NCBI GenBank assembly: GCA_016713525.1 | Contig: JADJOZ010000007.1 | Coordinates: forward strand, 19,969-83,968 | Length of the DNA stretch: 64,000 nt | Direction of reading: 5' to 3' | Source: Bacteroidota bacterium | GTDB lineage: Bacteria > Bacteroidota > Bacteroidia > AKYH767-A > OLB10 | In this document: in pieces, positions 1-64,000 of the stretch | Numbering within the stretch: position 1 is the first letter of the stretch | Layout of the letters: every line of letters begins with the position of its first letter | Notes under the pieces: generated by a model | What the model was told of the DNA's origin: nothing | Databases searched by the model: none | Seen by the model: the letters and a program-made list of their open reading frames with translations, nothing else | Position numbers and translations under genes: made by a program

Positions 1-1
1 C

Positions 2-781
2 ACCTTAATTCCATATATCCCTGTAGATGGTATTCAGGATCGGATGTTATTCCTCTTACAGGAGGTGCTCCCACCCTACACGTTTGAAGCTGCCCGAACA
101 ACTATTGAAGATATCCTGAAGCAACCCAGAGGCGGATTACTTTCATTTGGTTTCTTGTTTGCGTTATATGTATCCACAAACGGTATCAATTCCTTAATTG
201 ATAGTTTTAATCAGAGCTACCACGGCATTGAAGTCAGGTCAGCATTTCAGCAACGGATGGTATCTGTGTACCTGACCATGATGCTTGCCATCATTGTGAT
301 ATTATCTATTGCTTTAATCGTCATAGCCGAAATTGCAACCAATTATTTAGAAACTAAAAACCTGCTGAATGCCGGTCCCCGTATTTTATTGCTTCAAACC
401 GGAAAATGGATCATCTTAATTGCCATGGCACTGTGTATGATATATTTCCTTTATTTCTTCGGTCCTTCCAAAAAAAATAAGCGTCCTTTTATCTCAGTTG
501 GCTCAGTTACTGCAACCATTTTATTAATAGCAACCTCTATCGGCTTCAATTACTTTATTGCCAACTTTAGTCAGTATAATAAGCTTTATGGATCAATTGG
601 TACCCTGATCGTAATCCTGATCTGGATCAATTTCAACTCACTTCAACTGATAATTGGATTCGAGTTGAATGCCTCCATTGAAAATGCAAAGCGTTCAAAA
701 TCCGGTAAGAAAAAACTAATTCCCAGTGATCAAACTGGTAAAGATTCACCCGGAGATACTAAAATTTACCGGTCTATATAA
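2..781 (+). CDS. YihY/BrkB family inner-membrane protein; 5' end lies outside the window
   Basis: The frame is open from base 2. Multiple hydrophobic TM segments and a YihY-like motif (LLSFGFLFALYVSTNGIN) are present, and the C-terminal tail is lysine-rich. Confidence 0.65.
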   Translation, partial: TLIPYIPVDGIQDRMLFLLQEVLPPYTFEAARTTIEDILKQPRGGLLSFGFLFALYVSTNGINSLIDSFNQSYHGIEVRSAFQQRMVSVYLTMMLAIIVILSIALIVIAEIATNYLETKNLLNAGPRILLLQTGKWIILIAMALCMIYFLYFFGPSKKNKRPFISVGSVTATILLIATSIGFNYFIANFSQYNKLYGSIGTLIVILIWINFNSLQLIIGFELNASIENAKRSKSGKKKLIPSDQTGKDSPGDTKIYRSI

Positions 782-2664
782 TCGTTTACGCTTCCATCGA
801 CCACCTGAATTGGTTGCCAGTTTCCATTCAAATCAACCCGTTCAATAACGTAGTAGTCAACTCCGGTTTCCCAATCTTTATAGGGTGTCCATTTTAAATG
901 GGTTCTGTTCTCATCATCGATAGCACCGCTAAGAAGAATAGATGATCCCGGATCACCTTCTGTGGTTTCCAGATTACACAGGTTGTTTACTTTTATTTTG
1001 TAGTAATAATTCTGCGACTTAACCTGGGTATTAAAATCGGAATAATTGGTTTCAGATGGAGGAAGTGTGGTGAGCAGAGTCCAGTTTTGCATGTCATATG
1101 AGCGGTAAAGTTCGAAATTGGTAACCAGTTGCGGTGCCAGAACAGGTGGCGCCCATTCTGTAAATACATAACTGTCATCGTTAACTGTAGATCGGATGAT
1201 ATCGACTTTCTGGTTTGCCAGAATTCCTGGAGCATCAATTGCTTCTACATCACTCCAGGCTTCAAATCCTTCATTACACAAGTCTGTAGCTTTAATTCGG
1301 TATGCCGCCAGCATGCCACAATAAACCGTTGAATCGATGAAAGAAAAAGTTTTTTCCCCAACTTCAGCGATCAGATTAAAGCTTCCGGTCTGATGATCCT
1401 GACGGAAAATCTGATATTTGGAAACACTGCAACCATCATAAAGATTCCAATCGAGATGTACTGCATTATCGACGATAGCAGTATTTAAATTGATTGTAGT
1501 ATGTGGTGTATGAAGCGACAATTCGGGTTCAGCCATACACTCATTCATAGCCTGAACAATGTAAGTGTATGTTTCAGAAACCGTATTAAGCATGGTATCA
1601 ACAAAGGTTGAGGTAGCATTGAGGGATGTATTACCGGGGTTGGAGTCAGTGTAAATCAAATCAAATACTGACAATACTCTGTTAAACCGATACACTTTAT
1701 AGGCTTCGAGATTTTGAATAGCAAGATTGCCCCAGGTTAGTTCTACTGAACTTCCATCGATCACACTGGCACTTTTGAGTTCAACAACCGGTGGAGGTGT
1801 TCCAACATTTACCTGTACAATTCCTGATAAGGTTGCAGATGCACTGCAAACACCACCATTCACTGCAGTGAGTGTAACCGAATAAGTGCCCGGGACATGG
1901 TAAACATAAGTTGGTTCACTGTTAGAAGTTGATAACCCATTTCCCAGTGACCAGGTAAATTGTGTGGCACTATCAGTCATGAGCGACTGGTTGTGGAATG
2001 TCACCGGAAGGGGTGGACATCCAATATTATTGCTTACATAAAATGCAGGTTGTGGAGTTGCAGCTGCTACTACCGGAATGGTCGTTACCACACTATCGGT
2101 GCAACCAGTTCCATTCTGTGCAATCAATGTTACATAGTAAGTTCCGGGATTATTATAAACATGGGTTGGAGTTGGAGCCATAGATCCTGTTCCATCACCA
2201 AAATCCCATTGATAAGAAGTACTGTTTACAGAATTATTATTGAAGGTAATTGATAATGGCAAACACCCAGTTGTATCTGACATCACAAACGATCCAACAG
2301 CATTGGGTTGCAGATTAAATGGCACTGGACTGGTATAAAACGATTGACAACCGGTAGTATCCTGAGTCATTAAAGTAACTACATAATTACCTGGTTGATT
2401 GTAACTGTGTACCGGATTTTGTTGAGTTGAAGAAGTGCCATCTCCGAAATTCCATATCCAGTTAAACGCACTGATGGATGAATCCTGGAACTGTACCTGC
2501 CAGGGGCCGCACCCGGTTGGAGTTGCTGCTGTAAATGAAGCAACTGAACCGGTAATATGCACCAAGGCTGGTCTGATAAGTGTATCTGAACATCCTGAGC
2601 CATCAGTCACTGTAAGGGGTAACATCGTAGATACCTGGTTCATTATAAATGTGCACAGGATCAT
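766..2664 (-). CDS. C-terminal part of a giant PKD-repeat surface protein (3 PKD domains plus FN3-like domains). Forms one gene with 2603..6559 after a single frameshift.
   Basis: The WxFGDGxxS...NPxHxY...G.Y.V.L PKD signature repeats. The upstream ORF ends ...PGIYDVTPYSD* inside a PKD domain, and this ORF continues ...LTVTDGSGCSDT in another frame. Confidence 0.75.
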   Translation of the reverse strand: MILCTFIMNQVSTMLPLTVTDGSGCSDTLIRPALVHITGSVASFTAATPTGCGPWQVQFQDSSISAFNWIWNFGDGTSSTQQNPVHSYNQPGNYVVTLMTQDTTGCQSFYTSPVPFNLQPNAVGSFVMSDTTGCLPLSITFNNNSVNSTSYQWDFGDGTGSMAPTPTHVYNNPGTYYVTLIAQNGTGCTDSVVTTIPVVAAATPQPAFYVSNNIGCPPLPVTFHNQSLMTDSATQFTWSLGNGLSTSNSEPTYVYHVPGTYSVTLTAVNGGVCSASATLSGIVQVNVGTPPPVVELKSASVIDGSSVELTWGNLAIQNLEAYKVYRFNRVLSVFDLIYTDSNPGNTSLNATSTFVDTMLNTVSETYTYIVQAMNECMAEPELSLHTPHTTINLNTAIVDNAVHLDWNLYDGCSVSKYQIFRQDHQTGSFNLIAEVGEKTFSFIDSTVYCGMLAAYRIKATDLCNEGFEAWSDVEAIDAPGILANQKVDIIRSTVNDDSYVFTEWAPPVLAPQLVTNFELYRSYDMQNWTLLTTLPPSETNYSDFNTQVKSQNYYYKIKVNNLCNLETTEGDPGSSILLSGAIDDENRTHLKWTPYKDWETGVDYYVIERVDLNGNWQPIQVVDGSVNDYIDR

Positions 2665-5600
2665 TTATGATCGATTGATTTCCATCACCAAAATTCCAGT
2701 TCCATTGAATGGCACCGGATGAATTATCATTAAAATTCACGACTGTAGGGGCACATGATACCACGCTATTTAGTGAAAACTGTGCCTGAGGTCCTGTAAC
2801 CTGAACATGTGCAACAGGATTAATTACCTGAGAACAACCTGATGGAGAAGTTGCAGTTAGCGTAACGGGATAAATACCATTTGCTGAATAGGTATGAGAA
2901 AGAGTGTTACCATTCAGTACAGTACCATCACCAAAATTCCATTGCAGGGAACTTACATTTGAGGATGAATCGGTAACATTAAAAGTAAACGGACTGCACC
3001 CAACCGAATCGGATACAGCAAATGCCAGAAACATGGCATTGATATTAGGCTTTGATACAGTACGCATACATCCGTTCACATCAGTTACCGTTAAAGTTAT
3101 TACGCCTGCAGGTTTATGATTGTATGTATGAACCGGATTTTGAAGAGTTGAAGTAGCACCATCACCAAAATCCCATAACCAGGAAACTGCATCACTGCTG
3201 CTATCGGCAAACACAGCTTGCACCGGTAAGCATTCCGACGACTGCGTATAATTGAAATTTGCCTGTAGGAATGGTACAAAAACAGCATTCTGTACGGTAT
3301 GAACATCACTGCATCCATCAGCATTGCTAATAAGAGTAACATGATGCGTGCCGGGTAATGAATAAGTATGCGATGGATTTTGTTGAGATGAAGCTGTGCC
3401 ATCACCAAAATTCCATTGCCATGAGCTAGCACCAGTAGAATTATTGGTAAAATTCAGAATTGTACTTCCGCAACCATTCGTTGTAGTGGTGAAAGTAAAA
3501 TCTGATACGGGCTTTCTGATATTAACGAGATATGGAACATTCCAAGTGTAAGTACATCCAAGAGAGTCTGTAACTGTTAACGATACCTGATAACTTCCTG
3601 AATCGGCATATACATGAGAAGGATTTGCAAGTGCTGAGGTGGTTCCATCTCCAAAATCCCAGGAGTAATTAGGGAAGTTCAGATAACCGCTTGTGAAATG
3701 AACAGTGTCATTTGCACAGGCTCTGCGAGTGCTGGCATTCACTGATGCTCCAATAGCAGCATAGTAACTGCGTGACATAAAATCGGTACAACCCAATGAA
3801 TCGGTTACCGTTAGTGATACAATATAATTCACTCCGGTAGTTGTGTAATTGTGAACCGGATTCTCTAATGTAGAAGTTATTCCGTCACCAAAATTCCATA
3901 ACCATGAAACCGCGTTTACAGATGTATTCTGAATAGTTAAAGTTGAACCCAGACAATTGTTGGTATAAGAAAGCTGGAAATCGGCGCTTGAACCGGTAAG
4001 ATAAATTGGTGCCGGCTGAACAATCGTATCGGTATTTCCGAAGGCGTCCCAGGTTATCAGACTAACAGTATAAGTACCGGGATCGGTATAAATATGTACT
4101 GGATTCTCGATTGTAGAAGTATCTCCATCACCGAAATCCCATAGCCAGGCCACAGTATTCAGAGCAGGATTTGTAAAATTCATCTGGTAAGGAATACAAC
4201 TGTAAACCGGATCAGGAACATGAAGCGAATCGCCTCCCCCACCTGGTAAAACAGTTCCGGAGCCAATAGTAACACCAGTATAAACATAAGTGAAAGTACA
4301 CTCCGGATTTGAAATTGTAAGCGTAATGTTGTAGGGTCCGGGGACAGTGTACTGATGAACAGGATTCATTAATGTAGAGGTTCCTCCATCACCAAAATCC
4401 CATAACCACATAGTTGCACCCGAACTGTTTGCATTAAATGTTGCATTTATAGGCAAGGTTGTATCAGGAGATGTTGCAGTTGCATTGGCAACCAAAGGAA
4501 GGAAAGTCACAGCATAGTTATGATACTCGGTATATGTACATCCTTGTGCAGTAGTTATTGTAAGCGAAACATTGTACGATCCCGGAGTAGTATACACATG
4601 TACCGGATTTTGTTGTGTTGATGTTGTGCCATCACCAAAATCCCATAGCCAGGATACTGCATTTACAGACTGGTCATTGAAAGTTGCTGTGAATGGCGGA
4701 CATAATGTTTGAGTTACATCAAATCCTGCAGAGCCGCCGTTGATTATATAGGTTGCATAGGGAGAAATACTCTGTGAACAACTGCTTCCGGAAGACTGAG
4801 TCTGAAGAGTAACAATATAAGTTCCCGGATCGGTGTAGGTATATACCGGATTTTGAACAGTGGCAGTTTCGCCATCGCCAAACGACCACAACCATCCGGA
4901 AGTTGCCGGAGAATTGTCGTTTAAATTGATAGTAAAAGGAGCACATGCAGTAACAGGTGCCGCCGGGTTAAAATTGTTTACGCCTGAATTAACCTGAATA
5001 TTATTTGGTAAGGTATAGGTATCGGTGCAACCTGTAACATCGGTGATAGTTAAAACAACTGTATAAGTTCCATTAGAAGCATAAACATGAGACGGAGATT
5101 GTTGCGTTGAGCTATTTCCATCGCCAAAATTCCAGTTGTAAGTATAAACACCCCCACCAGGATGTGCAAAATTAACGGTGTGAGGAGCACAACCGGCAAG
5201 ATCGTCGGCAGTAAAAGTTGCATTTGCTTCCGAAACAATAATAGGCAAGAATGAAGAAGCTTGAGCTGTACAACCAAAATTATTTACGATGTTCAGCGTA
5301 GTATAAAATGTTCCGGGTGTGGTATAAGTATGAACAGGTTGAAATCCGTTTCCTGAAGAACCATCTCCGAAAGTCCATGCATAAGTGTTATTGGAACCGG
5401 TCGATAAATTTACAAATGCTGGAGTTAAAGGCGCACACCCCTGATTATTGTTGATCAGGTAATAGGCAGTGGGTTTAGGATAAGATTGAACATGAACCGT
5501 GTCGGAATTAGTACATCCATTTGCATAAATTACTTCCAATTCCAGAATATAATTTCCGGCATAATTGTAAGCATGATATGGATTATAAAGCTGAGAAGTG

Positions 5601-6559
5601 GTAGTGTCACCAAAATCCCACGACCATGAAGTAATGTTGGGAGTTGTTGTTGAAAAAGAAGCATAGATTGGTGTACACTTTTGAAGCGGACTGGTTGATG
5701 CAATTACTGGAACCGGATTTGATTTCACTTCGATATAATCAACAACGGTTACTGTATCGGTACAGCACAATTGATTGGAGGTAATTAAAGTAACTGAATA
5801 AATGCCTGCATTTGAATAAATGTGAGATGGAGATGGTTGTGTTGAAGTAGTTCCATCACCGAATTGCCATAAATAAGATGATGCAGATGATGCCTGAGCA
5901 GTGAACAGAAAGGGTTGCGATACATTACAGGTGCTGGTAATATTTGCCAGAAAAGAAGCAGCCGGATTACTGAGAATGGTGATTAAAGCATTTTTAGATA
6001 AAGAAGCGTTGCATCCCAGTGAAGTATTGTAAGCAATTAAAGTTACTGTGTAGGTACCGGGAGCTGTATACTGGTGAAAAGGATTAACTGATCCGGAAGT
6101 TATTCCATCACCAAAATCCCATAAACATGAATCATATCCGGAAGATTGGTTGGTAAATTGAATCTGATTACTTTCCAGACAAAATAAAGTTCCGGAAGCA
6201 GTAAATGCAACCTGAGGTTGTTGCTGAACTTGTATAAAGCCTGAATGAACCACTGAATCGGACTGACCCGAACTACTTGTTGCAATTAATTTTACGTTAT
6301 AGCTGCCGGTATTCAGGTAAATATTTGTTGGATTTTGAGCAGTGGAAAAATTTCCATTTCCAAAGTCCCAGAAATATGAAATAGCATTAACAGAAGTATT
6401 GGTAAATTGTACAGAAAGAGGAATACAATCAGATTGCTGGTTTACTGTAAAAGAAGCATCAGGTACCTGTGCAAATGAGGTTGAAGCTTGCAATATGAAT
6501 ACTGCAACCAACAAATAAATCAGGTTTCTAATGCCCTTGAATATCCTTTCAGGATTCAT
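2603..6559 (-). CDS. N-terminal part of the giant PKD-repeat adhesin (signal peptide plus about 16 tandem PKD domains)
   Basis: N-terminal signal peptide MNPERIFKGIRNLIYLLVAVFILQASTSFAQ. There are 16 WxFGDG PKD signatures spaced about 80 aa apart. The run of gggg at 2616-2619 on the + strand causes the apparent frameshift. Confidence 0.8.
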   Translation of the reverse strand: MNPERIFKGIRNLIYLLVAVFILQASTSFAQVPDASFTVNQQSDCIPLSVQFTNTSVNAISYFWDFGNGNFSTAQNPTNIYLNTGSYNVKLIATSSSGQSDSVVHSGFIQVQQQPQVAFTASGTLFCLESNQIQFTNQSSGYDSCLWDFGDGITSGSVNPFHQYTAPGTYTVTLIAYNTSLGCNASLSKNALITILSNPAASFLANITSTCNVSQPFLFTAQASSASSYLWQFGDGTTSTQPSPSHIYSNAGIYSVTLITSNQLCCTDTVTVVDYIEVKSNPVPVIASTSPLQKCTPIYASFSTTTPNITSWSWDFGDTTTSQLYNPYHAYNYAGNYILELEVIYANGCTNSDTVHVQSYPKPTAYYLINNNQGCAPLTPAFVNLSTGSNNTYAWTFGDGSSGNGFQPVHTYTTPGTFYTTLNIVNNFGCTAQASSFLPIIVSEANATFTADDLAGCAPHTVNFAHPGGGVYTYNWNFGDGNSSTQQSPSHVYASNGTYTVVLTITDVTGCTDTYTLPNNIQVNSGVNNFNPAAPVTACAPFTINLNDNSPATSGWLWSFGDGETATVQNPVYTYTDPGTYIVTLQTQSSGSSCSQSISPYATYIINGGSAGFDVTQTLCPPFTATFNDQSVNAVSWLWDFGDGTTSTQQNPVHVYTTPGSYNVSLTITTAQGCTYTEYHNYAVTFLPLVANATATSPDTTLPINATFNANSSGATMWLWDFGDGGTSTLMNPVHQYTVPGPYNITLTISNPECTFTYVYTGVTIGSGTVLPGGGGDSLHVPDPVYSCIPYQMNFTNPALNTVAWLWDFGDGDTSTIENPVHIYTDPGTYTVSLITWDAFGNTDTIVQPAPIYLTGSSADFQLSYTNNCLGSTLTIQNTSVNAVSWLWNFGDGITSTLENPVHNYTTTGVNYIVSLTVTDSLGCTDFMSRSYYAAIGASVNASTRRACANDTVHFTSGYLNFPNYSWDFGDGTTSALANPSHVYADSGSYQVSLTVTDSLGCTYTWNVPYLVNIRKPVSDFTFTTTTNGCGSTILNFTNNSTGASSWQWNFGDGTASSQQNPSHTYSLPGTHHVTLISNADGCSDVHTVQNAVFVPFLQANFNYTQSSECLPVQAVFADSSSDAVSWLWDFGDGATSTLQNPVHTYNHKPAGVITLTVTDVNGCMRTVSKPNINAMFLAFAVSDSVGCSPFTFNVTDSSSNVSSLQWNFGDGTVLNGNTLSHTYSANGIYPVTLTATSPSGCSQVINPVAHVQVTGPQAQFSLNSVVSCAPTVVNFNDNSSGAIQWNWNFGDGNQSIINDPVHIYNEPGIYDVTPYSD

Positions 6560-6853
6560 GGTGATATAGGTTTTTCAGGTTAAGGTTGCGGATCCGGGCA
6601 GCATCCTTGAATTGTGCATTCTTACGACCGACTGTTATAAAAGTTGCTGTTTTTATACGAAAAGGGTATTGACAAAGCCAATTCGTATCAAATTTTAAGC
6701 CTCCCATAAAAATTATAATTTACTGGTTTACAATAGCATAATAATAATTAAGCAAGAATTTATGCTATATATTAACTTTGTAAGAAAATCAACAGATTGA
6801 ATTAGAAATACAGAAAAAGAGCACAATAAAGACCTATTAAGCTGAATTGACCT

Positions 6854-6861
6854 TAGTTTTG
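6854..6861 (+). promoter_or_regulatory. Candidate Bacteroidota -7 promoter element (TAGTTTTG) upstream of the 6866 gene
   Basis: The sequence ttagttttgcaac atg matches the TAnnTTTG consensus a few bases before the start codon. There is also a TTG about 20 bp upstream (gaattgacc). Confidence 0.3.
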
Positions 6862-6865
6862 CAAC

Positions 6866-7645
6866 ATGAAAAGTCAGATGAAATTATATTTTCTTTTAGC
6901 ATTAATTTTAATGTTTACACGGTCGGTATCCGGCAATGAAGAACCTGTCATCAGTCTGAAAAAAGTAATTGAGTTGCGGGCTCAATTTAAATATGAACAG
7001 GCATTGGTGATTGCCTCTACCCTGCTCCGTTCCGATTCGGGCAATGTGCAATATTTGAATCAGGTTGCCTTTTTGATGGCTATTCAATCGTATCCCGGGC
7101 AACCGGAAACAACCAAACAATTGAAGTATGAAAAATCGAAATACCTGGTCGAAAAATCTCTTCAGCGTAACAGACAGGATGCTGATGCCTATTATAATCT
7201 GGCTTTAGCACTTGGAAGAATCAGTGAAAATGCATCGGTCAAGATAAAAATTGCCAATGCAAAAGCCATCAGAGTATCAGCAGAGAAAGCACTTCAAATA
7301 AATCCTAAAATGGCGGGACCGCATCACATCATGGGCAGATGGCACCGGGAGATTGCTGTGTTTAATGCATTTGAGATGGCCATGATCAGTACATTTTTCG
7401 GCAAAGGTTTAGAAGGTGGAACCTATGAAGATGCCTTAAAACACTTTAAAAAAGCCCATGAACTGGAGCCATTAAATCCGACACATTGTTTTGAAATGGC
7501 GAATACCTATTTAGAGCGTGATGAAACGGGAGATGAGAAAAATGCCAAGGTGTGGTTTCAGAAAACAGTCGAAATCACCCCAAGATCAGATGATGAGAAA
7601 CTTGTTCAAAAAAATGCCCTCTTTAATGTGGGTAAATTGAAATAA
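6866..7645 (+). CDS. Secreted TPR-like helical-repeat protein (resembles the regulator-of-microtubule-dynamics, RMD, family)
   Basis: Signal peptide MKSQMKLYFLLALILMFTRSVSG, with helical repeats rich in A, L, K and E. No catalytic motif was recognised. Confidence 0.4.
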   Translation: MKSQMKLYFLLALILMFTRSVSGNEEPVISLKKVIELRAQFKYEQALVIASTLLRSDSGNVQYLNQVAFLMAIQSYPGQPETTKQLKYEKSKYLVEKSLQRNRQDADAYYNLALALGRISENASVKIKIANAKAIRVSAEKALQINPKMAGPHHIMGRWHREIAVFNAFEMAMISTFFGKGLEGGTYEDALKHFKKAHELEPLNPTHCFEMANTYLERDETGDEKNAKVWFQKTVEITPRSDDEKLVQKNALFNVGKLK

Positions 7646-7743
7646 CTCATTATCGCTATCTATATACTTGATATTAAGAAGATTACCGATTATTGGCAAA
7701 CCCCAGGTTTTTTTCATAAGTTTGTATCCTAAACTATACAATC

Positions 7744-8931
7744 ATGAGAATAAATCTAGCACTTTTGATAGGGATAATCATATTTTCTAATCAGACATTT
7801 GCACAATATACCTGGACAGCCAAGAATGATTTCCCCGGTTTGAAGCGATATGCTGGCAGTGCCTTTTCTATCAACAATTTAGGCTATTTTGGTTGTGGTG
7901 CGGATTTTACAGGCAATTTTAGCAATGTATATAAAGATTTCTGGCAATATAATACAGGATCAGATACCTGGATTCAAATTGCTGATATTCCTCTCCAAAG
8001 ATATAGTGCAATTGACTTTAGTTTAGACGGATTTGGGTATGTCGGTACCGGCTGGACAGTTTTGGGATCTGCTGCAACAAGTACATTTTATAAATATAAT
8101 CCAACTTCAAACACATGGACACTAATTGCACCCTTACCAGGATCAAACCGTTATACCGGAGTTGGGCTTTCAAATGGTCTTAAAGGTTATGGAGGTTTTG
8201 GTTATGCTCCTTTGAGGAAAGATTTTTATGAATACAATGCAGTAAATGATATTTGGACTCCTGTAACAACATTTCCCAGTACAGAGCGACAAAGCCTCAA
8301 TGGCTTTACCATTGGTACCGATGTTTATGTCGGCTGTGGATATACAAGCAGTCCAAGAAATGACTTTTGGAAATACGATCCTGTCAATAGTACATGGACA
8401 CAGACAGCAGATTATCCGGTGCAGAATTATGCCAGTGTTGGATTTACCTTAAATAATAAAGGGATTGTTGGATTGGGTAGGAATAATACTGTCCAATTTA
8501 ATTCGTTTTTTGAATATGATCCTACATCTAATAGTTGGACAGCACTACCACCTTTTCCATCAACTGGCAGAGAAGGATCTGATGTTTTTGTGTTAAATGG
8601 CTGTGCTTACATCATTGGGGGAAGAACTGGTTCAAGTAATTATTTGAAGGAGGTGTGGCAATTGTGTTTGACAACCAGTTTGGCAGATAACGAAGAGTTA
8701 CCATTTGAATTAAATTTATATTCTCAGGATCAATTTATCAACATTGCTTTCAATAGCGAGGACGGCTCTAAGTATGAACTTAATATTCATGATGTGACAG
8801 GGAGGAAAATTTTCACAGGTAAATTGCAATCTTCATATAACGAACAAATAAATGTCGCTTCAGGGATTTATGTTTATGCTGTTAACAAAAACAACAAAAT
8901 CGTAAAAACCGGAAAGGTTGCTGTAAATTGA
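7744..8931 (+). CDS. Kelch/galactose-oxidase-like beta-propeller protein with a T9SS C-terminal sorting domain
   Basis: Signal peptide, repeated W/Y-rich blades (DFWQYN, FYKYNP, FYEYN, FWKYDP, FFEYDP), and a C-terminal ...IHDVTGRKIFTGKLQ...GIYVYAVNKNNKIVKTGKVAVN typical of a type-A T9SS CTD. Confidence 0.7.
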   Translation: MRINLALLIGIIIFSNQTFAQYTWTAKNDFPGLKRYAGSAFSINNLGYFGCGADFTGNFSNVYKDFWQYNTGSDTWIQIADIPLQRYSAIDFSLDGFGYVGTGWTVLGSAATSTFYKYNPTSNTWTLIAPLPGSNRYTGVGLSNGLKGYGGFGYAPLRKDFYEYNAVNDIWTPVTTFPSTERQSLNGFTIGTDVYVGCGYTSSPRNDFWKYDPVNSTWTQTADYPVQNYASVGFTLNNKGIVGLGRNNTVQFNSFFEYDPTSNSWTALPPFPSTGREGSDVFVLNGCAYIIGGRTGSSNYLKEVWQLCLTTSLADNEELPFELNLYSQDQFINIAFNSEDGSKYELNIHDVTGRKIFTGKLQSSYNEQINVASGIYVYAVNKNNKIVKTGKVAVN

Positions 8932-9198
8932 AAACTAATGTTCGCCTCAATAATTAAATAAGTGATTATAAGCGCATTACGTAAACTAACTTTGTAATTT
9001 GACCTATTTTCCAGCTGAGTGATAGTTTAGAACATTGAGTTTACACATTTCAGAAAAGAAATCTCTGATTTATTACTTTTTACGGCACATTTCACTGAAG
9101 GTCTCCTCAGTTCAAAGACAAGTAGTGATAAGTTATCAAAATTGCGCTAAATTTGCAATAAGTACTATTCATGAATATTTCAAGAATGGCATAAAACT

Positions 9199-9984
9199 AT
9201 GAATTCTATAAAAACAGTAATACTTTGTGGTGGATTGGGAACCCGATTAAAGGAAGAAACGGAATACAAACCCAAGCCGATGGTAGAAGTCGGAGGTCGT
9301 CCGATCTTGTGGCACATTATGAAAAACTACAGTCATTTTGGTTTCAATAAGTTTGTTTTGTGTTTAGGATATCGCGGTGATGTAATCAAGAATTACTTCA
9401 TGAACTATGAGATAAGGAACAATGATTTCACGCTAACACTCGGTAATGGCAACATGCAGGTGCATAATTCACACAGTGAAAATGGCTGGGAAATAACCTT
9501 TGCGGAAACAGGGCCTTTATCGATGACGGGCTCACGTGTTAAGCAGATTGAGAAATATATTGAAGGTGATGAATTCATGCTTACGTATGGAGATGGTGTA
9601 TGCAATGTAAATATTGAAAAACTGCTAACATATCACCGTTCACATGGAAAAATCGGAACGGTTACCGGGGTACTGCCTCCCTCCCGTTTTGGTGAACTTA
9701 TTACTGATGGAGAACGTGTGCAAAGCTTTAACGAGAAACCTCAGGTACATACAGGAGGTTTTATAAATGGCGGGTTTTTCATTTTCAATAAAAAATTCTT
9801 TGAATATCTGGATACAGAATCGGGATGTATCCTCGAACGCACACCGCTTGAAAAACTTGCATCAGAAGGGCAACTGAACATGTACAGCCATGAGGGATTC
9901 TGGCAATGTATGGATACCTATCGTGATTATGAATATCTCAATAATTTGTGGAATTCCCATAAAGCAGAGTGGAAATGCTGGTAG
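9199..9984 (+). CDS. rfbF: Glucose-1-phosphate cytidylyltransferase
   Basis: Nucleotidyltransferase motif ILCGGLGTRL at the N-terminus. It is 261 aa, typical for RfbF/DdhA, and overlaps the next gene by 16 bp. Confidence 0.85.
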   Translation: MNSIKTVILCGGLGTRLKEETEYKPKPMVEVGGRPILWHIMKNYSHFGFNKFVLCLGYRGDVIKNYFMNYEIRNNDFTLTLGNGNMQVHNSHSENGWEITFAETGPLSMTGSRVKQIEKYIEGDEFMLTYGDGVCNVNIEKLLTYHRSHGKIGTVTGVLPPSRFGELITDGERVQSFNEKPQVHTGGFINGGFFIFNKKFFEYLDTESGCILERTPLEKLASEGQLNMYSHEGFWQCMDTYRDYEYLNNLWNSHKAEWKCW

Positions 9985-11072
9985 AAAATTTCTCGAATGC
10001 AGAAGTTCTGGATAGTTACTCCGGAAAGAGGGTATTTATAACCGGACATACCGGTTTCAAAGGCTCGTGGCTGAGTCTATTATTGAATTATGCAGGAGCA
10101 GTAACCAAAGGGTATGCACTGGCACCATTATATGACAATTCACTGTACAAATATTTGGAAAGCAATTTGGATATTGAATCTCAAATTGATGATATCCGCA
10201 ATATTGAAAAATTAAAAAAGTCAATTTCTGATTTCAAGCCTGATTTCGTATTTCATTTAGCCGCACAGCCGCTGGTCAGGTATTCTTACCAATATCCTTT
10301 AGAAACATTTGAAGTAAATGTAATTGGTACGGCTCATGTTCTGGAAGCAATCCGATCACTTCAAAACAAATGTACAGCAGTTATAATTACCACCGACAAA
10401 GTTTATGAAAACAATGAAAGTGGAAATGCCTTTAAAGAAAGTGATCCATTAGGTGGACATGATCCATATAGTAGCTCAAAGGCAGGAGCAGAAATCATTA
10501 CACAATCCTATCAACGATCATTTTTTCCGGTTCAGATGCTCCATAATCATCATAAAGCAGTAGCAACTGCCAGGGCAGGAAATGTAATTGGTGGTGGGGA
10601 CCGAGCAACTGACCGCATCATTCCGGATTTAGTGAGAGCACTTGAGAATAACCTAACATTGGAAGTAAGAAATCCATCCTCCATCCGTCCCTGGCAGCAT
10701 GTTCTTGATCCGCTGGCAGGATATTTAAAGCTTGGGTTGCTACTTAATTTTGATCCACTCAAATATACCGGAAGTTATAATTTCGGCCCATTGGAATCGG
10801 ATCAGTGTACAGTTAAAGAAATTGTTGAGATTGCTATCAAGCAATGGGGATCAGGAAACTACGAAACACCTGAACAATTCGATCAACCACATGAAGCCAC
10901 AAACCTAAAACTCGATATCACAAAATCACTTACTCAACTACAATGGAAACCAATATGGGATGCAAAAACAGCAGTAGAAAAGAGTATTCAATGGTACAAA
11001 AAAATAAACGAAACTTCTGGTAATGCAATGAAATGTTGCATGGTTAATGTTGAGGAGTTTTATAAGAATTAG
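9969..11072 (+). CDS. rfbG: CDP-glucose 4,6-dehydratase
   Basis: Rossmann motif FITGHTGFKGSWL and the YSSSKAGAE catalytic Y-x3-K region. It is 367 aa. Confidence 0.85.
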   Translation: MEMLVENFSNAEVLDSYSGKRVFITGHTGFKGSWLSLLLNYAGAVTKGYALAPLYDNSLYKYLESNLDIESQIDDIRNIEKLKKSISDFKPDFVFHLAAQPLVRYSYQYPLETFEVNVIGTAHVLEAIRSLQNKCTAVIITTDKVYENNESGNAFKESDPLGGHDPYSSSKAGAEIITQSYQRSFFPVQMLHNHHKAVATARAGNVIGGGDRATDRIIPDLVRALENNLTLEVRNPSSIRPWQHVLDPLAGYLKLGLLLNFDPLKYTGSYNFGPLESDQCTVKEIVEIAIKQWGSGNYETPEQFDQPHEATNLKLDITKSLTQLQWKPIWDAKTAVEKSIQWYKKINETSGNAMKCCMVNVEEFYKN

Positions 11073-11081
11073 AAAATACAA

Positions 11082-12305
11082 ATGAGTTCAGTATATCAAA
11101 ATAAAATATCTTCTTGCAGAATCTGTGGTAGCAACCAACTTAAAACTGTAATTCATTTAGCTAAGATGCCATTCACTGATGAATTTATTTCAAGTGATCA
11201 ATTGGGAACTGAGTTTTTGAGCGACATAGATATTGCAGTTTGCAAACAATGTGCTTGTGCCCAAAATATTAATGATACTGATATGGGTGCATATTACCAG
11301 GATTACACTTATTCTGTACAATCATCTGGTTTTGCTTTAAGTTTCATGAGTACACTGGCAGAACGGATCAAATCCAATTATTTTTCCAACAAAACTGCTC
11401 CCTCAATGCTTGAAATAGGAAGTGGTACTGGAGAACAATTAATGGCATTCAAAAAATTAGGCTTTCGTGTAATTGGCGTTGAACCATCTGATAAACTTTC
11501 CGAATACGCCAATAGCCAGGAAATCAAAACATTAACAACTTTTTTTGACGAGAATACAACTCAGATTGTTGATCCGGAGTTCAGAACTGTTGATGCTATT
11601 GTTACAAGCTATACGTTCGATCATATTCCGAGACCAGTAGAGGTTCTGAATAATATTCATAAAATACTAAATGATGATGGTTTATTAATCATTGAAGTTC
11701 ATAATCTGGAGTTAATCAGACAACGAAATGAATTTTGTTTATTCGAACATGAACATTACACGTACTTGAACGAAAGAACTATGCGATATCTTTTGAATCA
11801 GAACAATTTTGATGTCGTAACTTTTAAACTATTAGAGGAAAGCGAAAAGAGAGCAAACTCCTTGTTAGTAGTTGCGAAAAAAGCAAATAAATCAAACATA
11901 AGTGAAGTTGATGTTTTAAATGAAATCCATTTGCTGGATTCATTAAATAACGAAATCAATAAATCAATTTCACGTATTGATAATTGGCTAAATGAAAATA
12001 AAAAATACAAAATTGTAGCATACGGTGCCGGTGGCAGAGGGATAATGACAATTGCTGCGTTGGCCAATTCAAATTATATTCAATATATTGTAGATAAAAA
12101 TCCGAAATCAGATAACATTTTTGCACCAAAATCACATCTTCCTGTATATGGCATTGAGAGATTAGCAGAAAATCGTGCTGATAAAATACTGATATTTAGC
12201 TTTGGATATTACAATGAAATAGTTTCAGAATTAACCTCAAAATTTGGGTATACCAAAGACCAGTTCATAAGCATTCTCGAACTATTAGAACCTGCCAATG
12301 CCTGA
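11082..12305 (+). CDS. NDP-hexose C-methyltransferase-like enzyme (N-terminal Zn-ribbon plus class I SAM methyltransferase plus C-MeTase C-terminal domain)
   Basis: CRICGS...CKQCAC zinc-ribbon, SAM motif LEIGSGTGEQL, and a ~400 aa length as in TylCIII-type sugar C-methyltransferases. Confidence 0.65.
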   Translation: MSSVYQNKISSCRICGSNQLKTVIHLAKMPFTDEFISSDQLGTEFLSDIDIAVCKQCACAQNINDTDMGAYYQDYTYSVQSSGFALSFMSTLAERIKSNYFSNKTAPSMLEIGSGTGEQLMAFKKLGFRVIGVEPSDKLSEYANSQEIKTLTTFFDENTTQIVDPEFRTVDAIVTSYTFDHIPRPVEVLNNIHKILNDDGLLIIEVHNLELIRQRNEFCLFEHEHYTYLNERTMRYLLNQNNFDVVTFKLLEESEKRANSLLVVAKKANKSNISEVDVLNEIHLLDSLNNEINKSISRIDNWLNENKKYKIVAYGAGGRGIMTIAALANSNYIQYIVDKNPKSDNIFAPKSHLPVYGIERLAENRADKILIFSFGYYNEIVSELTSKFGYTKDQFISILELLEPANA

Positions 12306-13180
12306 AATAATCATACATGGAGCATCTAGTTTTTTAGGCAAAGCATTTTGCCAGACGTCTTTATTCGAATAACATTCCATTTATTATTGTTGCCAGAAAC
12401 AAATCAGATTTATCTGTTTGGGAAAATTTGCAAGGCATCAAACTGCTCAGGTATAATAATTCAATAGGTGAAATCAATTTAAATATCGAATCATCTTCTA
12501 CATTCTACGAATTTTCCTGGCAGGGCGTATTTGGAGTCGACAGAAATGATCCTTCTCAAATTACAACTAACATTCCATTAATAATCTCTTCAATCGAATT
12601 CGCAAATAGAATTGGATCTAAACATTGGATTGGGATTGGCTCTCAAGCTGAATATGGAAATCTGGATAAGAAAATTTCTGAAAGTGATTTTTGTAATCCA
12701 ACAACATTGTATGGAAAATCAAAGCTAATTTCAGGTAATATATCAAAAGAATTGTGTAAGTCTTTTAATATGTAACATTCATGGCTACGATTATTCTCGG
12801 TTTATGGTCCAGATGACAATCATGAATGGCTGATTCAATATTTGATAAAAAAAATGCTGAAAAATGAGCCAATAGATGTAACCAAAGCAGAACAGATATG
12901 GGACTATCTATTTGTAGAAGACATTAGTGATTTACTATTAAAGTTATCAAATTCGGGAGGGGTCGGAATTGCAAATCTTGGAAGTGGAAATGGCATTGTA
13001 GTAAAAGAAATTATTAATATCATAAAAGACAAAACCGGCTCAAATTCAATCATTAATTTTGGAGCAATTCCATATCGGCCAGATCAAGTCATGAAAATGG
13101 AGGCCGATATCAAAAGCTCAGAGAACATACCGGATGGAGTCCGAATACAGACTTTGAAACAGGTATTCAGAAAACAATAA
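12298..13180 (+). pseudogene. NAD-dependent sugar epimerase/reductase (SDR family), disrupted by one frameshift (~12340) and one in-frame TAA (12773-12775)
   Basis: MPEIIIHGASSFLGK continues as HFARRLYSNNIPFIIVARNK in the +1 frame. The catalytic LYGKSKL motif is present. Then ...KSFNM*HSWLRLFSVYGPDD has a stop in the same frame just before the conserved RLF.VYGP motif. Confidence 0.6.
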
Positions 13181-13211
13181 ATTCATTAATGGTTAAGAAC
13201 TGAAATATTTA

Positions 13212-14007
13212 ATGACGAAAACTAACACTATAGCTAAAAATATCCGTCGTTCCATACTACAGATGAATCATAGATCAAATGCATCGCATTCCGGATCTGC
13301 CCTGTCAATAGTTGAGTTGTTGACTGTATTATACTTTAAGTACTTAAACATCGACCCGAAAGAGCCGAAAAATGACAAAAGGGACAGATTTATTCTAAGC
13401 AAAGGACACGCTAGTAGTGCATTATATTCGGTATTAGCTGAAAAGGGCTTTTTTTCCAAAAACATATCTTGACAAATTTTACATTGATAACGGGATCCTT
13501 CCCGGACATGTCGATAAAGATGCTGCTCCTGGCTTGGAATGTGCTGCAGGTTCATTAGGTCATGGACTTTCAATTGGTGTAGGCATGGCAATTGCATCTA
13601 AATATAAAAAACACAATTCGAAAGTTGTAGTTTTGATCAGCGATGGTGAATTAAATGAAGGATCAATTTGGGAGCCACTACTTCTTGCCCCTCATTTAAA
13701 TCTAAATAATCTGACTGTTATTATAGATTATAACAAAATACAGAGCTTCGGCCTTACTAATGAAATTGTAAATCTCGAACCTCTAAGCGATAAACTAATC
13801 GCATTTAATTGGGATGTTTTTGAAATTGACGGACATAACTTTGAAGAAATAGAAACGGCGTTGAATTCCAAATCCTCAAAACCCAAAATTATAATTGCAC
13901 ATACCATCAAAGGGAAAGGTGTAAGTTTTATGGAAAACAAGCTTGAATGGCATTATAGATCTCCTAATGATGAATTACTCAAGAAAGCGTTGGCAGAATT
14001 AAAGTAA
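13212..14007 (+). CDS. Transketolase, N-terminal (ThDP-binding) subunit; frameshift near 13458-13470
   Basis: ...LSKGHASSALY then ...GSLGHGLSIGVGMAIA and ...LISDGELNEGSIWE. The ORFs 13212..13472 and 13534..14007 are joined by sequence continuing FFSK/YLDKFYIDNGILPGHVDKDAAPGLECAAGSLGHG in the alternate frame. Confidence 0.75.
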
Positions 14008-14032
14008 TAAATAAATAAGGCACTGCTTAGTC

Positions 14033-14952
14033 ATGAGAAAAACGTTTATAAATACACTAGTCGAACTGGCAAGAAAAGACAAAAGAATTTTCTTAATAAC
14101 ACCAGATATAGGATATTCGGTTTTGGAACCTTTCATGCATGAATTTCCTGAACGCTATCTTAATGTCGGAGTTGCTGAACAGAATGCAGTTTCCATTGCA
14201 GCAGGACTTGCTTTAAGTGGTTTGATTCCGTATGTATATACAATTATGCCATTTGTAGCCATGCGTCCATATGAGCAAATCAGAGTTGATGTTGCATATA
14301 TGAACACAAATGTAAGAATAATTGGAGTTGGTGCTGGTTTTTCATATGGAGCTGCCGGTGCAACTCACATTCTATTGAAGATATTGCAATTATGAGATGC
14401 ATGCCAAATATGACAGTAATCTGTCCGGGAGATCCGTGGGAAGTAGAACAATCGATAATTGCATCCCAAAGCTATGAAGGACCTATGTTTTTCAGACTAG
14501 GCAAACAAGGTGAACCCAACATCAATTCTAATAAATCCAAATTTAAAATTGGTAAAGGGATTACAATAAAAAAGGGTAGTGATTTACATATCATCACCAC
14601 CAGTAATACTCTTGAAATGAGTAATGAGATCTGTGAATTATTGAAGAAAAAAAATCTATCAGCATCATTGATAAGTATGCATACCATAAAACCATTAGAC
14701 ACACGACTGATCAATTCCTTACTTAAGACCAATAAACCTATTTTCACTATTGAGGAACATAGCAGAATTGGAGGATTGGGGTCAGCAGTGGCTGAGATCA
14801 TAGCTGAATCAAAATTCCATCCGGTTTTTAAACGATTTGGTCTCGACGATCAGTTTTCTCACTATGTGGGATCACATTCTTTTATAAAAGAAAAGTATGG
14901 ATTGACTATTCCAATAATAACAAGCAAAATTCTAAAATCAATTTTAAACTAA
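14033..14952 (+). CDS. Transketolase, C-terminal (pyrimidine-binding) subunit; frameshift near 14365
   Basis: GVAEQNAVSIAAGLALSG and GAAGATH followed by HSIEDIAIMRCMPNMTV in the +1 frame. ORFs 14033..14395 and 14392..14952 form one protein. Confidence 0.75.
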
Positions 14953-14954
14953 TT

Positions 14955-15712
14955 ATGGCAAAGAAAAAAATAGAAATAAAAAGAAATATTTCAAATAGAG
15001 AAATTAGTCAACGAGAACACTTTTTACAATTGTTCAAACAAACTCCAATTCCTGATGAAGAAATTCAATTAAACTTAGGTTTATATATCAATCGACAAAA
15101 CTTATCTAGAATAATATTCATGCATGAGTTATACAAGAAAATAATTAACACTACAGGTATTGTAATTGAACTCGGATGTAGATGGGGACAAAATTTGGCT
15201 CTGTTTCAATCTTTTAGAGGAATGTATGAGCCATACAATTATAATAGGAAAATTGTAGGATTTGATTCGTTTGAAGGCTTCAAATCTATTCACAAAAAAG
15301 ATGGAAAAGCATCAATAGTTTATGAAGGTGCTTATGCCGTCACTTCAAATTATGAGGAACATCTTGACAAAGTTCTTGCACATCATGAAACTGAAAGTCC
15401 AATATCTCACATTAAAAGTATGAAATCATTAAGGGAGATGCAACCAAAACACTCGAAGCATACTTAAATACTAATCCCGAGACCATTATAGCTCTAATAT
15501 ATTTTGATTTTGATATCTATGCACCCACTAAAAGATGTTTAGAACTAATAAAAAATCATATTACAAAAGGTACTGTCATTGGATTTGATGAATTAAACTG
15601 GCATGATTACCCTGGAGAAACATTGGCATTAAACGAAGTTTTTTGGTTTAGACAAATATGCAATACACAGATCTCCCTTTGCCCTACTCCATCGTACATC
15701 GTAATTGATTAG
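14955..15712 (+). CDS. TylF/MycF-like class I SAM-dependent O-methyltransferase; frameshift near 15415
   Basis: IVIELGCRWGQNLALF SAM-binding region. The alternate frame continues IIKGDATKTLEAYL...VIGFDELNWHDYPGETLALNE, which is typical of the TylF family. Confidence 0.55.
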
Positions 15713-15726
15713 ATTTCAAGGTTAAC

Positions 15727-16820
15727 ATGACAACATTTCAAAAACTTTATCAATTACCATTCCAACATGGAATAGATCTGTACTTATAACAGGTTTACTT
15801 GATCAAATTTGCGATCAAGTAATTTCAGATAAAATTGAAAATGATGTAGAACTTTTGATTTCCAATAATGGTTCAGATGATAACACAGAAAATGCTTGTC
15901 TGGCTTATAGAAATAAATTCAATTTCATTACATATCACAATAATGGAAGAAATATAGGAGCACAGGACAATGTACTAAAATGTTTTGAACTGGCATCAGG
16001 AAAGTATATCATTCTGTTTGGTGACGATGACAGAATCCAAACCGGTGCCATTAAACAAATTTTACATGTTCTAAGATCAAATACAGGGATTGATTTGATA
16101 CTAGTTAGTTCAAATTTAAAGTCAAATCCTTTTAGTGATGGTTCATTTATAAATCTATTACAACTAGTAGAAAACTTTTACTATAATATTGGCAATGCAG
16201 GTTTATTCATCTATAAAGTATCTCTTGCAAAAAATGTACTTGCAAAACATCAATTTTCTGATTTTAATAAAAGTTGGCCTCAAACCCAGTTAATGGTTCT
16301 TGGAATAGAAGATATTCACAAGTCATCATGTTTAATAACAGAAATTAAAATAAATGCTCCGGGACTTCATGAACAAGTTATGGTATATAGTTCATATTAT
16401 CTTTATCGTACAACATTTTTTGATTTAATTGATTCAATTGAATCTATAAAACATGAAATTGATCACAAGGTATATATATCCTCAAGAAGCTACCTAAGTA
16501 GAAACTTATCACAAGTTTCATTTAACATATTACAATGTGGGATATTTGTAGATGATACAACTCTTAGAATTAAAACCAGAAAACATATATTTAGTAATTT
16601 AAAATTGTTCAATACAAAAGAAAAAATGTATATGAGTTGTATTGCAAGTATATTATATCTACCTACTTTCTTGTCGAAACCACTATCAGACATTTTCATT
16701 TTCATTTTAAAAGGGCGAAACGGACTTATAAAGAAAAATAAATTTGTTCTAGCGGAAAAACAAAAAAAATCAAATCAATTGAACTCCAAATCAAATGAAA
16801 TAAGAGAATTTAGTTTTTGA
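15727..16820 (+). CDS. Family 2 glycosyltransferase; start codon ATG 15727 is separated from the main ORF by a frameshift in an A5 run (15741-15745)
   Basis: MTTFQK joins SITIPTWNRSVL, the GT2 N-terminal motif, and ILFGDDD is the DxD motif. The ORF track starts only at an internal TTG (15855). Confidence 0.6.
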
Positions 16821-16944
16821 ATTTTGACTACAAAAAATATTTCTTCTTTGTTAATTATGCGATAATCCCAAAATAGATGATAAGAGCAACTTTACATTCC
16901 CCTAATTACATCATTTAAAATCGCCTCTCAAGCTTTAATAATAA

Positions 16945-18126
16945 TTTCAACTTTTATATTCATTATCAATTGCTAAAGGAGCTGGCACATGGAACTATAT
17001 TGGAAATTATAACGGAGGAAATTGTGACCTTACGTTTTACTTCACAATTGGACAAAAGGGATATGTTGGAGGAGGAAGAACTTCAATTTCAATTTTTAAA
17101 AGCGATTTCTGGGAATTTAATCCAACAAATAACACATGGACTCAATTAGCAGACTATTTAGGAGGTGACAAAGGGCAGCAAATTGCATTTGCAAGCCCAG
17201 TCAAAGGTTATGTTGGTTTAGGCTTTGATGGAAATGCATTCTTCAATGACTTCTATGAATATAACCCATTGACAAACATCTGGAGTCAGAAGGCAACATT
17301 CCCAGGATCTGGAAGATATTCATCATTATCATTTTACATCAATGGATATGGTTATGTTGCAACAGGGTTTGATGGAAATCCTAAAAAGATGTATGGCAGT
17401 ATAATCCTATATCAGATACATGGGTTCAAAAATAATTTTCCAGGCCCACCAAGACAAGGCGCAAACGGTTTTGCTATTGGAGATGCCGGATATATATTAG
17501 CAGGATTTAATAATGGAACTTCATATGATTTCTGGAAATATGATCCAATTAACGATTTATGGGTTCAAAAAACTAACTTCCCTTCAATACCTAGAAGAGC
17601 TATGGCATACTTTGTGATTAATGGCACTGCATACGCTGGATTAGGTTACGACAACACAGTATTTCACACCGATTTCTACTCATTTGACACAACTAATAAC
17701 CAGTGGACATCTGAAACCAACTTCGGTGGTTCAGCTCGATACCTCACGTTTAGCTTTAACATTAACAATTCCGGATATCTCGGAACAGGTTCTAATGGGC
17801 AAATAAGTTCTCCAAACTTTTTAAATGATGTATGGGAATTTATTCCAGGGTCAATTGGTCTAGACCAAAATCAGGATGTCTTTTACCAAGTCTGGTTCAA
17901 TCATGAAAATAATTCGTTAAATTTAGAATTAGAAGTGAATGCTGGCAGGATATGTATGATTAACATTTTCAATCAAAATGGTCAAGTGGTTTCAAGTGGT
18001 AAAATAAACAGCATTAGGGGAAATCTAGAATATAAAATTAATGCGAATTTATCACCTGGAATTTACTTTTATTCAATCCTTTTTAGTTCAAATAAAAGAA
18101 AGACAGGGAAATTTCTGGTTAAGTAA
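16945..18126 (+). CDS. Kelch-like beta-propeller T9SS cargo protein, paralog of 7744..8931. No in-frame ATG or signal peptide is found upstream, so it may be N-terminally disrupted.
   Basis: The frame is open from 16945 (GTWNYIGNYNGG..., FWEFNP, FYEYNP, FWKYDP, FYSFD blades). The C-terminal T9SS CTD reads ...MINIFNQNGQVVSSGKINS...GIYFYSILFSSNKRKTGKFLVK. The ORF track begins at an internal TTG, 17269. Confidence 0.6.
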   Translation, partial: FQLLYSLSIAKGAGTWNYIGNYNGGNCDLTFYFTIGQKGYVGGGRTSISIFKSDFWEFNPTNNTWTQLADYLGGDKGQQIAFASPVKGYVGLGFDGNAFFNDFYEYNPLTNIWSQKATFPGSGRYSSLSFYINGYGYVATGFDGNPKKMYGSIILYQIHGFKNNFPGPPRQGANGFAIGDAGYILAGFNNGTSYDFWKYDPINDLWVQKTNFPSIPRRAMAYFVINGTAYAGLGYDNTVFHTDFYSFDTTNNQWTSETNFGGSARYLTFSFNINNSGYLGTGSNGQISSPNFLNDVWEFIPGSIGLDQNQDVFYQVWFNHENNSLNLELEVNAGRICMINIFNQNGQVVSSGKINSIRGNLEYKINANLSPGIYFYSILFSSNKRKTGKFLVK

Positions 18127-18310
18127 TTCGGCATCACCAATCGATCATAATTTTCAATGAGAATTAATTTACTATATACGAGAACAAAGTGAAATTTACA
18201 GGGCGAGAACTTTATGGTGAACACTTAACCAAAATTTTTGATACCAGAAGTACAGAAAGATACAGATGACAATATTAATTACAAAAGTAGTATGCAAATC
18301 TAAAATTGTT

Positions 18311-19927
18311 CTATCTAAACACTGATACTGTTCCAGTCAACTTATCAATTCGGCTATAAAGTATAAAATAGTATACTCCTTCGGGCACATTCACTCCATT
18401 GTGTTTACCATCCCATTTAAATTGCTTATTATCTGATTGAAATACCTGTTGCCCCCAGCGATTAAAGATTTTAATGCTAATCTCTTCACATAGTTCTGTA
18501 TATTTTAATTCAAAAAGATCATTAAGCCCATCATTATTGGGGGTAAAGACATTTGGAATAAATAAACCAGCAATTGAATTTTCATCAATTATTAAAGTTC
18601 TCTGTGCAGTATCTGCACAGATAGTTCCTTCATTAACAATTAACATCACTTCATAAAATCCAGATTGTTGATACTCATAAATGGGGTTCTGTTCGAAACT
18701 AGTGCCCCCATCTCCAAAATACCAACTCCAAGAGAATTCGTTTAAGCTCGAATCAAAGAAATTAACCAGTTTCGTACATTCATTTATACTGAAAGAAAAA
18801 TTTGCTTCGGGTTGCTGTATCGCATTTATTTCTAAAACCTGGATAAGGCTATCAATACCACATTCATTTTCAGCAATGAGCAAAACATTATACGAACCTA
18901 TATCCTGATACAGATGTATAAAGGACGTATCAAAACTTGTTGTTCCATCACCTAAATACCAACTAATTGAATCATAGAATTCTGATAAATTCATAAAACT
19001 TACCGATGGATCGCACAGTTGTTCAACATAAGTAAATGAAGCATTGGGCATTTCAAAATTCATGAGATTCAATTGTGAAGTTAAAGTATCGGCACCACAT
19101 GAATTACTTGCAATTAGAGTAATATCATAACTGCCAGAATCGGCATAAGTATGAAAAGGAGATTGAGAAGAACTTGAAGAGCCATCACCAAAATCCCAAA
19201 ACCAACCAGTAGTATTTAGTGATGAATCATAAAATGTGACAATGTTGCTGCACCATGTTGTATCCAACGAAAAAGCTGCAATCGGAATGGAACTCGGATT
19301 AATTGTAATTTCAACTTCAAATGTATCACTTCCGCAAGAATTAAATGCAATCAACGAAATAGTATAAGTACCAGGTAGCGCGAAACTATGCAACACATTT
19401 GGAGAATTTCCAGTAGTACCATCGCCAAAATCCCAAATTAAAGTACTATCATTTTGAGAAGTAGAAGTTAAAATTACCTCCAGCTCACAATTCACAATAG
19501 AATAATTAAAGGAGGAAACCGGATCTAACGGAGGGCCTACATGAATGTTTTGGATAAATGTATCTATACATCCAAAGCTATTTGAAATAACAAGCTGTAC
19601 ATTGTAATCTCCGGTATCCGGGAAAACATGGACAGGTGACATTGTTGAAGACAACACTCCATCACCGAAATTCCAATAAGAATTGCTTAACATTGGTGAA
19701 GTATTTGTAAAAGTTACAGCTAAACCTGAGCAATCGAAGCTATAAGTAAAAGAAGCTAAAGCAGAAGGTAGCACAGTTATGGTAACCGTATCCGTAGCTG
19801 TCAAAGGACACAAACCAACACTTGTAACAGTTAATATGTAAGTTGTGGTAACTGATGGTGACACGACAGGGTTAGGCAAAGTTCCAGCTCCATTATTCCA
19901 TAAATAATTTAATCCGGGTTGAGGCAA
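18311..19927 (-). CDS. PKD-repeat protein ending in a gliding-motility-associated C-terminal domain (CHU_C / T9SS type B CTD). It is the third piece of one gene spanning 18311..21119.
   Basis: Five PKD signatures (WNFGDG, WDFGDG x2, YLGDGTTS, YFGDGGTS). C-terminus ...IPNVFTPNNDGLNDLFELKY...KWDGKHNGVNVPEGVYYFILY. There is no signal peptide on this piece. Confidence 0.75.
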   Translation of the reverse strand: MPQPGLNYLWNNGAGTLPNPVVSPSVTTTYILTVTSVGLCPLTATDTVTITVLPSALASFTYSFDCSGLAVTFTNTSPMLSNSYWNFGDGVLSSTMSPVHVFPDTGDYNVQLVISNSFGCIDTFIQNIHVGPPLDPVSSFNYSIVNCELEVILTSTSQNDSTLIWDFGDGTTGNSPNVLHSFALPGTYTISLIAFNSCGSDTFEVEITINPSSIPIAAFSLDTTWCSNIVTFYDSSLNTTGWFWDFGDGSSSSSQSPFHTYADSGSYDITLIASNSCGADTLTSQLNLMNFEMPNASFTYVEQLCDPSVSFMNLSEFYDSISWYLGDGTTSFDTSFIHLYQDIGSYNVLLIAENECGIDSLIQVLEINAIQQPEANFSFSINECTKLVNFFDSSLNEFSWSWYFGDGGTSFEQNPIYEYQQSGFYEVMLIVNEGTICADTAQRTLIIDENSIAGLFIPNVFTPNNDGLNDLFELKYTELCEEISIKIFNRWGQQVFQSDNKQFKWDGKHNGVNVPEGVYYFILYSRIDKLTGTVSVFR

Positions 19928-20032
19928 GCTTCCTAATTGAATTGATTCACCCTCACAAATAGTTTTATCAATTCCGGCAGCAGCACTGGGAACTGGACTA
20001 AAATTAAGATTGAAAGCGACTTTTATTAATCC

Positions 20033-20662
20033 CTACCCCTCCATCAACCGCATCATGAATAGTACCATTGCATTGTCCATTTCCTTAACTCCACCCAAAA
20101 TTGAAGTAGTAACATTGACAGGAAAACCAGATAATCCAGATTTTAGGATCACTCCTCCACCTCCTCCACCTCCATTTCCATGGCATTGGGGAATGTAAAA
20201 TTGATCTCCCCCTTTTCCACCGTTTACATTCAGCTGCAAATTTCCTGTGAACGAGCTTACATCTAATATGATTGTCCCACCACCTCCACCTCCAGCACCA
20301 TCAATTCCAGCAGCGATTGCCACAGAATTACCTTGAGATCGAATTTGATTACCATTCCCTATAATTGCACTTGCACTCACAAAAACAATTCCTCCACCAT
20401 CTTCACCATCTGAGCCTTCAGAATTATTTTGATAAATGTCATTACCTCCGCCTCCCCCATTAGCACATGCACCACGACCAGCTGTCAATGTAGATGGAAT
20501 GTCAGCAATACTTTCACCTTTTTCACCTCCTCTTCCGGTATTATAATTAAAAGCATAACTATTAAAAAAAGCTGAATAATAATTAAGAGAGGCATTTCCT
20601 CCTCGAAAACCTTTCCCATTCACATCAATATTAGCATTTAAAGTAACTGATCCTTGAAGCAA
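20033..20662 (-). CDS. Glycine-rich middle segment of the same surface-protein gene (frameshift-separated)
   Basis: GGGGND..., GAGGGGGG and GNGGGGGGG runs. It overlaps the upstream piece 20631..21119, and its stop lies about 100 bp before the PKD piece resumes. Confidence 0.5.
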   Translation of the reverse strand: MLQGSVTLNANIDVNGKGFRGGNASLNYYSAFFNSYAFNYNTGRGGEKGESIADIPSTLTAGRGACANGGGGGNDIYQNNSEGSDGEDGGGIVFVSASAIIGNGNQIRSQGNSVAIAAGIDGAGGGGGGTIILDVSSFTGNLQLNVNGGKGGDQFYIPQCHGNGGGGGGGVILKSGLSGFPVNVTTSILGGVKEMDNAMVLFMMRLMEG

Positions 20663-21119
20663 ATAAAGCTAAAACACCCCCTATTTGCCCATTCCATGGA
20701 GCTGCAGTTAATGTTCCCGTAACGGTAACATTTGTATAGGAAGGTACCCGGACCAATTGCAATGACCCTGTGGCAGTATAAGAATTCAAAAGTTTAGTAT
20801 TCAGGACTAAACTACCTGTTGAGACACTCTTAACAGTAGAAAATTCATAATTTCCTGAATTTCCATGATTAAGAACTGAGCCAAAATTACTTGTATTGCT
20901 AACATCAATTGTTGCACCTTTCATTTGAATAAGCAACACGGTATCATCTACACTAAAACCAGCCGTGGAAGTAACATAAAGTGAGTCAATGCAGTTTCCT
21001 CCTCCAAGCTGATTCACTTTAACATAATGATTTATCACTCCCGATATATTGGTATTTTGCGAATAAACCGGGATGCTCCAAAAAGCTAAGCAACTTAATA
21101 TGTAAAAAATCCGGGCCAT
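20631..21119 (-). CDS. N-terminal signal-peptide segment of the same surface-protein gene
   Basis: MARIFYILSCLAFWSIPVYSQ signal peptide, followed by a beta-rich T/S/N-rich region. Confidence 0.5.
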   Translation of the reverse strand: MARIFYILSCLAFWSIPVYSQNTNISGVINHYVKVNQLGGGNCIDSLYVTSTAGFSVDDTVLLIQMKGATIDVSNTSNFGSVLNHGNSGNYEFSTVKSVSTGSLVLNTKLLNSYTATGSLQLVRVPSYTNVTVTGTLTAAPWNGQIGGVLALFASRISYFKC

Positions 21120-21210
21120 ACTATTTCGATTAAAGGATTATTGGAAAATCTTAGGATCCTGAAGCAAATTTTGCCTTAAAAATACATATTAGATTTGTAA
21201 TTTCCAAACC

Positions 21211-22695
21211 CTATAACCATTCACCTAAAACAGCCAATCTCCATACCAGAACAGCTTTTGAATTATCACCGTTCTGATAGTCCTTAAAAATTTGCTTGAC
21301 TTTTGATTTATCGGTAAAATCGGGCAGTTTCCGGTGGTTCTCTACCAAATGCTTCAAGGGTCCCCGAAGCCATTTACTTTCTCCTGGAGTTACAAATCCC
21401 TTTTTATCTTTTCGGGCATAAATGGCTTCCGGAAGAAGTGGCTTTAGAGCTTCACGAAGAATGTACTTGGTATCCTGTTGTTTAATTTTGTCTTCATCAG
21501 CCAGTGTAAAGGCAAACTCCACTAATCTGTGATCAAGAAATGGAACCCTGGACTCAACTGAAAAAGCCATCGAATTCCTGTCTTCATACTGAAGTAATGA
21601 TGGAAGGCTTGTAGTAAAAAGCAAATGATAAAGGAAATTGTCGAGTTTAGAACCCGGCACTTTATCAAGCTGGAAAGCAGGATCATCAATGTTTGCACTA
21701 ACCAAAAAAGGGTAATAATTTTTAAATTCAAAATCATACAAGTATTGCTCATGCTTCATTGTTGAAAGCATTGATTTACCAAAATGCGAAATTGTTTTAA
21801 TCCCTGAATTACCAATTCGCTTGTTAACAGCAAATGTTTCAGTAATCGCATCAGCTAACTTTGCTTTTTGCAACATCCCTCCTATCAATCTGTAAAAAGA
21901 GTGCATATAACCGGCAAGGTATTCATCGGAACCCTGCCCATCAAGTACAACTTTGATTCCCGATTCTGAAATTAATTTCATCAAAAAATACTGAGAAATA
22001 AATGATGAACCGGATGAGGGAGCATCCAGATGGTATGCAGCCTTATCAAAATGATTCCTGACATCATCATCGGTTGGAGAAAAATAAACCGGATCCACAT
22101 GTGGATATTTCTTCAATACTTCATTAATGAAAGGTCTTTCATCAACATCACCTTTACCTTCATAGAAAATACTGAAGCTCTTGTAAGGCAAACCCTCAGA
22201 AATTTTTTGTACCATAGCTACAATGGCACTGCTGTCAAGTCCACCACTCAAACAGCTACCAACCGGTACATCACTTCTTAAATGAATCTTTATACTATCG
22301 GCAAACAACTCATAAAACCTGGTCTTCTTTTCATCAAAACTTAGGTTAGCATACTTACCGGTTTCAGGTTTCCAGTATTGTTCCACTTTAACTTTTCCAT
22401 CTGAATAAAAAAGATTGCATGCAGCAGGAAGTGCTTTTACATATTTAAAATATGTTTCATCATTATAACCTAACCATCCCATTTGCAATCCACGTGCCAC
22501 CTGGTTTATATTCAGATCATTTTTAAAGTGTGGTGAAGCTTTCAGAGTTTTTATCTCACTGGCAAAATAAAATGTACTTCCAGTATGAATATAGTAAAAT
22601 GGTTTAATTCCAAAACGATCGCGACTGACAAAAAGTTCCTTGGTAGTTTTATTATAAATTACAAAGCCCACATTCCAACAAAATGATTCACACAT
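21211..22695 (-). CDS. asnB: Asparagine synthetase (glutamine-hydrolysing) family amidotransferase, synthetase domain (C-terminal part); frameshift near 22670
   Basis: The SGGLDSS PP-loop ATP-pyrophosphatase motif is present. It continues the N-terminal glutaminase domain ORF. Confidence 0.75.
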   Translation of the reverse strand: MCESFCWNVGFVIYNKTTKELFVSRDRFGIKPFYYIHTGSTFYFASEIKTLKASPHFKNDLNINQVARGLQMGWLGYNDETYFKYVKALPAACNLFYSDGKVKVEQYWKPETGKYANLSFDEKKTRFYELFADSIKIHLRSDVPVGSCLSGGLDSSAIVAMVQKISEGLPYKSFSIFYEGKGDVDERPFINEVLKKYPHVDPVYFSPTDDDVRNHFDKAAYHLDAPSSGSSFISQYFLMKLISESGIKVVLDGQGSDEYLAGYMHSFYRLIGGMLQKAKLADAITETFAVNKRIGNSGIKTISHFGKSMLSTMKHEQYLYDFEFKNYYPFLVSANIDDPAFQLDKVPGSKLDNFLYHLLFTTSLPSLLQYEDRNSMAFSVESRVPFLDHRLVEFAFTLADEDKIKQQDTKYILREALKPLLPEAIYARKDKKGFVTPGESKWLRGPLKHLVENHRKLPDFTDKSKVKQIFKDYQNGDNSKAVLVWRLAVLGEWL

Positions 22696-23033
22696 GCGCT
22701 ACCCCATTCTTCATAAGCATGTAAAATGACTTCAGAATCGGAATGCGTATGAAACTGGTGACCCTTTTGCAGGAGCAGTTGTTTTATCTCCACATAATTA
22801 TATATTTCACCATTATAAACCATGGTGAAATTCTTATAGTGCATTGGCTGATTGGCAGCCTCTGTCAGGTCAATAATGCTGAGTCGGTTGTGTCCGAGAA
22901 AAATATGATCATCATTCCAAATTCCGGTATCATCGGGACCACGATGGTGTTGAATATGAAGCATCTGATCCAATAACCGGGAATTATCGGATGAAGGTTG
23001 AGTTTGATCGAGTATGCCGGCTATTCCGCACAT
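22659..23033 (-). CDS. asnB: AsnB-family amidotransferase, N-terminal class II glutamine amidotransferase domain
   Basis: MCGIAGI N-terminal nucleophile Cys2, then RGPDDTG and HNRLSIID. Confidence 0.75.
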   Translation of the reverse strand: MCGIAGILDQTQPSSDNSRLLDQMLHIQHHRGPDDTGIWNDDHIFLGHNRLSIIDLTEAANQPMHYKNFTMVYNGEIYNYVEIKQLLLQKGHQFHTHSDSEVILHAYEEWGSACVNHFVGMWAL

Positions 23034-23488
23034 TGGATAATCAGGTAATTAGGTAATGTGTTGATGGTACCGGAGCGCAGATATGAAGGGGTGTAGAATG
23101 GAAGGAAAGCTGCTTCAGGAAGCTAATTGCCATTTCCCTCAACTGACATCTTCGATTAATTGCTAACAAACCCTCTTGTCAACATGCCACCACGCCCACT
23201 TAGTCTTCAACACTTAATTTATCCACAAAAGTAATCAAAAACCAAATAATGAATTAAATCAATCAACATATCTCTTCTTTCTCATACCGGGCACCTCTTT
23301 TACTTCCAATTTAAGAGAATAAATCTGGATATCGAGCGAACTTGTGTGGATTTTGGTATTTAACTGGCATGCCCTTATGAATTGATAAATCGTGGGCTAA
23401 ACATCAAATAGGCATTAAAAATACGCTCGTATAAGTTGGATACTTAAAAGAATAGTCTATTTTTCAGAATCCTTTGAACGTTCTGCAA

Positions 23489-24436
23489 TTATTTCTTTTG
23501 CTGCTCTCTTAAAATTAAAAAGTCTTTAATAGCCATAGCAGGATTACCAATCACCACTTCATTATCAGCGACATCTTTAGTCACCACACTTCCCAGCCCA
23601 ACGGTACTGTTTCTACCAAGTTTAATTGCATTGCGTATGGTACCGGCTGGAGCAACCCAGCTATTAGGACCAATTTCAACACTACCTGCAATCATTGAAC
23701 ATGCAATTATCAATGAGTATTCACCAATCACAACATTATGTGCAATGTGCACCAGGTTGTCAATTTTAACTCCTTTTCCGATGATGGTATCAGACAACGA
23801 TCCTCTGTCGATACACGTATTATTTCCTATTTCAACATAATCATTAAGCACCACTCTTCCATAATGTGGAAACAATTCAATATCGCCGGAGTCAAGTTTA
23901 TTGTAACCAAACCCATATCCACCAATTGTATTGTTTGATCCAATTTTCACATAATTTCCAATGCTGGAATTATTGATAACGGTATTGGCCAAAATTGTGC
24001 AACTATTGCCAATTACAGAAGTAGCATCAATATAAACGTTGGCTCCTAACTTAACACAATTTCCGATCACAGCTCCAGGTTCAATTACAGCAGAAGGGTG
24101 AATTTCGCTAGAAGAATTTGGTTTTTCGAAATCTAAAAATTTCACACAATAGTCAACAAGGATTTTCTTGGGATTGTCGTGAAATAAAAATGCTTTGCCC
24201 TCAACATTAATGTCAGTATTCATAAAGCTTTCAGGCATAATGATCAACTTACATTTTGTATTGGCAAGTAGCTGCGTGACATCTTTAAGATATTTTACCG
24301 TTATCATTGAAATGTTAGAATCATCACATAAATCAATAGCCCTGGGCAAATTAATTTCATGATGATTATCTAATCCGAAATTTCGGGTAGTAAAACCGTT
24401 GCTTACATGCCAGTTGATGATTTCAATAAGTTTCAC
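23489..24436 (-). CDS. LpxD-like left-handed beta-helix (hexapeptide-repeat) N-acyltransferase
   Basis: N-terminal LpxD-like domain followed by many hexapeptide repeats ([LIV]G.N..I). It is 315 aa. Confidence 0.55.
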   Translation of the reverse strand: MKLIEIINWHVSNGFTTRNFGLDNHHEINLPRAIDLCDDSNISMITVKYLKDVTQLLANTKCKLIIMPESFMNTDINVEGKAFLFHDNPKKILVDYCVKFLDFEKPNSSSEIHPSAVIEPGAVIGNCVKLGANVYIDATSVIGNSCTILANTVINNSSIGNYVKIGSNNTIGGYGFGYNKLDSGDIELFPHYGRVVLNDYVEIGNNTCIDRGSLSDTIIGKGVKIDNLVHIAHNVVIGEYSLIIACSMIAGSVEIGPNSWVAPAGTIRNAIKLGRNSTVGLGSVVTKDVADNEVVIGNPAMAIKDFLILREQQKK

Positions 24437-24448
24437 AGGATATATATT

Positions 24449-25090
24449 TTAAGCTGATATCATTCTTATCAATTCAAATGATTCGGCATATTTTTTCATG
24501 ATTTGACCGCCTCTTAAAATTGCCAGTGAACGGATGAATTCAGGATTACTGTATAAACGAAACCCCTGTGATTTATATAAATTGATTGCATCAATATTGC
24601 TTTGAATATGCGATTCTTCAAGCACATTATAAACAAAGGAATTAAAACCAAAATTATTCCATGGCATTTCATATCCTAACAAATTGTTGAATTTAAATGC
24701 CCTCTTACCTTCTTCATAAATGGTTTTGTGGTCCTGATGGATATCACTTGAACTTGGAATAAACACCAGATCTGGTTTTATTTTATTCCTCTGTACAATT
24801 ATTTCTTCAAGGATTTGCTGCCGGTGAGCCGGGAAATCGCGCACTGCAAAATCATAAACGATCAAGTTTTCTCTTGGCACGCCCAAAGAAGCGAGAGATG
24901 CGTACATTTCTTTTTCAATGGTTCCAACTTCGAAACCATCTGGAGTACTTTTTTCGCATAAACTATAAACAATGATGAAAACCTCCTTTTTTTGTGCAAT
25001 CAATTTAGCAATGGTGCCTCCCAAACCGAATTCAGCATCATCGGGATGAGGAGCCAGCACCAATATTCTGTTCACTTCGTTAAATATCAT
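24449..25090 (-). CDS. PIG-L/LmbE family N-acetylglucosaminyl deacetylase
   Basis: The AP(HPDDAE)FGLGGTIAK zinc-binding signature. Confidence 0.7.
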   Translation of the reverse strand: MIFNEVNRILVLAPHPDDAEFGLGGTIAKLIAQKKEVFIIVYSLCEKSTPDGFEVGTIEKEMYASLASLGVPRENLIVYDFAVRDFPAHRQQILEEIIVQRNKIKPDLVFIPSSSDIHQDHKTIYEEGKRAFKFNNLLGYEMPWNNFGFNSFVYNVLEESHIQSNIDAINLYKSQGFRLYSNPEFIRSLAILRGGQIMKKYAESFELIRMISA

Positions 25091-25583
25091 TTTTTATCGT
25101 TTTTATTATTTGCTCACAAATAAATTCAGCACTTCTGCCATCGCCAAAAATTTGAGGAAATCCAATTACCTTGTTTTCCATAAAATGTTTTGTGCCTTCA
25201 CACAATAAATCAAAGTTATTTCCAACCAATCTGGCGTTTCCCGATTTCACCAGTTCCACCCAGGGGGTTTCTTCCAACATAATCAAGCATGGCTTTTCCA
25301 TAAAATACGCTTCTTTTTGAACACCACCTGAGTCGGTAATAACCATATCGGAATACTTTTCAAGTCCGATCATCTCTATGAAGGAGACAGCGGGAATAGC
25401 AAACAAACCTGATTTATTCATCATTGCTGATAAGTCCTGGTTCGAATCAATTAGAATTCGAGTGCGTGGATGAATCGGAAAAATAATCATTTTCTTCAAT
25501 ACATCAATCGAGTAATGAAAAAATCTCAAAATCTCCATAAGGTTTTGAGGATCATCGACGTTCGAAGGCCTGTGTGCGGTCAC
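25080..25583 (-). CDS. wecB: UDP-N-acetylglucosamine 2-epimerase (non-hydrolysing), C-terminal part; frameshift near 25560-25580
   Basis: TAHRPSNVDD then VITDSGGVQKEAYF, characteristic of WecB/NeuC. Confidence 0.7.
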   Translation of the reverse strand: MTAHRPSNVDDPQNLMEILRFFHYSIDVLKKMIIFPIHPRTRILIDSNQDLSAMMNKSGLFAIPAVSFIEMIGLEKYSDMVITDSGGVQKEAYFMEKPCLIMLEETPWVELVKSGNARLVGNNFDLLCEGTKHFMENKVIGFPQIFGDGRSAEFICEQIIKTIKNDI

Positions 25584-26256
25584 TAAAAAAGTAGTTACTA
25601 AGCGGAAGATTCAAAGCTTCACATAAATTCTTGAAGTATGAATCAGCCTTATCTCTAAAATACAGCGTATTATCATACATAATATCACCACACCGGTAAA
25701 CTCTTGGAGAATTTAACAATAAAGCAGAAGATTCTTTAATTTCTAATGAAAATCCTTCCTTTTCTAAACATACCATACCATCATCAGATGGAACAAAGAG
25801 CATTGAGGAAGTGTGATCACATATTAGCCGATTCACTTCTTCAGGAAATATTTTATTGTAAGATCTAACGCCTGCTTCTACATGAATAACAGGTATGTGT
25901 CGCTTCACTCCTACCAGGCATGCTGCCAGTGTTGAGTTGGTATCTCCATAAAGCAGAATTGCATCGGGCTTTTCAGTCTCCACCACATCATCAACGGCAA
26001 TCATTATTTTAGCAGTTTGATGTGCATGGTTTGATGACCCTACATTTAAATTATATTTTTCTTTTGGAATCTTTAATTCCGTAAAAAACACATCCGACAT
26101 ATTGGCGTCATAATGTTGGCCGGTATGCACAATTACTTCTTCAATACTATTCGAAAAGTTGGCAGCAATAGCTCTGCTGATGGCTGCTGATTTAATGAAC
26201 TGTGGACGAGCTCCTACTATGGTTAGTAATTTAATCATGTTTAATCTGATCATCAA
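25552..26256 (-). CDS. wecB: UDP-N-acetylglucosamine 2-epimerase, N-terminal part
   Basis: KLLTIVGARPQFIKSAA...HTGQHYD...LLYGDTNSTLA. Confidence 0.7.
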   Translation of the reverse strand: MMIRLNMIKLLTIVGARPQFIKSAAISRAIAANFSNSIEEVIVHTGQHYDANMSDVFFTELKIPKEKYNLNVGSSNHAHQTAKIMIAVDDVVETEKPDAILLYGDTNSTLAACLVGVKRHIPVIHVEAGVRSYNKIFPEEVNRLICDHTSSMLFVPSDDGMVCLEKEGFSLEIKESSALLLNSPRVYRCGDIMYDNTLYFRDKADSYFKNLCEALNLPLSNYFFSDRTQAFERR

Positions 26257-27540
26257 GTAATGCGACCAGTCGTTTGGTTAAGTTTTTGTAAGAAAATTGT
26301 TCAACATTTACTGAATTGCATACATTAGAATTATTTCGAAATTTAGTATAAAATTTGGTAACGGAATTTTTTATCGAACCGAAGTCACCAAATTCACACA
26401 CATCACCTGCGGCACATTCATTCAAAATACCAGCTGCATCACCGTTTGCAGGACCAATCAATAAAATTGGCCGGTTTGCCTGAAGGTATTCAAATATTTT
26501 TCCCGAAACCACAAATTCAGGATTTTCAATTCTGTCGATGGGCAACAATAATACCTGAGCCGATCGTTGATATGATTTAGCAGTGTTGTGATCGACATGA
26601 TGAATATGATTAAGAAAATTATTAAGCCCATATTTTTCGAGAGACTTTAAAACAACATCCGCCACGTTACCAACTAACTTTATTTCGAGATCTCTTGCAA
26701 ACTGAGGATCTGCCTTTTGCATCTCACCAAGTACAGCCCAAAGATCATTACAGTTTCTGTTATGTAAGAAACTGCCAACATGTACTATCGTGAATTTAGT
26801 ATCAAGTTCAGACACTTCTTTACTTGATAGTTCACCCTCAAACCCATTGTGAAGAACGCTGCAGTTAACATTATATTTCTCGCGAAACTCAGTTTGTATA
26901 GCATTTCCAACTACCAAAACAAGATTTGAATTTAATATCACATCTTTTTCCATTTGGGCATGTTTCTGCATTGCAAAACCCGACAAATTCATTTTCTTCA
27001 AATAATCCATGCTGGTCCACGGGTCTCTGAAATCGGAGATCCAGGGAATATTAAATTCCTTATGAAGTTTGTATCCAATCAGATGTGTACTGTGTGGTGG
27101 ACCGGTTGTAATTATTACATCCACAGGATTAGTTGCAAGTAATTTGCTAAGGTAGTTGAAAGAGGGTTTAATCCAGAATTTACGTGCATCGGGTATAAAA
27201 AAATTACCCCTGATAACCCACAAAAGCTTTTTGAATAACGAATGATCAACATCCGACTGTTGCTGCATCTTGTAAATGTTTTTCGATTTACTGCTTCTGT
27301 TGCTGAACAAAGTGAGCAAATTATTGGGTTCGGGAACTTTCACACGATGCACTTCTATTCCTTGTGGCACCTTTCCCAGTAAATTAGAATCCAGAATTGG
27401 GTATTGAGCATCCCTGGCAGTAAATATCGAAGGAGTCCAGCCGAATGAAGGTAAATTTTTTAGAGAACTGGATCCACCGATGTACACCTATTCCACCCGC
27501 TGGGGGCCAGTAATAGGTAATGATCAGCACTTTCCTTGGG
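26231..27540 (-). CDS. GT4-family (GT-B fold) glycosyltransferase; true start around 27540, separated from the main ORF by a frameshift in a T6 run (27466-27471 on the + strand)
   Basis: The main ORF 26231..27487 has the EX7E-type C-terminal region (GKIFEYLQANRPILLIGP). The upstream short frame encodes MIITYYWPPAGGIGVHRW, a GT4-like N-terminus. Confidence 0.6.
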
Positions 27541-27541
27541 T

Positions 27542-29974
27542 TCATGATACGGAGCGCTTATCATTAGAACCTGAATTTCGTAATTCCATAAACACACCGC
27601 CAACAAAAATCAGCAACACAAGTATGGATCCTGCAAGTGCAATTTTCTCTCCAGTGTAATAGGTTTTAGGTTCAAACTTAAATTCAATGGTGTGATTTCC
27701 AGCAGGTATTTTCATTGCCCGCAGCACATAATTAGCTCTTAAATGAGGAACAGGTTTGCCATCGATATAAGCATTCCAACCTTTATCATAATAGATTTCT
27801 GAAAACACGGCCAATTGATTACTTTGCAATTTAGTTGTATAAGTAAGATGATTTGCCTTATAAGCAGTAAGTTTGATTACTCCTGTAGAATCATACTGTG
27901 GATTAAATCCTGCAAGTTGATCTTTAAATCTTACATCAATAATTGCAGTTTGCGAAGGAACGAAATCAGTCAGCGCTGTAATTTCAGAATCGGCATTGGC
28001 AACCAGTTTAAATTCTTTCACAAACCAGGCTGGTCCAAGTGCCCCGGGATTCCTTTGTGGCAATGGGCGATTTGTTTCGCGGTCAGGAACAATAAAATAG
28101 CGGGTATTCAACATATCGAGTACAGCCATATTATTTCTGCTAATCTGATATTCGATCAATTCCTGATATCTCTTCAATTTTGCTCCGTGGTAACCACCAA
28201 TAGAGTTATGAAAATAGGAAGTACCTGCATCATTAAAAGTGCTTACCGACATATTCATCACTCTGTAACCGGGTTCTTTGTCCTGCAGTATAGCCAGATC
28301 AGCATCTGATGGCTGGAAAGGTTGTTTCGCTTTAGAAGCAGAAACAAAATTGTCAGAATCAAGATACCGTTTGTCAACTACCCAAAGATCAACTAAAATA
28401 AACCCGGCAAGCAACCATACTGCCAAATGCTGTTTGATAGTTCCTTTGACTGTGAAATATAGTACTCCAAATGCTGCTGCTATAAAGAACAAAGACCTGA
28501 ATGCATCCATCCGTAAGGCAGACTGTCTGTCTTTCAGGAGTGCTTCCAATAGCCAGGGATAATCCTTATAATTTGCATCACCGGTTGAACTGAAATCGCC
28601 GGCAAGCGAAGGAACAATAAAATAAATTAAGCAAATACCTCCTGTAATATAAAATGAGTAAAGCAAAGCTTTATTCTTTTCAGCAGGAAGAATTTTACCA
28701 TCAAACAATTTCGCTAATGCCAGAATTCCAAGCAAGGGAACTGTAAATGCGAGCAAGGAAAGAATGATAGTTACTGCACGAAATTTGTTGTATCCCGGAA
28801 AATGATGAAAGAAAAATTCATTGAATCCCATGAAATTTTTTCCCCATGAAAGCATGATAAATAAAATTGTGGTAATTACAAGCCACCATTTATACTCACC
28901 CTTAACAAGGAACATTCCCACAACAAACAGAAAAATCATAATTGCACCCACATAAGTTGGACCGGCAGTAACCGACTGTTCTCCCCAATACATAGGAGCA
29001 TTTTGGGTGAAACGCTTAGCATTAGCCGCGTTTCCATTGTCAGCTAATGCCTGGTAGGTTGCTGAATTAGGACCTAGCTCTGAAGTACTGGAACCACCGT
29101 AGAAATCAGGTATTAACAAAGTCATAGTCTCATAAATCCCATAACTCCAGCTGAAGGCATAGTCCATATCGAGACCTGTACTAACGCTTTTTTCGGTTAG
29201 TTCAGATGGTCCGCGGGTTGTATCTTTCCCATATTCATAGGTAAGCATTAATCCGGTAATGTTAGGTAAGATGGCAAGTACTGCTGCTATCATTAACACG
29301 GCTGCTGCTTTAGCAAAATCAGGCAGTATTTTTTCTTTGATAGCAAATACCAATTTTACCAGCATCCACAAGCCTATGGCAATAGCCAGATAATACGTTA
29401 TCTGTAAGTGATTCGCATAAATTTGCAGTGAAAGTGCCATGGCAGTAATTGCACCACCAAGCAAGTATTTCTTGTTAAATGCAAATATAATTCCGGCTAT
29501 GACAAGAGGTATTAAAGCAATGGCATGCACTTTAGAATTATGTCCGGCCATAACTATGATCAGATTATACGATGAAAAAGCAAAAGCCAGAGCTCCCGCA
29601 AATGCCATTTTAAAATCAATTTTCATTGATAGAAGCAACAGATAAAACCCAATTAAAGCAACAAAAATGTATGCAACAGGAACTGGTAACCCCAAAAACA
29701 GCACATCATTTACATATTTGATAAGGTTCGCAGGATAAAGAACTGAAATCTGATATGCAGGCATTCCTCCGAACATCGAGCGGGTCCAAAGTGGTTCTTC
29801 CTTGTATTTTTCACGAAAATCAACAATCTCCTTCGACATTCCCTCCCATTGGGCGATATCATGCTGTTCAATTACTTTTCCTTCCAGTACCGGAAAAAAG
29901 TAAGCAAGAGAAATAGCAATGAATGCGAGTACCACAAGCAGGTGTGGTAATAATTTCTTGAAATCAATATTCAT
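27542..29974 (-). CDS. YfhO-family polytopic membrane protein (putative lipid-linked glycan transferase)
   Basis: It is 810 aa with about 14 TM helices N-terminally and a large C-terminal extracytoplasmic domain, the YfhO architecture. Confidence 0.6.
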   Translation of the reverse strand: MNIDFKKLLPHLLVVLAFIAISLAYFFPVLEGKVIEQHDIAQWEGMSKEIVDFREKYKEEPLWTRSMFGGMPAYQISVLYPANLIKYVNDVLFLGLPVPVAYIFVALIGFYLLLLSMKIDFKMAFAGALAFAFSSYNLIIVMAGHNSKVHAIALIPLVIAGIIFAFNKKYLLGGAITAMALSLQIYANHLQITYYLAIAIGLWMLVKLVFAIKEKILPDFAKAAAVLMIAAVLAILPNITGLMLTYEYGKDTTRGPSELTEKSVSTGLDMDYAFSWSYGIYETMTLLIPDFYGGSSTSELGPNSATYQALADNGNAANAKRFTQNAPMYWGEQSVTAGPTYVGAIMIFLFVVGMFLVKGEYKWWLVITTILFIMLSWGKNFMGFNEFFFHHFPGYNKFRAVTIILSLLAFTVPLLGILALAKLFDGKILPAEKNKALLYSFYITGGICLIYFIVPSLAGDFSSTGDANYKDYPWLLEALLKDRQSALRMDAFRSLFFIAAAFGVLYFTVKGTIKQHLAVWLLAGFILVDLWVVDKRYLDSDNFVSASKAKQPFQPSDADLAILQDKEPGYRVMNMSVSTFNDAGTSYFHNSIGGYHGAKLKRYQELIEYQISRNNMAVLDMLNTRYFIVPDRETNRPLPQRNPGALGPAWFVKEFKLVANADSEITALTDFVPSQTAIIDVRFKDQLAGFNPQYDSTGVIKLTAYKANHLTYTTKLQSNQLAVFSEIYYDKGWNAYIDGKPVPHLRANYVLRAMKIPAGNHTIEFKFEPKTYYTGEKIALAGSILVLLIFVGGVFMELRNSGSNDKRSVS

Positions 29975-30065
29975 ACTTTACCGGTTTTGTGGATAACTAC
30001 AGGATTGAAAATTACAGAAAATATTACAATTTCAGGATTGAAATCAGTTCGGACCAATAAGGAAA

Positions 30066-30311
30066 TTATTTAACTTCTTCATAATCAACATATTCGCCAC
30101 CTTGACCTGTGTTTCCGGACTTAGGATTTTGCTTTTGTTGAACAGAAATATGACCTTCAGGAACTTCTTGTTGCGCCTGACCGGGGTACCGCTTTTTCAT
30201 TTCGTTTTCCATTTTCTGATTCAGGTTATTGAAAGTGGAAACAACGAATAATCTAGCGAACATTCGCAGCGCAAAAAAAATCAGAACAAGAACAATCAGA
30301 AATTTAAGCAT
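30066..30311 (-). CDS. DUF4834-like small membrane protein
   Basis: A single N-terminal TM helix (MLKFLIVLVLIFFAL) and a Q/G-rich acidic tail. It is 81 aa. Confidence 0.5.
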   Translation of the reverse strand: MLKFLIVLVLIFFALRMFARLFVVSTFNNLNQKMENEMKKRYPGQAQQEVPEGHISVQQKQNPKSGNTGQGGEYVDYEEVK

Positions 30312-30338
30312 GACCGAAAGTTAAAAATTAATAAATAA

Positions 30339-33188
30339 TTATTTACTGAGGTACATAGATTTCTCCTTGTACAAATGTCTGAAATAAGGATCTTCCAACG
30401 AATCGATAAACCGGATTGCTTCACCGGTTGATTTCATTTCAGGACCCAGTTCTTTATTCACATTCGGGAACTTATCGAATGAGAACACAGGTTCTTTTAT
30501 AGCATAACCAAATTTCCTGGGTTCAATTTTAAAATCAGAAAGTTTGTGAGTACCCAACATAACTTTGGTGGCAATATTAATGTATGGAACCAGATGAGCT
30601 TTAGCGATAAAAGGAACAGTACGCGACGCTCTTGGATTTGCTTCAATCACATACACTTTTTCTTTTTTAATCGCATATTGGATATTCAGTAAACCGCGAA
30701 TATTCAGTGCCAGTGCAATTTTTTGAGCATATTCACGCATCTGATCCAATACATGTTCAGAAAGATTGAATGGTGGCAATACCGCAAATGAATCACCAGA
30801 ATGAATTCCTGCAGGTTCAATGTGTTCCATGAGACCAATAAACTGAATATTTTCGCCATCACAAATTACATCTGCTTCTGCTTCTTCAGCTCTGTCGAGG
30901 AAGTGATCTATCAGTACTCTGTTTCCGGGCAAATTTTTGAGCAGTTTAATAACAGCATTTTCAAGTTCTTCATCATTAATAACAATACTCATTCCCTGTC
31001 CGCCTAACACATACGAAGGCCTTACCAACACCGGATAGCCGACCTGATTGGCAACCACAAGTGCCTCTTCAGCAGATTCAGCAACACCATACAATGGGTA
31101 TGGAATATCGAGATTTTTCAGAAGGTCACTGAATCTTCCGCGGTCTTCAGCGAGATCCATATTTTCGAAGGAAGTACCAATAATTTTAATTCCTTTTTCG
31201 TGCAGTCTTTCAGATAATTTCAAAGCAGTTTGTCCACCCAGCTGCACAATTACACCTTCCGGTTTTTCGAACTCTATCAATTCATAGATATGTTCCCAGA
31301 AAACAGGTTCGAAATAAAGCTTATCGGCAATATCAAAATCGGTTGAAACCGTTTCGGGGTTACAATTCACCATGATAGCTTCAAACCCTGCTTCTTTAGC
31401 AGCAAGTACTCCATGCACACATGCATAATCAAACTCAATCCCCTGTCCTATTCTGTTTGGTCCTGAACCAAGCACAATAATTTTCTTTTTATCACTACGA
31501 ACAGATTCATTACTGATTATCGTTTTGCCATCGGCAGCAGTGTAACCATTTTCAAATGTAGAATAAAAATATGGGGTTTTGGAAGGGAATTCAGCTGCGC
31601 ATGTATCGACTGTTTTATAGACTCTGTTAATGCCAAGTTCTTTTCGTCGGGCATAAACTTCATCTTCGGTTACATTACTCAGGACATACGCAATTTGATT
31701 ATCTGAGTAACCTTTTTGTTTCAATTCCAGGAAAAAATCGGCAGGCAGATTTTGCAGATTGTATCTCTTCAGTTCCTGCTCCATCAGTACTAACTGTTGA
31801 ATCTCATGCAAGAACCATTTATCAATTTTTGTAAGGTTAAAAATAGATTGAATTGGCACACCTAACTTGAGTGCTTCCTTAACATGAAAAAGGCGATCCC
31901 ACGAAGCATGTTCCAGATTATAAACAATATCATCGAGTTTGGTTGATCCGGTTCCATCAGCACCCAGGCCCGATTTATTTATTTCAAGCGACTGACATGC
32001 TTTTTGCAGGGCTTCAATAAAGCTGCGGCCAATTCCCATTGCTTCACCAACAGATTTCATTTGTAAGCCAAGTGTACGATCGGCAACGGTTAATTTATCA
32101 AAATTCCAGCGAGGTATTTTTACAATTACGTAATCGAGTGTTGGTTCAAAGAAAGCAGATGTTGAACCGGTGACCTGATTCTGCAACTCATCTAAATTGT
32201 AACCAATTGCCATTTTTGCAGCAATTTTAGCAATCGGATATCCGGTAGCCTTCGATGCCAAAGCAGATGAACGGGAAACACGGGGATTAATCTCAACAGC
32301 AATTATGCTTTCATCTTCGGGATTAACTGCAAACTGTACATTACAACCGCCGGCAAATTCACCAATAGCCCGCATCATTTTGATTGCCAGGTTACGCATG
32401 TGCTGGAACGTTTTATCGCTCAGAGTCATTGCAGGAGCAATAGTTATGGAATCGCCGGTATGAATTCCCATCGGATCAAAATTCTCGATCGAACAAATGA
32501 TAATTACATTGTCTTTGTTATCCCGAAGCAATTCCAGTTCATATTCTTTCCATCCAAAAACAGCTTTCTCAATCAGAACTTCATGGATGGGCGATGCTTG
32601 CAGACCACGCATCAGTTTATCTTCAAATTCTTCTTTTTTAAAGACAAATCCTGCACCGGTTCCACCGAGTGTGTACGAAGGCCGTATGACCAATGGATAA
32701 CCCAGATTTTGAGCAATTTCTTTACCTTCGAGAAAGGAATTGGCAACTTTGGAAGGAGCAACACCAACACCAATATCAATCATTAGCTGACGAAAAGCTT
32801 CTCTGTTTTCAGTGGTTTCAATAGCTTCAATATTGACTCCGATAATACGGACTCCATATTTTTTCCAAATTCCCATTTCATCAGCTTCTTTGCACAAATT
32901 CAATGCTGTTTGGCCTCCCATGGTTGGAAGAACAGCATCAATTTTCCTTTCTTCCAGAATCTGAATCAATGATTCGGTATTCAAGGGCAGCAGATAAATA
33001 TTATCTGCTGTCACCCTATCTGTCATGATAGTTGCGGGATTGGAATTTATAAGTGATACTTCAATTCCTTCTTCTTTCAAAGAGCGGGCGGCCTGAGAAC
33101 CGCTGTAATCGAATTCACAAGCTTGTCCGATAATAATTGGACCGCTTCCGATAATTAAAACTGACTTAATGGATGAATCTTCCGGCAT
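30339..33188 (-). CDS. carB: Carbamoyl-phosphate synthase large subunit
   Basis: Duplicated ATP-grasp halves (IGSGPIIIGQACEFDYSGSQA and LGSGPNRIGQGIEFDYACVH). The likely start is MPEDSSIKSVLIIGSG at 33188. The ORF track extends about 30 codons further upstream, which is probably read-through rather than coding. Confidence 0.9.
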   Translation of the reverse strand: MPEDSSIKSVLIIGSGPIIIGQACEFDYSGSQAARSLKEEGIEVSLINSNPATIMTDRVTADNIYLLPLNTESLIQILEERKIDAVLPTMGGQTALNLCKEADEMGIWKKYGVRIIGVNIEAIETTENREAFRQLMIDIGVGVAPSKVANSFLEGKEIAQNLGYPLVIRPSYTLGGTGAGFVFKKEEFEDKLMRGLQASPIHEVLIEKAVFGWKEYELELLRDNKDNVIIICSIENFDPMGIHTGDSITIAPAMTLSDKTFQHMRNLAIKMMRAIGEFAGGCNVQFAVNPEDESIIAVEINPRVSRSSALASKATGYPIAKIAAKMAIGYNLDELQNQVTGSTSAFFEPTLDYVIVKIPRWNFDKLTVADRTLGLQMKSVGEAMGIGRSFIEALQKACQSLEINKSGLGADGTGSTKLDDIVYNLEHASWDRLFHVKEALKLGVPIQSIFNLTKIDKWFLHEIQQLVLMEQELKRYNLQNLPADFFLELKQKGYSDNQIAYVLSNVTEDEVYARRKELGINRVYKTVDTCAAEFPSKTPYFYSTFENGYTAADGKTIISNESVRSDKKKIIVLGSGPNRIGQGIEFDYACVHGVLAAKEAGFEAIMVNCNPETVSTDFDIADKLYFEPVFWEHIYELIEFEKPEGVIVQLGGQTALKLSERLHEKGIKIIGTSFENMDLAEDRGRFSDLLKNLDIPYPLYGVAESAEEALVVANQVGYPVLVRPSYVLGGQGMSIVINDEELENAVIKLLKNLPGNRVLIDHFLDRAEEAEADVICDGENIQFIGLMEHIEPAGIHSGDSFAVLPPFNLSEHVLDQMREYAQKIALALNIRGLLNIQYAIKKEKVYVIEANPRASRTVPFIAKAHLVPYINIATKVMLGTHKLSDFKIEPRKFGYAIKEPVFSFDKFPNVNKELGPEMKSTGEAIRFIDSLEDPYFRHLYKEKSMYLSK

Positions 33189-33591
33189 TGCAAGGTGCTG
33201 ATTTAAGTGAAAATTCCGGCCTGGGATGGCTGTCTTTCGACCAGGGTCATCCAGCCCCGGAAACGGCTGCAAAGCTACCAATAATAAACCGATTACTTTA
33301 ATATTGTTAGTAAATATGCCATAATTACAAATTGCTGATAATCAACATTCTGAATATGCAAAATAAAATGATTTGAAATTCATGATAAAACGGACAGCGA
33401 CTCATTGAAAATGGGCATGATCTGAAATAAAACCTTCTGTTACTATCTCATAAACGGAAATGCTGATTCTTTAGGATAGCTTTGCAGGTAAAATACACCT
33501 TGAAAATTGAGTCACTTCAGCCTGCATTTAACTGATATCCACTGGAACTGTCAAAGGTTTGGAACCGGTACTAAACTGCTGATAGCTTTTC

Positions 33592-34329
33592 ATGGCTTCA
33601 ATCGTACGTCGGATGATTTTCACGTTTGAAAAGCATTTAAGAGATTCTTATACCATAGTTGCTGTTGATCTCATATTTCATGGCAAAACTCTTCTGGCAG
33701 ACAGTTTTTCAACTAAAGGACTTTTTACAATGGATAATTTAGAAGAATTGATTCGAGCAATTCTTAAAAATGAAAATAAAGAGCAATTTTCGGTAATGGG
33801 CTACAGTTTTGGAGGCAGGCTGGCGATGAATTGCATCCTTCTATTTCCGGATAAGGTAGATAGCCTGATACTGATTGCATCCGATGCATTAAGATGGAAT
33901 CCGGGCTATTATTTTGCTACCAAAAGCTTAATTGGAAAGACCATTTTCCGGCTGATGACCAATAATCCGGACTTTGTGGTTTCCATTCTTGGTTTCTTAA
34001 GCGCGATCAGTTTAATACATCCAAAAGCTTTTGAATTTTATAAGAACCAGCTATCTTTTCAACCTGTGCGACAAAAAATTTATGATGTGTGGATGGCGCA
34101 CAGGAATATGGTTCCTGATATTTCATTGATGCAGAAAAATATAAATAAGTTCCATATTCAAGTACTGCTGATTTTTGGTGCACATGACAGAATTATCCCG
34201 GCAAGGGCGGGAAAGAAACTTATCAGAAGTTTAAAGAAAAATGCACGGGAAGTTATCATAGATGCAGGGCATCGTGTTATTGAAAAAAGCCAAGCTATCA
34301 GTGAAGAAATATGGAATCATTTAAAATGA
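33592..34329 (+). CDS. Alpha/beta hydrolase; its N-terminus (...TGTKLLIAFHGFNRTSDDF) lies in another frame upstream, about 33530..33620
   Basis: GYSFGGRLAM nucleophile elbow. The upstream alternate frame carries the oxyanion HGF motif, implying a frameshift near 33615. Confidence 0.6.
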   Translation: MASIVRRMIFTFEKHLRDSYTIVAVDLIFHGKTLLADSFSTKGLFTMDNLEELIRAILKNENKEQFSVMGYSFGGRLAMNCILLFPDKVDSLILIASDALRWNPGYYFATKSLIGKTIFRLMTNNPDFVVSILGFLSAISLIHPKAFEFYKNQLSFQPVRQKIYDVWMAHRNMVPDISLMQKNINKFHIQVLLIFGAHDRIIPARAGKKLIRSLKKNAREVIIDAGHRVIEKSQAISEEIWNHLK

Positions 34330-34369
34330 AAACTGCCGGCAATACCAAATATATTGCCGGCAGATAATA

Positions 34370-36307
34370 TCATTTTTTATTTTTATAATCGGATAAGTTT
34401 TTGGTGGCTGCAATTTTATTATCAGAGAATATAGTAATCAAATAGGAACCAGCCTGTAGTCGGTCGAGGGGCATGGTAAAAGTGCTGTTACTGAATAATG
34501 GGTTAACAATTTGTGCCACTGTTCTGCCTGCAAGATCTGTTATAACAAGAGAAGTAATTTCAAGTTCTGATCCGGTCTTTATAGTGATCTGATCACCTGC
34601 AGGATTAGGATAGAACATAAAATCGTTGGCTTCAAGTTCATCTAAACCAACACCTGTACAGTTGATTTGAGATGTGATCGTTTTTACGCAAACACCATTG
34701 TCAATCAAGAATTCCAGGTTCACAAATCCGGTACTACCAACACACGAAAATGTATCGCCAGCAACGGGTGCTCCACCATTGACAATATGAGAAACCGTAT
34801 AGGTAACTAAACCGGTCATCGGACAACCAGTCATGTCCAACACTGCCTGATTAGTGCCAACATTAACAATCGCACAGGAAGAAACATCCTGAAACACGCT
34901 ATTTATGATTGCATTGGATGTATCATCAGTACATTGTGTAGGGAAGACCTGAATACTGAAGTGTACAATTTCAGATGTTGGAGCAAGGGAGAAGAATATT
35001 GTAAAATTGAGAGTTCCGATTAGTGGAGTACCGGGATCAGGAACAAACTGATTGGGAAAACCGGCAGCGACTAAATCGGGAACAGATTGAGCACCTACCT
35101 GGTTAAAAAACTCATCATAAAATACTGCATTAAATCCTATACGGGTTGAAGGATCGTTTGTAAAATCAACAGGCACAGCATATACTACAGAATCGAAGGC
35201 ACAAATAGAATCGGCGGATGCAAATGTAAGCGGTCCGGTAATAACTGCACAATTAATGGCTACGGGGCCGTCCCATCTGAACATGGGTGCATTTAATTCA
35301 TTGGACCCTGTCCAGCCAATTTCTGCTGCAATAAATTCTATATCTGAATGGATTAAATTATCGGCAGAATACCAGGTATCGCCATCATCCAAAGTAAATG
35401 CAGTACCACCTCCGGCTTGTGGTGAAGAAAGAAAATATGTTGAGGCCGTTCCGGGAACAAATGTTAAGACCTTTGTTAAAATATTAGCAGTATTTGTTGC
35501 AACCAAACTCCAGGTGGCACCGCCATCTGTGGTACGAATAACATCGGAAAGTGCCGGACCAGGGCTTCCATTACTTGCAATACCATTTAATGCATCTTTG
35601 AAAGCAATATCGCCAATATATGAACCTGTATATGGTGTTGATGCAACAGTCCAGTTCAAACCACGATCAATGGTTTTATAAATACGCCCCAAATTAGTTC
35701 CGAACCAAAGCGTACTATCACCATGCGCAGTATAAACACTGGTAATTCCAAATTCACCTGATAGTTGCGGAGCAATATTTGCCTGCGGAGTTCTTTCCCA
35801 GTCATTACCACCATCCGAAGTAGTATATATTTCAAAGTATCCGGCATTCGGATCTCCCATGCAAATGCCATTGTTGGCATCAAAAAAGTAAACAATATTA
35901 GGGAAACCTGCTGGAGCAGCAAAAACTGCTGAATCCTGACTTTGCCAATTCACACCACCATCAATAGTTTTCATAATTTTTCCCCCACCACCAGTAGCAT
36001 AGAACATAACAGCCCAGGCAGTGTCTGCATTCAGTCCAAAAATTCCGGATGGACATAATCCGGCAGCATTATTTATGGGTCCTGCAATCCATAAATTACC
36101 CCCATCGATTGTCTTAGTGAACTCTTGAACGGGAGCCAATTGATTTGTTGGGTCGGCAGCTATTGCCCAAACAACACTGGTATCGACAGCATCAATAAAC
36201 TGAGCAAAGCGGTTTGCTGATAAATTAGAAGGTTGCGCGACCCATTGAGCCGTAGAAGCAAACGAGATGACACTTAGGATTGCTACAAGTAGTATATTTT
36301 TTTTCAT
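34370..36307 (-). CDS. Secreted BNR/Ycf48-like beta-propeller protein with a T9SS C-terminal sorting domain
   Basis: Signal peptide. Multiple S/T-x-D-G-G-x-x-W BNR motifs (TIDGGNLW, TIDGGVNWQ, TSDGGNDWE, TIDRGLNWT, TTDGGATWS, LDDGDTWY). C-terminal ...FYPNPAGDQITIK...ITDLAGRTV...GSYLITIF. Confidence 0.7.
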   Translation of the reverse strand: MKKNILLVAILSVISFASTAQWVAQPSNLSANRFAQFIDAVDTSVVWAIAADPTNQLAPVQEFTKTIDGGNLWIAGPINNAAGLCPSGIFGLNADTAWAVMFYATGGGGKIMKTIDGGVNWQSQDSAVFAAPAGFPNIVYFFDANNGICMGDPNAGYFEIYTTSDGGNDWERTPQANIAPQLSGEFGITSVYTAHGDSTLWFGTNLGRIYKTIDRGLNWTVASTPYTGSYIGDIAFKDALNGIASNGSPGPALSDVIRTTDGGATWSLVATNTANILTKVLTFVPGTASTYFLSSPQAGGGTAFTLDDGDTWYSADNLIHSDIEFIAAEIGWTGSNELNAPMFRWDGPVAINCAVITGPLTFASADSICAFDSVVYAVPVDFTNDPSTRIGFNAVFYDEFFNQVGAQSVPDLVAAGFPNQFVPDPGTPLIGTLNFTIFFSLAPTSEIVHFSIQVFPTQCTDDTSNAIINSVFQDVSSCAIVNVGTNQAVLDMTGCPMTGLVTYTVSHIVNGGAPVAGDTFSCVGSTGFVNLEFLIDNGVCVKTITSQINCTGVGLDELEANDFMFYPNPAGDQITIKTGSELEITSLVITDLAGRTVAQIVNPLFSNSTFTMPLDRLQAGSYLITIFSDNKIAATKNLSDYKNKK

Positions 36308-36485
36308 GAATTAGATTTTATATGGTTTCGTAATGGGTAGGTAAATGTAGCAGAAAAAATGGAATTTGCAAACCCTGGTCAAAAACATTCTAAAAGAATA
36401 AAAATCGAATCCGAATCAACTATCAAAATAATTTTACTACTACTGAAATTCAATTACTTACGAAACATTATTTAACCTATAAAGT

Positions 36486-36512
36486 AAAAAAAAAGCCACC
36501 CATAGGGTAGCT
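36486..36512 (-). terminator. Rho-independent terminator downstream of rpmH
   Basis: On the minus strand: agctaccc-tat-gggtggct stem-loop (one G.U pair) followed by T9. Confidence 0.55.
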
Positions 36513-36536
36513 TATATTAGTGAGATGGATTACAAT

Positions 36537-36690
36537 TAAGAATTTCTTCTCAATGAACCTTCATCAGATACGGTTAATTTGTGACGACCTTTAGCTCTTC
36601 TAGCGGCTAATACACGGCGACCATTGGCACTTGACATTCTTTGACGGAATCCGTGCTTATTTTTTCTTTTCCTTACGGAAGGCTGATACG
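36537..36690 (-). CDS. rpmH: 50S ribosomal protein L34
   Basis: Translation [47 protein letters not shown]..., 51 aa. The L34 signature is clear. It is below the ORF-track length cut-off. Confidence 0.85.
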
Positions 36691-36788
36691 TTCTTTGCAT
36701 AACAATTCTCTTATACGGGAGTGCAAAAATACTGAAATAATTGAATCACAAAAGGAAATTTTCTAATTTTATTTAATACTACTGATAA

Positions 36789-37418
36789 TCAAATGATTAG
36801 AAACACAATTTTTTTTGTCATGAAAAAATCCTCATTAAAATAGTTCGAAACAGGCAATATTTCAGTGAGTCCTTTGAATGGTTGAAGTTCTTCATCGAGA
36901 TCACCACCTTTCAGACAAATAATCCCATTTGGCATAGCATGTTGTTGTTTTCTGGCTATTTTCAATCTGCTCCATTTATAAAGGTCATGTAAAGGTGCTG
37001 TAGCCCGGGAGACTACGTAATCGAATTGACCAGTGATATTTTCTGCCCGGTCGCATACAGCCTTTGCATTGGGTAGTTCCAGACGTTGTATGATATCTTC
37101 AACAACCTTAATTTTTTTTCCAATTGAATCTATTAATGTAAAAGTTGTTTCCGGAAATAATATGGCCAGTGGAATACCCGGAAAACCACCACCGGTGCCG
37201 ATATCTAAAACTTGTGCTCCGGGTTTAAAACTAATGAATTTTGCTATGGCCAGGGAATGCAACAAATGCCTTTCATACAGATGGCTGATATCGTTTCTGG
37301 AAATCAGATTAACCTTTGCATTCCACTCCTCATAAAGTGGACCAAGATTAATTAATTGCTGCCTGGCTATAGGGGTCAGGTTCGGGAAATACTTATCGAT
37401 TAACGTAATATCATTCAT
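36789..37418 (-). CDS. rsmG: 16S rRNA (guanine527-N7)-methyltransferase
   Basis: VLDIGTGGGFPGIPLAI SAM motif. It is 209 aa, and the GidB family sits in a conserved position near rpmH. Confidence 0.85.
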   Translation of the reverse strand: MNDITLIDKYFPNLTPIARQQLINLGPLYEEWNAKVNLISRNDISHLYERHLLHSLAIAKFISFKPGAQVLDIGTGGGFPGIPLAILFPETTFTLIDSIGKKIKVVEDIIQRLELPNAKAVCDRAENITGQFDYVVSRATAPLHDLYKWSRLKIARKQQHAMPNGIICLKGGDLDEELQPFKGLTEILPVSNYFNEDFFMTKKIVFLII

Positions 37419-37452
37419 AAAAAGAAACTGCCCTTCAGAGGGCAGTTATTCA

Positions 37453-38106
37453 TTACAATTTGTGTTCAGAATTTTTCATTATTTGATAAAGAAACTCTCT
37501 AGCCCGGAAGAGTTGTGCTTTCACGGTTCCGAGAGGTAATTGTAGTTCATCAGCAATTTCTTCGTAAGAGCGTTCCTGAAAATACCTGAGTTCCACTAAT
37601 TTTTTATAGCGGGGTTTCAGTCTTTCCACAACATCGCGCATCATCATCACCTTTTGCTTCTTCATCATATTCTCTTCAGGATCCGGCTGATTCGATTTGA
37701 TATCAATGGTTAATTCACCACCATCATCTGTTTCAAGACCTTTATCAATAGAGAATGTTTGCTTTCTTTTCTTACGGATAAAATCGATGCAATTGTTTGT
37801 AGCGATTTTGAAAAGCCAGGTACTGAAAGCGTAATCAGGAGTATATTGCTTTATATTTTTGAAAGCTTTTCCAAAAGCCTCAATGGTAAGATCATCGGCA
37901 TCATCCCGGTTGTTCACCATTTTCAGCAACATAAAGTATATTGAATCTTTATAACGGGACATCAGTTCGGCATAAGCCTTCTGGTCACCGCTATCGATGG
38001 CATTGCGAACCAACTGATAATCTTTGAGCGCTTTATCGCTCAGATTCGGATTTATCTTTGAAGGAACCGATTCATCACTGGTAGTAGTATCCTGATTTAT
38101 TTCCAT
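37453..38106 (-). CDS. RNA polymerase sigma-70 factor, ECF-like
   Basis: Region 2 (FSTWLFKIATNNCIDFIRKK) and region 4 HTH (SYEEIADELQLPLGTVKAQLFRAR). Confidence 0.75.
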   Translation of the reverse strand: MEINQDTTTSDESVPSKINPNLSDKALKDYQLVRNAIDSGDQKAYAELMSRYKDSIYFMLLKMVNNRDDADDLTIEAFGKAFKNIKQYTPDYAFSTWLFKIATNNCIDFIRKKRKQTFSIDKGLETDDGGELTIDIKSNQPDPEENMMKKQKVMMMRDVVERLKPRYKKLVELRYFQERSYEEIADELQLPLGTVKAQLFRAREFLYQIMKNSEHKL

Positions 38107-39215
38107 GTTTTATCTTTAATCAAAAGGTTGGCGACCGCAAGGGCCGGATATATAAGTACAATCGCAAGATCGAATAACGGAATCATCCAAATGATATCCA
38201 TCTCTCCCAGCCTCTTCATACAATTGCCAAAAATAATCAATTGTACGAACAAACGCAGCAACCAGGCACCAAGTATGACTTCCCACTGATAACCAGTTAC
38301 TAAGAGTAAAATTAGTGCAGCATAAAACACAAACATGGAGAAAAAGAACGTGCCAATCATGAATTTATGTCCCGGTTTATACAATTTCCCGGTGCTCATG
38401 TGTCTTTTTTTCTGACTAAACCATCCCAACCAGCTGTTTCTGGGTTCAGAAACTGTGAAAGATGACGGATGTAATTCAATCCGGGTGTTTTTTGAAGTGG
38501 CTGTTTCATTAATGAATAAATCATCGTCACCCGACATCACATGGTTATGACTTGCAAAACCTTTATTTTTAAAAAAAAGTTCTTTTCGGTAGGAAAGATT
38601 CCTACCAACACCCATGTATGGGTTTCCGCCCAAAGCACTTGATAAATACTGAACAGCATTGAAAACGGTGTCCATTCGAACCCATTTGTTCAAAAAGCCC
38701 GATACTTTCCGGTAGGCACCATAACCAATAACGATATCAACACCTTGTTCATAACGCGACACCATATAAGATATCCATTCATCAGAGGCGGGTTTACAAT
38801 CTGCATCCGTCATCAATAAATGATCATATTTTGCAGCTTTAATTCCCAATGAAAGGGCAAATTTTTTGCCATGGCGATATTTCTCCTGTTCATTGATGGT
38901 CACCACTTTAAGGTGAGGGTACAAAGGTTGAATTTCTTCAAGATAATTGCTGCTCTCATCCCAGGAACAATCGTTTACAACAATTACTTGAAACTCGGGA
39001 TATTTCTGATCCAGAACCGATTGCAGATTTTCTTTGAGATTCTTAAGTTCGTTTCTGGCGCAAATTATAACCGAAACCGGCAGCTTTTTTGCAGGTACAG
39101 AATTCACCCTGGCAAAAGCCAGTTTGCTAAAGCGAATTAAGAAATAATAGAGCTGCACTAAAAGCATCACTCCGCCCCCAATAATCCCCCAGGTTTGAAT
39201 ACTATACCAATCCAT
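38097..39215 (-). CDS. Membrane-anchored family 2 glycosyltransferase
   Basis: VSVIICARNE...VIVVNDCSWDES...MTDADC has DXD-like motifs. Flanking TM helices. Confidence 0.65.
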   Translation of the reverse strand: MDWYSIQTWGIIGGGVMLLVQLYYFLIRFSKLAFARVNSVPAKKLPVSVIICARNELKNLKENLQSVLDQKYPEFQVIVVNDCSWDESSNYLEEIQPLYPHLKVVTINEQEKYRHGKKFALSLGIKAAKYDHLLMTDADCKPASDEWISYMVSRYEQGVDIVIGYGAYRKVSGFLNKWVRMDTVFNAVQYLSSALGGNPYMGVGRNLSYRKELFFKNKGFASHNHVMSGDDDLFINETATSKNTRIELHPSSFTVSEPRNSWLGWFSQKKRHMSTGKLYKPGHKFMIGTFFFSMFVFYAALILLLVTGYQWEVILGAWLLRLFVQLIIFGNCMKRLGEMDIIWMIPLFDLAIVLIYPALAVANLLIKDKTWK

Positions 39216-39315
39216 AATTCACAATTCAGGCAATCACGCAAATCTATGAGGATAAGTAAGGGACATTATTTCTATCTTTGACAAGATATTAACACAAGCA
39301 GTTTAATAAACATTT

Positions 39316-40445
39316 ATGAAATTCCGGCTTTTGCTGAAGACCCGGGAAGTAAAGCCAGAGCCGGAGAAATAACAACCGATCATGGCACCATTCCCACCCC
39401 TATTTTTATGCCTGTTGGAACCGCCGGTTCTGTAAAAAGCGTGCATCAGAGGGAATTAGTCAATGATATTGATGCCAAAATAATTTTAGGAAACACCTAT
39501 CACCTCAATCTCAGACCAAGCACTTCCATTCTGCAACAGGCTGGCGGATTGCACAAATTTATGGGTTGGGAACGACCGATTTTGACCGATAGTGGTGGAT
39601 ATCAGGTTTATTCGCTTGCCGCAAACCGAAAAATAAAGGAAGAAGGTGTACACTTCCGGTCTCATATAGATGGATCAAAACACTTTTTATCGCCTGAAAC
39701 TTCTATGGAAATTCAGCGGGTAATTGGTGCCGATATCATTATGGCATTTGATGAATGTACACCATTCCCGTGTGACCACAGAACCGCTAAAAAATCGATG
39801 GAAATGACCCATCGTTGGTTAACCCGATGTTGTGAATATGTTGATAACATGTCGCCACTTTATGGTCACAGTCAGGCACTTTTTCCGATTGTTCAAGGAA
39901 GTGTTTACAAAGATCTCAGAGCACAGTCAGCAGAAGTAATTGCATCTGCTAACCGGGAAGGCAATGCCATCGGAGGATTATCGGTTGGTGAACCGGCAGA
40001 AGACATGTATGAAATGACAGATTTGGTTTGTAGCATTTTACCAAAAGATAAACCCCGGTATTTAATGGGAGTTGGAACTCCTGTTAATTTACTCGAATGT
40101 ATAGCACTGGGAATCGACATGTTTGATTGTGTAATGCCTACACGCAACGCCCGTAATGGCATGTTATTTACAAGCGAAGGTTTCATCAACATCAGAAATG
40201 AAAAGTGGAAAGACGACTTCTCTCCAATTGATGCTCAGGGAAATTGCTTTGCCGACACCCAATATTCCAAAGCTTATCTTAGACATCTCATCATATCAAA
40301 AGAAATATTAGGTGCTCAAATTGCAACCTTACATAATCTTTCATTTTATTTGTGGTTAGTTAGAGAGGCCAGAGTTCGCATTATTGAAGGCACATTTGCA
40401 AGCTGGAAAAATGTGATGGTTAAAAAACTGGCTCAAAGGATATGA
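39316..40445 (+). CDS. tgt: Queuine tRNA-ribosyltransferase; the N-terminal 13 codons (MKFRLLLKTREVKPEPEK) are in a different frame from the body, with a frameshift near 39350
   Basis: ARAGEITTDHGTIPTPIFMPVGTAGSVKSV...LTDSGGYQVYSL...CxCxxC-like Zn site CDHRTAKKSMEMTHRW. The track ORF starts at the internal Met 39408. Confidence 0.85.
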
Positions 40446-41233
40446 GAACCTCCGTCAAAATATTGGATGCATACATTATAAAGAAGTTCCTTTCAACTTT
40501 CTTTTTTGCATTGGGATTGATTATCCTGATTGCCATTGTATTTGATATTTCAGAGAAAATCGATGACTTTTTGGAAAAGAAAGCCCCATTAGAGTCAATA
40601 ATTTTCGATTATTATTTGAATTTTATCCCCTATTTCGCTAATCTTTTCAGTCCGCTATTCATTTTCATCTCAGTTATTTTCTTTACTTCAAAAATGGCAA
40701 GCCAGACAGAAATTGTTGCCATATTATCGAGTGGGATCAGCTTCAGAAGATTGTTAGCACCATACATGGTTGTTGCGGCCATCATTGCCAGTTTGTCTTT
40801 TTATCTCAATGGTTGGGTGATACCTCATTCCAATGAAACCCGTCTGGCATTCGAAAATACCTACATCAAAAATCCATATGTTTTAAAAACCAGAAATATT
40901 CATCGTCAGATAAATCCTGGACAATTTATTTATTTTGAAAGTTACAATACATTGGATGATATAGGATACCGTTTTTCCTATGAAAAATTCGATAATGGCA
41001 AGCTATTGTATAAAATGAATGCGGAAAGATTGGTCTGGGACACAGTCAAAACAGTATGGAGAGCCGAAACCTTTACCATCCGCGAAATTGATGGTATGAA
41101 AGAGAAACTCAGAATTGGTGTGGCACTTGATACCACTTTTTCCTTTTATCCGGAAGAATTCAACCGAAGGGAGAACAACATTCAAACTATGGATATGAAT
41201 GAACTGGAAACATACATTCAGGATAAAAAATGA
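40442..41233 (+). CDS. LptF/LptG (YjgP/YjgQ) family LPS export permease, N-terminal part. Joined to 41230..41529 across an A6 run (41225-41230).
   Basis: MRTSVKILDAYIIKKFL...SSGISFRRLLAPY... typical of LptF/G. There is a periplasmic beta-jellyroll middle section. Confidence 0.7.
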   Translation: MRTSVKILDAYIIKKFLSTFFFALGLIILIAIVFDISEKIDDFLEKKAPLESIIFDYYLNFIPYFANLFSPLFIFISVIFFTSKMASQTEIVAILSSGISFRRLLAPYMVVAAIIASLSFYLNGWVIPHSNETRLAFENTYIKNPYVLKTRNIHRQINPGQFIYFESYNTLDDIGYRFSYEKFDNGKLLYKMNAERLVWDTVKTVWRAETFTIREIDGMKEKLRIGVALDTTFSFYPEEFNRRENNIQTMDMNELETYIQDKK

Positions 41234-41529
41234 GAGGTGCCGAAGGACTTCAGTTTGATGAAGTTGAAAAATACCGACGATCTTCATTTCCATTTGCCAC
41301 ATTCATTCTTACCATTATAGGTGTGTCATTATCGAGCAGAAAAGTTCGGGGCGGTATCGGGCTCCAGATTGGTGCTGGAATTTTATTAAGCTTTACTTAT
41401 ATTATGTTTATGCAGGTCTCGACTACATTTGCAACAAATGGAAATTTTCCGGCTATCATTGCAGTGTGGATTCCAAATATAGTTTATGCGCTGGTGGCAG
41501 TAATACTTATGAGAAATGCTCCTAAATAA
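41230..41529 (+). CDS. LptF/LptG family permease, C-terminal TM part
   Basis: ...PFATFILTIIGVSLSSRKVRGGIGLQIGAGILLSFTYIMF... is the conserved C-terminal TM block. Confidence 0.7.
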   Translation: MRGAEGLQFDEVEKYRRSSFPFATFILTIIGVSLSSRKVRGGIGLQIGAGILLSFTYIMFMQVSTTFATNGNFPAIIAVWIPNIVYALVAVILMRNAPK

Positions 41530-41549
41530 GCTCTTTCAAAAATCATGTT

Positions 41550-41598
41550 AAAAAAAATTGAATGTACCATTAAGAGCAAATGGTACATTCAATTTTTC
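41550..41598. terminator. Bidirectional rho-independent terminator between convergent genes
   Basis: Perfect 14 bp inverted repeat attgaatgtaccat / atggtacattcaat with a 9 nt loop. It is flanked by an A-run (41550-56) and a T-run (41594-98). Confidence 0.7.
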
Positions 41599-41608
41599 AA
41601 CAGCTTTT

Positions 41609-42040
41609 TTACAAAACATCCACTTTGCGATGTGATCCGTCGCAATAAGGTTTATTTGAAGAAGCACCGCACCGGCACAAAGCAACCTGTCCTTCTTTCA
41701 GCGTTTCGTTCCCATTTTCATCAACAACCGTACAATTGCCTTTTACAATTAAGGGACCTTTACTCATCACATGAACCTTAATATTAACGTCATTTTCATT
41801 GTTTTTCGTTTCTATATTCTTGATTTGATTTTTTTCAATTGATAATGCTCCGGAAGGGCACTTAGAAACCTGTGCAACTATCTGCTCAGTAGTACTTCCT
41901 TCAGGAGTAATCCAGCGACGTTTACGGGGATCGAATACTTCAGATAGTCCACGGAAACAGATGGCGGAATGGATACATAAATGTGGTTGCCACACAACTG
42001 TGACTTCTCCATTATTATATCGTTTGGTAATTTCTTTCAT
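41609..42040 (-). CDS. Iron-sulfur protein: divergent 4Fe-4S mono-cluster domain fused to a CDGSH-type Fe-S domain
   Basis: Cys pattern C..HS.IC...C in the N-terminal half, and C-terminal CRCGASSNKPYCDGSH, the CDGSH signature. Confidence 0.65.
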   Translation of the reverse strand: MKEITKRYNNGEVTVVWQPHLCIHSAICFRGLSEVFDPRKRRWITPEGSTTEQIVAQVSKCPSGALSIEKNQIKNIETKNNENDVNIKVHVMSKGPLIVKGNCTVVDENGNETLKEGQVALCRCGASSNKPYCDGSHRKVDVL

Positions 42041-42054
42041 GTTTAAGTATAGAA

Positions 42055-42474
42055 TTAAGAAATAACATATAATTTATTTTCAATAGCTATAGAATTCGAT
42101 AAAGTTTTATGAACCGGACATTTGCCGCTGATCACCAATAAACGTGCAATTTGATCATCATCGAGATCTCCTGTAAAAGAGAGCTCCTGTACAATTTTGG
42201 TTTGCTGAACTCCGGAAACCACCTGACGTTCCATTTTTACATTGGTTGTTACATAATCCAGCTTCCATCCTTTTCTGTCGGCATACATTCGTACAGTAAT
42301 GCAGGTACAGGAAGCTAATGCCGCCAATAGGAAATCGTGAGGACGAGGACCTTTGTTACTACCTCCATGATCAAGAGGTTCATCAGCATAAAAAAGATGC
42401 CCACCTGAATTTAACAAGGTTGTATAAGCGGCACCTGATAAAGATCCCGATAAGGTATTAATTTTTATTTCCAT
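42055..42474 (-). CDS. OsmC/Ohr family peroxiredoxin-like protein
   Basis: It is 139 aa, with the two conserved Cys (ALASCTCITV ... SGKCPVHKTL) of the OsmC fold. Confidence 0.75.
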   Translation of the reverse strand: MEIKINTLSGSLSGAAYTTLLNSGGHLFYADEPLDHGGSNKGPRPHDFLLAALASCTCITVRMYADRKGWKLDYVTTNVKMERQVVSGVQQTKIVQELSFTGDLDDDQIARLLVISGKCPVHKTLSNSIAIENKLYVIS

Positions 42475-42578
42475 AAAATCTAAATTTGTGCTGAATTACA
42501 GTTAATTCGACAACGGACACTAAATTACGAAACATTCTGTTAAAGTAATTTGTTTCTTCGTGTTATTAATAAATCTAT

Positions 42579-45014
42579 ATGAAACATACTTTTAAACTCC
42601 TGATCTTCTGGCTTCTATTCATTTATTCAGTTCCTGCAACAGCATTTCCAGGGCCAAAAGCATCGGATAATGGCACCATTAAAGGTAAAACGGTAGATAG
42701 CAAAACCAGAGAGCCACTTCCTTTCGTGAATATTATTGTTCTGGGAACATCTGTTGGAACTACATCGGATGCCACCGGTTCCTTTATTTTGAAAAATGTA
42801 AAACCGGGTTATGTAAAACTCGGTGCTTCAAGCGTTGGCTATAAATCTTTCACTTCCGCCGACATATTCGTTACCAATGAAAAAGTTCCTTTCATTGAAA
42901 TTGCTTTGGAACCTACAACAGCTGATCTTAAGGAAGTAGTTATTTCAGGACCACAATTTGTCAAGAGAGAAGAGAGTCCGGTTTCTCTTCAAACAATTGG
43001 CATTCGTGAAATTGAAAGGAACCCCGGAGGCAACAGAGATATCTCCAGAGTTATTCAATCTTTACCCGGAGTTGCATCATCACCCAGTTTCAGAAATGAT
43101 ATAGTCATCAGAGGCGGTTCTCCTTCAGAGAATAAGTTTTACCTTGACGGGATGGAAGTTCCTATTATTAATCATTTTCAAACACAGGGATCGACCGGTG
43201 GACCCGTTGGTATTATAAATGTGGATCTGGTAAGAGAGGTAGACTTTTATTCAGGCGCATTCCCAGTGAATAAAGGGAACACCTTAAGTTCGATAATGGA
43301 ATTTAAACTCCTGGAAGGAAATCAGGAAAAGACCGGATTCAGGGGTACCGTTGGTTCATCTGACTTGGGATTTACAATTGATGGACCGATTACTTCAAAA
43401 ACAAATTACATAGTTTCTGTCAGACGATCCTATTTACAATTTTTATTTGAAGCCCTTAAATTACCTTTTTTACCAACCTACACCGATTTACAATTTAAAG
43501 TGCGGCATAAGATTAATGAACGAAATGAAATAATTTTTCTGGGTATTGGCGCATACGATCAATTTAAACTGAATACCAATGTTAACGATAATGTGGATGA
43601 TGCCGAACAATTAGAGTATAACAATTATTTGCTGGGAAATATTCCAACCAATAATCAGTGGAATTACTCAACCGGAGCAATTTACAAACACTTTGGCAAA
43701 AACAGTTTAACTAATGTGGTGCTGAGCAGAAGCACCTTGAATAACAGTTCAGAAAAATTCAGGAACAACAATGAAAATGTGGCTACTGATCAGATTTTCG
43801 ATTATGAATCTGAAGAAACAGAGAACAAATTCAGGGTTGAAAATAATTTATCGAAAGGAACCATGAAAGTATTAAGTGGTTTTAGTTTAGAATATGCCGA
43901 TTATTTTGTAAAAGGCTTCGACAATATTAACACTTCATCCGGACCGGTAAAAAGATCCTACAATTCATCATTAAATGTTTTCAAATACGGACTTTTTGTA
44001 TCGGTTTCAAAGCCGGTATTTAAAAACCGATTAGCCTTGGCAATAGGCATTCGAACAGATGCAACAGATTATTCCGCTCAAATGAATAATCCCGCTAAAC
44101 AACTTTCACCCAGATTCTCAGCATCCTGGTCCTTTAATGAAAAATGGAGCTGGAATTTTAATACAGGGCGTTACTACCAGCTTCCCTCCTATTCTATTTT
44201 AGGTTTCAGTGATGCATCAGGAAATCTAATTAATAAAGCCAATAAACTAAAATACATTTATAATGACCATCTGGTAACCGGAATTCAATTCCTGCCTGAT
44301 GCATCTTCTAAAATTACTTTAGAAGGATTTTATAAAAAGTACAAGAATTACCCTTATTCTTTAACTGATTCTATTAGCCTGGCAAATCTGGGTTCCGACT
44401 TTGGTGTGGTTGGAAATGAATCAGTGAACTCTTCATCCAAAGGAAGAGCTTATGGCATTGAATTATTGCTGCAGCGACGTTCTGCAACCGGTATATACGG
44501 GATCATGGCTTATACATTTGTGCGTAGTGAATTTACCGGCGACAATGCGAATTACATTCCATCAGCATGGGATAACAAACATTTACTCACACTTACAGCA
44601 GGAAAAGAATTTGGGAAAAACTGGGAAATGGGAATTAAATGGCGTTATGTAGCCGGCAGACCATATACACCTTATGATGTTCCAGCTACATCATTGAAAA
44701 CAAACTGGGATGTCAGAGGTCAGGGAATATTGGATTACACCTTATTAAATACCGAACGACTTGCAGCTTTTCATCAGTTGGATCTACGTATTGACAAAAA
44801 GTGGTTCTTCGACAAATGGTCGATTAATTTATATCTGGATCTACAGAATGTTTATGCCTTTAAAGCTGAGAACCAGAATATAATTAATGTCAGAACAGAT
44901 TCAGAAGGAAAGTTCATTACTGACCCTGAAGATTCAAACCGGTATTTAATATATTATATTAAAGATGAATCAGGAACGGTGTTACCCTCCATCGGTGTTA
45001 TAATTGATTTTTAA
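42579..45014 (+). CDS. TonB-dependent receptor-like outer-membrane beta-barrel with an N-terminal carboxypeptidase-regulatory-like domain
   Basis: Signal peptide. GTIKGKTVDSKTREPLPFVNIIVLGTSVGTTSDATGSF is CarbopepD_reg-like. Plug-like region. The C-terminus ends in aromatic residues (...IIDF). It is 811 aa. Confidence 0.65.
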   Translation: MKHTFKLLIFWLLFIYSVPATAFPGPKASDNGTIKGKTVDSKTREPLPFVNIIVLGTSVGTTSDATGSFILKNVKPGYVKLGASSVGYKSFTSADIFVTNEKVPFIEIALEPTTADLKEVVISGPQFVKREESPVSLQTIGIREIERNPGGNRDISRVIQSLPGVASSPSFRNDIVIRGGSPSENKFYLDGMEVPIINHFQTQGSTGGPVGIINVDLVREVDFYSGAFPVNKGNTLSSIMEFKLLEGNQEKTGFRGTVGSSDLGFTIDGPITSKTNYIVSVRRSYLQFLFEALKLPFLPTYTDLQFKVRHKINERNEIIFLGIGAYDQFKLNTNVNDNVDDAEQLEYNNYLLGNIPTNNQWNYSTGAIYKHFGKNSLTNVVLSRSTLNNSSEKFRNNNENVATDQIFDYESEETENKFRVENNLSKGTMKVLSGFSLEYADYFVKGFDNINTSSGPVKRSYNSSLNVFKYGLFVSVSKPVFKNRLALAIGIRTDATDYSAQMNNPAKQLSPRFSASWSFNEKWSWNFNTGRYYQLPSYSILGFSDASGNLINKANKLKYIYNDHLVTGIQFLPDASSKITLEGFYKKYKNYPYSLTDSISLANLGSDFGVVGNESVNSSSKGRAYGIELLLQRRSATGIYGIMAYTFVRSEFTGDNANYIPSAWDNKHLLTLTAGKEFGKNWEMGIKWRYVAGRPYTPYDVPATSLKTNWDVRGQGILDYTLLNTERLAAFHQLDLRIDKKWFFDKWSINLYLDLQNVYAFKAENQNIINVRTDSEGKFITDPEDSNRYLIYYIKDESGTVLPSIGVIIDF

Positions 45015-45041
45015 GTAACAAACAATTCATATAAAACTGAA

Positions 45042-45077
45042 AAAGGCGGAAGAAAAACTCTTCCGCCTTTTCGGTTT
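45042..45077 (+). terminator. Rho-independent terminator after the receptor gene
   Basis: ggcggaag-aaaaact-cttccgcc stem-loop followed by ttttcggttt. Confidence 0.7.
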
Positions 45078-45555
45078 ATGCAATAATTTTATTGTTTTAC
45101 AAAGGCTGAACGCACTTCACTTCTTCCTGCATTTAAGAAAACTGACATGATTAGTAGTAGTTTTTTCATGAGTTTAGAATTAAGTTATATTAAAGGTTTA
45201 CTTCACAAATATAGCCAAATTTTAAATTATTAGTATCAGAATTGTGTCATCAAAAAGTGTTTCTAAGTAGCTATTTTTCAGATCATTGTCATTATCATGT
45301 AAATTACCTTATTCTAAAAGCAATGATGACTTGTATAAAAATGAATAGTTGTGCCACAAATATGTAAGGTACCAAAGTATTGATAATAGAGGGTTTCAGC
45401 ATATGCAGGGTCTGTTAAACAGCCGAAACAGCTTTTTTGAGATTCACCATAGTATGGAACAGACATGTATACTTATCAGGAAACTTGATTTGCAATACGC
45501 ATCCCATCAGAAGTACTTTTAACATCAAACAGGCGCAAGCCACAAAACCACATAC

Positions 45556-46764
45556 ATGAAAGCGCTCGAAAAAATTTGTCTGACTCTGATTAGCTTACTC
45601 GTAACTAATTATGCTTTTTCACAATCTTCATGTGCACCTACTACTGCACAGTCTGACCTCGACATCAACAATGTTCGCACAACAATTTTAGTTGGTGGTG
45701 ACATGTGGTGGGATCTGACTAGTCCCAAATATGAAATTCCGAAAGGCAGCAATAAACATTCCTTGTATGCCGGATCACTTTGGATTGGAGGCATTGATGC
45801 CGGTGGACAAATTAAAGTTGCAGCACAAACCTATCGCCAATCCGGAACTGATTTCTGGGGTGGCGCTATCGATACTGTGCAGATTGGTATTTCAGCTTCT
45901 AAATGTCTGCAATATGACAGACATTGGAATGTTTCAAAAACAGAGGTGCAGGATTTTATAAATGATCCAACAACAGCAACTAATGATATTAAAAGCTGGC
46001 CGGGTAATGGAGATCCAACATCAAATGAAGGAACATATTTAGCACCATTTGTTGATGTAAATGGTGATGGCACCTATGATTATACCGATGGCGATTATCC
46101 GGGATATAATTTCAGCGGAGTTTATCCTGCTGCACCTGGAACATGTAAAACCGTATGCAATGATTATCTTTTTGGAGACCAGACTATCTGGTGGGTTTTC
46201 AATGATGTAGGTAATATTCATGGTACAGGCTCCGATCCTATTGGTCTCGAAATACGTGCACAGGCATTTGCATTCCAAACCAATGATGAAATAAATAACA
46301 TGACCTTTTATAAATACCAAATTATAAATCGTTCAACAAATACCCTGACCCAAACCTATTTTGGCCAATGGGTTGATCCTGATCTGGGTAACTCTATTGA
46401 TGATTATGTTGGTTGTGATGTTGGCAGAGGACTTGGTTTCTGTTATAATGGTGATGCTGATGATGAAACAGCATCAGGTTATGGTATTAATCCGCCGGCT
46501 GTCGGTGTCGACTTTTTTCAGGGGCCACTAGCTGATATGCTTGATAATATCGATAATGATAAAGATGGCTGTGTTGATTGTACTTTTTGTACCGATTCAG
46601 CAGGAGTTGTTTCTGTTATTCCAGATGATGTTTTGCGTGAACAAATTATCATGTCTAAATTCATGAAATATGACAATGTCAACAATTCTCCGATAGGAAA
46701 CCCGAATGGATTCACTGATTTTTACAACTACCTCCAGGGCATTTTCTCGATGGTCAACCTATGA
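45556..46764 (+). CDS. Large secreted T9SS cargo protein, N-terminal part (signal peptide, Ca-binding-like DxNGDGxxD motif). Forms one gene with 46761..49529 after a frameshift near 46743-46746.
   Basis: MKALEKICLTLISLLVTNYAFSQ signal peptide. DVNGDGTYDYTDGD motif. The other frame continues ...FLDGQPMTYGGNGHD. The N-terminal domain family was not recognised. Confidence 0.6.
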   Translation: MKALEKICLTLISLLVTNYAFSQSSCAPTTAQSDLDINNVRTTILVGGDMWWDLTSPKYEIPKGSNKHSLYAGSLWIGGIDAGGQIKVAAQTYRQSGTDFWGGAIDTVQIGISASKCLQYDRHWNVSKTEVQDFINDPTTATNDIKSWPGNGDPTSNEGTYLAPFVDVNGDGTYDYTDGDYPGYNFSGVYPAAPGTCKTVCNDYLFGDQTIWWVFNDVGNIHGTGSDPIGLEIRAQAFAFQTNDEINNMTFYKYQIINRSTNTLTQTYFGQWVDPDLGNSIDDYVGCDVGRGLGFCYNGDADDETASGYGINPPAVGVDFFQGPLADMLDNIDNDKDGCVDCTFCTDSAGVVSVIPDDVLREQIIMSKFMKYDNVNNSPIGNPNGFTDFYNYLQGIFSMVNL

Positions 46765-49529
46765 CTTATGGCGGTAATGGTCACGACCCCGGAAACCCGG
46801 TTTGCGACTATATGTTTCCCGGCGATACAGATCCTTTGTTCCCAGGTCAGAACTGGACAGAAGCAACTGCAAATAATCCTGTTGGTGACCGCAGATTCAT
46901 TCAATCGGCAGGAGTATTTACTTTGGAACCGGGTGCTGTAAACTATGTCACTACAGGAGTGGTGTGGGCGCGTGCAACAACCGGCGGGCCACAGGCAAGT
47001 ATTGGTTTGCTAAAAGCGGCAGATGACAAAGCACAGGCTCTTTTTGACAATTGCTTTAAACTTATTGATGGACCCAATGCCCCTGATTTAGCTGTTAGAG
47101 AGCTCGACAAAACAATTATTCTCACACTTACAAATACCAATGTTCCTGAAATAGAAAAGTATGTGGCTAAAGATCCTACCATCACCGGATTTCCCGATTC
47201 ATTGACCTACTTTAAATTTCAAGGCTATCAGATATTTCAGTTCAAAGATGAAACTGTTACTGTTGCAGACATAGGCAATCCTGATAAAGTAAGATTAGCC
47301 GCACAATGTGATATTAAGGACGGAATAAGCCAGCTCGTTAACTTTTATTATGAACCCACTCTGAATGCAAATATGCCGATTGAACAAGTAAATGGAAGCG
47401 ACAAAGGTATTACACATACCTTCCTTATTAAACAGAATTTATTTGCCACCGGAAATACTGCATTGATAAATCACCAAACTTATTTCTTTACGGTGGTTGC
47501 CTACGCACATAATAATTACAAAACATACGACCCAAGTGATCCATTTCAGTTAGATGGTCAGAAAAAACCATATTTATCTGGAAGAAACAACATTAAAACG
47601 TATTCTGCAATACCTCATATCCCGAGTGTGGAAAATATTGGAACCATATTACATACCCAATTCGGTGACGGACCTCCTGTAAAAAGAATGGAAGGTAGTG
47701 GAAACGGAGGTATGATCGTTGATTTCACTGAAGCAACTGTTGATGAAATATTAAGTCCCCCCTATTACCGTTCGTTTCAACCTGTTTACAAATCCTTGAA
47801 AGCTCCGGTTAAAGTGAAGGTGTTTGATCCAATGATTATTGATCCATTACAGTATGAAATCAGATTTGATACAATCAGTCCTAATGCTAATTACACACTA
47901 TCATCAAGTGACCAGTCTTTGATCGTGAACTCCGATTACAATATTGCTACGTCAGATGAACTTGTGGTTCCTGAATGGGGTCTCACCTTCCAGGCTTCTA
48001 CTTGCATTGAACCCGGCGACACTCTGGATCCAAAAAATGGCTATCTGGAAAGTTCTATTGAATTTAATAATGAATCTGCAAAATGGTTGTCTGCTGTTGC
48101 TGATGTCGACAATATCGGAGGTGATCCAAAAGATTGGATCAGATCCGGGACTGCTTCAAATGATCCTTATAAAAAAGAGGATGATAAGGAAGTATATGAA
48201 AATGTTGTCAATGGTACCTGGGCTCCGTATAAGTTGGTTTCAAGAGATCCATTTCACCCGAGAATGGGAAATCTTGGTGAAGTAAATATCAGCTTATCAC
48301 CTAATGAGGATACTAAAACAGCAATCAATAGTATTGATGTGATATTTACCGCAGACCAGTCGAAATGGACACGTTGTGTTGTAGTTGAAACCGGAAATCA
48401 GGCAGCTTTAAATATTGGTAATGCCAAACAGTTTGATCTCAGAAAATCAGCATCAATGGGGAAAAATGGAGAGCCCGATAATTCAATCAATTCAACTGGA
48501 ATGAGCTGGTTTCCGGGATATGCATATGATGTTGAAACCGGTGTAAGGTTGAATATTGTCTTTGGCGAAAATTCTTCATTGATTGAAGATAATTCGCAGG
48601 ATATGAAATTCAATCCTACTTCAAGAATTTATGATAATTCCGGTAAAATTGTATTAGGTGGTATGCATTTTATTTACATCATGGGGCATAATGGTGATGG
48701 AGAAACTGATGTACCGCCCTACGATTCATGCCGATATATTTTCAACAAACTCAATACATTGAATTCTACCGATAAAAGAACTGTTTGGAAACATGCTATG
48801 TGGACAAATATTCCACTAGTAACAAGTGATTATGAATCACTCAACCTGCCGGTTGAAATACCTTCCGATGTAAAAGTGAGAATTCGTATAGCCAGAAATT
48901 ACAAACCTATGGCCGGCACAACCGAATTAAGGTATACCGATATTCTTTCAATTGGAACTACCTATTATGTTTCAAAACCTCCGATAACACATAATGGTAT
49001 CACTTATGAATTTACAGGACAAAGCTTTGTTGCTACCACATCTCAATTTGAAGGTCCGGGACGGGTAACTGACCAGATTCCGGCAAACAATTTTATGCCA
49101 TTGTTCACCTTTGGAACAGAGAATCTGGCATCTGAAACTAACAATCAGGAAATTGCTTCGGAAGCACTTCGCTTAATTAATGTTGTTCCGAATCCATATT
49201 ATGCTTACTCAGCTTACGAAAAAAGCCAGCTTGACAACCGGATAAAGATTACCAACTTACCTGCAAAATGTAAAGTAACTATTTTATCTCCGAACGGTAC
49301 TATAATCAGAAAATTCGAAAGGGATGTTCCTACTGATAATACTGCCGGAACTGTGGTTTCGCCGAAATCCATTAATACCGACACAACAATTGACTGGGAT
49401 TTAAAAAACTTAAAAGGTATTCCGGTTTCGGGTGGTATGTACTTAATTCACGTTGATGCTGGTGTACTCGGAACAAAAACAATTAAATGGTTCGGAATAT
49501 TGCGACCAATTGATTTAGATACGTTCTGA
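46761..49529 (+). CDS. Large secreted T9SS cargo protein, C-terminal part, ending in a type-A T9SS sorting domain
   Basis: C-terminal ...LINVVPNPYYAYSAYEKSQLDNRIKITNLPAKCKVTILSPNGTIIRKFE...GMYLIHVDAGVLGTKTIKWFGIL. The combined product is about 1320 aa. Confidence 0.65.
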   Translation: MTYGGNGHDPGNPVCDYMFPGDTDPLFPGQNWTEATANNPVGDRRFIQSAGVFTLEPGAVNYVTTGVVWARATTGGPQASIGLLKAADDKAQALFDNCFKLIDGPNAPDLAVRELDKTIILTLTNTNVPEIEKYVAKDPTITGFPDSLTYFKFQGYQIFQFKDETVTVADIGNPDKVRLAAQCDIKDGISQLVNFYYEPTLNANMPIEQVNGSDKGITHTFLIKQNLFATGNTALINHQTYFFTVVAYAHNNYKTYDPSDPFQLDGQKKPYLSGRNNIKTYSAIPHIPSVENIGTILHTQFGDGPPVKRMEGSGNGGMIVDFTEATVDEILSPPYYRSFQPVYKSLKAPVKVKVFDPMIIDPLQYEIRFDTISPNANYTLSSSDQSLIVNSDYNIATSDELVVPEWGLTFQASTCIEPGDTLDPKNGYLESSIEFNNESAKWLSAVADVDNIGGDPKDWIRSGTASNDPYKKEDDKEVYENVVNGTWAPYKLVSRDPFHPRMGNLGEVNISLSPNEDTKTAINSIDVIFTADQSKWTRCVVVETGNQAALNIGNAKQFDLRKSASMGKNGEPDNSINSTGMSWFPGYAYDVETGVRLNIVFGENSSLIEDNSQDMKFNPTSRIYDNSGKIVLGGMHFIYIMGHNGDGETDVPPYDSCRYIFNKLNTLNSTDKRTVWKHAMWTNIPLVTSDYESLNLPVEIPSDVKVRIRIARNYKPMAGTTELRYTDILSIGTTYYVSKPPITHNGITYEFTGQSFVATTSQFEGPGRVTDQIPANNFMPLFTFGTENLASETNNQEIASEALRLINVVPNPYYAYSAYEKSQLDNRIKITNLPAKCKVTILSPNGTIIRKFERDVPTDNTAGTVVSPKSINTDTTIDWDLKNLKGIPVSGGMYLIHVDAGVLGTKTIKWFGILRPIDLDTF

Positions 49530-49536
49530 TAAAAAA

Positions 49537-50205
49537 TCAGGTAGTCAGTGCCTCCAAATACTGATTGATATAATATTTAAGTTGTGACGATTTATATTGC
49601 ATAACAAAACGGGGATGTTCCAATGCGACTACGCGATCGAATATTTGGAGCTCCCCGTTTAATTCAGCTAAAAACTGACCGTTCTTTTTGCCTAAAGAAA
49701 TGACCACATCGGTGCGTACACCAGCACGAATACACATATCAAGATGTTGAATGATGTAAGGTTTAACTTCATCAACAATGATGTGATTATCGTAAAAGTT
49801 GAAATTTTTTCCATTCCTGACAAAACCAAGTGGACAAAGTGCACTTAGCAAAACATTATCATAGAATTTTGGAGCACCTCCATAGGCTTCAATCATCTTG
49901 TAAATAAATCGACTGGACAGTTCACTACTCTGAGGTAAATCTGTCGATAAACCACAACTTTCTTCCAGTGCAAATGTGTCGGTAAAAGGTATTCCTGTGA
50001 GGCCGCCTCCTTTTCTTCCGGGATTGATTCCAATCATTAAAATCCGGGGCTTGCTGCCGGAATAGAATTTTTCACAGAACAATTTCAGCAGGCGTTGAAC
50101 TTGCAATTCAGAATAGGGATTTAAAACACCAATTCCTGATGGTAATTTCCAGGAAGGAGGTTTCTTTAAAAGAAATTCAGCAAAAATTTCACCAGGTGTT
50201 GGCAC
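49537..50205 (-). CDS. Uracil-DNA glycosylase superfamily protein (SMUG-like motif)
   Basis: GINPGRKGGGLTGIPFTD resembles the SMUG/UDG motif A (GMNPGP...TGVPF). It is 222 aa. Confidence 0.45.
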   Translation of the reverse strand: MPTPGEIFAEFLLKKPPSWKLPSGIGVLNPYSELQVQRLLKLFCEKFYSGSKPRILMIGINPGRKGGGLTGIPFTDTFALEESCGLSTDLPQSSELSSRFIYKMIEAYGGAPKFYDNVLLSALCPLGFVRNGKNFNFYDNHIIVDEVKPYIIQHLDMCIRAGVRTDVVISLGKKNGQFLAELNGELQIFDRVVALEHPRFVMQYKSSQLKYYINQYLEALTT

Positions 50206-50211
50206 GAAAAA

Positions 50212-50619
50212 TTATTTCAGTTTAATGGAAATAATTGGCAATGTGTTTTTGTTGCCTTTCTCGTCGATATAAGTTACCTCTTTCAAAATAACGGTATCAC
50301 CAACATTTCCATTTTTAATGGCTTCGCGTGCAAGGATTGGGAATCCGCCTTCTCCAATTCCAAAATCTTTGTTCATGAATGGTTTTAATGTGAGATAATT
50401 AATCTGAAATGTTTCAAGTTTATAAATTTTTCCATCATCACACTGAACAGTAAGAGGCGATAATTCAGTCCATGCCAAAGCATCAGCAATAGTAACATCA
50501 TTGATTACTTTGTCATTCATATATACTTTGCAGGAAGCAGGTGCTTTTGCTTCCTGAGCATTTAATTGAGAAAGCGATCCGGATATAATTACAACAACGA
50601 TAAGTAGTATTTTTTTCAT
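50212..50619 (-). CDS. Secreted hypothetical protein
   Basis: Signal peptide MKKILLIVVVIISGSLSQLNAQ. No recognised motif. Confidence 0.4.
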   Translation of the reverse strand: MKKILLIVVVIISGSLSQLNAQEAKAPASCKVYMNDKVINDVTIADALAWTELSPLTVQCDDGKIYKLETFQINYLTLKPFMNKDFGIGEGGFPILAREAIKNGNVGDTVILKEVTYIDEKGNKNTLPIISIKLK

Positions 50620-50642
50620 AACAACATTTTATTTGAACGAGA

Positions 50643-51875
50643 TTATTTTTTAGGGAATTTTGCAAGCACATCTTTAGCAGCATCTTTATGTACTGTAAAT
50701 GACATCATTTTTAATTTGACATAATCCTCATGATAATAATAATAACCTTTACTAACAGGATTATTATGAGCACCACTACCGGAATCTTTAATCAGAAACC
50801 AAGTACCATTTGGTTTATCGACCCAGCCAACCATATGTATACCATGATCATCGGTAGTTGAACCATTTGTAAACCTTAATTGGCGGGCATTTTCATCAAT
50901 ATATGCCGAAGGAACATCATAAGTCGGTACCACAGCAATTCCTTTACTCCCTAAAATTCCTGACTCTGAAACATCGCCACCAATAGCAATAGAAAAACCT
51001 TTCTTTAAAGACGATTTGATAAGCGACATAAAATCATCAAGGGGAACATTATGGTAGTCCGCAGAATTCCACCAATTATCTGGCACGTCATACTCAGCAA
51101 TGGTATAATATTTCGATTGTTTCAATGACATAAAGTCAACATAGTCATCAGGATTTAATTTAAGCACATGAGACATGTATTCTTTGGGAGATAATTTTTT
51201 TCCGTTTACCATCACATGATCCGGAGCTTTACCCATGTGATGATCTAAAATAGAATGAAATGTGGCGATCACTTCCTGTTCATTCCAGGCACCTGCAGCC
51301 TTTACACTTTTCAGATAGTGATCGAGTTCTGCAAATAAAACAGAGTGATCAAGGAATTTTTGACCTACTCGATATCCGGAATAAGAATCATACGGAACTA
51401 TTCCATACATTTTCATCATCCTGGTAACGGCATTCGATTCGGAACCTTCTCCAAAGAAGGAAGCACCCCGCGTTTTAACAAATTCACGCGCCTTTTCAAT
51501 GTATTCCCAATAAACAATATACAATTCGGCTAACCTCACTTCATCACCTGAAAGTCTCTTTACTTCTGCTTCTAAAAATGAAGTAGTTGAGAAACTCCAG
51601 CAGGTGTTGGTCATGCCTTGAGAAACCGGTTTACCTGCCCATACAGTTTGGAACTCATCTGCTGAAACCGGTGCCTGTATGTTACTGAAGTCCATTTTAA
51701 AAACAGGAGGCTTTTCATCAGTTTTTGGAGAATTAAAGAGCTTGATGCTACTCTCAATTTCCTGATAAAATTTATTTTCGGCTTTTATAAATTCACCTTT
51801 ATCACGACGTTCCTGCGCATCGGTGATAACAGGAATTGAAAGCCCGATTATTAATGCAAATGCAATTTTCTTCAT
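50643..51875 (-). CDS. Secreted papain-family (C1) cysteine peptidase, aminopeptidase C/bleomycin-hydrolase-like
   Basis: Signal peptide. SQGMTNTCWSFSTTSFLE is the Q...CWSF active-site Cys motif. His region DHGIHMVGW. It is 410 aa. Confidence 0.65.
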   Translation of the reverse strand: MKKIAFALIIGLSIPVITDAQERRDKGEFIKAENKFYQEIESSIKLFNSPKTDEKPPVFKMDFSNIQAPVSADEFQTVWAGKPVSQGMTNTCWSFSTTSFLEAEVKRLSGDEVRLAELYIVYWEYIEKAREFVKTRGASFFGEGSESNAVTRMMKMYGIVPYDSYSGYRVGQKFLDHSVLFAELDHYLKSVKAAGAWNEQEVIATFHSILDHHMGKAPDHVMVNGKKLSPKEYMSHVLKLNPDDYVDFMSLKQSKYYTIAEYDVPDNWWNSADYHNVPLDDFMSLIKSSLKKGFSIAIGGDVSESGILGSKGIAVVPTYDVPSAYIDENARQLRFTNGSTTDDHGIHMVGWVDKPNGTWFLIKDSGSGAHNNPVSKGYYYYHEDYVKLKMMSFTVHKDAAKDVLAKFPKK

Positions 51876-51952
51876 AGGTGTTCAAATAAATATATAATTG
51901 AAACTTCAAGTTGAAAAAGTATCCTTTTCAACCATTCCGGTACAAAAATAAA

Positions 51953-51983
51953 AAAACCGGACTGTTATGTCCGGTTTTCTTAA
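51953..51983. terminator. Rho-independent terminator (ccggac-tgttat-gtccgg) flanked by A- and T-runs. It serves the minus-strand gene 51999..52289.
   Basis: 6 bp GC-rich stem with T-rich tracts on both sides. Confidence 0.55.
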
Positions 51984-51998
51984 AATTTTATTGATCGC

Positions 51999-52289
51999 TT
52001 AACGGGGATCAACAATTACGTTTACTCCATCATGTTTACCAGAATAAACACGAAGTCTTTCTTTCTTTTCTTCAGGAGCTGCAAATGTACTTTCTGTTCC
52101 CCCGCCTGTTCCGCCTTCAGCACCACTATCAATGGTAACTGTTTCATTATAAGGCTCAGTTGTTGTACCTTCTTCAGTGGTTGGAGCAGGTGTAACAGGT
52201 GGTGCATCACCTTCTTGCGCAAATGCACCCTCACTTAACATTCCCAGCCCTGCAAAGGCAATAATTGCAATCAATTTTGTTGCTTTCAT
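51999..52289 (-). CDS. Small secreted/lipoprotein-like T/G/E-rich hypothetical protein
   Basis: Signal peptide MKATKLIAIIAFAGLGMLSEGAFAQ. Low-complexity PTTEEGTTTEP and GGTGGGTE. It is 96 aa. Confidence 0.4.
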   Translation of the reverse strand: MKATKLIAIIAFAGLGMLSEGAFAQEGDAPPVTPAPTTEEGTTTEPYNETVTIDSGAEGGTGGGTESTFAAPEEKKERLRVYSGKHDGVNVIVDPR

Positions 52290-52580
52290 TTTATAATGTT
52301 GGTTTTATATGATCAAAGATAAGTCAAATTTTTAAGAATGCAAGTCTTTTCAATTAAATTATTACACTTAAACCGGCAAGTCATACAATCACATTTATGT
52401 GTCTGTTCCGGCAATTTTCCAATATTAATTTACGTCTTAGCCAGTAAATGCAGGTGATTCAAGGAGCCGACCCGTTAATACGAAGCATCCTGAAAAAGGT
52501 TACACTACCCTATCATGTAGTTAAATTTCGACATCTTAAAGCGATTAAAATACAAGCCTTTATTAGTTTTGTAGCATCAT

Positions 52581-53261
52581 ATGGTAACACTAAGCAACAT
52601 CAATAAGAGCTATCAGGTAGGGAAGAATAAACTTCACGTTTTGAAAGGTGTAAATATGCACATTCAGCCCGGTGAATTTGTCTCGATCATGGGTTCATCC
52701 GGCTCGGGAAAATCGACTTTACTTAACATTTTAGGGATACTTGATGATTATGATTCGGGCGATTACACATTGGGTGGTACGCTGATAAAGAATCTGAATC
52801 AGGCAAAAGCTGCCCAATACCGAAATCGATTCATTGGTTTCGTCTTTCAATCGTTTAACCTGCTTTCTTTCAAGAATGCATTGGAAAATGTTGCATTACC
52901 ACTTTATTATCAGGGAGTTACCAGAAAAGAACGCAATAAAATAGCGATGGAATACCTCGATCGTGTGGGACTTAAAGACTGGGCTTTACACCTGCCCTCG
53001 GAAATGTCGGGAGGACAGAAACAGCGTGTTGCCATCGCACGGGCACTAATTTCAAAACCTAAAATGATTCTGGCAGATGAGCCAACCGGTGCTCTCGATT
53101 CTGTTACCTCCATGGAAGTAATGAAATTATTTAAGGAAGTTCATAAAGAAGGCATGACCATGATAGTGGTAACACACGAAAATGATATCGCAGCCATGAC
53201 CGACAGAGTTATCAGAATTAAGGACGGCACCATCGAAGTACCTGAAAAGTTAACTGCTTAA
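52581..53261 (+). CDS. ABC transporter ATP-binding protein (MacB/LolD-like)
   Basis: Walker [13 protein letters not shown] signature LSGGQKQR, Walker [12 protein letters not shown]. Confidence 0.85.
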
Positions 53262-53270
53262 TAAAAACGT

Positions 53271-54506
53271 ATGTTCGATCTCGATAAATGGCAGGAAATA
53301 TTCAGTACCATCAGTAAAAATAAACTGAGAACGGTACTTACAGGCTTTAGTGTTGCCTGGGGTATATTCATGCTTATTATATTATTGGGTTCCGGATATG
53401 GCCTTCAAAATGGAGTTGAAAATCAGTTTCGGAGTTCTGCTGTGAACTCCATTTTCGTGAGAGGCGGTTCCACTTCATTGGCATATGGAGGATTTCAACC
53501 GGGCCGCGATATCCAACTTGAAAATGCCGATTATGATCTGGTTAATAACAACGTCCCTCAAATAGATCATATTACTTCCCGTTTTTTTATTCGTGGAGAA
53601 ATCAATGTTTCCTATAAAAATAAGTTCAGCTCGTTTGAAGTGCGTTCGGTTCATCCCGACCATGCCTTCATCGAAAATACTGTTATTCACAAAGGAAGAT
53701 ATATCAATGATTCCGATCTCGAAGAACATAAAAAAGTAGCTTGTATAGGTACATTGGTTGTTGAACAGCTTTTTGCCAAAGATGAAGACCCTTTAGGGAA
53801 ATACATTAAAGTAAATGGCATCGCATTTTTAGTAGTTGGTGTTTTTGAAGATGAGGAAGGGGATTATGAAAACAGAATGGTTTACCTCCCTATTACAACT
53901 GCTCAAAAAGCATTCAATGGTCAGGGCAGAATTCGCCAGATTTTGTTAACTACAGGTGATGCTACTGTGGAAGAATCGAATGAAATTGTTGCCGACATAA
54001 CTTCTATGATTGCCAACAGGCACAAATTCGATAAAAATGATTCCAAAGCACTTTCAATCTGGAATAATTACGAAGAATACAAAAAAGTAATTGGTATGAT
54101 GGGAAACATCCGGATGTTTATCTGGTTCATTGGCATTGGAACAATCATGGCCGGCATCGTTGGTGTTTCTAATATCATGATGATTGTAGTGAAAGAAAGA
54201 ACCAAAGAAATTGGTATCAGAAAAGCATTAGGCGCTACTCCAGCTTCCATAGTAAGTCTTATCATTCAGGAATCTGTTTTTATCACCGCTGTGGCGGGAT
54301 ATCTTGGTTTGGTTGCAGGTGTAGGTTTGCTTGAACTGGTATCAACCTTCGTTCCTAAAAGTGATTTCTTCGATCATCCTGAAGTCAATCTGGGGGTAGC
54401 CATCTCAGCAACCATGGTCCTGGTAGTTTCAGGTGCCATTGCAGGACTGATTCCAGCAAGAAGAGCAGCAAAAATTAATCCGGTAGTTGCTTTACGCGAT
54501 GAATAA
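53271..54506 (+). CDS. ABC transporter permease, FtsX/MacB-like with periplasmic domain
   Basis: N-terminal TM, a large periplasmic domain, and C-terminal FtsX-type 3-TM block (ERTKEIGIRKALGA). Confidence 0.75.
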   Translation: MFDLDKWQEIFSTISKNKLRTVLTGFSVAWGIFMLIILLGSGYGLQNGVENQFRSSAVNSIFVRGGSTSLAYGGFQPGRDIQLENADYDLVNNNVPQIDHITSRFFIRGEINVSYKNKFSSFEVRSVHPDHAFIENTVIHKGRYINDSDLEEHKKVACIGTLVVEQLFAKDEDPLGKYIKVNGIAFLVVGVFEDEEGDYENRMVYLPITTAQKAFNGQGRIRQILLTTGDATVEESNEIVADITSMIANRHKFDKNDSKALSIWNNYEEYKKVIGMMGNIRMFIWFIGIGTIMAGIVGVSNIMMIVVKERTKEIGIRKALGATPASIVSLIIQESVFITAVAGYLGLVAGVGLLELVSTFVPKSDFFDHPEVNLGVAISATMVLVVSGAIAGLIPARRAAKINPVVALRDE

Positions 54507-54526
54507 CATTCCTAAAAATTTATAAC

Positions 54527-55789
54527 ATGTTCGACAGAGATAAATGGCAGGAAATTTATAGTACACTCAGCAAAAATAAGCTGAGAACATTCCTTACAGC
54601 TTTTGGGGTGTTCTGGGGAATCTTCATGCTTATTTTTATGTTAGGCTCTGGTAACGGACTGCAAAATGGAGTTCAAAATGGATTCAAAGACTTTGCAACC
54701 AACAGCATGTTTACCTGGACACAGCGTACCAGCATGCCCTACAAAGGTTTCAAACAAGGCAGAGGTTTCAACTATCACAATGAAGATATCAAAGCTATTA
54801 AAGACAATGTTCCCGAAGCTGATATTGTAGCTCCCAGAAACCAACTGGGGAATTATGGGGGTAATAACAATGTAAACTACGGATTAAAAACCGGTTCTTT
54901 TTCAATTTATGGCGATTACCCTGAGATTTTTAAGATCCAAAGTTATACCATAACTGAAGGTCGGAAAATGAATCAACTCGACCAGCAGGAAAGAAGAAAA
55001 ATCGCAGTTATTGGCTCCCGGGCTAAAGAAGTATTGTTTGGTGCTGATGTTTCTCCCTTAGGGAAGAATATTGAAATAAATGGGGTCTTCTTTCAAGTAG
55101 TTGGCGTTTTTAAGAGTAATCAGTCAAGTGACCGCGGAGAGGAAGATGCAAGCACCATATTTGTTCCCTTCAGCACCTTCCAGAATGCGTTCAACTTTGG
55201 AAATGTGGTAGGCTGGTTTGCTATCACATCTAAGCCCAACATACCTGTTTCAGTTGTCGAAGATAAAGTACTGGCATTGCTGAAAGAAAGACATTCCGTT
55301 CATCCAGATGACAGGCAAGCCATAGGACATTTTAATCTTCAAAAGGAATTCGATAAAATGAACGGACTCTTTATGGGAATTGAATTACTCATCTGGATTG
55401 TTGGAACAGGAACCTTGTTTGCAGGAGTAATTGGAGTAAGCAATATCATGTTGATAATAATTAAAGAACGAACTCAGGAAATAGGAATCAGAAGAGCCAT
55501 TGGTGCTCCCCCATCTGATATCATGAAACAAATTATGATGGAATCAATCGTTCTCACCACTATTGCAGGTTATGCCGGACTGGTGTTGGGAGTTGGTTTA
55601 TTAGAATTAATTTCAGGTGCTATGGCGGGAAGTGGGGATAGCTCAAGCATGTTTATGAATCCGGAAGTTGATTTAAAAGTGGCATTACAGGCTTTGGGAA
55701 TACTAATTGTTTCCGGTGCGCTGGCAGGACTGATTCCTGCATTCCGGGCATTAAAAATAAAACCTATTGACGCTTTAAGAAGTGAATAA
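54527..55789 (+). CDS. Second ABC transporter permease (FtsX/MacB-like), paralog of 53271..54506
   Basis: MFDRDKWQEIYSTLSKNKLRTFLT parallels the upstream MFDLDKWQEIFSTISKNKLRTVLT. ERTQEIGIRRAIGA. Confidence 0.75.
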   Translation: MFDRDKWQEIYSTLSKNKLRTFLTAFGVFWGIFMLIFMLGSGNGLQNGVQNGFKDFATNSMFTWTQRTSMPYKGFKQGRGFNYHNEDIKAIKDNVPEADIVAPRNQLGNYGGNNNVNYGLKTGSFSIYGDYPEIFKIQSYTITEGRKMNQLDQQERRKIAVIGSRAKEVLFGADVSPLGKNIEINGVFFQVVGVFKSNQSSDRGEEDASTIFVPFSTFQNAFNFGNVVGWFAITSKPNIPVSVVEDKVLALLKERHSVHPDDRQAIGHFNLQKEFDKMNGLFMGIELLIWIVGTGTLFAGVIGVSNIMLIIIKERTQEIGIRRAIGAPPSDIMKQIMMESIVLTTIAGYAGLVLGVGLLELISGAMAGSGDSSSMFMNPEVDLKVALQALGILIVSGALAGLIPAFRALKIKPIDALRSE

Positions 55790-55819
55790 TCCAATCTGAA
55801 AAAGCATTTATAAAAATTT

Positions 55820-56932
55820 ATGAAGAAGATCATTAAAATAGTTTTAGGTGTTGCGCTGTTAGGCTTGTTTATCTGGACACTCTATTTCCTTTATCAGAAA
55901 TCGGAAACCAAACCGGTTGTGTATAAAATTGAAAAACCGGAAGTGGCTACAATAATCAAAAAGACTGTCGCCACTGGAGCTGTAGTTCCTAGAAAAGAAA
56001 TTGCTATTAAAGCAAAAGTTTCTGGAATTATAGAAAAAATATTTGTGGAAGCCGGTACTTACATCAAGGAAGGCGAAGTAATTGCACGGGTTAAGATTAT
56101 TCCTGATATGGTTAATCTTAATAACGCTGAAAGTCGTGTGAATCGTGCAAAAATCACTCTCGAAAATATAAAGAAGGAATACAATCGAAGTAAGCAATTG
56201 TTCGATGGTAAAGTGATTCCGGAAAGCGAATATCAGACAGTTCAAACCAATTATGAAACCGCAATCGAAGAACTTGATGCGGCAGAAAATAATCTTGCAC
56301 TGATCAAAGAAGGTTCTAACAAAAAAATGGGAAGCATTACCAATACTATGGTTCGTTCCACCATCACAGGAATGGTGCTTGATGTTCCGGTTAAAGAAGG
56401 GAATTCAGTTATTGAAAGTAATACTTTTAATGAAGGAACCACTATTGCATCGGTAGCCGACATGGGTGAAATGGTTTTCGAAGGAAAAGTAGATGAATCG
56501 GAAGTCGGTAAAATTAAAACCGGAATGGATCTGATATTAAAAATCGGAGCTATTGAAAATAAAGATTTCAAGGCTAAACTGGAGTACATTGCTCCTAAAG
56601 GCATTGAAGAAAACGGAGCTATTCAATTTCAGATTAAAGCTGCAGTGGTTCTGGAAAAAGATCATTTTATAAGAGCCGGTTACAGTGCTAATGCCGATAT
56701 TGTTCTAGATCGTCGTGATTCAGTTTTGGCTGTTAAAGAAAGTCTCTTGACAATCAGTAACGATTCAAGCTTTGTAGAAATTGAAACTTCAGCGCAAGTA
56801 TTCCAAAAGCGACAAGTTAAAACCGGTTTATCTGACGGTATCAATATAGAAATTTTGGAAGGTTTGAAAGCTGATGAGAAATTAAAAGGTTTACCTGAAG
56901 CAGAGGTAAATATGATTAATTCCGATCAATAA
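55820..56932 (+). CDS. Efflux transporter periplasmic adaptor subunit (HlyD/MacA family)
   Basis: N-terminal TM anchor, coiled-coil hairpin, and beta-barrel/lipoyl-like segments. It immediately follows the ABC genes. Confidence 0.75.
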   Translation: MKKIIKIVLGVALLGLFIWTLYFLYQKSETKPVVYKIEKPEVATIIKKTVATGAVVPRKEIAIKAKVSGIIEKIFVEAGTYIKEGEVIARVKIIPDMVNLNNAESRVNRAKITLENIKKEYNRSKQLFDGKVIPESEYQTVQTNYETAIEELDAAENNLALIKEGSNKKMGSITNTMVRSTITGMVLDVPVKEGNSVIESNTFNEGTTIASVADMGEMVFEGKVDESEVGKIKTGMDLILKIGAIENKDFKAKLEYIAPKGIEENGAIQFQIKAAVVLEKDHFIRAGYSANADIVLDRRDSVLAVKESLLTISNDSSFVEIETSAQVFQKRQVKTGLSDGINIEILEGLKADEKLKGLPEAEVNMINSDQ

Positions 56933-58255
56933 TTAAAGTCCTTTAATCCAAGTTGCAATTTTATCTGCAACATCTTTATGCACCGTTCCTCTCTTCAGAT
57001 ATTCTGCGGGAAATGACTTTTGTTTTCCTTCCATAAACAGGTGATTCAATCCCGGAAATGTATAAAAAGTATATTTGGGATCAGATGACAGTGTTGTATA
57101 CCAAAGATTATAATCGGTCATAGTAACCTGATAATCGCGTTCACCCTGTAGAATCAAAGCCGGAGCAGGCAACGATTTCAAAGCGGCAACCTGATCATAA
57201 TCTGAAAGGTATTTCCAGTAATTCGGGCCTGTACCGGGCAATAGATTATTAGCATTTGCAAAATTCTTATTCAGTATTTCAATGCATTTTTGTTCAACTT
57301 CCTGCATCAATGCAGGGGTGATCCTGTTGGTACTGTCATTCTCCATCAGGTATCGAAATTGTTCTTTAATAAGAACCGGCAATGGGCGAGCATTAGCAGC
57401 CATGAGAATAATTCCTTTCAGATGTTGCGAACGAAAAACAATATCGGGAGCCATCATCCCACCAAAACTATGACCCAGAACAAAAATGTTATCAGGATCT
57501 ACACCTTTTAACTGTGAAACACTACCAATAACATTAACGGCATCTTCAACAGTTTCATCAAATGGTGACATGGATTCAATGGCCATCCGAAGTTCATTAT
57601 TATAAGCGGCAGTACGCTTATGATACCTTACACTGGCGATACCGTTTGCTGCAAGCATCATGGCAAGATCTTTGAAAAATTTATTCGGGCCAATAGTCAC
57701 ATCCATATCCAATGGACCACTACCCTGCACGAACACAACCACAGGGAATTTGGTTGCATTTGCTGGAACCGTGAAAGCACCCTTCAGGAAAAATCCTGCA
57801 CTGGGAATGGTTACTTCCTGTTCTAACACGGCTCCTGCAGGAATCCATGAAGGAGGTCGGTAAGTATTTTTTAAACTTGGCGGAACCAGAAAAAAACCAA
57901 CGATCATTCCATTCATGTTAAAGACCATTTTCAGATCAGATGCTTTCTTTTCAAAATCGCACGGATAAAACCAGGTTACTAATGAATCGTTTGATTCAGA
58001 CCATGGCAAACGCATATCCAGCGATTTCATTTTCCCCATTTGCTCTTCAACAGAACCCCACATGTAAGAAAGTTGTCCCGCATCCATTTTTGATTTAAGC
58101 GAGTCATCGAAATAACTGACAGCTTTAATAAAGTCTCCGGTCTTACAACTAACATAAACCTCGTGTGCCAAATCGCCAAAAGGGTTTTGTGCGTACATGG
58201 AAGTATTAGAAATTAAAAACACGAAAATCCCAAAAATGCTTAAAACCGAGATCAT
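56933..58255 (-). CDS. Secreted alpha/beta hydrolase with an N-terminal DUF3887-like domain
   Basis: Signal peptide. VLGHSFGGMMAP nucleophile elbow. It is 440 aa. Confidence 0.6.
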   Translation of the reverse strand: MISVLSIFGIFVFLISNTSMYAQNPFGDLAHEVYVSCKTGDFIKAVSYFDDSLKSKMDAGQLSYMWGSVEEQMGKMKSLDMRLPWSESNDSLVTWFYPCDFEKKASDLKMVFNMNGMIVGFFLVPPSLKNTYRPPSWIPAGAVLEQEVTIPSAGFFLKGAFTVPANATKFPVVVFVQGSGPLDMDVTIGPNKFFKDLAMMLAANGIASVRYHKRTAAYNNELRMAIESMSPFDETVEDAVNVIGSVSQLKGVDPDNIFVLGHSFGGMMAPDIVFRSQHLKGIILMAANARPLPVLIKEQFRYLMENDSTNRITPALMQEVEQKCIEILNKNFANANNLLPGTGPNYWKYLSDYDQVAALKSLPAPALILQGERDYQVTMTDYNLWYTTLSSDPKYTFYTFPGLNHLFMEGKQKSFPAEYLKRGTVHKDVADKIATWIKGL

Positions 58256-58268
58256 TTAAATCAATTCT

Positions 58269-59996
58269 TCATTGTGAAACAAATTCTACTTTGCTAATTT
58301 TGGATTGCTGACCCGAAAGTTCAGAAACAATTAAAAATTGCCAATATAGTTCTTGCTCCTTTTCAAATGAAGCCGGGAATTTTCTGAAAGCGTTTAGGGG
58401 ATTCCATTTATCCTTTCCAAGTGATTTCTCATCGACACCTGTTTTATAGAATACTAAAACATCCTTCATTGATTGATATTTGATATCAAATTCTACTTTT
58501 TTGCTATAGCCCCTATAAACCGGTGTAATATAATGCCAGTAATCTGACTTCTCATTCTTAGTTAAAATAGATAAATCTACATTTGATAATTTAATCAAAC
58601 CACCGGTTTTTAATTGTGGAAATATAACTTCTAAATTTGCAATAGTTTTTTCATCAAAATCATACACCATTGTTTTTGAATCCAAAACTGAACTCGTATA
58701 TTTTAACTTTTTCCACTCAGAAGAGTTTATATCTGATTTGTACTTTAGTATGATTTCCGGTTTTGCAACAGAATCCAATCCTATATATTTCAGAGAAAAC
58801 TTTGAAGCAGAAATTCCCTTTTTAAAATTAAATATAATTGATGCGCTACCTTCAAATGCGTCAGTATATTTCAATTCTACAAATGTATTCAGATTAGCAT
58901 CATACATTTTTGAATAATCATTTTCTACTATCGAAAAATTAGATTTTACATCTTTGATTTCTACAGGAAGTTTGTAAGCGTTCACTGTTGGTTTAATACT
59001 AATAATTTTATTATCAGTTAATTCGAGTGGTACAGAAAAATTATATTTTTCTAATTTTGATCCTGGAGATTCATAATTTTTATTATAACAATACGTACTT
59101 ATTAACATGGAGATATTTTTAAAGTATATATCCTTGGTAGTTTCATACAACATTTTAGCTTCTAAAACCTGCCATTTCATGTATCCATTTGCAACCAACC
59201 TTTTATCACCTCTGTTGTACATCAGCCATGATCCAGTATTATAAAATTGAAATGATTCTTTTAGTGTTTGGATAGCATCATTGTAAGCTAGTTCAGCTGA
59301 TTTATTATGTGGGAACAGTTTGGAATAATCATGCAAAGCCAGTATAGTAAACATAAATCCATTTAGCACCTGTCTCTCTTGTGTGCTATTCGGATATTCT
59401 TCATACCAGACATTTCCCTCTGGAGTAATGCTTAAAGTACCACTTCCTTGTTTTTGAGGAGAAAGCATAAACTTCATCACCATGTGAACGAGAGGTAATA
59501 TGGAATCGTCATTGGTAAGCTCGTAATATCTTATTAAAACACAAATTGCTTCGGATTGAGCCAAGGCTGAATACCATGGGGCTTTAAGATCATGAAAACT
59601 TGTATTATATGGATAACCAACCATGTCGCCATCAACAACATTATAAAAAGTAGAATCTCTTAAAAAATTCACTTGATTTATAAATGCCTTTTTGAGCCGA
59701 TCATTTCCTGTTCTCTTGTATTCATCATAACAATACAATGCATAATGACAACTGTTTACCGGATGTTTTTTACCATTTGTGAGGTGTACTCCTGAAGAAT
59801 CAAAACTTCTGCCGGTATTTTTTGTCCATTGTTCTTCATCAAACAAATCAGAAATACATAATACTCTGTTTATGAAAGAAAAGTCCTTGGTTGGTATATC
59901 ATTTGAGGGTTCATCCTTAATTTGAAAATTAAAGCTGAGAAATAAAAACATTGAAAATAAAAGTAATACAAAACCTTTTGAATAGAATATTTTCAT
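58269..59996 (-). CDS. Secreted hypothetical protein with a possible D-glucuronyl C5-epimerase-like domain plus a C-terminal beta-sandwich
   Basis: Signal/TM N-terminus. The ...APWYSALAQSEAICVLIRYYELTNDDSILP... region resembles the C5-epimerase C-terminal domain. This is a weak assignment. Confidence 0.35.
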   Translation of the reverse strand: MKIFYSKGFVLLLFSMFLFLSFNFQIKDEPSNDIPTKDFSFINRVLCISDLFDEEQWTKNTGRSFDSSGVHLTNGKKHPVNSCHYALYCYDEYKRTGNDRLKKAFINQVNFLRDSTFYNVVDGDMVGYPYNTSFHDLKAPWYSALAQSEAICVLIRYYELTNDDSILPLVHMVMKFMLSPQKQGSGTLSITPEGNVWYEEYPNSTQERQVLNGFMFTILALHDYSKLFPHNKSAELAYNDAIQTLKESFQFYNTGSWLMYNRGDKRLVANGYMKWQVLEAKMLYETTKDIYFKNISMLISTYCYNKNYESPGSKLEKYNFSVPLELTDNKIISIKPTVNAYKLPVEIKDVKSNFSIVENDYSKMYDANLNTFVELKYTDAFEGSASIIFNFKKGISASKFSLKYIGLDSVAKPEIILKYKSDINSSEWKKLKYTSSVLDSKTMVYDFDEKTIANLEVIFPQLKTGGLIKLSNVDLSILTKNEKSDYWHYITPVYRGYSKKVEFDIKYQSMKDVLVFYKTGVDEKSLGKDKWNPLNAFRKFPASFEKEQELYWQFLIVSELSGQQSKISKVEFVSQ

Positions 59997-60112
59997 AAGA
60001 AGCTTCTAAAGTTTAAATTAAGTATATTTTTGGGCTATTGTCTCTAAATCGCTTTATTGAGGATCAAATTTATCAATAATCCGATTCACATTTCTTAGAA
60101 ATTAGCAAATAA

Positions 60113-60676
60113 TTGATTATCAATCACATGAGTTATTGTACTGCAGTTACCTTAATGAAACAAGAAGACCAAAAAGTTCACAAACATTATCATGATAAGT
60201 TATATGGGTATCCCATTTCTGATGATAATGAACTTTTTTGCAGATTAATCCTGGAAATCAATCAAGCTGGATTAAGCTGGTCTACCATATTAAAAAAAGA
60301 GGTCGGATTCAGGAAGGCATATCATAATTTCGATATTAAGAAAGTAGCATCATACAAGGAACGCGATTTCACCCGACTGATGAACGATCCGGAAATTATC
60401 AGGAATCGCTTGAAAATTAATGCCGCAATTGAAAATGCTAAGTCCATACTGATTATCCAAAAACAATTTGGTTCTTTTTTAGATTGGCTCAATCACCATC
60501 ATCCTTTATCAAAAGCAGAATGGGTTGCATTATTCAAGAAAACCTTCAAATTCACAGGCGGCGAAATTGTCAACGAATTTTTAATGAGTACCGGCTACCT
60601 TCCCGGCGCTCATGATGAAGATTGCATAGTGTTCAAGAAAATATTAAAGACTAATCCCAAATGGATGAGGGACTAA
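60113..60676 (+). CDS. tag: DNA-3-methyladenine glycosylase I
   Basis: HYHDKLYGYPISDDNELFCRLILEINQAGLSWSTILKK..., conserved throughout the Tag family. It is 187 aa. Confidence 0.85.
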   Translation: MIINHMSYCTAVTLMKQEDQKVHKHYHDKLYGYPISDDNELFCRLILEINQAGLSWSTILKKEVGFRKAYHNFDIKKVASYKERDFTRLMNDPEIIRNRLKINAAIENAKSILIIQKQFGSFLDWLNHHHPLSKAEWVALFKKTFKFTGGEIVNEFLMSTGYLPGAHDEDCIVFKKILKTNPKWMRD

Positions 60677-60778
60677 TGTACTACTGCTCAGAAGTAAATT
60701 TCGTTACAATGATAGATGATAAATGATAGAGGATAGATTGAATTCTGCTCAGAAACAATTCAGTGCTCGGCTGAAATG

Positions 60779-61170
60779 TCATTATTCAATAATTAATTCT
60801 TGTTATTTGATATTCAATAAAAGCACCATGAAGACAGGCAGAAATAGTGAAGAACCCAATTATGAGTTCTATCGCAGCTTCAAAATATTGAATAACAAAT
60901 ATTGAATATTACAAATTGAATAAGGAAATCGGGAGCGTGTAATTATTCAATTCTCACTTCTTGATAGTCAATATTCAATAAAAGTATGATGAAGGCAGGC
61001 AGAATTATAATTCAGCAGCAGAAATATTAATTTGTGTACTATAGCAGTTTCAAAATATTGAATAACAAATATTGAATATTACAAATTGAATAAGGAAATC
61101 GGGAGCAATATATTATTCAATTCTCACTTCTTGTTAGTCAATATTCACTAAAAGTATTTTGAGAACGAGA
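60779..61170. repeat. About 2.3 tandem copies of a ~165 bp AT-rich repeat unit
   Basis: Copies begin near 60779, 60939 and 61108. The shared core is ...attattcaat..cttg.ta..tattcaataaaag...atgaag.caggcagaa...cagcttcaaaatattgaataacaaatattgaatattacaaattgaataaggaaatcgggagc, and the 56 bp block is identical at 60881-60946 and 61050-61105. Confidence 0.8.
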
Positions 61171-62860
61171 AACCATTACCGTTCGCATCCACCGTTTCCA
61201 TATCCTCCTCACCCCGGCCCTCTCCAGCATAGGCATCCTCCTCCGTAGAACATTTAGGGCTGGAGGGAGAGACGCGGAGAAAAAAAATGGGGGGAAAAAA
61301 ATTTTGAAAGAAGCGGAAAAAAGGGGAAAAAAAAAAAAAAATTTCTCGCTAAATAGATGCACCATTCAATATTTATTTCTAGTTAACAAAATTCAAAAAA
61401 ACATCTTGAGAACGGGAACCCACCAAATTTAGCAACTACAAAATAAATCATAAGTGAAAAACGAAATTTCAATCAGCCCAAAGTCCCCAACTTTTAACTT
61501 TCAACTTTCAACTCAAGTGCAGTGACATCTTTTGACTAGGGAACACACATCACCACCTTTCGACAAGCTCAAGGCAAGAATTACCAAACCTCCACCTTCC
61601 GACAAGCTCAAGGCAAGAATCACCAAATCAAGTGCACTCACATTTTTCTACAGTGGAATAAAAAATCAGCACACCAGCACATTAGCAAATTAATCAATCA
61701 ATTAAAACCTTCTTCACCCACCGCCCCTCTCCCCTTCCCCCCTTTGGGGGGAGATTCTTCTCCCTTTTTTCCTATCAATCAAAAACCCCTCCCGCGTAAT
61801 TCTTTTTTTTTTTTTTTTGGCGGCGGCGGGCGTCCCCCCCCCCCCCATCAACCCCCAACCCCAACCCCGCCTCTTTTCTTTTTCATTATAAATTATATTC
61901 CTTTCCCCTCCCCCTTCGGGGGAGGGAGAAATGTTTTTAGGCGGCGTGCGGGATTTTGGGTTTTTGGCCCCCCCCCGCCGCCCACCCACGCGGGGCCCGC
62001 GCGGGGGGGGGGGGGGGGGGTTGGGGATGGGGGGGGGGGCCGAGGGGGGCTGTTTTACCGCCAAGGGCAAAGGCCCGGGGGGGGGTGGCGGGGGCGCCCC
62101 CCCTGGAGGCCCGGAGGTGGGTGGCCCCTGGGGATTTTTGTTGGAGGGATTAAGGTAGGGAGGAAGGTGAGGAAGTAGTGGCCAAAACTATTTCCCAAAC
62201 AAATTTTTAAATAATTTTTTTTTTCGGGTGCTAATTTTAAAACCCCCAAGGGGAAATTTTTGAAAGGGGTTTTTTCCACAGGGGGTTTTGGGTGGCCCGG
62301 GGGGGGGCCCGGGGGGGGAACTGAAAAGTTACTTGTCAAAGCATTAAGCCACATATAAATACCTTCCAATGGTGAACGCTGTCAAAAATTGATACACACC
62401 ATTGATATCCTGTGCTCAATTTACCGGTGGAAATGGCCAGGCATCGATCAAAATCATAAAGTTCAATCATAGAAAATTTTTTTTAAAAAAACCAAATTTT
62501 AGCCCCCTTTTTTTTTTCACCCCCCCCCCCCCCCCTGGTTGGGGGGGGGTCTATTTTTTTTTGGGGGGTGTGGGTTTCAATTTGGGTTTTTTTGTTAATT
62601 TAGTGTGGTTTTTTCCCAACCCCCCGGCGGGGGGGGGGGGGGGGTGGTGGGGGTTTTTTCTTCCATTGCCATGTTTGATGGCTGTAAGTCCATCCATAAT
62701 AACATCAACCAATGACACATTTTCTGCCCACTTCACCCAATCCTTATCACCGCTCAAGTCTTTTGGAATGCTTGTTTCCTTTGGTAACTCCACAACATTA
62801 ATCATCACACTGGACTTCCTGGACTAAGTAGCTCCACTCAGGGCAAGATCTCCCCGCATC
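61170..62860. other. Anomalous low-complexity segment: long G and C homopolymers (up to about 21 nt), T16 and A15 runs, stuttered doubled-base sequence. This is probably a low-quality or poly-G assembly artifact interleaved with short normal-looking stretches.
   Basis: Its composition is unlike the about 37 percent GC bulk. Examples are ggggggggggggggggggggg at about 62007-62030, ccccccccccccccc at about 61836-61850 and stuttered text such as ggccaaaactatttcccaaacaaattttt. Every ORF in the region translates to poly-G/P/F. Confidence 0.6.
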
Positions 62861-63222
62861 TTTTCCGCCAGCTGGGGGGCCAAGAACTTCTGTATAAACA
62901 GAACACTCATGTGCAGTCACATCTTACTAAAAACTGACCACTGTATGAATTGAAAAAGACCTCATTCTGACCAAAGCCACTTTAAACTTGCACTTTCAAC
63001 CCTCGAGGAGCGAGTATTTTTTTTTACTGAAAAATAAAATAAGCACACCAGCAAATCAGCACATTTAAAAGCAGCCACATCTTTTTACTAATCAACAATC
63101 ACCCATATACCTAACTATCAACACATTACAAATCCCCCAAGTAATATTTTCCAATTTTAGCTCCATTTCCTTTGCTACTCATAACTTTTCACTATTTTGC
63201 CTTCTCAAATTTGAGTTGACTT

Positions 63223-64000
63223 ATGGCAAGAAAACATCCAAAGGCACTCCCCTATCTGTTTCTTTCAGAAATGTGGGAGCGATTCGGTTTCTATTTAATG
63301 TTAGGGATCTTTTTCCTTTACATGACCGATACCCAAAAGGGCGGCATGGCACTCGACCGAAAAGAGGCCTCCGACATTTTCGGAACTTTCATCGCTTTGG
63401 TTTATTTAACACCATTTATTGGAGGACTGTTGGCCGATCGGGTTCTGGGATACAAGTTTTCAATTACGTTTGGCGGAATTTTAATGGGACTCGGTTATTG
63501 TGGTCTTGCGCTGCCTGGTATGACTGCCTTTTATACTTCCATGCTATTAATTATAGTTGGAAACGGATTCTTCAAACCCAATATCTCTACTATTCTTGGA
63601 AATGTTTATAATGATCCCCAATATAAAGATCTGAAGGATTCGGGTTATAATATATTCTACATGGGTATTAATATCGGAGCTTTTATCTGCAATTTCTTTG
63701 GTGCCTATTTGCGAAATGAATTCTCCTGGGGATATGCCTTTATGGCTGCCGGTATCGGGATGTTTGTAGGTGTTATTATTTTCTGGATCGGTGCTAAACA
63801 TTATGCGCATGCTGATGTCCGCAAGCCTGTTAATCCCGAAGATATGTCTCTTTCCAAAATATTTGGAATTGTACTCTTGCCAGCAGTCCTTGCCGGATAT
63901 ATTGGCTGGATATTACCCGGAAATATTTTTGGAAGCGACAGTACCGATGCCTTTATTTTAGGAGCACTTCCTGTGGCAGGTTTCTATGTTTCGTTATTGG
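63223..64000 (+). CDS. Proton-dependent oligopeptide transporter (POT/PTR2, DtpT-like), 5' part; continues beyond the window
   Basis: MARKHPKALPYLFLSEMWERFGFYLMLGIFFLYM (POT signature ExxERFxYYG), GGLLADRVLG, IVGNGFFKPNIS. The frame is open to the window end and is not in the ORF track because it has no stop. Confidence 0.8.
   Translation, partial: MARKHPKALPYLFLSEMWERFGFYLMLGIFFLYMTDTQKGGMALDRKEASDIFGTFIALVYLTPFIGGLLADRVLGYKFSITFGGILMGLGYCGLALPGMTAFYTSMLLIIVGNGFFKPNISTILGNVYNDPQYKDLKDSGYNIFYMGINIGAFICNFFGAYLRNEFSWGYAFMAAGIGMFVGVIIFWIGAKHYAHADVRKPVNPEDMSLSKIFGIVLLPAVLAGYIGWILPGNIFGSDSTDAFILGALPVAGFYVSLL

Follow-up and report, generated by a model that had tools for sequence, protein, structure and literature searches.

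Fragmented genes in an activated-sludge Bacteroidota genome most probably reflect residual long-read consensus errors

Lesions and affected genes

The window, that is, the whole stretch of 64,000 nucleotides analyzed here, is part of a metagenome-assembled genome (MAG). The species is an uncultured member of the Bacteroidota from activated sludge (GTDB order AKYH767-A, family OLB10; MiDAS genus midas_g_283). The window is 98.8–99.3% identical to seven sibling MAGs (GCA_0167xxxxx) and GCA_964269775, and also to numerous short-read contigs. Lesions were placed to the base by DNA comparison with conspecific contigs, and the comparators included Illumina-type contigs (MEGAHIT k141, SPAdes NODE, Logan, and JGI). 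The true tract lengths given below were deduced from other assemblies of the species.

Between positions 766 and 49,529, 17 genes are disrupted by a minimum of 27 small indels and by a single nonsense substitution. At the split genes, Pfam/NCBIfam profile coordinates continue from fragment to fragment: Epimerase 13–161 and then 166–227 in the next fragment, Transketolase_N 4–78 and 94–259, Transket_pyr 5–122 and 122–170, GATase_7 1–80 and 79–122, Epimerase_2 7–169 and 183–346, and LptF_LptG 2–256 and 267–352.

A strain-variable polysaccharide cassette extends from 11.1 to 17.8 kb, and its damaged genes lie on the forward strand. In the epimerase gene (301 aa), the tract at 12340–12342 is A3 versus A2 in relatives (+1, around codon 15; 9–11 comparators), and the tract at 13112–13115, in the C-terminal region, is A4 versus A5 (−1; 9 comparators). 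The same gene has an in-frame TAA at 12773–12775, which is due to a base substitution at a polymorphic site (CAA in five genomes, GAA in four). The N-terminal subunit of transketolase (264 aa) is split at 13449–13455 (T7 versus T6, +1; 9 comparators) and the C-terminal subunit (306 aa) at the non-homopolymer position 14366 (C versus CC, −1; 8 comparators). The methyltransferase gene (252 aa) shows A4 versus A5 in relatives at 15414–15417 (−1; 6 comparators), then a compensating pair formed by T6 versus T5 at 15639–15644 (+1) and C3 versus C4 at 15675–15677 (−1), the latter error being shared by the Nanopore MAG GCA_016703655. The GT2 gene (364 aa) has, at its codon 6, A5 (15740–15744) in place of the A6 found in an Illumina contig (L024) and two MAGs (−1); A5 recurs in GCA_016716985 and GCA_016721705.

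A gene for a 418-aa Kelch / Por_Secre_tail (T9SS) protein, also on the forward strand, carries five lesions between 16899 and 17524. They consist of C4 versus C3 in relatives near the start (16899–16902, +1), a lost TC outside any homopolymer (16950–16951, −2), A5 versus A6 at 17383–17387 (−1; A5 also in GCA_016721705), A5 versus A7 in relatives at 17428–17432 (−2), and an in-frame loss of ATA at 17524–17525 (−3). The lesions at 17383–17387 and 17428–17432 jointly garble about 15 codons and produce no stop, and the ATA loss could be either an error or a real variant.

On the reverse strand, the PKD adhesin gene (1979 aa in relatives) is split at 2616–2619 (G4 versus G3, +1; 2 comparators; repaired below) and is deprived of about 44 N-terminal residues by T5 versus T4 at 6571–6575 (+1; 8 comparators). 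The reverse-strand gene of the CHU_C/PKD protein has one base extra at 20031–20033 (C3 versus C2 on the forward strand) and one base lost at 20083–20084 (C2 versus C3), and this pair causes the apparent in-frame TAG at 20033–20035. Residues 1–154 of the protein are 100% identical to an intact 998-aa homologue up to a net +1 frameshift placed in the interval 20648–20663, and three further edits gave a single frame of 941 codons. Clean comparators are few here because the haplotype is divergent, and the assignment of the CHU_C lesions is less certain, the middle region being without a clean same-haplotype comparator.

Also on the reverse strand, asnB (607 aa) is split at 22663–22665 (A3 versus A4, −1; 7 comparators and 2 of another species), the C-terminus of a hexapeptide transferase (326 aa) is altered at 23496–23499 (T4 versus T5, −1), and wecB (385 aa) is split at 25585–25590 (A6 versus A5 in relatives, +1). 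The wecB halves are deposited as MBK7968910.1 (228 aa) and MBK7968909.1 (167 aa). In the corresponding protein cluster the gene is intact in at least five genomes and broken at three different places in three MAGs, with products of 228+167, 317+66, and 337 aa. One base extra at the edge of a T6 run (27456–27462, +1) detaches the first 26 codons of the GT4 gene (437 aa), and T5 versus T6 at 34398–34402 (−1; 11 comparators) alters the last residues of a BNR / Por_Secre_tail (T9SS) protein (641 aa).

On the forward strand, the N-terminus of an alpha/beta hydrolase (274 aa) is lost through a dinucleotide-repeat deletion at 33622–33624 (CAC versus CACAC, −2; 11 comparators), tgt (376 aa) is shifted at codon 6 (39329–39332, T4 versus T5 in relatives, −1; 7 comparators), and lptF/lptG (362 aa) is split at 41225–41230 (A6 versus A7, −1; 7 comparators). 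Finally, the gene of a 1324-aa protein is split at 46742–46745 (T4 versus T5 in the four genomes that share the local haplotype, −1). This protein has no Pfam match, and its sole NCBIfam match is PorZ (E = 0.001; 17.5 bits, the cut-off being 260); the T9SS label given previously to a product of 1320 aa is barely supported.

A preliminary description of the sequence had listed at least 15 genes split by frameshifts. All the genes that it named are indeed split in the deposited sequence, according to both profile coordinates and DNA comparison, and its count proved too low. It had missed lesions in the adhesin (6571–6575), the epimerase (12340–12342 and 13112–13115) and the methyltransferase (15639–15644 and 15675–15677), as well as the Kelch gene, the hexapeptide transferase and the BNR/T9SS protein altogether. 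Most breaks are frameshifts as it had proposed; the exceptions are the substitution at 12773–12775 in the epimerase and the −1/+1 pair behind the stop at 20033–20035 in the CHU_C protein. Some of its positions needed correction: wecB is broken at 25585–25590 and not near 25570, and tgt at 39329–39332 and not near 39350; corrected positions also apply to asnB (22663–22665), the hydrolase (33622–33624), GT4 (27456–27462) and the T4 tract of the 1324-aa protein (46742–46745).

Another damaged region lies beyond the range 766–49,529. From 61280 to 62660, the sequence is corrupted by homopolymers of all four bases reaching 18 nt, and from 61.7 kb onward 44% of the bases are in runs of at least 4. 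This stretch represents a degraded version of a T9SS-cargo gene region whose composition is normal in two sibling genomes. Such stretched homopolymers are consistent with Nanopore reads.

Restoration of the reading frames

At the 24 curated indel sites and at 12773, the window differs from all or nearly all comparators, and these positions are intact in 2–11 independent conspecific comparators, counted at sites with a same-haplotype comparator. The lesions are private to the window; apart from them, the fragments match intact genes at about 99% identity. To repair the genes, bases were taken over from conspecific genomes at 24 indels and at one substituted position. These 25 edits restored 16 full-length ORFs of 1979, 301, 264, 306, 252, 364, 418, 607, 326, 391, 437, 274, 641, 376, 362, and 1324 aa, sizes which are those annotated in relatives (the 391-aa ORF is wecB, 385 aa when counted from the annotated start). 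The earlier suspicion that the ORF track under-merges the genes was therefore justified.

Indel spectrum and distribution

Thirteen of the 24 curated indels fall in runs of at least 5 bases (background 4.0%, p = 1.2e-12) and 16 in true runs of at least 4 bases (background 9.4%, p = 1.4e-11). The remaining 8 are in runs of 3 or less, in di- or trinucleotide contexts or at a run edge. The association with homopolymers described earlier thus holds as an enrichment, with about one third of the lesions being non-homopolymeric. Deletions number 16 and insertions 8, and the true tract lengths at the lesions range from 1 to 7 nt (median 5). Lesion density reaches 24.5 per 10 kb in the 11.1–17.8 kb cassette versus 0–3.2 elsewhere (p = 3e-8), a clustering that homopolymer density does not explain.

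The load of private indels depends on the type of assembly. It amounts to 3.1 per 10 kb in the window and to 0.9–8.6 in the seven sibling GCA_0167xxxxx MAGs, at positions that differ from those of the window, versus 0.22 in GCA_964269775, none in 36.6 kb of MEGAHIT contigs and none genuine in 82 kb of other short-read contigs. Private indels and substitutions stand at 24:105 in the window versus 0:74 in short-read contigs (Fisher p = 1.5e-5). The sibling long-read MAGs show similar private lesions at other positions of the same cassette, and the short-read contigs covering it (L017, L024, L025, and L033–L038) show none. Alternative tract lengths are confined to long-read MAGs, the Illumina contigs always having the in-frame length.

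The gene fragments of the window match exactly GenBank entries MBK7968909.1, MBK7968910.1, and IPK08_08190, the last located on a contig of 481,510 bp in a MAG labelled “Bacteroidetes bacterium”. These entries share their accession and locus-tag series with the MAGs of Singleton et al. (2021), which suggests that the window itself belongs to that data set and went through the same pipeline. Three of the seven siblings are confirmed as Nanopore R9.4.1: JADJBQ, JADJIL, and JADJUR, whose entries in Supplementary Data 3 of that study give Illumina coverages of 3.8×, 7.9×, and 5.9× and Nanopore coverages of 10.8×, 11.2×, and 15.2×, respectively (Singleton et al., 2021; PMC8012365). The processing steps given in the same source are CANU, Racon, two rounds of medaka (r941_flip213) and one round of Racon with Illumina reads (PMC8012365). 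The sibling with the lowest Illumina coverage (3.8×) carries the highest private-indel load. The error load follows assembly technology and coverage, not phylogeny.

Discussion

Our data indicate, with a probability of roughly 0.93, that the split genes are residual consensus errors of long-read (nanopore-type) sequencing in a low-coverage wastewater MAG, that is, an assembly artefact. The preliminary description had already attributed most of them to sequencing indels of a 454, Ion or nanopore-like type, and the intact conspecifics, the repairable ORFs and the dependence of the load on assembly type bear this out. Most likely, the MAG was built on Oxford Nanopore R9.4.1 reads and received light polishing with Illumina reads of low coverage. 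The errors left behind would mostly be short homopolymers miscounted by one base, with two deletions for every insertion, in addition to a small number of di- or trinucleotide indels and one or more wrong bases. Because each error shifts or stops the frame, the gene caller would report at least two fragments per gene. Errors would pile up where coverage of the assembled haplotype was lowest, namely in the 11.1–17.8 kb cassette, in the variable middle of the CHU_C gene and in the 61.3–62.7 kb insert, this last variable segment probably having been left at near-raw-read quality. We infer that low local coverage accounts for the clustering of the lesions.

In R9.4.1 assemblies below about 40×, residual homopolymer indels shift the frame of predicted genes and cut them short (Sereika et al., 2022; PMC9262707). 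The window resembles this artefact by its one-base homopolymer miscounts, its deletion bias, its adjacent gene fragments, a load varying with coverage and polishing, and sibling MAGs that are defective at other sites. It departs from it in that about one third of the lesions lie outside runs of at least 4, the errors are clustered in strain-variable segments instead of being evenly spread, and the 61.3–62.7 kb segment is of near-raw-read quality with stretched homopolymers.

The lesions exist in the deposited sequence and are strongly clustered in one surface-polysaccharide cassette, and the 105 private substitutions mean that the window is from a distinct strain. One could therefore suppose genuine mutations in a strain whose genes are turning into pseudogenes or whose genome is decaying, or in which at least this cassette has been inactivated, and the high density of frameshifted genes does recall the pseudogene-rich genomes of recently host-restricted bacteria. 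However, at about 28 lesions in 49 kb, a genome of around 5 Mb would contain roughly 2,000 or more, an implausible load in a free-living organism whose relatives, at 99% identity, are intact, and the essential lptF/G is hit along with tgt and asnB. The fragments show no further decay, each gene being one to five point edits from intact, and the indel to substitution ratio is unlike real population variation. Also, sibling long-read MAGs have private cassette lesions of their own and short-read contigs have none; the defect follows the sequencing platform and not the lineage. As the lesions are private, platform-dependent and undone by single edits, genome decay was rejected, and we consider genuine mutation most improbable.

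Slipped-strand phase variation, by which some tract differences would switch surface proteins and glycosyltransferases on and off, had been put forward as the alternative. As in contingency loci, frame changes occur at mononucleotide runs, and several targets are surface-related (adhesin, CHU_C, Kelch/T9SS, GT2, GT4). Nevertheless, contingency loci usually rely on longer tracts than the 1–7 nt affected here, and the genuine A8–A9 and T8 tracts of the window are equal in length across nearly all genomes. Cytoplasmic or essential genes (tgt, lptF/G, asnB, the transketolase subunits) are affected as often as surface genes, length variants occur only in long-read MAGs, and compensating pairs within a gene (15639/15675; 20033/20084) are typical of noise. 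With no hypermutable repeat tract at the lesions and no length variation in short-read contigs, the contingency-locus reading was rejected, and phase variation as a general explanation is hardly credible. For three tracts, two or three independent MAGs agree in the miscount (A5/A6 at 15740–15744 in GT2, A5/A6 at 17383–17387 in the Kelch gene, and C3/C4 at 15675–15677), and this recurrence could be systematic error or real variation. That genuine on/off switching of a surface glycan is hidden among the errors at these three tracts, all of them within the strain-variable polysaccharide cassette, is very unlikely. Several junctions lie at A- or T-rich, slippery-looking runs, such as A6 at 41225–41230 and T7 at 13449–13455, and programmed ribosomal frameshifting or stop-codon recoding might be supposed to join the fragments during translation. 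The directions are mixed (+1, −1, −2), though, and a separate signal would be required for each of 17 unrelated genes. In conspecifics, which have one additional or one missing base at exactly those sites, the same proteins are encoded in a single frame, so that no recoding is needed; since the shift is not conserved and single-frame orthologues exist at 99% identity, this candidate was discarded as having a negligible probability.

Read as consensus errors, the split genes are a matter of data quality, not of biology. The fragments (for example MBK7968909.1, MBK7968910.1, and IPK08_08190) are already separate entries in public protein databases, and deposited fragments seed spurious short protein families. 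Intact pathways look broken, among them LPS export, the synthesis of queuosine and the polysaccharide cassette, and the lesion pattern of this MAG could be misread as genome decay or phase variation. Errors concentrate in loci that vary between strains, the very regions in which surface variation is most often studied; in low-coverage long-read MAGs, such loci need extra caution or frameshift-aware annotation.

Split genes and their intact counterparts

Neighbouring same-strand open reading frames (ORFs) were present in the window wherever the preliminary description had proposed a gene split by a homopolymer-associated frameshift (at least 15 genes, 766-49529). For six genes, profile searches showed that adjacent fragments covered consecutive parts of one family model: the epimerase (PF01370, 13-161 then 166-227), the N subunit of the transketolase (Transketolase_N, 4-78 then 94-259), its C subunit (Transket_pyr, 5-122 then 122-170, followed by Transketolase_C), asnB (GATase_7, 1-80 then 79-122), wecB (Epimerase_2, 7-169 then 183-346) and lptF/G (LptF_LptG, 2-256 then 267-352). 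Reading the GT4, GT2 and methyltransferase junctions in all three frames revealed that, at short A runs, the protein shifts frame and goes on. The window sequence thus genuinely contains the splits.

When the ECF sigma factor (37453-38106) was queried for exact protein matches, ten syntenic loci of 20 kb were recovered: seven were 98.8-99.3% identical to the window, and three, about 86% identical, belonged to another species. Conspecific comparators for nearly the whole window were seven GCA_0167xxxxx metagenome-assembled genomes (MAGs) of the same uncultured activated-sludge species, GCA_964269775, and numerous short assembly contigs (MEGAHIT, SPAdes, Logan, JGI). The genome scan for asnB retrieved only contigs of another species (about 86-88% identical) and one distant match, which served for the asnB site only, and the metagenome scan for GT2 retrieved a single 3.2-kb contig, highly informative as a comparator. 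Each split gene is a single ORF in the conspecific genomes.

Pairwise and multiple alignments identified 24 small indels at which the window is unlike all or nearly all comparators; they are given here with the window first and the relatives second, and with the intact length in relatives. The PKD adhesin (1979 aa) showed G4 for G3 at 2616 and T5 for T4 at 6571, the epimerase (301 aa) A3 for A2 at 12340 and A4 for A5 at 13112, and the transketolase subunits (264 and 304-306 aa) T7 for T6 at 13449 (N) and C for CC at 14366 (C). Three lesions affected the methyltransferase (252 aa; A4 for A5 at 15414, T6 for T5 at 15639, C3 for C4 at 15675), one the GT2 (364 aa; A5 for A6 at 15740), and five the Kelch/T9SS protein (418 aa; C4 for C3 at 16899, loss of TC at 16950, A5 for A6 at 17383, A5 for A7 at 17428, loss of ATA at 17524). 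The others were found in asnB (607 aa; A3 for A4 at 22663), the hexapeptide transferase (326 aa; T4 for T5 at 23496), wecB (385 aa; A6 for A5 at 25585), GT4 (437 aa; one additional base at the edge of T6, 27462), the alpha/beta hydrolase (274 aa; CAC for CACAC at 33622), the BNR/T9SS protein (641 aa; T5 for T6 at 34398), tgt (376 aa; T4 for T5 at 39329), lptF/G (362 aa; A6 for A7 at 41225) and a large protein (1324 aa; T4 for T5 at 46742). For this last gene, the presence of two local haplotypes misled a first MAFFT alignment into placing the lesion at a CC dinucleotide; the haplotype-matched comparison rejected this placement in favor of T5 to T4.

Two in-frame stops were also explained. The epimerase stop at 12773 is a substitution, TAA in the window versus CAA in five genomes and GAA in four: the population carries C or G (Gln/Glu), and the window has a third base, T. 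The consensus error coincides exactly with a polymorphic position. The stop at 20033-35 in the CHU_C protein (998 aa in relatives) results from two paired lesions, -1 at 20084 and +1 at 20033. Selenocysteine or stop-codon reassignment was rejected on these grounds. The third lesion of this gene is at 20648-63: the first 154 residues match the intact 998-aa homologue at 100% identity, after which the frame changes. A homologue search with the middle CHU_C fragment found only the window's own deposited fragment and an equally error-laden sibling, and hence no clean comparator of that haplotype.

In total, 17 genes are affected by no fewer than 27 indels, plus a single nonsense substitution. The splits listed in the preliminary description thus stand, and its list was incomplete, three genes and several additional lesions being absent from it.

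When the 24 indels and the single base change were edited, all edits being copied from conspecific genomes, the window yielded ORFs of 1979, 301, 264, 306, 252, 364, 418, 607, 326, 437, 274, 641, 376, 362 and 1324 aa, which are the sizes annotated in relatives. Repaired wecB measured 391 aa, or 385 from the annotated start, as in relatives, and three additional edits joined the CHU_C protein into one 941-codon frame. Separately, the DUF3887 / alpha-beta hydrolase ORF (56933-58255) is 440 aa in the window versus 421 aa in all relatives; the longer apparent ORF may be due to a window-private substitution close to its 5' end (58238) and involves no indel.

Sequence context and clustering of the lesions

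The proposed association with homopolymers corresponds to a real enrichment, which is not exclusive. True runs of at least 4 bases held 16 of the 24 indels versus 9.4% of bases in the background (p=1.4e-11), and runs of at least 5 bases held 13 versus 4.0% (p=1.2e-12). The remaining 8 fell in runs of 3 or less, in di- or trinucleotide contexts or at a run edge. Deletions outnumbered insertions 16:8.

More than half of the curated indels (13/24) lie within 12.3-17.6 kb, a density of 24.5 per 10 kb versus 0-3.2 elsewhere (p=3e-8); the homopolymer density of this segment is unremarkable. This cluster sits within a strain-variable polysaccharide cassette (11077-17825), in which GCA_016703655 and GCA_016706985 likewise concentrate their own private indels. 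Alternative cassettes would each receive only a share of an already low coverage, and polishing would therefore probably fail there. As to its content, the window, several sibling MAGs and short-read contigs carry a methyltransferase, epimerase, split transketolase, methyltransferase, GT2 and Kelch gene; GCA_964269775 has other genes at this locus (a DegT aminotransferase, a 3beta-HSD-type epimerase and a different methyltransferase), and GCA_016719045 differs again, in the methyltransferase.

The extreme case of error clustering is another variable insert, at 61280-62660, where each of the four bases forms homopolymers, the longest of 18 nt (A15, T16, C13, G18, C16, G16). From 61.7 kb on, GC content is 53% and runs of at least 4 hold 44% of bases versus 8.8% elsewhere. 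Two siblings, GCA_016715745 and GCA_016706985, have a homologous T9SS-cargo gene region of normal composition; the insert is a degraded copy of it, in three reading frames and only 75-88% identical. The insert resembles unpolished sequence of raw-read quality. Rfam and tRNA scans of the window gave no matches, and the GC-rich 61-64 kb region is not rRNA. Two tandem copies of a repeat unit about 40 bp long, containing ccaccttncgacaagctcaaggcaagaatnaccaaa, lie immediately upstream of the corrupted insert (61540-61640).

Other variation within the species was observed. Two sharply different local haplotypes exist at 46699-46790, inside the gene of the 1324-aa protein, and at 19750-20600, in the middle of the CHU_C/PKD region, where the window is 156 nt shorter than the other haplotype; such pairs suggest mosaic or recombined surface-protein genes. 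At 45014-45556 (breakpoint near 45143), a gene of 320-327 aa (Cleaved_Adhesin / Por_Secre_tail) lies between the TonB-dependent receptor and the 1324-aa protein in several conspecific genomes, and is missing from the window, GCA_016719045 and GCA_016703655.

Origin of the lesions

The load of private indels, counted as those unique to a single genome at positions that 3 or more genomes cover, follows assembly type. It reached 3.1 per 10 kb in the window and 0.9-8.6 in the seven MAGs, at differing positions, versus 0.22 in GCA_964269775, 0 in 36.6 kb of MEGAHIT contigs of ERZ27275390, and 0 genuine events in 82 kb of other short-read contigs, whose sole two events adjoin a scaffold N-run. Short-read contigs showed 74 private substitutions and 0 indels, versus 105 and 24 in the window (Fisher p=1.5e-5). 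In the 90% wecB cluster, the protein measures 385 or 390 aa in at least 5 genomes and is broken as 228+167, 317+66 and 337 aa in three long-read MAGs.

Judging by its accession and locus-tag series, the window probably belongs to the data set of Singleton et al. (2021), assembled with CANU from PromethION R9.4.1 reads and polished with Racon, twice with medaka (r941_flip213) and once with Illumina Racon (PMC8012365). The entries for the siblings JADJBQ, JADJIL and JADJUR in Supplementary Data 3 of that study place them in o__AKYH767-A, f__OLB10, midas_g_283 and in one 95%-ANI cluster, with Illumina coverages of 3.8, 7.9 and 5.9x and Nanopore coverages of 10.8, 11.2 and 15.2x, respectively (PMC8012365). 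The sibling at 3.8x Illumina coverage had by far the most private indels. Homopolymer indels are known to persist in R9.4.1 consensus and to cause frameshifts, and short-read polishing is needed for bins below about 40x (Sereika et al., 2022; PMC9262707).

Genome decay is excluded because the lesions are platform-dependent and repairable by one edit. Their scale is implausible for genuine mutations: extrapolated genome-wide, their density would mean that a large fraction of all genes is broken, in an organism whose relatives are intact and 99% identical, and they also hit the essential lptF/G permease. Programmed frameshifting, which would join the fragments, is likewise excluded because the orthologues are single-frame. 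Slipped-strand phase variation could account for differing tract lengths, and the tracts at 15740-44, 17383-87 and 15675-77 are indeed miscounted identically in two or three MAGs, which leaves a small residue of doubt at these sites. However, the affected tracts are short, true A8-A9 and T8 tracts keep a stable length from genome to genome, cytoplasmic genes are affected too, and short-read contigs never show alternative tract lengths; this explanation is not supported.

The artefactual fragments have entered public databases: the wecB fragments (25080-26256) match MBK7968909.1 (167 aa) and MBK7968910.1 (228 aa) exactly, and the CHU_C middle fragment (20036-20668) is an exact match to IPK08_08190, which lies on a contig of 481,510 bp from 'MAG: Bacteroidetes bacterium'; each is a separate GenBank entry. 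In clustered protein databases, such fragments stand beside the intact 385-aa wecB.

The reading as sequencing indels made in the preliminary description is borne out by intact conspecific ORFs, by repair to the relatives' sizes and by short-read contigs free of private indels. The frameshifts are an assembly artefact of a known kind, and their recognition is a correct and useful quality flag.

Follow-up and report, generated by a model that had tools for sequence, protein, structure and literature searches.

The 64,000-nucleotide stretch analysed here (hereafter the window) belongs to a metagenome-assembled genome (MAG) of the Bacteroidota whose sequencing project has been published (PMC9765116). 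Between positions 9199 and 16820, all on the plus strand, it holds eight genes whose homologies agree with the gene content listed in the original prediction: rfbF (glucose-1-phosphate cytidylyltransferase, 9199..9984), rfbG (CDP-glucose 4,6-dehydratase, 9975..11072), a TylC3/TcaB9-type sugar C-methyltransferase of 407 aa (C-MT, 11082..12305), an extended SDR (12298..13203), the N-terminal ThDP-binding (TK-N, 13212..14007) and C-terminal pyrimidine-binding (TK-C, 14033..14952) subunits of a transketolase, a CalS11-like NDP-sugar O-methyltransferase (O-MT, 14955..15712), and a family-2 glycosyltransferase (GT2, 15727..16820). The genes had been described as though intact, but only rfbF, rfbG and the C-MT gene are uninterrupted; the other five are broken in this sequence and encode proteins of 301, 264, 306, 252 and 364 aa, respectively, once repaired. 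For context, the operon is flanked by two genes for Kelch-repeat proteins with a T9SS sorting domain, both also on the plus strand. The upstream protein (7744..8931; Kelch_1 74.5 bits, Por_Secre_tail 22 bits) is identical to MBK7968894.1. The downstream gene (16970..18126; Pfam Kelch and Por_Secre_tail) is interrupted, its open reading frame in the window beginning only at TTG 17269, and sibling MAGs carry an intact gene of 415-418 aa at this position. Kelch/T9SS-like proteins also flank the cassette in two other loci (L003 and L004). Promoter and terminator scans of positions 8800-17400, as well as a search of the same region for the Bacteroidota-type promoter pattern, gave signals no better than shuffled sequence.

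The first two enzymes are assigned with little ambiguity. RfbF matches TIGR02623 over profile positions 1-255 of 255 with 345 bits (curated equivalog cut-off 300.25), and its gene is 100% identical to that of sibling MAGs, while RfbG matches TIGR02622 over its full length with 451 bits (cut-off 278.45). Homology above these curated cut-offs indicates, as had been proposed, that RfbF makes CDP-glucose and RfbG converts it to CDP-4-keto-6-deoxy-D-glucose. The rfbG start at ATG 9975 gives a protein of 365 aa, the length of homologue gene calls, and a 10 bp overlap with rfbF; the 16 bp overlap claimed earlier holds only with the alternative start GTG 9969. The C-MT combines the Pfam domains Methyltransf_13 (the four-Cys zinc domain, PF08421, 47.5 bits against a cut-off of 31.3), Methyltransf_23 and, at its C-terminus, Methyltransf_14 (PF08484, 47.1 bits against 23.5), and matches TylC3 (4RV9, 4.2e-30) as well as KijD1 and TcaB9 in the PDB. 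Its earlier description as TylCIII-like is borne out by the motifs, which were invariant in an alignment of 14 sequences: zinc cysteines C12, C15, C54 and C57, the SAM motif ExGxGxG in the form E111-I-G-S-G-x-G117, and E222, H223, E224 and H225 of an active-site FEHEH that aligns with YHEH of 4RV9. By analogy to these close structural relatives, the enzyme would methylate the carbon adjoining the 4-keto group, most likely C-3.

The SDR (Pfam Epimerase, 77 bits) contains GASSFLG (GxxGxxG), GSQAEYG with the catalytic Ser, and YGKSK (YxxxK). A GalE-type epimerase would be compatible with its PDB matches, but an Arg after beta-2, conserved across cassette loci, favours an NADPH reductase, and the protein is probably an NADPH-dependent ketoreductase. 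The O-MT aligns over residues 16-249 of 252 with CalS11, a TDP-rhamnose 3'-O-methyltransferase, at 2.9e-58. Its original label of TylF-like is appropriate at the level of the superfamily only, since the window protein scores 11.5 bits against Pfam TylF, below the cut-off, and also falls below the cut-off of Methyltransf_24; the Paenibacillus orthologue exceeds both. The gene shares 81% identity with the intact 252-aa gene of L003, and elsewhere within the same species it is replaced by a second C-MT-like gene. GT2 matches Glycos_transf_2 with 58.5 bits.

The transketolase is atypical. Pfam searches of the fragments place Transketolase_N, Transket_pyr and Transketolase_C domains over two chains, whose best PDB matches are 6YAK for TK-N (3.5e-76) and 6YAJ for TK-C (1.4e-59). 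Equivalents of E. coli His26, His66, His100, His261 and His473, which we take from the numbering of the established transketolase literature to be the catalytic histidines, are conserved in 69 loci; TK-N, with its signature GSLGHG / SDGE, keeps the first four. The Asp and Asn of the ThDP/Mg2+ motif are also kept, with GDG changed to SDG in all cassette copies; the activating Glu of VAEQN is present in the window and most copies (AEAN in Campylobacterota copies), and the counterparts of the Arg and Ser that bind phosphate are still present. The window TK-C reads VGAGFSYGAAGATHH in place of the canonical H..GEDG.SHQ, and all copies share the consensus VGxG..YGxxGx[ST]HH, where DXS has GADGxTH. 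Thus, in every cassette copy the equivalent of His461 is Gly and GEDG has become G-x-x-G without an acidic residue. In the E. coli enzyme, His461 contacts phosphate and Asp469 the acceptor 2-OH; since both equivalents are lost, we class the pair as transketolase-like rather than as a canonical transketolase.

Nine lesions interrupt the five genes: eight indels, each of a single base, and a TAA stop. The SDR gene has two frameshifts (+1 at 12340, -1 at 13112) and the stop (12773-12775), the O-MT gene has three (-1 at 15414, +1 at 15639, -1 at 15675), and TK-N (+1 in a T run at 13449), TK-C (-1 at 14368) and GT2 (-1 in an A run at 15740, which uncouples the start) have one each. Those in the SDR, TK-N, TK-C and O-MT genes are located where tblastn with intact homologues switches frame. 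At the GT2 start, sibling L011 has A6 and an in-frame ATG, and the window and L012 have A5; this comparison identifies the change as A6 to A5 and rules out the loss of a G after the ATG. Nine single-base edits restore eight full-length open reading frames with lengths exactly as in homologues. The source MAG is presumably Nanopore-derived, judging by its accession series, and the nine lesions are likely artefacts, most probably mistakes of the long-read consensus in a MAG that is a population bin. A genuine pseudogenisation, in which five downstream genes decayed after a first inactivating mutation and rfbF, rfbG and C-MT stayed intact, would account for the crowding of all nine lesions within 3.4 kb with none in the 3.1 kb upstream, for the TAA at 12773, which is a substitution and hence no homopolymer error, for the six private indels of the window in 13.8 kb shared with siblings (which have zero, zero and about one), and for the breakage of adjoining polysaccharide genes. 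We nevertheless consider it unlikely. All nine lesions are absent from L005-L009 and L013, six contigs assembled from short reads and about 99.5% identical, and, except for the 15740 deletion common to the window and L012, from sibling MAGs L010-L012. Measured against the contigs of 99.5% identity, indels stand to substitutions at about 4:13, a ratio much higher than normal decay would give, and all indels are single-base, the majority of them in mononucleotide runs. Sibling MAGs carry private indels of their own in these same genes, with the C-MT gene fragmented in four further siblings, and the window has private frameshifts in unrelated genes, those for a PKD protein (at 2616), an Asn synthase and a UDP-GlcNAc 2-epimerase. 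The truncated TK-C fragment, whose exact sequence could have pointed to another assembly with the same frameshift, is not on record. Programmed frameshifting, recoding or phase variation was rejected, since the eight shifts go in both directions, sit in short runs and share no slippery motif, a nonsense codon exists besides them, and only the A5 at 15740 is common to an independent assembly. Since the lesions are most likely consensus errors, the operon is probably whole in the organism itself, and the frameshifts in the window should be treated as assembly noise, not taken as biology.

The cluster is conserved in relatives and well beyond. Its core is rfbF-rfbG-C-MT-SDR-TK-N-TK-C, and both TK subunits lie within 10 kb of the C-MT gene in 64 of 77 species-representative loci from more than 10 phyla; contig ends cut nine of the remaining 13. 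All six core genes were found in 49 loci (median span 6.55 kb), on a single strand in 45, and no further universal gene family, such as an epimerase or an E3 reductase, was found around the TK pair. Cassette-bearing groups include SAR11, SAR86, Microcystis, anammox Planctomycetota, Verrucomicrobiota and Bacteroidota, as well as cultured strains with complete genomes (Sulfurimonas autotrophica DSM 16294, Cohnella abietis and Paenibacillus cellulosilyticus KACC 14175). We have high confidence that this is a functional, conserved CDP-sugar cassette. Among the papers found by searching the literature for transketolase together with CDP-glucose, C-methyltransferase or nucleotide sugar, none describes it; searches via O-antigen gene cluster or glucose-1-phosphate cytidylyltransferase, and one on vinelose, yielded no papers.

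From CDP-4-keto-6-deoxy-D-glucose, we propose that methylation by the C-MT is followed by formation of a C-C bond at the 4-keto carbon by the two-subunit transketolase with ThDP, most likely through transfer of a two-carbon ketol (hydroxyacetyl) unit. The SDR would reduce the carbonyl that results from this step, the CalS11-like enzyme would O-methylate the nucleotide sugar, and GT2 would hand the product to a surface glycan. The original prediction of such a route, with a C-methyltransferase, a ThDP enzyme, a reductase, an O-methyltransferase and a glycosyltransferase, withstood these analyses, with corrections to the intactness of the genes, to the O-MT, which is CalS11-like, and to the term "dideoxy". 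This term is unsupported because the window cluster contains neither an E1/E3 3-dehydrase nor a 2,3-dehydratase, and the gene content points to a 6-deoxy sugar. On balance, we favour reading the region as an operon for a tailored CDP-6-deoxyhexose that is passed to a glycosyltransferase, with lesions that are most likely artefacts. That the transketolase makes the C-branch by adding two carbons, which we infer from comparative genomics and the active-site changes, has in our estimation not quite an even chance. Somewhat more tentatively, the signature-bearing split transketolases might form a new sugar-nucleotide-modifying ThDP family and be the first of their kind shown to take a CDP-hexose ketone as acceptor, the product being an undescribed C-branched surface sugar of eight or nine carbons. 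In this last reading, many environmental bacteria would carry that sugar on their cell surface, S-layer or flagella.

Several other roles of the transketolase have to be weighed against two-carbon transfer. It might add no carbon and instead cleave and re-form the C3-C4 acyloin bond in a ThDP-mediated rearrangement or epimerisation, yielding a vinelose-type 6-deoxy-3-C-methyl-O-methyl-hexose with an unbranched chain (174 Da residue). CDP-vinelose, a CDP-linked 3-C-methyl, 2-O-methyl 6-deoxyhexose, sets an example for such a product, but we know of no precedent for a transketolase-catalysed reaction of this kind, and every His residue that holds the donor CH2OH is conserved, which is what one would expect if ketol transfer is genuine. 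A Flavobacteriales MAG (L019) keeps rfbF, rfbG, C-MT, SDR, O-MT and GT2 and lacks the TK pair, so that the pathway can apparently finish without it, although this is one MAG at 3.4x coverage. In Arcobacter caeni, a YerE-like TPP enzyme shares one cluster with the TK pair, and the transketolase is thus not simply a YerE substitute. In addition, the Kuenenia cassette (L023) has two methyltransferases, and the Kuenenia S-layer glycan contains a 174-Da residue that was read as a dimethylated deoxyhexose (PMC5088730). If this cassette is the source of that residue, the net C2 addition would be zero; the link between the two is, however, putative. Taken together, we regard a transketolase that adds no carbon as rather doubtful.

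Still less probable is a pair that acts like DXS or a 2-oxoacid dehydrogenase E1 and decarboxylates pyruvate to install an acetyl or 1-hydroxyethyl branch, as YerE, AviB1/B2 and AlmDI/DII do, instead of hydroxyacetyl. The best NCBIfam match of TK-C is indeed DXS (206 bits), TK-N has weak Pfam matches to E1_dh and DXP_synthase_N, and known LPS branches of the acetyl/1-hydroxyethyl type derive from pyruvate (PMC12247030). Against this, TK-N scores 251 bits as a transketolase and 48 as DXS, all transketolase catalytic histidines are kept, the closest structure solved so far belongs to a true split transketolase, and the Asp common to DXS (GADG) and transketolase is missing in the cassette as well. 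An ordinary pentose-phosphate transketolase located in a glycan locus by chance would agree with the high similarity to the Carboxydothermus split transketolase, which is active as a transketolase in vitro, and with the retained phosphate-binding Arg and Ser, but is very improbable. Of about 68 informative loci from many phyla, 64 link the pair with CDP-sugar genes, a linkage that recurs in Sulfurimonas, Cohnella and Arcobacter; the TK genes overlap operon neighbours; TK-N is fused to the SDR in a 635-aa protein encoded on a plasmid of Paenibacillus cellulosilyticus; and the His461 and Asp469 equivalents are lost in every copy. Judged by its signatures and linkage, the pair is a non-housekeeping group tied to CDP-sugar genes, contrary to the housekeeping origin that had been considered as an objection.

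To our knowledge, YerE-type enzymes are the only ones known for ThDP-dependent branching of bacterial surface sugars; Krug et al. (2024) reportedly surveyed branching ThDP enzymes in silico. According to a 2025 review, tertiary-alcohol-forming transketolases have merely been proposed, in Streptomycetes only, and are uncharacterised (PMC12247030). Here, dozens of species, some of them from groups abundant in the sea and in freshwater, have an active-site-modified transketolase beside genes for a CDP-4-keto sugar. If the proposed branching reaction is confirmed, it would add a new enzyme class for tertiary alcohols, reveal an unrecognised sugar in environmental glycans and explain gene content of hypervariable surface-glycan islands. 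Cultured strains with complete genomes carry the cassette, which makes a direct test possible.

The O-MT resembles CalS11 from calicheamicin biosynthesis, a strong full-length match that also methylates at the nucleotide-sugar stage, but CalS11 acts on a TDP-linked rather than a CDP-linked sugar, and on a different one. The C-MT shares its three-domain architecture, zinc site, SAM motif and His-Glu-His with TylC3, TcaB9 and KijD1 at only about 25-30% identity; whereas these 3-C-methyltransferases use dTDP-2,6-dideoxy or 3-amino substrates, the cassette enzyme would act on a CDP-linked sugar with its 2-OH still present. The split transketolase of Carboxydothermus hydrogenoformans (6YAK/6YAJ) has the same two chains, the Asp and Asn that bind ThDP, the Glu that activates the cofactor and the catalytic His, yet reads THAG...GEDGASHQ in 6YAJ and GSLGQG in 6YAK where the cassette has VGAG...GAAGATHH and GSLGHG.

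Similar in logic is the CDP-yersiniose pathway of Yersinia pseudotuberculosis (DdhA-D, YerE, YerF), in which ThDP-dependent YerE adds a C2 unit to CDP-3,6-dideoxy-4-keto-glucose (PMC12247030). Both pathways start from CDP-glucose through RfbF/RfbG homologues and present a CDP-4-keto sugar, altered beforehand at C-3, to a ThDP enzyme followed by a reductase (PMC12247030). The likeness goes further in Sulfurimonas autotrophica, where the variant RfbF-RfbG-TKN-TKC-SDR-RfbH (TK pair 67% and 60% identity) includes RfbH (E1) and has the layout of the yersiniose genes. The ThDP enzymes differ: YerE is a pyruvate-using member of the decarboxylase (acetolactate-synthase-like) superfamily, and the cassette has a two-subunit transketolase. 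A YerE-type protein (about 580 aa, TPP_enzyme_N/M/C) is absent from the window cluster, and beside the TK pair occurs only in Arcobacter caeni; C-3 would be methylated rather than deoxygenated. For the ThDP step itself, the counterparts, judged by their published description, are the split-gene transketolases of the miharamycin and amipurimycin clusters of Streptomyces, which are proposed to transfer hydroxyacetyl to a keto sugar to give a tertiary alcohol (PMC12247030). They too have two subunits, but their role has only been proposed, and they belong to Streptomycete secondary-metabolite clusters with a nucleoside-type substrate, whereas the cassette would be a cell-surface glycan operon, found in more than 10 phyla, that acts on a CDP-hexose.

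Eight consecutive homologies occupy the + strand at 9199-16820 of the window with almost no intergenic space between them. The first two, rfbF (9199-9984; 345 bits against a curated equivalog cut-off of 300 for glucose-1-phosphate cytidylyltransferase) and rfbG (ending at 11072; 451 bits against a cut-off of 278 for the curated CDP-glucose 4,6-dehydratase equivalog), are intact, and scores of this kind bear out the proposal that their products make CDP-4-keto-6-deoxyglucose. The third, C-MT (407 aa, 11082-12305), is also intact, matches Pfam Methyltransf_13, 23 and 14, and has the sugar C-methyltransferases TylC3, KijD1 and TcaB9 as its best solved relatives. An alignment of 14 homologues (45-69% identity) shows no variation at the four zinc cysteines, in the SAM motif or in a Glu-His-Glu-His that aligns with the active site of TylC3, so that both of the motifs on which the original prediction had made this assignment depend are present. 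The predicted gene content is there in full, and its first three genes are intact; the five that follow, namely a putative ketoreductase (SDR) with a conserved Arg after beta-2, the two subunits of a transketolase (TK-N and TK-C), an O-methyltransferase (O-MT; CalS11 match, 2.9e-58) and a GT2, are interrupted, which the original prediction had missed. Its observation is partly confirmed, and its interpretation partly supported.

Between 12305 and 15855, the list of open reading frames holds fragments only. Lesions were located by three-frame translation and tblastn with intact homologues, and the exact base was set by nucleotide comparison. The SDR gene carries two frameshifts (12340, +A; 13112, -A) and an in-frame stop (TAA, from a T at 12773), TK-N and TK-C one frameshift each (13449, +T; 14368, -C), O-MT three (15414, -A; 15639, +T; 15675, -C) and GT2 one (15740, -A). 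Reversal of these nine single-base changes restores open reading frames of 301, 264, 306, 252 and 364 aa, the sizes of the intact homologues.

Such lesions could reflect true decay of the operon in the window strain, and two features speak for this reading and keep us from rating it lower still: one lesion is a nonsense substitution, and private indels are overabundant in the window. Against it, none of the lesions turned up in six contigs (about 99.5% identity over the covered parts) drawn from independent assemblies, most of them short-read, or in three sibling MAGs (97-99% identity to the window), except for the A5 run at 15740 in one sibling (L012); at 12773, where the window has TAA, the comparison assemblies have CAA or GAA. 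The siblings also carry private single-base indels of their own in the same cassette genes, and C-MT is in pieces in four further sibling MAGs. Unrelated window genes have private frameshifts as well. A PKD-repeat protein (766-6559, - strand) is split near 2616 into 632 and 1318 aa and is a single protein of 1979 aa in sibling MAGs, and an asparagine synthase, a UDP-GlcNAc 2-epimerase and an unannotated gene are split among 20033-21119, 21211-23033 and 25080-26256 (- strand), which indicates that the assembly is error-prone far outside the cassette. The window Kelch protein is identical to MBK7968894.1 and the C-MT cluster includes MBK7968897.1, both on one 481,510-bp MAG contig; we take this accession series to be that of PRJNA629478, a Nanopore-plus-Illumina activated-sludge MAG project. 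The genomes of that data set are population bins rather than strains (PMC9765116), and in a mixed population polishing works least well where strains vary, as they do in this region. We therefore regard assembly error as the probable source of the nine lesions and genuine pseudogenization as unlikely. The window copy is a noisy representative; what merits attention is the cassette itself, which is conserved and widespread.

Within this one species, the methyltransferase and GT2 module differs between strains, with breakpoints near 14906 and 16970 and 97-99% identity on both sides. The window and two sibling MAGs (L011, L012) carry the CalS11-like O-MT and one GT2, and a short-read contig and the third sibling (L005, L010) carry a 376-aa second C-MT-like protein (Methyltransf_23 and 14) and a GT2 that is only 43% identical. 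This exchange is a strain-level glycan diversification through cassette swap. Over 12000-20000, which takes in the later half of the cassette and the flank to its right, G+C content drops to 0.32-0.34 (0.37-0.41 elsewhere), as is typical of surface-glycan islands that undergo lateral exchange. The cassette is flanked by Kelch-repeat proteins that bear sorting domains for type IX secretion (T9SS), both in the window (7744-8931 and 16970-18126) and at two distant Bacteroidota loci (L003, 574-2889 and 12112-13230; L004, 596-6472). PKD/CHU_C proteins are also nearby, and the glycan may be linked to T9SS cargo. Further along, an 810-aa membrane protein with a C-terminal YfhO-family match (27542-29974, - strand) adjoins genes for a GT4, a PIG-L deacetylase and a hexapeptide acetyltransferase; it is a possible extracytoplasmic transferase of the larger glycan locus.

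The same gene order is found intact in three divergent Bacteroidota loci. A scan with the C-MT alignment, at one genome per species, gave 77 loci, and their gene content was counted by tblastn, for which the eight repaired proteins served as queries. Because the loci were chosen via two peptide motifs found in this C-MT subfamily, all counts describe the subfamily and not C-methyltransferases at large. Conservation in relatives, on which the original prediction also hung, is extensive: both transketolase subunits lie within 10 kb in 64 of the 77 species-representative loci, and a contig edge falls just downstream in nine of the 13 others. All six core genes (rfbF, rfbG, C-MT, SDR, TK-N, TK-C) are present at 49 loci (median span 6.55 kb), 45 of which have them on one strand. 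Hosts include Bacteroidota, Verrucomicrobiota, Planctomycetota (among them Ca. Kuenenia), Acidobacteriota, Chloroflexota, Pelagibacteraceae and other Alphaproteobacteria, SAR86, Desulfobacterales, Microcystis, Cyanobium, Solirubrobacterales, Paenibacillus, Clostridium, Duganella and Paramagnetospirillum. Clustering of all open reading frames around the transketolase pair revealed no further universal partner; a second methyltransferase, either CalS11-like or the 376-aa C-MT-like protein, is optional. The cassette is a conserved unit.

The closest solved structure to the transketolase is the split enzyme of Carboxydothermus hydrogenoformans (TK-N, 3.5e-76; TK-C, 1.4e-59). TK-N retains the equivalents of E. 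coli His26, His66, His100 and His261, together with the Asp and Asn of the ThDP/Mg site. In the substrate pocket, where the C. hydrogenoformans subunit 6YAJ has THAG..GEDGASHQ and DXS has GADGxTH, every cassette TK-C (33% to 100% identity) has V-G-x-G..Y-G-x-x-G-x-[ST]-H-H. The equivalent of His461 (established numbering), a phosphate contact, is thereby Gly, and that of Asp469, which sets acceptor specificity through a hydrogen bond to the 2-hydroxyl of the aldose acceptor, is lost. Equivalents of Arg358, Ser385 and Arg520 are kept in nearly all copies, as is the activating Glu in the window and most others (AEAN in Campylobacterota copies). The signature also occurs in proteins of cultured Sulfurimonas, Sulfurovum, Arcobacter, Paenibacillus and Cohnella at about 60% identity. 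A pocket altered in every cassette copy argues against the housekeeping origin that the original prediction had to reckon with; judged from these residues, the ThDP enzyme is transketolase-like, fails one defining feature of a canonical transketolase and is not a housekeeping enzyme.

Natural variants provide clues to its role. On the Paenibacillus cellulosilyticus plasmid NZ_CP054609.1 (L091, 10220-12127), a natural fusion of 635 aa joins SDR (Epimerase, 19-247) to TK-N (Transketolase_N, 383-612) and sits between rfbF-rfbG-C-MT and TK-C, which makes it very probable that reductase and transketolase work together. Sulfurimonas autotrophica, in its complete genome, has the pair within RfbF-RfbG-TKN-TKC-SDR-RfbH and no C-MT (RfbH scores 721 bits, cut-off 423), a layout that is that of yersiniose synthesis, in which the ThDP enzyme YerE gives a C2 unit to a 3-deoxygenated CDP-4-keto sugar before reduction (PMC12247030). 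Across variants, the constant partners are the two enzymes making CDP-4-keto-6-deoxyglucose and a reductase, and the partner that varies acts on C-3, methylating or deoxygenating it. Either change would remove the H-C-OH next to the ketone, which would agree with the absence of the Asp, the residue that normally reads an acceptor 2-hydroxyl. Retention of the histidines on the donor side speaks for transfer of a ketol (hydroxyacetyl) unit rather than a pyruvate-derived acetyl. The pathway would then run from CDP-glucose to CDP-4-keto-6-deoxyglucose, a step supported by homology, through putative 3-C-methylation by C-MT, transketolase-catalysed addition at C-4, NADPH-dependent reduction by SDR and O-methylation by the CalS11-like enzyme, to transfer of the sugar by GT2.

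Three variants keep alive the alternative that the transketolase rearranges or epimerizes the sugar instead of extending it. The Flavobacteriales MAG nzgw153 (L019, 7958-14000) has rfbF, rfbG, C-MT, SDR, a CalS11-like methyltransferase and GT2 without transketolase genes, and represents either a natural variant or a deletion in a MAG of 3.4x coverage. Arcobacter caeni (MUXE01000007.1; L095, 3768-14252) carries a 581-aa YerE-like TPP enzyme besides the pair, together with RfbF, RfbG, SDR, an RfbH-like protein and a TylF-like methyltransferase inserted between the subunits; this locus directly adjoins the genes for flagellin and for a Maf flagellin glycosyltransferase, a setting that points to glycosylation of flagellin. 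In the anammox bacterium Ca. Kuenenia stuttgartiensis, a MAG has the cassette with two methyltransferases (L023, 2354-9503), and the S-layer O-glycan is reported to contain a residue of 174 Da that was interpreted as a dimethylated deoxyhexose (PMC5088730). If the cassette were responsible, this residue would fit the action of both methyltransferases with no net gain of a C2 unit. Extension at C-4 is favoured by the retained histidines and the yersiniose-like layout.

Transketolases forming tertiary alcohols have only been proposed, for miharamycin, amipurimycin and 13 in-silico candidates, all in Streptomycetes and none characterized, and branching in LPS is ascribed to YerE-like enzymes (2025 review, PMC12247030). 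Since literature searches for a published description of the cassette found none, we class it as a new form of a kind of pathway already known, to which its genes would assign it: the ThDP-dependent tailoring of CDP-4-ketohexoses.

Follow-up and report, generated by a model that had tools for sequence, protein, structure and literature searches.

Organisation of the locus

The window analysed here is a 64,000-nucleotide stretch of a contig from an uncultured Bacteroidota bacterium, in which the initial annotation read six adjacent genes as a single glycan-remodelling module. All six are confirmed by ORF calls and by profile matches to the families named, and all lie on the minus strand. They are listed below in the direction of transcription, together with the DUF4834 gene upstream.

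30066..30311, minus strand: DUF4834 small single-pass membrane protein (PF16118 25.2 bits, just under gathering)
27542..29974, minus strand: YfhO-like polytopic membrane protein, candidate GT-C-type glycosyltransferase (PF09586 49.6 bits)
26231..27545, minus strand: retaining GT4-family glycosyltransferase (GT), ~437 aa (weak Pfam GT4 match; AF2/Foldseek)
25080..26256, minus strand: WecB, non-hydrolysing UDP-GlcNAc 2-epimerase (Epimerase_2; TIGR00236 with an intact orthologue)
24449..25090, minus strand: LmbE/PIG-L-family zinc-dependent de-N-acetylase, 213 aa (PF02585 68.7 bits)
23457..24436 (listed ORF 23489-24436), minus strand: LpxD-paralogue N-acyltransferase (Hexapep; NF002060; Foldseek)
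21211..23033, minus strand: long AsnB-type glutamine amidotransferase, 607 aa when intact (Asn_synthase and GATase_6/7; TIGR01536)

The clustering of these genes is not due to chance; adjacent PIG-L and LpxD-like genes are found in several phyla.

The DUF4834 protein has one hydrophobic helix, at its N-terminus. The YfhO-like protein has around 12 hydrophobic segments, a soluble stretch (534-777) and a C-terminal transmembrane segment, and its PF09586 match (cutoff 28.5) covers residues 700-775 only. Its stop codon overlaps the start of the GT gene as ATGA, which we count as coupling between the two. The window copy of the GT scores under the Pfam GT4 gathering threshold, but its homologues are annotated as GT4 with PF13439/PF00534. 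An AF2 model of the GT (pLDDT 86.5, pTM 0.84) finds its best Foldseek matches in the retaining GT4 enzymes MshA, GlgM and BshA (E ~1e-13), with scores that hardly set MshA and BshA apart from GlgM, glycogen synthase and WaaG. The two halves of WecB match Epimerase_2 positions 7-169 and 186-346, and intact orthologues of 385-386 aa pass TIGR00236 (239 bits, cutoff 210). A YfhO-type membrane protein beside a cytoplasmic GT and a sugar epimerase recalls the CsbB/YfhO and Pgf (PgfS/PgfE/PgfM1/PgfM2) systems of Firmicutes, and weak PgfM1 and PgfM2 matches are seen here. However, the YfhO model covers just the C-terminal ~80 residues of the present protein, the cytoplasmic GT is a GT4 rather than a GT2, and the organism is Gram-negative.

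A deacetylase paired with an LpxD paralogue

The PIG-L protein carries the HPDD...HQDH metal motif, of which H15, D17, D18 and H118-Q-D-H121 do not vary among orthologues drawn from four phyla. By profile it is not BshB1 (62 bits, cutoff 182), and it belongs to a distinct compact subfamily of LmbE/PIG-L, comprising 408 clusters at 50% identity (E<=1e-30). We counted partners in 37 dereplicated PIG-L loci, each flanked by 1.5 kb or more on either side. In 21 of these the next gene downstream, on the same strand, is the LpxD paralogue; an ATP-grasp ligase takes that position in six and a WbqC-like protein in three, such that 30/37 loci have a candidate amide-forming partner beside PIG-L. There is also a single fusion, P0386, that joins a GNAT acyltransferase to a PIG-L of the same subfamily. 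Conserved pairing, partner swaps and the GNAT fusion together form the pattern expected of a couple that removes an N-acetyl group and installs a new N-acyl group. These sequence patterns support the pair as a conserved functional couple that probably deacetylates and then re-N-acylates, as was originally proposed.

The pair is present in Bacteroidota, Smithella and Longimicrobium. A GT4 accompanies it in all 14 well-flanked loci; WecB (5/14), YfhO (4/14) and AsnB (3/14) are facultative neighbours, and the association first suggested with GT4, WecB and YfhO holds to these differing extents.

A cassette within a variable slot

The locus is nested, with a mobile pair inside a four-gene cassette (GT4-WecB-PIG-L-LpxD-like) that itself lies inside a conserved slot. 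In the window the order is carB-DUF4834-YfhO-slot-AsnB and the cassette fills the slot. In sister lineages the slot holds a different GT or GT-WecB and no PIG-L/LpxD-like gene: four such loci (L171-L174) read carB-DUF4834-YfhO-GT(-WecB)-AsnB without the pair, and their GTs are only 38-41% identical though YfhO is 57-78% identical, the sharpest case being L171 with a YfhO at 78% and an adjoining GT at just 38%. In two loci (L103 and L144) the pair is inverted within the same slot, and the GT-WecB-PIG-L-LpxD-like cassette stands alone in Cryomorpha and Crocinitomicaceae. The DUF4834 gene is also found upstream of YfhO in L002, L171, L172, L174 and a Tenacibaculum locus (L176); in Tenacibaculum, DUF4834-YfhO lies beside a GT orthologue, two 2-epimerases and a Wzx flippase.

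AsnB and YfhO are part of the slot, and not of the PIG-L/LpxD-like pair. Pair, cassette and slot each recur, but the six genes do not form a single unit, and the single module of the initial annotation gives way to this nested arrangement. Conservation of the slot extends to carB, so shared inheritance and not function may account for some of the synteny.

The AsnB-type amidotransferase

AsnB retains the Cys2 nucleophile and the SGGLDSS PP-loop, and an intact orthologue passes the generic TIGR01536 model, 'asparagine synthase (glutamine-hydrolyzing)', with 476 bits (cutoff 267). These features would suit a housekeeping asparagine synthetase that sits beside glycan genes solely by inherited synteny, like the carB gene co-conserved within the block. 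So would an orthologue at 57% identity in an unrelated neighbourhood (L175), the 456-bp gap between AsnB and the LpxD-like gene in the window, and a score of 385 bits on the WbpS/eps_aminotran_1 model (TIGR03108, cutoff 817), which places the protein outside that family and tells against the WbpS-type assignment first put forward. We nevertheless consider a housekeeping role possible but rather unlikely. The protein also falls outside the E. coli AsnB type (290, cutoff 499), and its motif GQGSDE differs from the GEG found there in E. coli AsnB, human ASNS and the hydroxyamidotransferase 7YLZ; the Gln of GQG[SA]DE is found in 119/120 top homologues. Meyer et al. reportedly found in 2010 that the Glu at this position is essential for beta-aspartyl-AMP formation. 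Furthermore, in three more lineages AsnB orthologues (60-65% identity) follow straight on from YfhO-GT(-WecB), 4-103 bp away, and this place behind a GT or WecB is kept despite cassette replacement and pair inversion, which bears out the glycan context claimed for the gene.

A precedent is the general protein O-glycosylation cluster of Tannerella forsythia, a Bacteroidota locus in which a 605-aa asnB occurs with wecB and wecC (PMC6120980), although the two asnB genes are likened by description, not by sequence. That cluster also has GT-B glycosyltransferases and a wzx, the latter shared with the related Tenacibaculum locus, but it differs in its wecC and has no PIG-L, LpxD paralogue or YfhO. 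Amidation of a uronate, as originally envisaged, finds little backing in a module whose genes encode no uronate-forming dehydrogenase; they encode no flippase either.

Proposed pathway and order of steps

The chemistry of the pair appears intact: PIG-L keeps its HPDD/HQDH motifs and, in alignment, the paralogue keeps the E. coli LpxD catalytic His (H239) as well as the equivalents of D232, N233 and G257. WecB would supply UDP-ManNAc from UDP-GlcNAc, PIG-L would take the 2-N-acetyl group off a hexosamine, and the LpxD paralogue would re-acylate the exposed amine with a group delivered by an acyl carrier, an (R)-3-hydroxyacyl group if LpxD is a guide. GT4 would place the sugar on an acceptor, the YfhO-like protein would transfer the lipid-linked product in the periplasm, and the AsnB-like enzyme would amidate a carboxylate on this glycan or on one of its precursors. 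In this scheme we infer the substrates, that of AsnB included, as well as the step order, acyl donor, chain length and final acceptor.

Our preferred order has modification at the level of the UDP-sugar, as with LpxC/LpxD, ahead of transfer by GT4. This is favoured by the top 25 Foldseek matches of the paralogue, every one an LpxD matched over the full length, and by LpxD HMM alignments that run through the N-domain in some members. It is also favoured by the occurrence of the pair near the nucleotide-sugar enzymes DegT and Gfo/Idh/MocA and, in L084 and L085, without a GT orthologue nearby. The N-domain of LpxD binds the UDP moiety.

Alternatively, and less probably, the steps may run as in mycothiol (MshA/MshB), bacillithiol (BshA/BshB) and GPI (PIG-A/PIG-L) synthesis, where an LmbE/PIG-L deacetylase acts after a GT4 UDP-GlcNAc transferase and exposes an amine for derivatisation. 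GT4 would first move GlcNAc or ManNAc from a UDP-sugar to a lipid or small-molecule acceptor, PIG-L would deacetylate the glycoside, and the paralogue would N-acylate HexN-X to give an N-acyl-hexosaminyl glycolipid or glycoconjugate. What favours this order is that characterised LmbE-family enzymes, as reviewed, use glycosides and not nucleotide sugars: MshB, BshB, PIG-L and the teicoplanin deacetylase act on glycosides produced by a preceding GT (PMC4101496), as do the diacetylchitobiose deacetylases among our PDB matches. The GT beside the pair in 14/14 loci points the same way, as does the presence of MshA and BshA, the GT4s acting just ahead of MshB and BshB, among the top structural matches of the GT model, though their poor separation from GlgM, glycogen synthase and WaaG weakens this point. 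Against it stand the LpxD-type N-domain retained by the paralogue and the loci described above, where the pair lies among nucleotide-sugar-modifying genes or lacks a nearby GT orthologue. The present locus further differs from these systems in the PIG-L score on BshB1, in having an LpxD paralogue rather than a Cys ligase as third enzyme, and in the attached WecB and GT-C membrane protein. In teicoplanin and A40926 synthesis, an LmbE-family deacetylase (Orf2*/Dbv21) likewise clears the GlcNAc acetyl for a fatty acyl chain (PMC4101496), but this is actinomycete secondary metabolism with an unrelated acyltransferase and a glycopeptide pseudoaglycone as substrate.

Relationship to lipid A enzymes

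The preferred UDP-sugar order follows the logic of Raetz lipid A synthesis, where a zinc deacetylase uncovers the amine at position 2 of a UDP-hexosamine for a new acyl group, which is added by an acyl-ACP N-acyltransferase that is a beta-helix trimer. The present acyltransferase is a genuine paralogue of LpxD, built of an LpxD-like N-domain, a left-handed beta-helix (poorly modelled by AF2, pLDDT 40-65) and a short C-terminal helix. In the profile scan Hexapep matched the window protein and Pfam LpxD_N did not, and the N-domain motifs are kept in part only. Some databases label the paralogue LpxD, and related LpxD-like genes are carried by Nitrososphaeraceae archaea, which to our knowledge are not expected to make lipid A.

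The protein is very unlikely to be an additional lipid A LpxD (LpxD2-type) altering N-linked acyl chains, with PIG-L in place of LpxC. That idea draws on 31% overall identity to E. coli LpxD with the catalytic His kept, 41-48% local identity to other LpxD-type genes across the beta-helix, a score at the edge of the NF002060 subfamily model (207.9 bits, cutoff 207) and the database name. However, the paralogues fall under the TIGR01853 equivalog cutoff (193-221, the window protein at 193.5, against 242.5; E. coli LpxD scores 437), and the position of E. coli H276 is Asn or Gln. In a neighbour-joining tree without support values they form a clade separate from LpxDs with lpxA neighbours, Bacteroidota ones included. 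In 40 linked loci, lpxA, lpxB and fabZ never adjoin the paralogue; its neighbours here are instead GT4, WecB and YfhO. The deacetylase is LmbE/PIG-L and not LpxC, and it has ATP-grasp, WbqC and GNAT enzymes as other partners; the archaeal relatives argue in the same direction. No 3-O-acylation step is implied at the present locus.

Integrity of the reading frames

Four genes are affected by frame breaks. AsnB is split at 22662, where a 1-nt deletion has turned T4 into T3, and WecB at 25585, where a 1-nt insertion has turned T5 into T6. A single-base homopolymer indel near 27462 puts the GT N-terminus off frame, its residues MNPRKVLIITYYWPPAGG being found in a different frame. A 1-nt deletion at 23495 shortens the LpxD-like protein at its C-terminus, leaving 315 of 326 aa, which is why the listed ORF stops at 23489. 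The 99%-identical MAG contig JADKHQ010000001.1 (GCA_016721705.1) has intact AsnB, WecB and LpxD-like genes and breaks of its own in GT and YfhO, so the breaks are most likely consensus errors of assembly and not pseudogenes. Three frameshifts and one C-terminal change inside 8.7 kb might suggest a decaying module, but this is highly improbable given that the two assemblies differ almost entirely by indels of 1 nt, or sometimes 2 nt, in homopolymers or short repeats, that these are also scattered over housekeeping genes such as carB, that different genes are broken in each, and that the broken ORFs are otherwise free of stops or decay and 99-100% identical to intact orthologues.

Implications

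A precedent for the logic of the locus is the Wbp/Vim pathway (VimE/VimA/VimF/WbpS in Porphyromonas gingivalis), which makes the linking sugar of T9SS cargo in P. gingivalis and T. forsythia (PMC7468200). There, in T9SS-bearing Bacteroidota, a deacetylase removes a 2-N-acetyl group and a transferase adds another group to the amine, alongside a GT4 (VimF), WbpS as the AsnB-type amidotransferase, and an epimerase that is predicted. VimE, however, belongs to the CE4 esterases and VimA to the FemAB-like aminoacyl transferases, and neither is homologous to PIG-L or LpxD; the present AsnB is no WbpS/TIGR03108 member, and the module has no WbpA, WbpB, WbpE or WbpD genes.

Overall, the initial interpretation is partly supported. 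On balance, and with modest confidence, the sequence evidence points to a nested envelope-glycan locus, in which a cassette of GT4, WecB, PIG-L and an LpxD paralogue that is probably not a lipid A enzyme lies between DUF4834-YfhO and AsnB. This appears to be a conserved, uncharacterised gene set by which an amino sugar would exchange its acetyl group for another acyl group prior to incorporation in a cell-surface glycan.

Gene content of the locus

Six genes, all on the minus strand, occupy window positions 21211-29974. The initial annotation had labelled them as an AsnB-like amidotransferase, an LpxD-like N-acyltransferase, a PIG-L deacetylase, WecB, a GT4 and a YfhO protein, and profile searches agreed with these family labels. 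A DUF4834 gene and carB lie upstream of the set.

Features of the locus and its surroundings (window coordinates, strand, description)
21211-23033, minus: AsnB-type amidotransferase; Asn_synthase and GATase domains
23489-24436, minus: LpxD-like hexapeptide acyltransferase; NF002060, 207.9 bits (cutoff 207); TIGR01853, 193.5 bits (below 242.5); Pfam LpxD_N unmatched
24449-25090, minus: PIG-L deacetylase; PF02585, 68.7 bits
25080-26256, minus: WecB; Epimerase_2
26231-27487, minus: GT4-like glycosyltransferase, ORF as listed; sub-threshold Pfam match only
27542-29974, minus: YfhO-like membrane protein; PF09586, 49.6 bits, residues 700-775 only
30066-30311: DUF4834 protein of 81 aa, upstream of the six genes
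9199-16820, plus: NTP_transferase; 4,6-dehydratase-type epimerase/dehydratase; C-methyltransferase (Methyltransf_13/14 with zinc domain); GT2; transketolase split into N, pyrimidine-binding and C pieces

The plus-strand genes at 9199-16820 form a separate sugar-nucleotide module that resembles a route to a branched-chain or C-methylated deoxysugar. Around the six genes there are also T9SS cargo genes (17269-21119, 34370-36307 and, further away, 766-6559), recognisable by PKD repeats with CHU_C and by Kelch or BNR repeats with Por_Secre_tail; such genes also surround the related loci L171-L174. This neighbourhood is of note because the analogous system of P. gingivalis builds the sugar that anchors T9SS cargo, although it may be a coincidence in a T9SS-rich genome.

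A constant deacetylase with exchangeable partners

The PIG-L protein scores 68.7 bits against PF02585 (threshold 28.2), and the residues of its His-x-Asp-Asp ... His metal-binding motif (H15, D17, D18, H118 and H121) are invariant. Its score of 62.3 bits on the BshB1 model TIGR04001 falls below the equivalog cutoff of 182.5, and bacillithiol (BshA/BshB) synthesis was ruled out on this basis.

To compare gene neighbourhoods, 93 loci with PIG-L orthologues (44-99% identity) were assembled from species genomes, metagenomes and exact-protein look-ups, and their neighbouring ORFs were clustered. Dereplication at 90% PIG-L identity, with at least 1.5 kb required on either side, gave 37 loci. In the resulting counts, which derive from short metagenomic contigs and single-linkage ORF clusters, an LpxD paralogue lies directly downstream of PIG-L on the same strand at 21 of the 37 loci. 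The downstream slot is filled by an ATP-grasp ligase (PF15632/PF02655) at six loci and by a WbqC-like protein (PF08889) at three, and a candidate amide-forming enzyme adjoins PIG-L at 30/37 in total. A further partner is seen in the library protein P0386 (397 aa, from the representative library), where a GNAT (Acetyltransf_3) N-acyltransferase is fused to a PIG-L of this subfamily, at 45% identity with the window protein and 57% with that of locus L136. This fusion is a Rosetta-stone link from deacetylation to re-acylation. A second apparent PIG-L fusion, P0492, was discarded as an artefact, as its tail is a low-complexity Arg/Ala read-through.

A couple that takes off an N-acetyl group and puts on another N-substituent would be expected to show just this pattern, one constant deacetylase beside changing N-acylating partners. 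The central idea of the initial annotation, removal of N-acetyl followed by addition of a different N-acyl group, thus gains support. The PIG-L/LpxD-like pair is also present in Smithella and Longimicrobium, and the PIG-L subfamily comprises at least 408 clusters at 50% identity in at least three bacterial phyla. A literature search on WbqC, PIG-L and ATP-grasp proteins gave nothing relevant beyond a review of LmbE enzymes (PMC4101496).

Two variant arrangements were seen. At L097, L104, L110 and L145, which are non-Bacteroidota-like contigs, hexapeptide/LpxD-like genes stand on both sides of PIG-L, with DegT and Gfo/Idh/MocA genes nearby, which suggests a 2,3-diamino sugar bearing two different N-acyl groups. 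At L086 (8897-9979 of a 2.27-Mb contig), a second Epimerase_2 paralogue of 360 aa, 31-43% identical to WecB, replaces PIG-L between WecB and the LpxD paralogue.

WecB, the glycosyltransferase and the order of steps

An intact WecB orthologue from locus L002 (81-85% identical) scores 239.2 bits on TIGR00236, above the equivalog cutoff of 210; the two halves of the window copy score 148.8 and 82.6. Homologues of the glycosyltransferase carry PF13439, PF00534 and PF13692, with the window copy alone falling under the Pfam gathering threshold, and the family, annotated as GT4, extends to cultured Flavobacteriaceae. A search of its profile against PDB sequences gave no match at E<=1. The AF2 model has a GT-B fold (pLDDT 86.5, pTM 0.84). 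Its best matches are MshA, GlgM and BshA, all retaining enzymes of family GT4, and next come glycogen synthase, PimB' and WaaG, with scores that do not clearly separate MshA and BshA from other GT4s. By this model the window enzyme is a predicted retaining GT-B transferase of family 4. The LmbE deacetylases MshB and BshB receive their substrates from the transferases MshA and BshA.

We lean slightly towards the following scheme for the locus as a whole. WecB would supply UDP-ManNAc, PIG-L would take off the 2-N-acetyl group, and the LpxD paralogue would re-acylate the amine from an acyl carrier; by analogy with LpxD, the group would be an (R)-3-hydroxyacyl of unspecified chain length. The GT4 would then install the sugar, the YfhO-like enzyme would carry out periplasmic transfer, and AsnB would amidate a carboxylate in the same pathway. 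Deacylation and re-acylation may instead follow GT4 transfer, as known LmbE enzymes work on glycosides and the glycosyltransferase resembles MshA and BshA. The LpxD-type N-domain of the paralogue speaks for the UDP-sugar, as does the occurrence of the pair beside the nucleotide-sugar enzymes DegT and Gfo, and in places without a glycosyltransferase.

A nested cassette in a variable slot

The six genes had been read as a single module; the comparison shows a nested arrangement instead. In a Crocinitomicaceae MAG the four genes GT-WecB-PIG-L-LpxD-like form a block of their own, surrounded by unrelated housekeeping genes; they recur in Cryomorpha ignava and are rearranged on Cyclobacteriaceae-like contigs. 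Conversely, L171-L174 have carB-DUF4834-YfhO-GT(-WecB)-AsnB blocks with AsnB orthologues of 60-65% identity and neither PIG-L nor LpxD-like genes. Between L171 and the window, YfhO and CarB are 78% and 92% identical, whereas the GT is only 38% and WecB 42-53% identical (L171 5512-7963 against window 25080-27545), so that conserved flanks enclose a variable interior. This slot resembles a hypervariable, serotype-like glycan locus. At L103 and L144, this slot holds the PIG-L/LpxD-like pair inverted, and WecB is absent. Among 14 dereplicated, well-flanked loci with the LpxD-like gene, GT was found at all 14, WecB at five, YfhO and DegT at four each and AsnB at three; the low co-occurrence of YfhO and AsnB places both with the slot rather than with the pair. 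Part of the slot's synteny may be inherited rather than functional. At L173 (9855-11573), a C5-epimerase-like gene (PF06662) comes next after AsnB, and beyond it lie SIS, a CTP-transferase/PfkB fusion, an NAD-epimerase and methyltransferases; this hints that sugar-modifying genes can also lie on the downstream side of the slot.

The YfhO-like protein scores 49.6 bits against PF09586 (threshold 28.5), a Firmicute-based model that aligns only with residues 700-775 in the C-terminal 80. With some 12 hydrophobic segments, a soluble stretch at 534-777 and a last TM segment at its end, it has a topology consistent with a GT-C-type periplasmic transferase. PDB sequences gave no meaningful match to this protein, and a literature search on YfhO in Bacteroidota found nothing relevant. 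Directly upstream of the YfhO-like gene there is always a DUF4834 gene, from the window's lineage (30066-30311) to Tenacibaculum (L171 2815-2994; L174 2710-2949; L176 2476-2757). Its product has a single TM helix at the N-terminus and an acidic tail rich in Tyr at the C-terminus; it may serve the putative GT-C enzyme as a subunit or partner. Near the DUF4834-YfhO genes of Tenacibaculum ovolyticum there are the orthologue of the window GT, a further GT4, two 2-epimerases and a Wzx flippase.

According to a 2025 review (PMC12871550), Bacteroidota surface glycosylation still lacks an identified OTase, ligase and core-glycan flippase. A speculative and rather improbable proposal is that one of these missing periplasmic transferases is the DUF4834-YfhO-like GT-C enzyme, next to which the hypervariable GT cassette lies, and that in the window's lineage the pair puts an N-(3-hydroxy)acyl hexosamine on that glycan. 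Candidate roles would be an O-oligosaccharyltransferase, an outer-glycan ligase or a builder of the T9SS-cargo/LPS anchor glycan. If true, the PIG-L/LpxD-like pair would be a lipid-A-independent use of LpxD chemistry.

The AsnB-like protein

An intact AsnB orthologue passes a single model, the generic TIGR01536 (476 bits; cutoff 267). Its score of 384.8 on TIGR03108 (eps_aminotran_1; cutoff 816.9) places it outside the WbpS/WbqG/PGN_1234 family, contrary to the proposal of a WbpS-type enzyme, and it also falls short of the E. coli-type model NF006949 (290.2 against 499 bits). WbpS and WbqG have been assigned to the TIGR03108 family (PMC7468200). Among solved structures the orthologue matches the hydroxyamidotransferase 7YLZ best, and E. 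coli AsnB less well. The Cys2 nucleophile, the glutaminase residues and the SGGLDSS loop are conserved. In contrast, 119 of the 120 top homologues read G-Q-G where E. coli AsnB (1CT9), human ASNS (6GQ3) and 7YLZ read G-E-G/A, and AsnB paralogues from other polysaccharide loci have L, D, A or E at this position. The Glu of the GEGSDE motif, Glu348, is needed for formation of beta-aspartyl-AMP. The Gln at this site, together with a steady place directly after GT or WecB, favours a substrate other than that of the asparagine pathway, as judged from sequence and position.

A housekeeping asparagine synthetase is the less likely reading, though a serious one: carB is co-conserved in the same block, and one orthologue of 57% identity sits in an unrelated context. 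Against this stand the failed E. coli-type model, the near-universal Gln for Glu and the persistence of the gene directly after GT or WecB. A precedent for such a gene among glycan genes is found in the T. forsythia O-glycosylation cluster, where a 605-aa asnB accompanies wecB and wecC (PMC6120980).

The LpxD paralogue

On the equivalog model TIGR01853 (cutoff 242.5), the window protein scores 193.5 and four intact orthologues score 197, 209, 221 and 193, compared with 436.6 for E. coli LpxD. The paralogues straddle the looser NF002060 subfamily cutoff of 207 (199-244), which explains the inconsistent database names ("LpxD", "DapH/DapD/GlmU-related", "hypothetical"). NCBIfam has no model specific to either the PIG-L or the LpxD-like protein. 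In alignments, the catalytic H239 of E. coli LpxD is invariant in the paralogues, as are D232, N233 and G257; the equivalent of H276 is Asn or Gln in the PIG-L-linked family but is kept in a canonical LpxD from Flavobacteriaceae. The N-domain motifs (ITF..KY, NP) are retained in part, and PF04613 (LpxD_N) matches some homologues but not the window protein. Solved structures matched by sequence are LpxDs first (E ~1e-29), then LpxAs. The AF2 model has a mean pLDDT of 73, with the N-domain above 86 and the beta-helix poor, and its top 25 Foldseek matches are all LpxD over the full length, but with TM-scores of only 0.3-0.42.

A profile search of genome contigs with the LpxD-like alignment, in which the matches listed were mostly canonical LpxDs, provided an outgroup and loci L004-L006, L011 and L012. 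In an NJ tree without support values, PIG-L-linked proteins stand apart from LpxDs with lpxA neighbours, Bacteroidota ones included. No lpxA-like gene was found beside any PIG-L-linked copy, and no lpxD, lpxA or lpxC elsewhere within the 64-kb window. On these comparisons, the acyltransferase is probably an LpxD paralogue and not a lipid A enzyme. That it is a second lipid A LpxD is quite improbable, given the equivalog scores of all four intact orthologues (193-221) and the separate clade in the unsupported NJ tree.

Among the matches listed there were also LpxD-like genes on Nitrososphaeraceae/Nitrosocosmicus MAG contigs (L010, L014, L019), 35-41% identical to the window protein and nearer in the NJ tree to the PIG-L-linked proteins than to canonical LpxDs. 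Lipid A synthesis is not expected in archaea.

Reading frames and spacing

In the window, AsnB and WecB are each split into two overlapping ORFs, and the N-terminus of the glycosyltransferase (MNPRKVLIITYYWPPAGG) is read in a different frame from the rest, its ATG at 27545 overlapping the YfhO stop codon (ATGA). Split ORFs occur elsewhere, as at 20033-20662 with 20631-21119 and in transketolase-like fragments (13534-14952). JADKHQ010000001.1 of GCA_016721705.1 (L001, annotated "Bacteroidetes bacterium") and the window share 99% identity, with many single-base homopolymer indels, 11 of them within the first 13.8 kb aligned; a second aligned block is 96.5% identical (comparison span 13653-34439). 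Window-specific indels break AsnB (22662), WecB (25585) and GT (~27462), and one at 23495 leaves the LpxD-like protein 315 aa long instead of 326, which accounts for its exact-sequence look-up returning no record. In GCA_016721705.1, AsnB (607 aa) and WecB (385 aa) are intact while GT and YfhO are broken. The two sequences also differ by an indel in carB, at window position 32634. Such reciprocal homopolymer breaks, carB included, point to consensus errors and not gene decay: as judged from these alignments the frameshifts are assembly errors, and genuine pseudogenisation is highly improbable. As homopolymer indels split many ORFs, frameshift-aware gene calling is needed in this window.

Rfam gave no match across the whole window at gathering thresholds. 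Counts from a sigma-70 promoter and terminator scan, which is ill-suited to Bacteroidota promoters, equalled the shuffled expectation, so operon structure was derived from gene spacing alone. The spacer between the LpxD-like gene and AsnB (23034-23488) is 456 bp, compared with 424 bp in L001 and just 113 bp in L002. Neither a credible ORF nor, at E<=1, an Rfam match was found in it. AsnB may have its own promoter in the window's lineage.

Comparison with known systems

Deacetylation followed by re-acylation is already familiar from LpxC/LpxD in lipid A synthesis and from NodB/NodA in Nod factors. The same logic applies to teicoplanin Orf2* and its acyltransferase (PMC4101496). Especially close is the Wbp/Vim system of P. 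gingivalis, with deacetylase VimE, transferase VimA, GT4 VimF and AsnB-type WbpS (PMC7468200). The likeness is one of logic only: VimE is a CE4 enzyme and VimA is FemAB-like, whereas the window has a non-homologous PF02585 deacetylase and hexapeptide LpxD paralogue, and its AsnB lies outside the family of WbpS. A literature search did not find the couple of PIG-L and an LpxD paralogue described, and it is this coupling, as far as we found, that is new.

PIG-L would act as a plug-in module, and the N-substituent of an amino sugar would depend on its partner, be it LpxD-like, ATP-grasp, WbqC or GNAT. The identity of that partner would give a simple genomic rule for predicting the N-acyl diversity of bacterial glycans, and a protein annotated as "LpxD" beside a PIG-L gene is unlikely to be a lipid A enzyme. 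The periplasmic glycan transferases of this phylum are still to be found, and the slot points to a conserved enzyme of the GT-C type.

Follow-up and report, generated by a model that had tools for sequence, protein, structure and literature searches.

Between the tag gene and a gene for a peptide transporter of the POT/PTR2 family, the 64,000-nt stretch of a Bacteroidota bacterium contig that was analysed here (hereafter, the window) contains, at positions 61170-62860, a text crowded with long homopolymer runs, and the question is whether these runs belong to a genuine element, to DNA of foreign origin or to an error in the assembly. Counting runs of at least 7 nt for A/T and of at least 6 nt for G/C, we found 28 of them here, whereas the remaining 62.3 kb of the window has 32, of which only two are G/C runs. 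The abundance of runs reported by the earlier note on this DNA is thus confirmed by count, and the excess is far beyond chance for a genome with about 38% GC. The T16 and A15 runs given there were located (Table 1), and the C run put at about 15 nt is present and measures C16; the run of about 21 G was an overcount, the longest G run being G18. Mean run length, computed per 100 nt, rises up to 2.0-3.2 in the flagged interval as compared with 1.3-1.7 elsewhere, and the GC fraction per 100 nt goes up to 0.83, the rest of the window having 0.27-0.43 per kb. Rfam and ARAGORN matched no RNA or tRNA element in the whole window, the spacer between the two genes included. Open reading frames of the garbled text had zero matches in Pfam; these frames are by-products of the composition.

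The locus is represented in public data by close relatives. Exact-protein look-ups with Tag and with a HlyD-like neighbour returned about 15 public contigs of the same species (NCBI MAGs, ENA assemblies and Logan assemblies of "Bacteroidetes bacterium"), the 182-aa Tag product having an exact match on 13 public contigs. The same-species contigs align to the window at 98.5-99.3% identity, nearly without gaps, for up to 15 kb. Of four proteins of the window that were looked up for exact matches, three had no record and one was matched by a 1.3-kb Logan contig alone. Eleven comparison assemblies span the site; 9 of them have a tag-POT spacer of a short form (about 1.35-1.4 kb), unrelated in sequence to that of the window, while the remaining two, GCA_016706985.1 (L003) and GCA_016721705.1 (L005), carry, like the window, a long form of about 3.0 kb. 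These two match the window at about 99% identity along 15 kb, have a spacer of normal composition and served as the clean reference alleles in the alignments; as all the comparison sequences, they come from other strains (about 99% ANI) and are not the same DNA as the window. The long form has two gene calls on its minus strand, of 407 and 93 aa, the shorter one with Por_Secre_tail. The true DNA at the site is almost certainly this long form of the strain-variable spacer. Runs of at least 8 G/C or at least 11 A/T are absent from all 26 related loci. An exact match in GTDB representative genomes or JGI metagenomes was found neither for a 51-mer and a 36-mer of the garbled text nor, likewise, for a 28-mer of a clean island.

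Alignment with L003 allowed us to redraw the borders of the damage. The stretch of about 1.7 kb that the earlier note had described as stuttered is really garbled, but in three separate patches, between which normal text is found (Table 1). The two pieces said to read normally are present as islands 1 and 2, but with deletions. The tandem repeat downstream of tag reads as clean sequence and should be placed outside the artefact. As for the spacer to the right of the junction, its differences from L003 may stem from error, from true variation among strains or from the two together, strain variation being possible because one variant segment resembles another local repeat copy. From about 63040 the window is identical to L003 again, and the POT region, from 63071 on, has 96.6-98.5% nucleotide identity to the sister loci.

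Table 1. Features of the window discussed in the text (positions are those of the window; the clean allele is that of L003)
Feature	Position	Strand	Remarks
G4 tract	2616-2619		Splits a 1930-aa PKD protein
A6 tract	25585-25590		Splits UDP-GlcNAc 2-epimerase; Pfam halves (positions 7-169 and 186-346) in two ORFs
T4 tract	~46741		Splits a 1324-aa ORF; the tract is T5 in L003 and in an Illumina contig
tag (DNA-3-methyladenine glycosylase I, PF03352)	60128-60676	+	Left flank, intact; Pfam Adenine_glyco
Natural tandem repeat of ~170 bp, ~3 copies, with a 14-nt sub-repeat	60777-61177		Repeat families D2/D3, TRF; also in sister loci
Start of the flagged interval, normal	61170-61264		100% identical to L003/L005
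Garbled patch 1, A/G-rich, with A15	61265-61350		86 nt vs 60 nt in the clean allele; 44.6% identity, 32 extra bases
A15 run	61327-61341		
Clean long-form-specific spacer and 3' end of the T9SS gene	61351-61717		367/367 bases identical to L003
Last 8 codons and stop of the T9SS gene (...VKKVLID*), clean	61694-61717	-	Stop placed from L003 ORF 15857-16222
Garbled patch 2, where the sorting domain and the C-terminal part of the propeller are encoded	61718-62320	-	603 vs 597 nt, 55-60% identity
T16 run	61803-61818		
G18 run	62003-62020		Longest run
Island 1, readable gene remnant (SMIELYDFDRC...GRYLYV..NALTSK)	62321-62470	-	~P0001 residues 228-281; 23 nt of frame-breaking deletions
Garbled patch 3, with C16, G16, T10 and G9	62471-62660	-	190 vs 197 nt, 49.8% identity, 80 substitutions
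C16 run	62520-62535		
G16 run	62629-62644		
Island 2, readable remnant (DL.GD...NVSLVD..IMDGLTAIKHGNGR)	62661-62772	-	~P0001 residues 125-162; 11 nt deleted
Junction	62773-62807		~430 nt of the clean allele absent (L003 16970-17400): 5' third of the gene, signal peptide, start
Spacer homologous to L003 17406-17700	62808-63040		Seven deletions and some substitutions
POT/PTR2 peptide transporter gene	63226-64000, runs off the window	+	Right flank, intact; 544-aa PTR2/MFS gene in sister loci

The damage has a peculiar anatomy. Identity to L003 is 100% over 61351-61717 and falls to about 50% from 61718, which makes an abrupt edge. Inside patches 2 and 3, 40-50% of the bases are substituted, indels are few and the length is nearly the same in the window and in L003 (273/270 and 330/327 nt for the two halves of patch 2, 190/197 nt for patch 3); patch 2, aligned to L003, has 230 substitutions and few indels. 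Ungapped identity at the colinear offset amounts to 0.45-0.53, as against 0.24-0.25 ± 0.03-0.05 at 600 other offsets, and for patch 2 taken alone to 0.45-0.49 over a background of 0.24-0.25. In 214 of 310 substitutions (69%) the new base is a copy of an adjacent true base, whereas 2000 shuffles of the new bases among the sites gave 44 ± 2.8% with a maximum of 53.7%, and mean run length is 2.4-3.3 in the garbled text vs 1.42-1.47 in the clean allele. All four reference bases are affected (A 140, T 76, C 55 and G 39 of the 310), and the bias of the new bases changes along the text, being towards C/T in 61718-61990 and towards G in 61991-62320 (78 of 123); patch 3 has the same layout, with C on the left and G on the right. 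The islands are almost free of substitutions, yet have lost bases relative to L003, 23 nt in island 1 and 11 nt in island 2. Because the same 11 gaps against island 2 are found in all six other homologue loci, 85-90% identical to L003, the island deletions belong to the window alone and disrupt a conserved frame.

What lies beneath the garbled text can be learned from the clean allele. Judging by its sequence, it is a minus-strand gene of about 1.5 kb that would encode a protein of about 500 aa with a T9SS type A sorting domain. Its parts are a signal-peptide-like leader (MKVFRVLFFVTILAIIASGLHAQ), an all-beta body of about 390 aa and the C-terminal sorting domain, detected in L003 15857-16222 (minus strand) by TIGR04183 (33.2 bits, cut-off 23) and PF18962 (27.8 bits, cut-off 27). 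In the leader, the all-beta body and the C-terminal Por_Secre_tail the clean allele is like T9SS type A cargo proteins (Por_Secre_tail, TIGR04183), while the window copy differs from them, its C-terminal domain and 5' third being unreadable or missing. Homologues of the 407-aa ORF of L003 number 2708 at E ≤ 1e-5; almost all are about 500 aa long and, where a name is given, they are mostly called "T9SS type A sorting domain-containing protein"; several paralogues of this cargo family occur per genome. The closest homologue (98% identity), here designated P0001, comes from ENA short-read contigs, where the gene stands in a different context and has about 90% nucleotide identity. The body of the gene matched no Pfam or NCBIfam family. 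The AF2 (AlphaFold) model of P0001 (pLDDT 72.7) is all-beta, Foldseek related it only to generic WD40-like propellers (TM 0.3-0.48), and sequence matches of the body in PDB were limited to marginal WD40 repeats.

In the window, a tblastn search with P0001 recovered residues 125-346, colinear on the minus strand and with many in-frame stops (E = 3e-14). Together with the clean sister alleles, this agrees with the suggestion of the earlier note that the peptide-like text is real coding sequence running into junk: its "MIELYDFDRC" and "GIYMWLNALTS" correspond to SMIELYDFDRC and GRYLYVGSNALTS of the real protein and its "NVSLVDVIMDGLTAIKHGNG" to NVSLVDSMFIMDGLTAIKHGNG, while the opening "MINVVELPKETSI", the first 13 or so residues of the peptide read there, has no counterpart. 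Only about 260 nt of the gene are normally readable in the window. No sorting-domain family was matched by ORFs of the window itself, the region in question being inside garbled patch 2. The signal peptide and an intact frame are likewise lacking, since about 430 nt with the start and the leader are absent and the frame is broken repeatedly. As written, the window's copy of the gene is non-functional. The proposal that a gene had been destroyed here by the artefact fits the colinearity of the clean sister-strain T9SS gene with the damaged text.

We are nearly certain that the flagged text is an artefact of some kind. The earlier note had called it a probable assembly artefact, and comparison with the clean sequence of the sister strains bears out an artefact that wrecked a real gene. 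As to its origin, the anatomy of the damage and the types of errors elsewhere in the window lead us to infer that the text probably results from a failure of long-read consensus calling or polishing over a real locus. The rest of the window is accurate, but three other genes are split in it by homopolymer errors of ±1 nt (Table 1), and a one-base change in each restores a single ORF, which points to an assembly of long-read or flow-based origin. What characteristically remains as error in nanopore assemblies is the homopolymer indel, and polishers may leave or introduce errors where read mapping is ambiguous (PMC11232133).

The proposed course of events is as follows. Over a metagenome backbone built of long reads (nanopore-type), column-by-column consensus or polishing would have failed, this being the most likely cause, where an insert is present in some co-occurring strains and absent from others, so that few or conflicting reads would be available for the backbone; pile-ups are apt to conflict at such a strain-polymorphic spacer. 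Three patches would then have been miscalled, with about half of their bases replaced, mostly by copies of neighbours and with G being favoured on one or the other strand. By such miscalling, an ordinary sequence would be smeared out into homopolymers while keeping its length; the better-called islands would lose bases here and there, and some 430 nt would drop out at the 5' end of the gene. The likeness to long-read consensus failures consists in the frameshifts of ±1 nt in homopolymers elsewhere, in the location of the damage at a site of strain presence/absence and in its anchoring to backbone columns, hence the conserved length. However, typical residual errors of nanopore assemblies are single-base homopolymer indels, whereas here there are blocks of 600 nt with about 45% substitutions and runs such as G18 and C16. 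The sister MAGs of the GCA_0167... accession series were presumably obtained by a pipeline of CANU, Racon, medaka and Illumina-Racon, run with --include-unpolished. To our knowledge, no published description of a polisher contains exactly such a neighbour-copying, G/C-biased smear, and a literature search for an artefact with this exact signature gave nothing specific, only general statements on polishing errors. A counterpoint to a consensus failure is that the long-form-specific segment 61351-61717 was called perfectly, so that coverage of the long form was not uniformly poor.

A bad fill from poor read tails is a possible, albeit unlikely, source of the garbled text. According to this explanation, which is that of the earlier note, untrimmed low-quality 3' tails of reads served to extend or gap-fill across a break at the strain-variable locus, and the tails from the two sides met in the middle of each patch; they would stem from Sanger traces whose late peaks had merged or from Illumina reads affected by heavy phasing or by dark-cycle G calls. 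The stuttered text of doubled bases, the roughly retained length and the G/C bias flipping with the strand are features that the window shares with read-tail artefacts, and peak merging or phasing would indeed give neighbour-copying substitutions that keep the length. The C/T bias on the left and the G bias on the right of the two large patches fit inward-facing reads with one bias in common, but in read orientation this bias would be C, not G. Similarly, identity declines from about 65-80% near 62320 to about 44% near 62000, as it would along a minus-strand tail, whereas the left edge at 61718 jumps from 100% to about 50% with no gradient. Further differences from read tails are that the A/T runs are as long as the G/C ones, that A15, T16 and T10 are not dark-cycle G, and that the errors of the islands are all deletions (23 and 11 nt), a type that Illumina sequencing does not produce. 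Nor are the three homopolymer frameshifts of ±1 nt elsewhere a signature of short reads or of Sanger sequencing. The simple two-colour poly-G origin suggested by the earlier note would agree with the complementary G/C bias, which is seen in the letters themselves; beside it, though, stand A15, T16, T10 and C16, the abrupt edges, the island deletions and the frameshifts.

A foreign or chimeric origin of the text, which the earlier note had admitted as an option, is very improbable. The GC fraction of up to 0.83 in a genome of about 38% GC might be taken for a mark of DNA joined in from another organism or locus, and the loss of about 430 nt of the gene at 62773-62807 might be read as a bad join. 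Yet the sister strains' native locus and the garbled text are colinear almost to the base, with identity well above background, both flanks run on into the same spacer, and the text has no relation to the short-form spacer; the colinearity largely refutes the foreign origin. Two particular sources of bases were also considered and rejected. Short-form reads forced into the long backbone would not account for the text, as comparison with both strands of the L001, L002 and L012 spacers gave no clear colinear peak (maximum 0.33-0.43), although the pile-up may have suffered from such reads in the form of gaps. For mis-recruited reads of paralogues, just 36 of 356 substitutions match any of the three paralogue alleles, and L003 is still the best template.

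Equally hard to accept is that the sequence is genuine, that is, a pseudogene remodelled in vivo by phase-variable tracts, by mutagenesis of the retroelement type or by a slippage-like process. A T9SS-secreted protein would be a plausible target of variation. However, 0% divergence directly adjoins about 50% divergence here, and we know of no natural process that would produce such a combination in patches. The substitutions arise from all four bases and are not adenine-specific, 17 G/C tracts of at least 6 nt plus A15 and T16 are gathered within 1.4 kb with the frame destroyed throughout, no such tract is present in the 26 related loci, and the garbled text has no independent occurrence. That genuine DNA underlies the text, the cargo gene having been remodelled by neighbour-copying, strand-biased hypermutation in sharply bounded patches, has in our opinion hardly any probability; were it so, the mutational process would be unprecedented, and the evidence is heavily against it.

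Two known systems of variation do not agree with these data. A phase-variable contingency locus has one or a few tracts in the promoter or the 5' coding region, with length polymorphism among strains and a gene otherwise conserved, and this pattern is not matched by the 28 runs here, which extend over 1.4 kb, comprise all four bases and are separated by text that is also substituted; tracts at the corresponding sites were found in none of the sister alleles. In the case of the variable region of a diversity-generating retroelement, the substitutions should be confined to adenines, while here 170 of the 310 fall on T, C and G and neighbours are copied.

The feature belongs to no biological family and is probably a local consensus failure. 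The homopolymer stretch is not a biological element and has value as a data-quality flag only, with no real feature behind the runs. The region 61265-63040 (about 1.4-1.8 kb) is unfit for annotation, for translation and for calls based on composition, such as those of horizontal transfer, G-quadruplexes or phase variation. A patch of this kind can be flagged by a retained length, neighbour-copying substitutions, a strand-complementary bias and abrupt edges against 100%-identical flanks. The useful results are the corrected coordinates of the bad patches, a recognisable signature for finding similar ones and the identity of the buried gene, which is an unremarkable member of the very large family of T9SS cargo proteins.

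Three genes of the window are each split at a short homopolymer run. The giant PKD-repeat protein gene is represented by ORFs of 632 and 1318 aa, and removal of a single base from the G4 run (2616-2619, plus strand) at which they break yields one unbroken ORF of 1930 aa; this split is probably a homopolymer-length sequencing error. The two ORFs of the UDP-GlcNAc 2-epimerase match positions 7-169 and 186-346, respectively, of the PF02350 profile, and with one base fewer in the A6 run they become a 391-aa ORF containing ...NYFLVTAHRPSNVDDP... At ~46738-46741 the window has T4, as opposed to T5 in the sister MAG L003 (GCA_016706985.1) and the Illumina contig L006; as a result, a 1324-aa ORF, unbroken in the sister MAGs, is divided into ORFs of 402 and 922 aa, and an extra T makes it whole again.

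Residual indel errors are also present in the sister MAGs L003 and L005 (GCA_016721705.1). The clean copy of the T9SS cargo gene used as reference, that of L003, itself has a frameshift (16146-16222) at the transition from propeller body to sorting domain: residues 2-392 and 394-490 of the closest homologue, P0001, lie in different frames. L005 has additional small indels. A 67-aa ORF, for which the sister MAGs carry no gene call, overlaps a segment of higher GC content that contains an 11-bp inverted repeat (CCCTCTCCAGC / GCTGGAGAGGG); the N-terminal part of the ORF is overwritten in the window by the first garbled patch (61265-61350).

Features of the window (coordinates refer to the window unless stated otherwise)
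Feature	Position	Strand	Remarks
PKD-repeat protein genes	766-2664 and 2603-6559	minus	break at G4 run (plus strand), 2616-2619
UDP-GlcNAc 2-epimerase (PF02350) ORFs	25080-25583 and 25552-26256	minus	break at A6 run, 25585-25590
Split 1324-aa ORF	45556-46764 and 46761-49529	plus	break at T run, ~46738-46741
~170-bp tandem unit	60777-61177		about 3 copies, with 14-nt sub-repeat AAATATTGAATAAC
67-aa ORF (…ALNVLRRRMPMLERAGVRRIWKRWMRTVMVSRSQNTFSEY)	61138-61365; L003 15325-15528	minus in window	kept in L003 and L005
CAACTTT heptamer	61488-61513		3.7 copies
39-bp tandem duplication	61546-61623
Direct repeats	61642-61691 and 63016-63065		78% identical over 50 nt; either side of T9SS gene
35-nt repeat family	61509, 61624, 62903, 63061		either side of T9SS gene

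The spacer between the tag and POT genes (60676-63226) exhibits both presence/absence and replacement polymorphism among strains of ~99% ANI. Its long form (L003, L005) is ~3.0 kb and holds the T9SS cargo gene; the short form, found on the comparison contigs L001, L002, L004, L012, L013, L016, and L017, is ~1.35-1.4 kb, without genes and unrelated in sequence to the long one. Natural repeats are abundant in the spacer of the window, and the copy number of the ~170-bp unit varies from strain to strain. The direct repeats and the 35-nt family bordering the T9SS gene could provide a route for gain or loss of the insert. A homologue of this gene, P0003 (86% identical), adjoins an IS66-family transposase set on the JGI metagenome contigs L023-L025, with a phage-type integrase nearby, and mobile elements may act as carriers of members of this T9SS cargo gene family.
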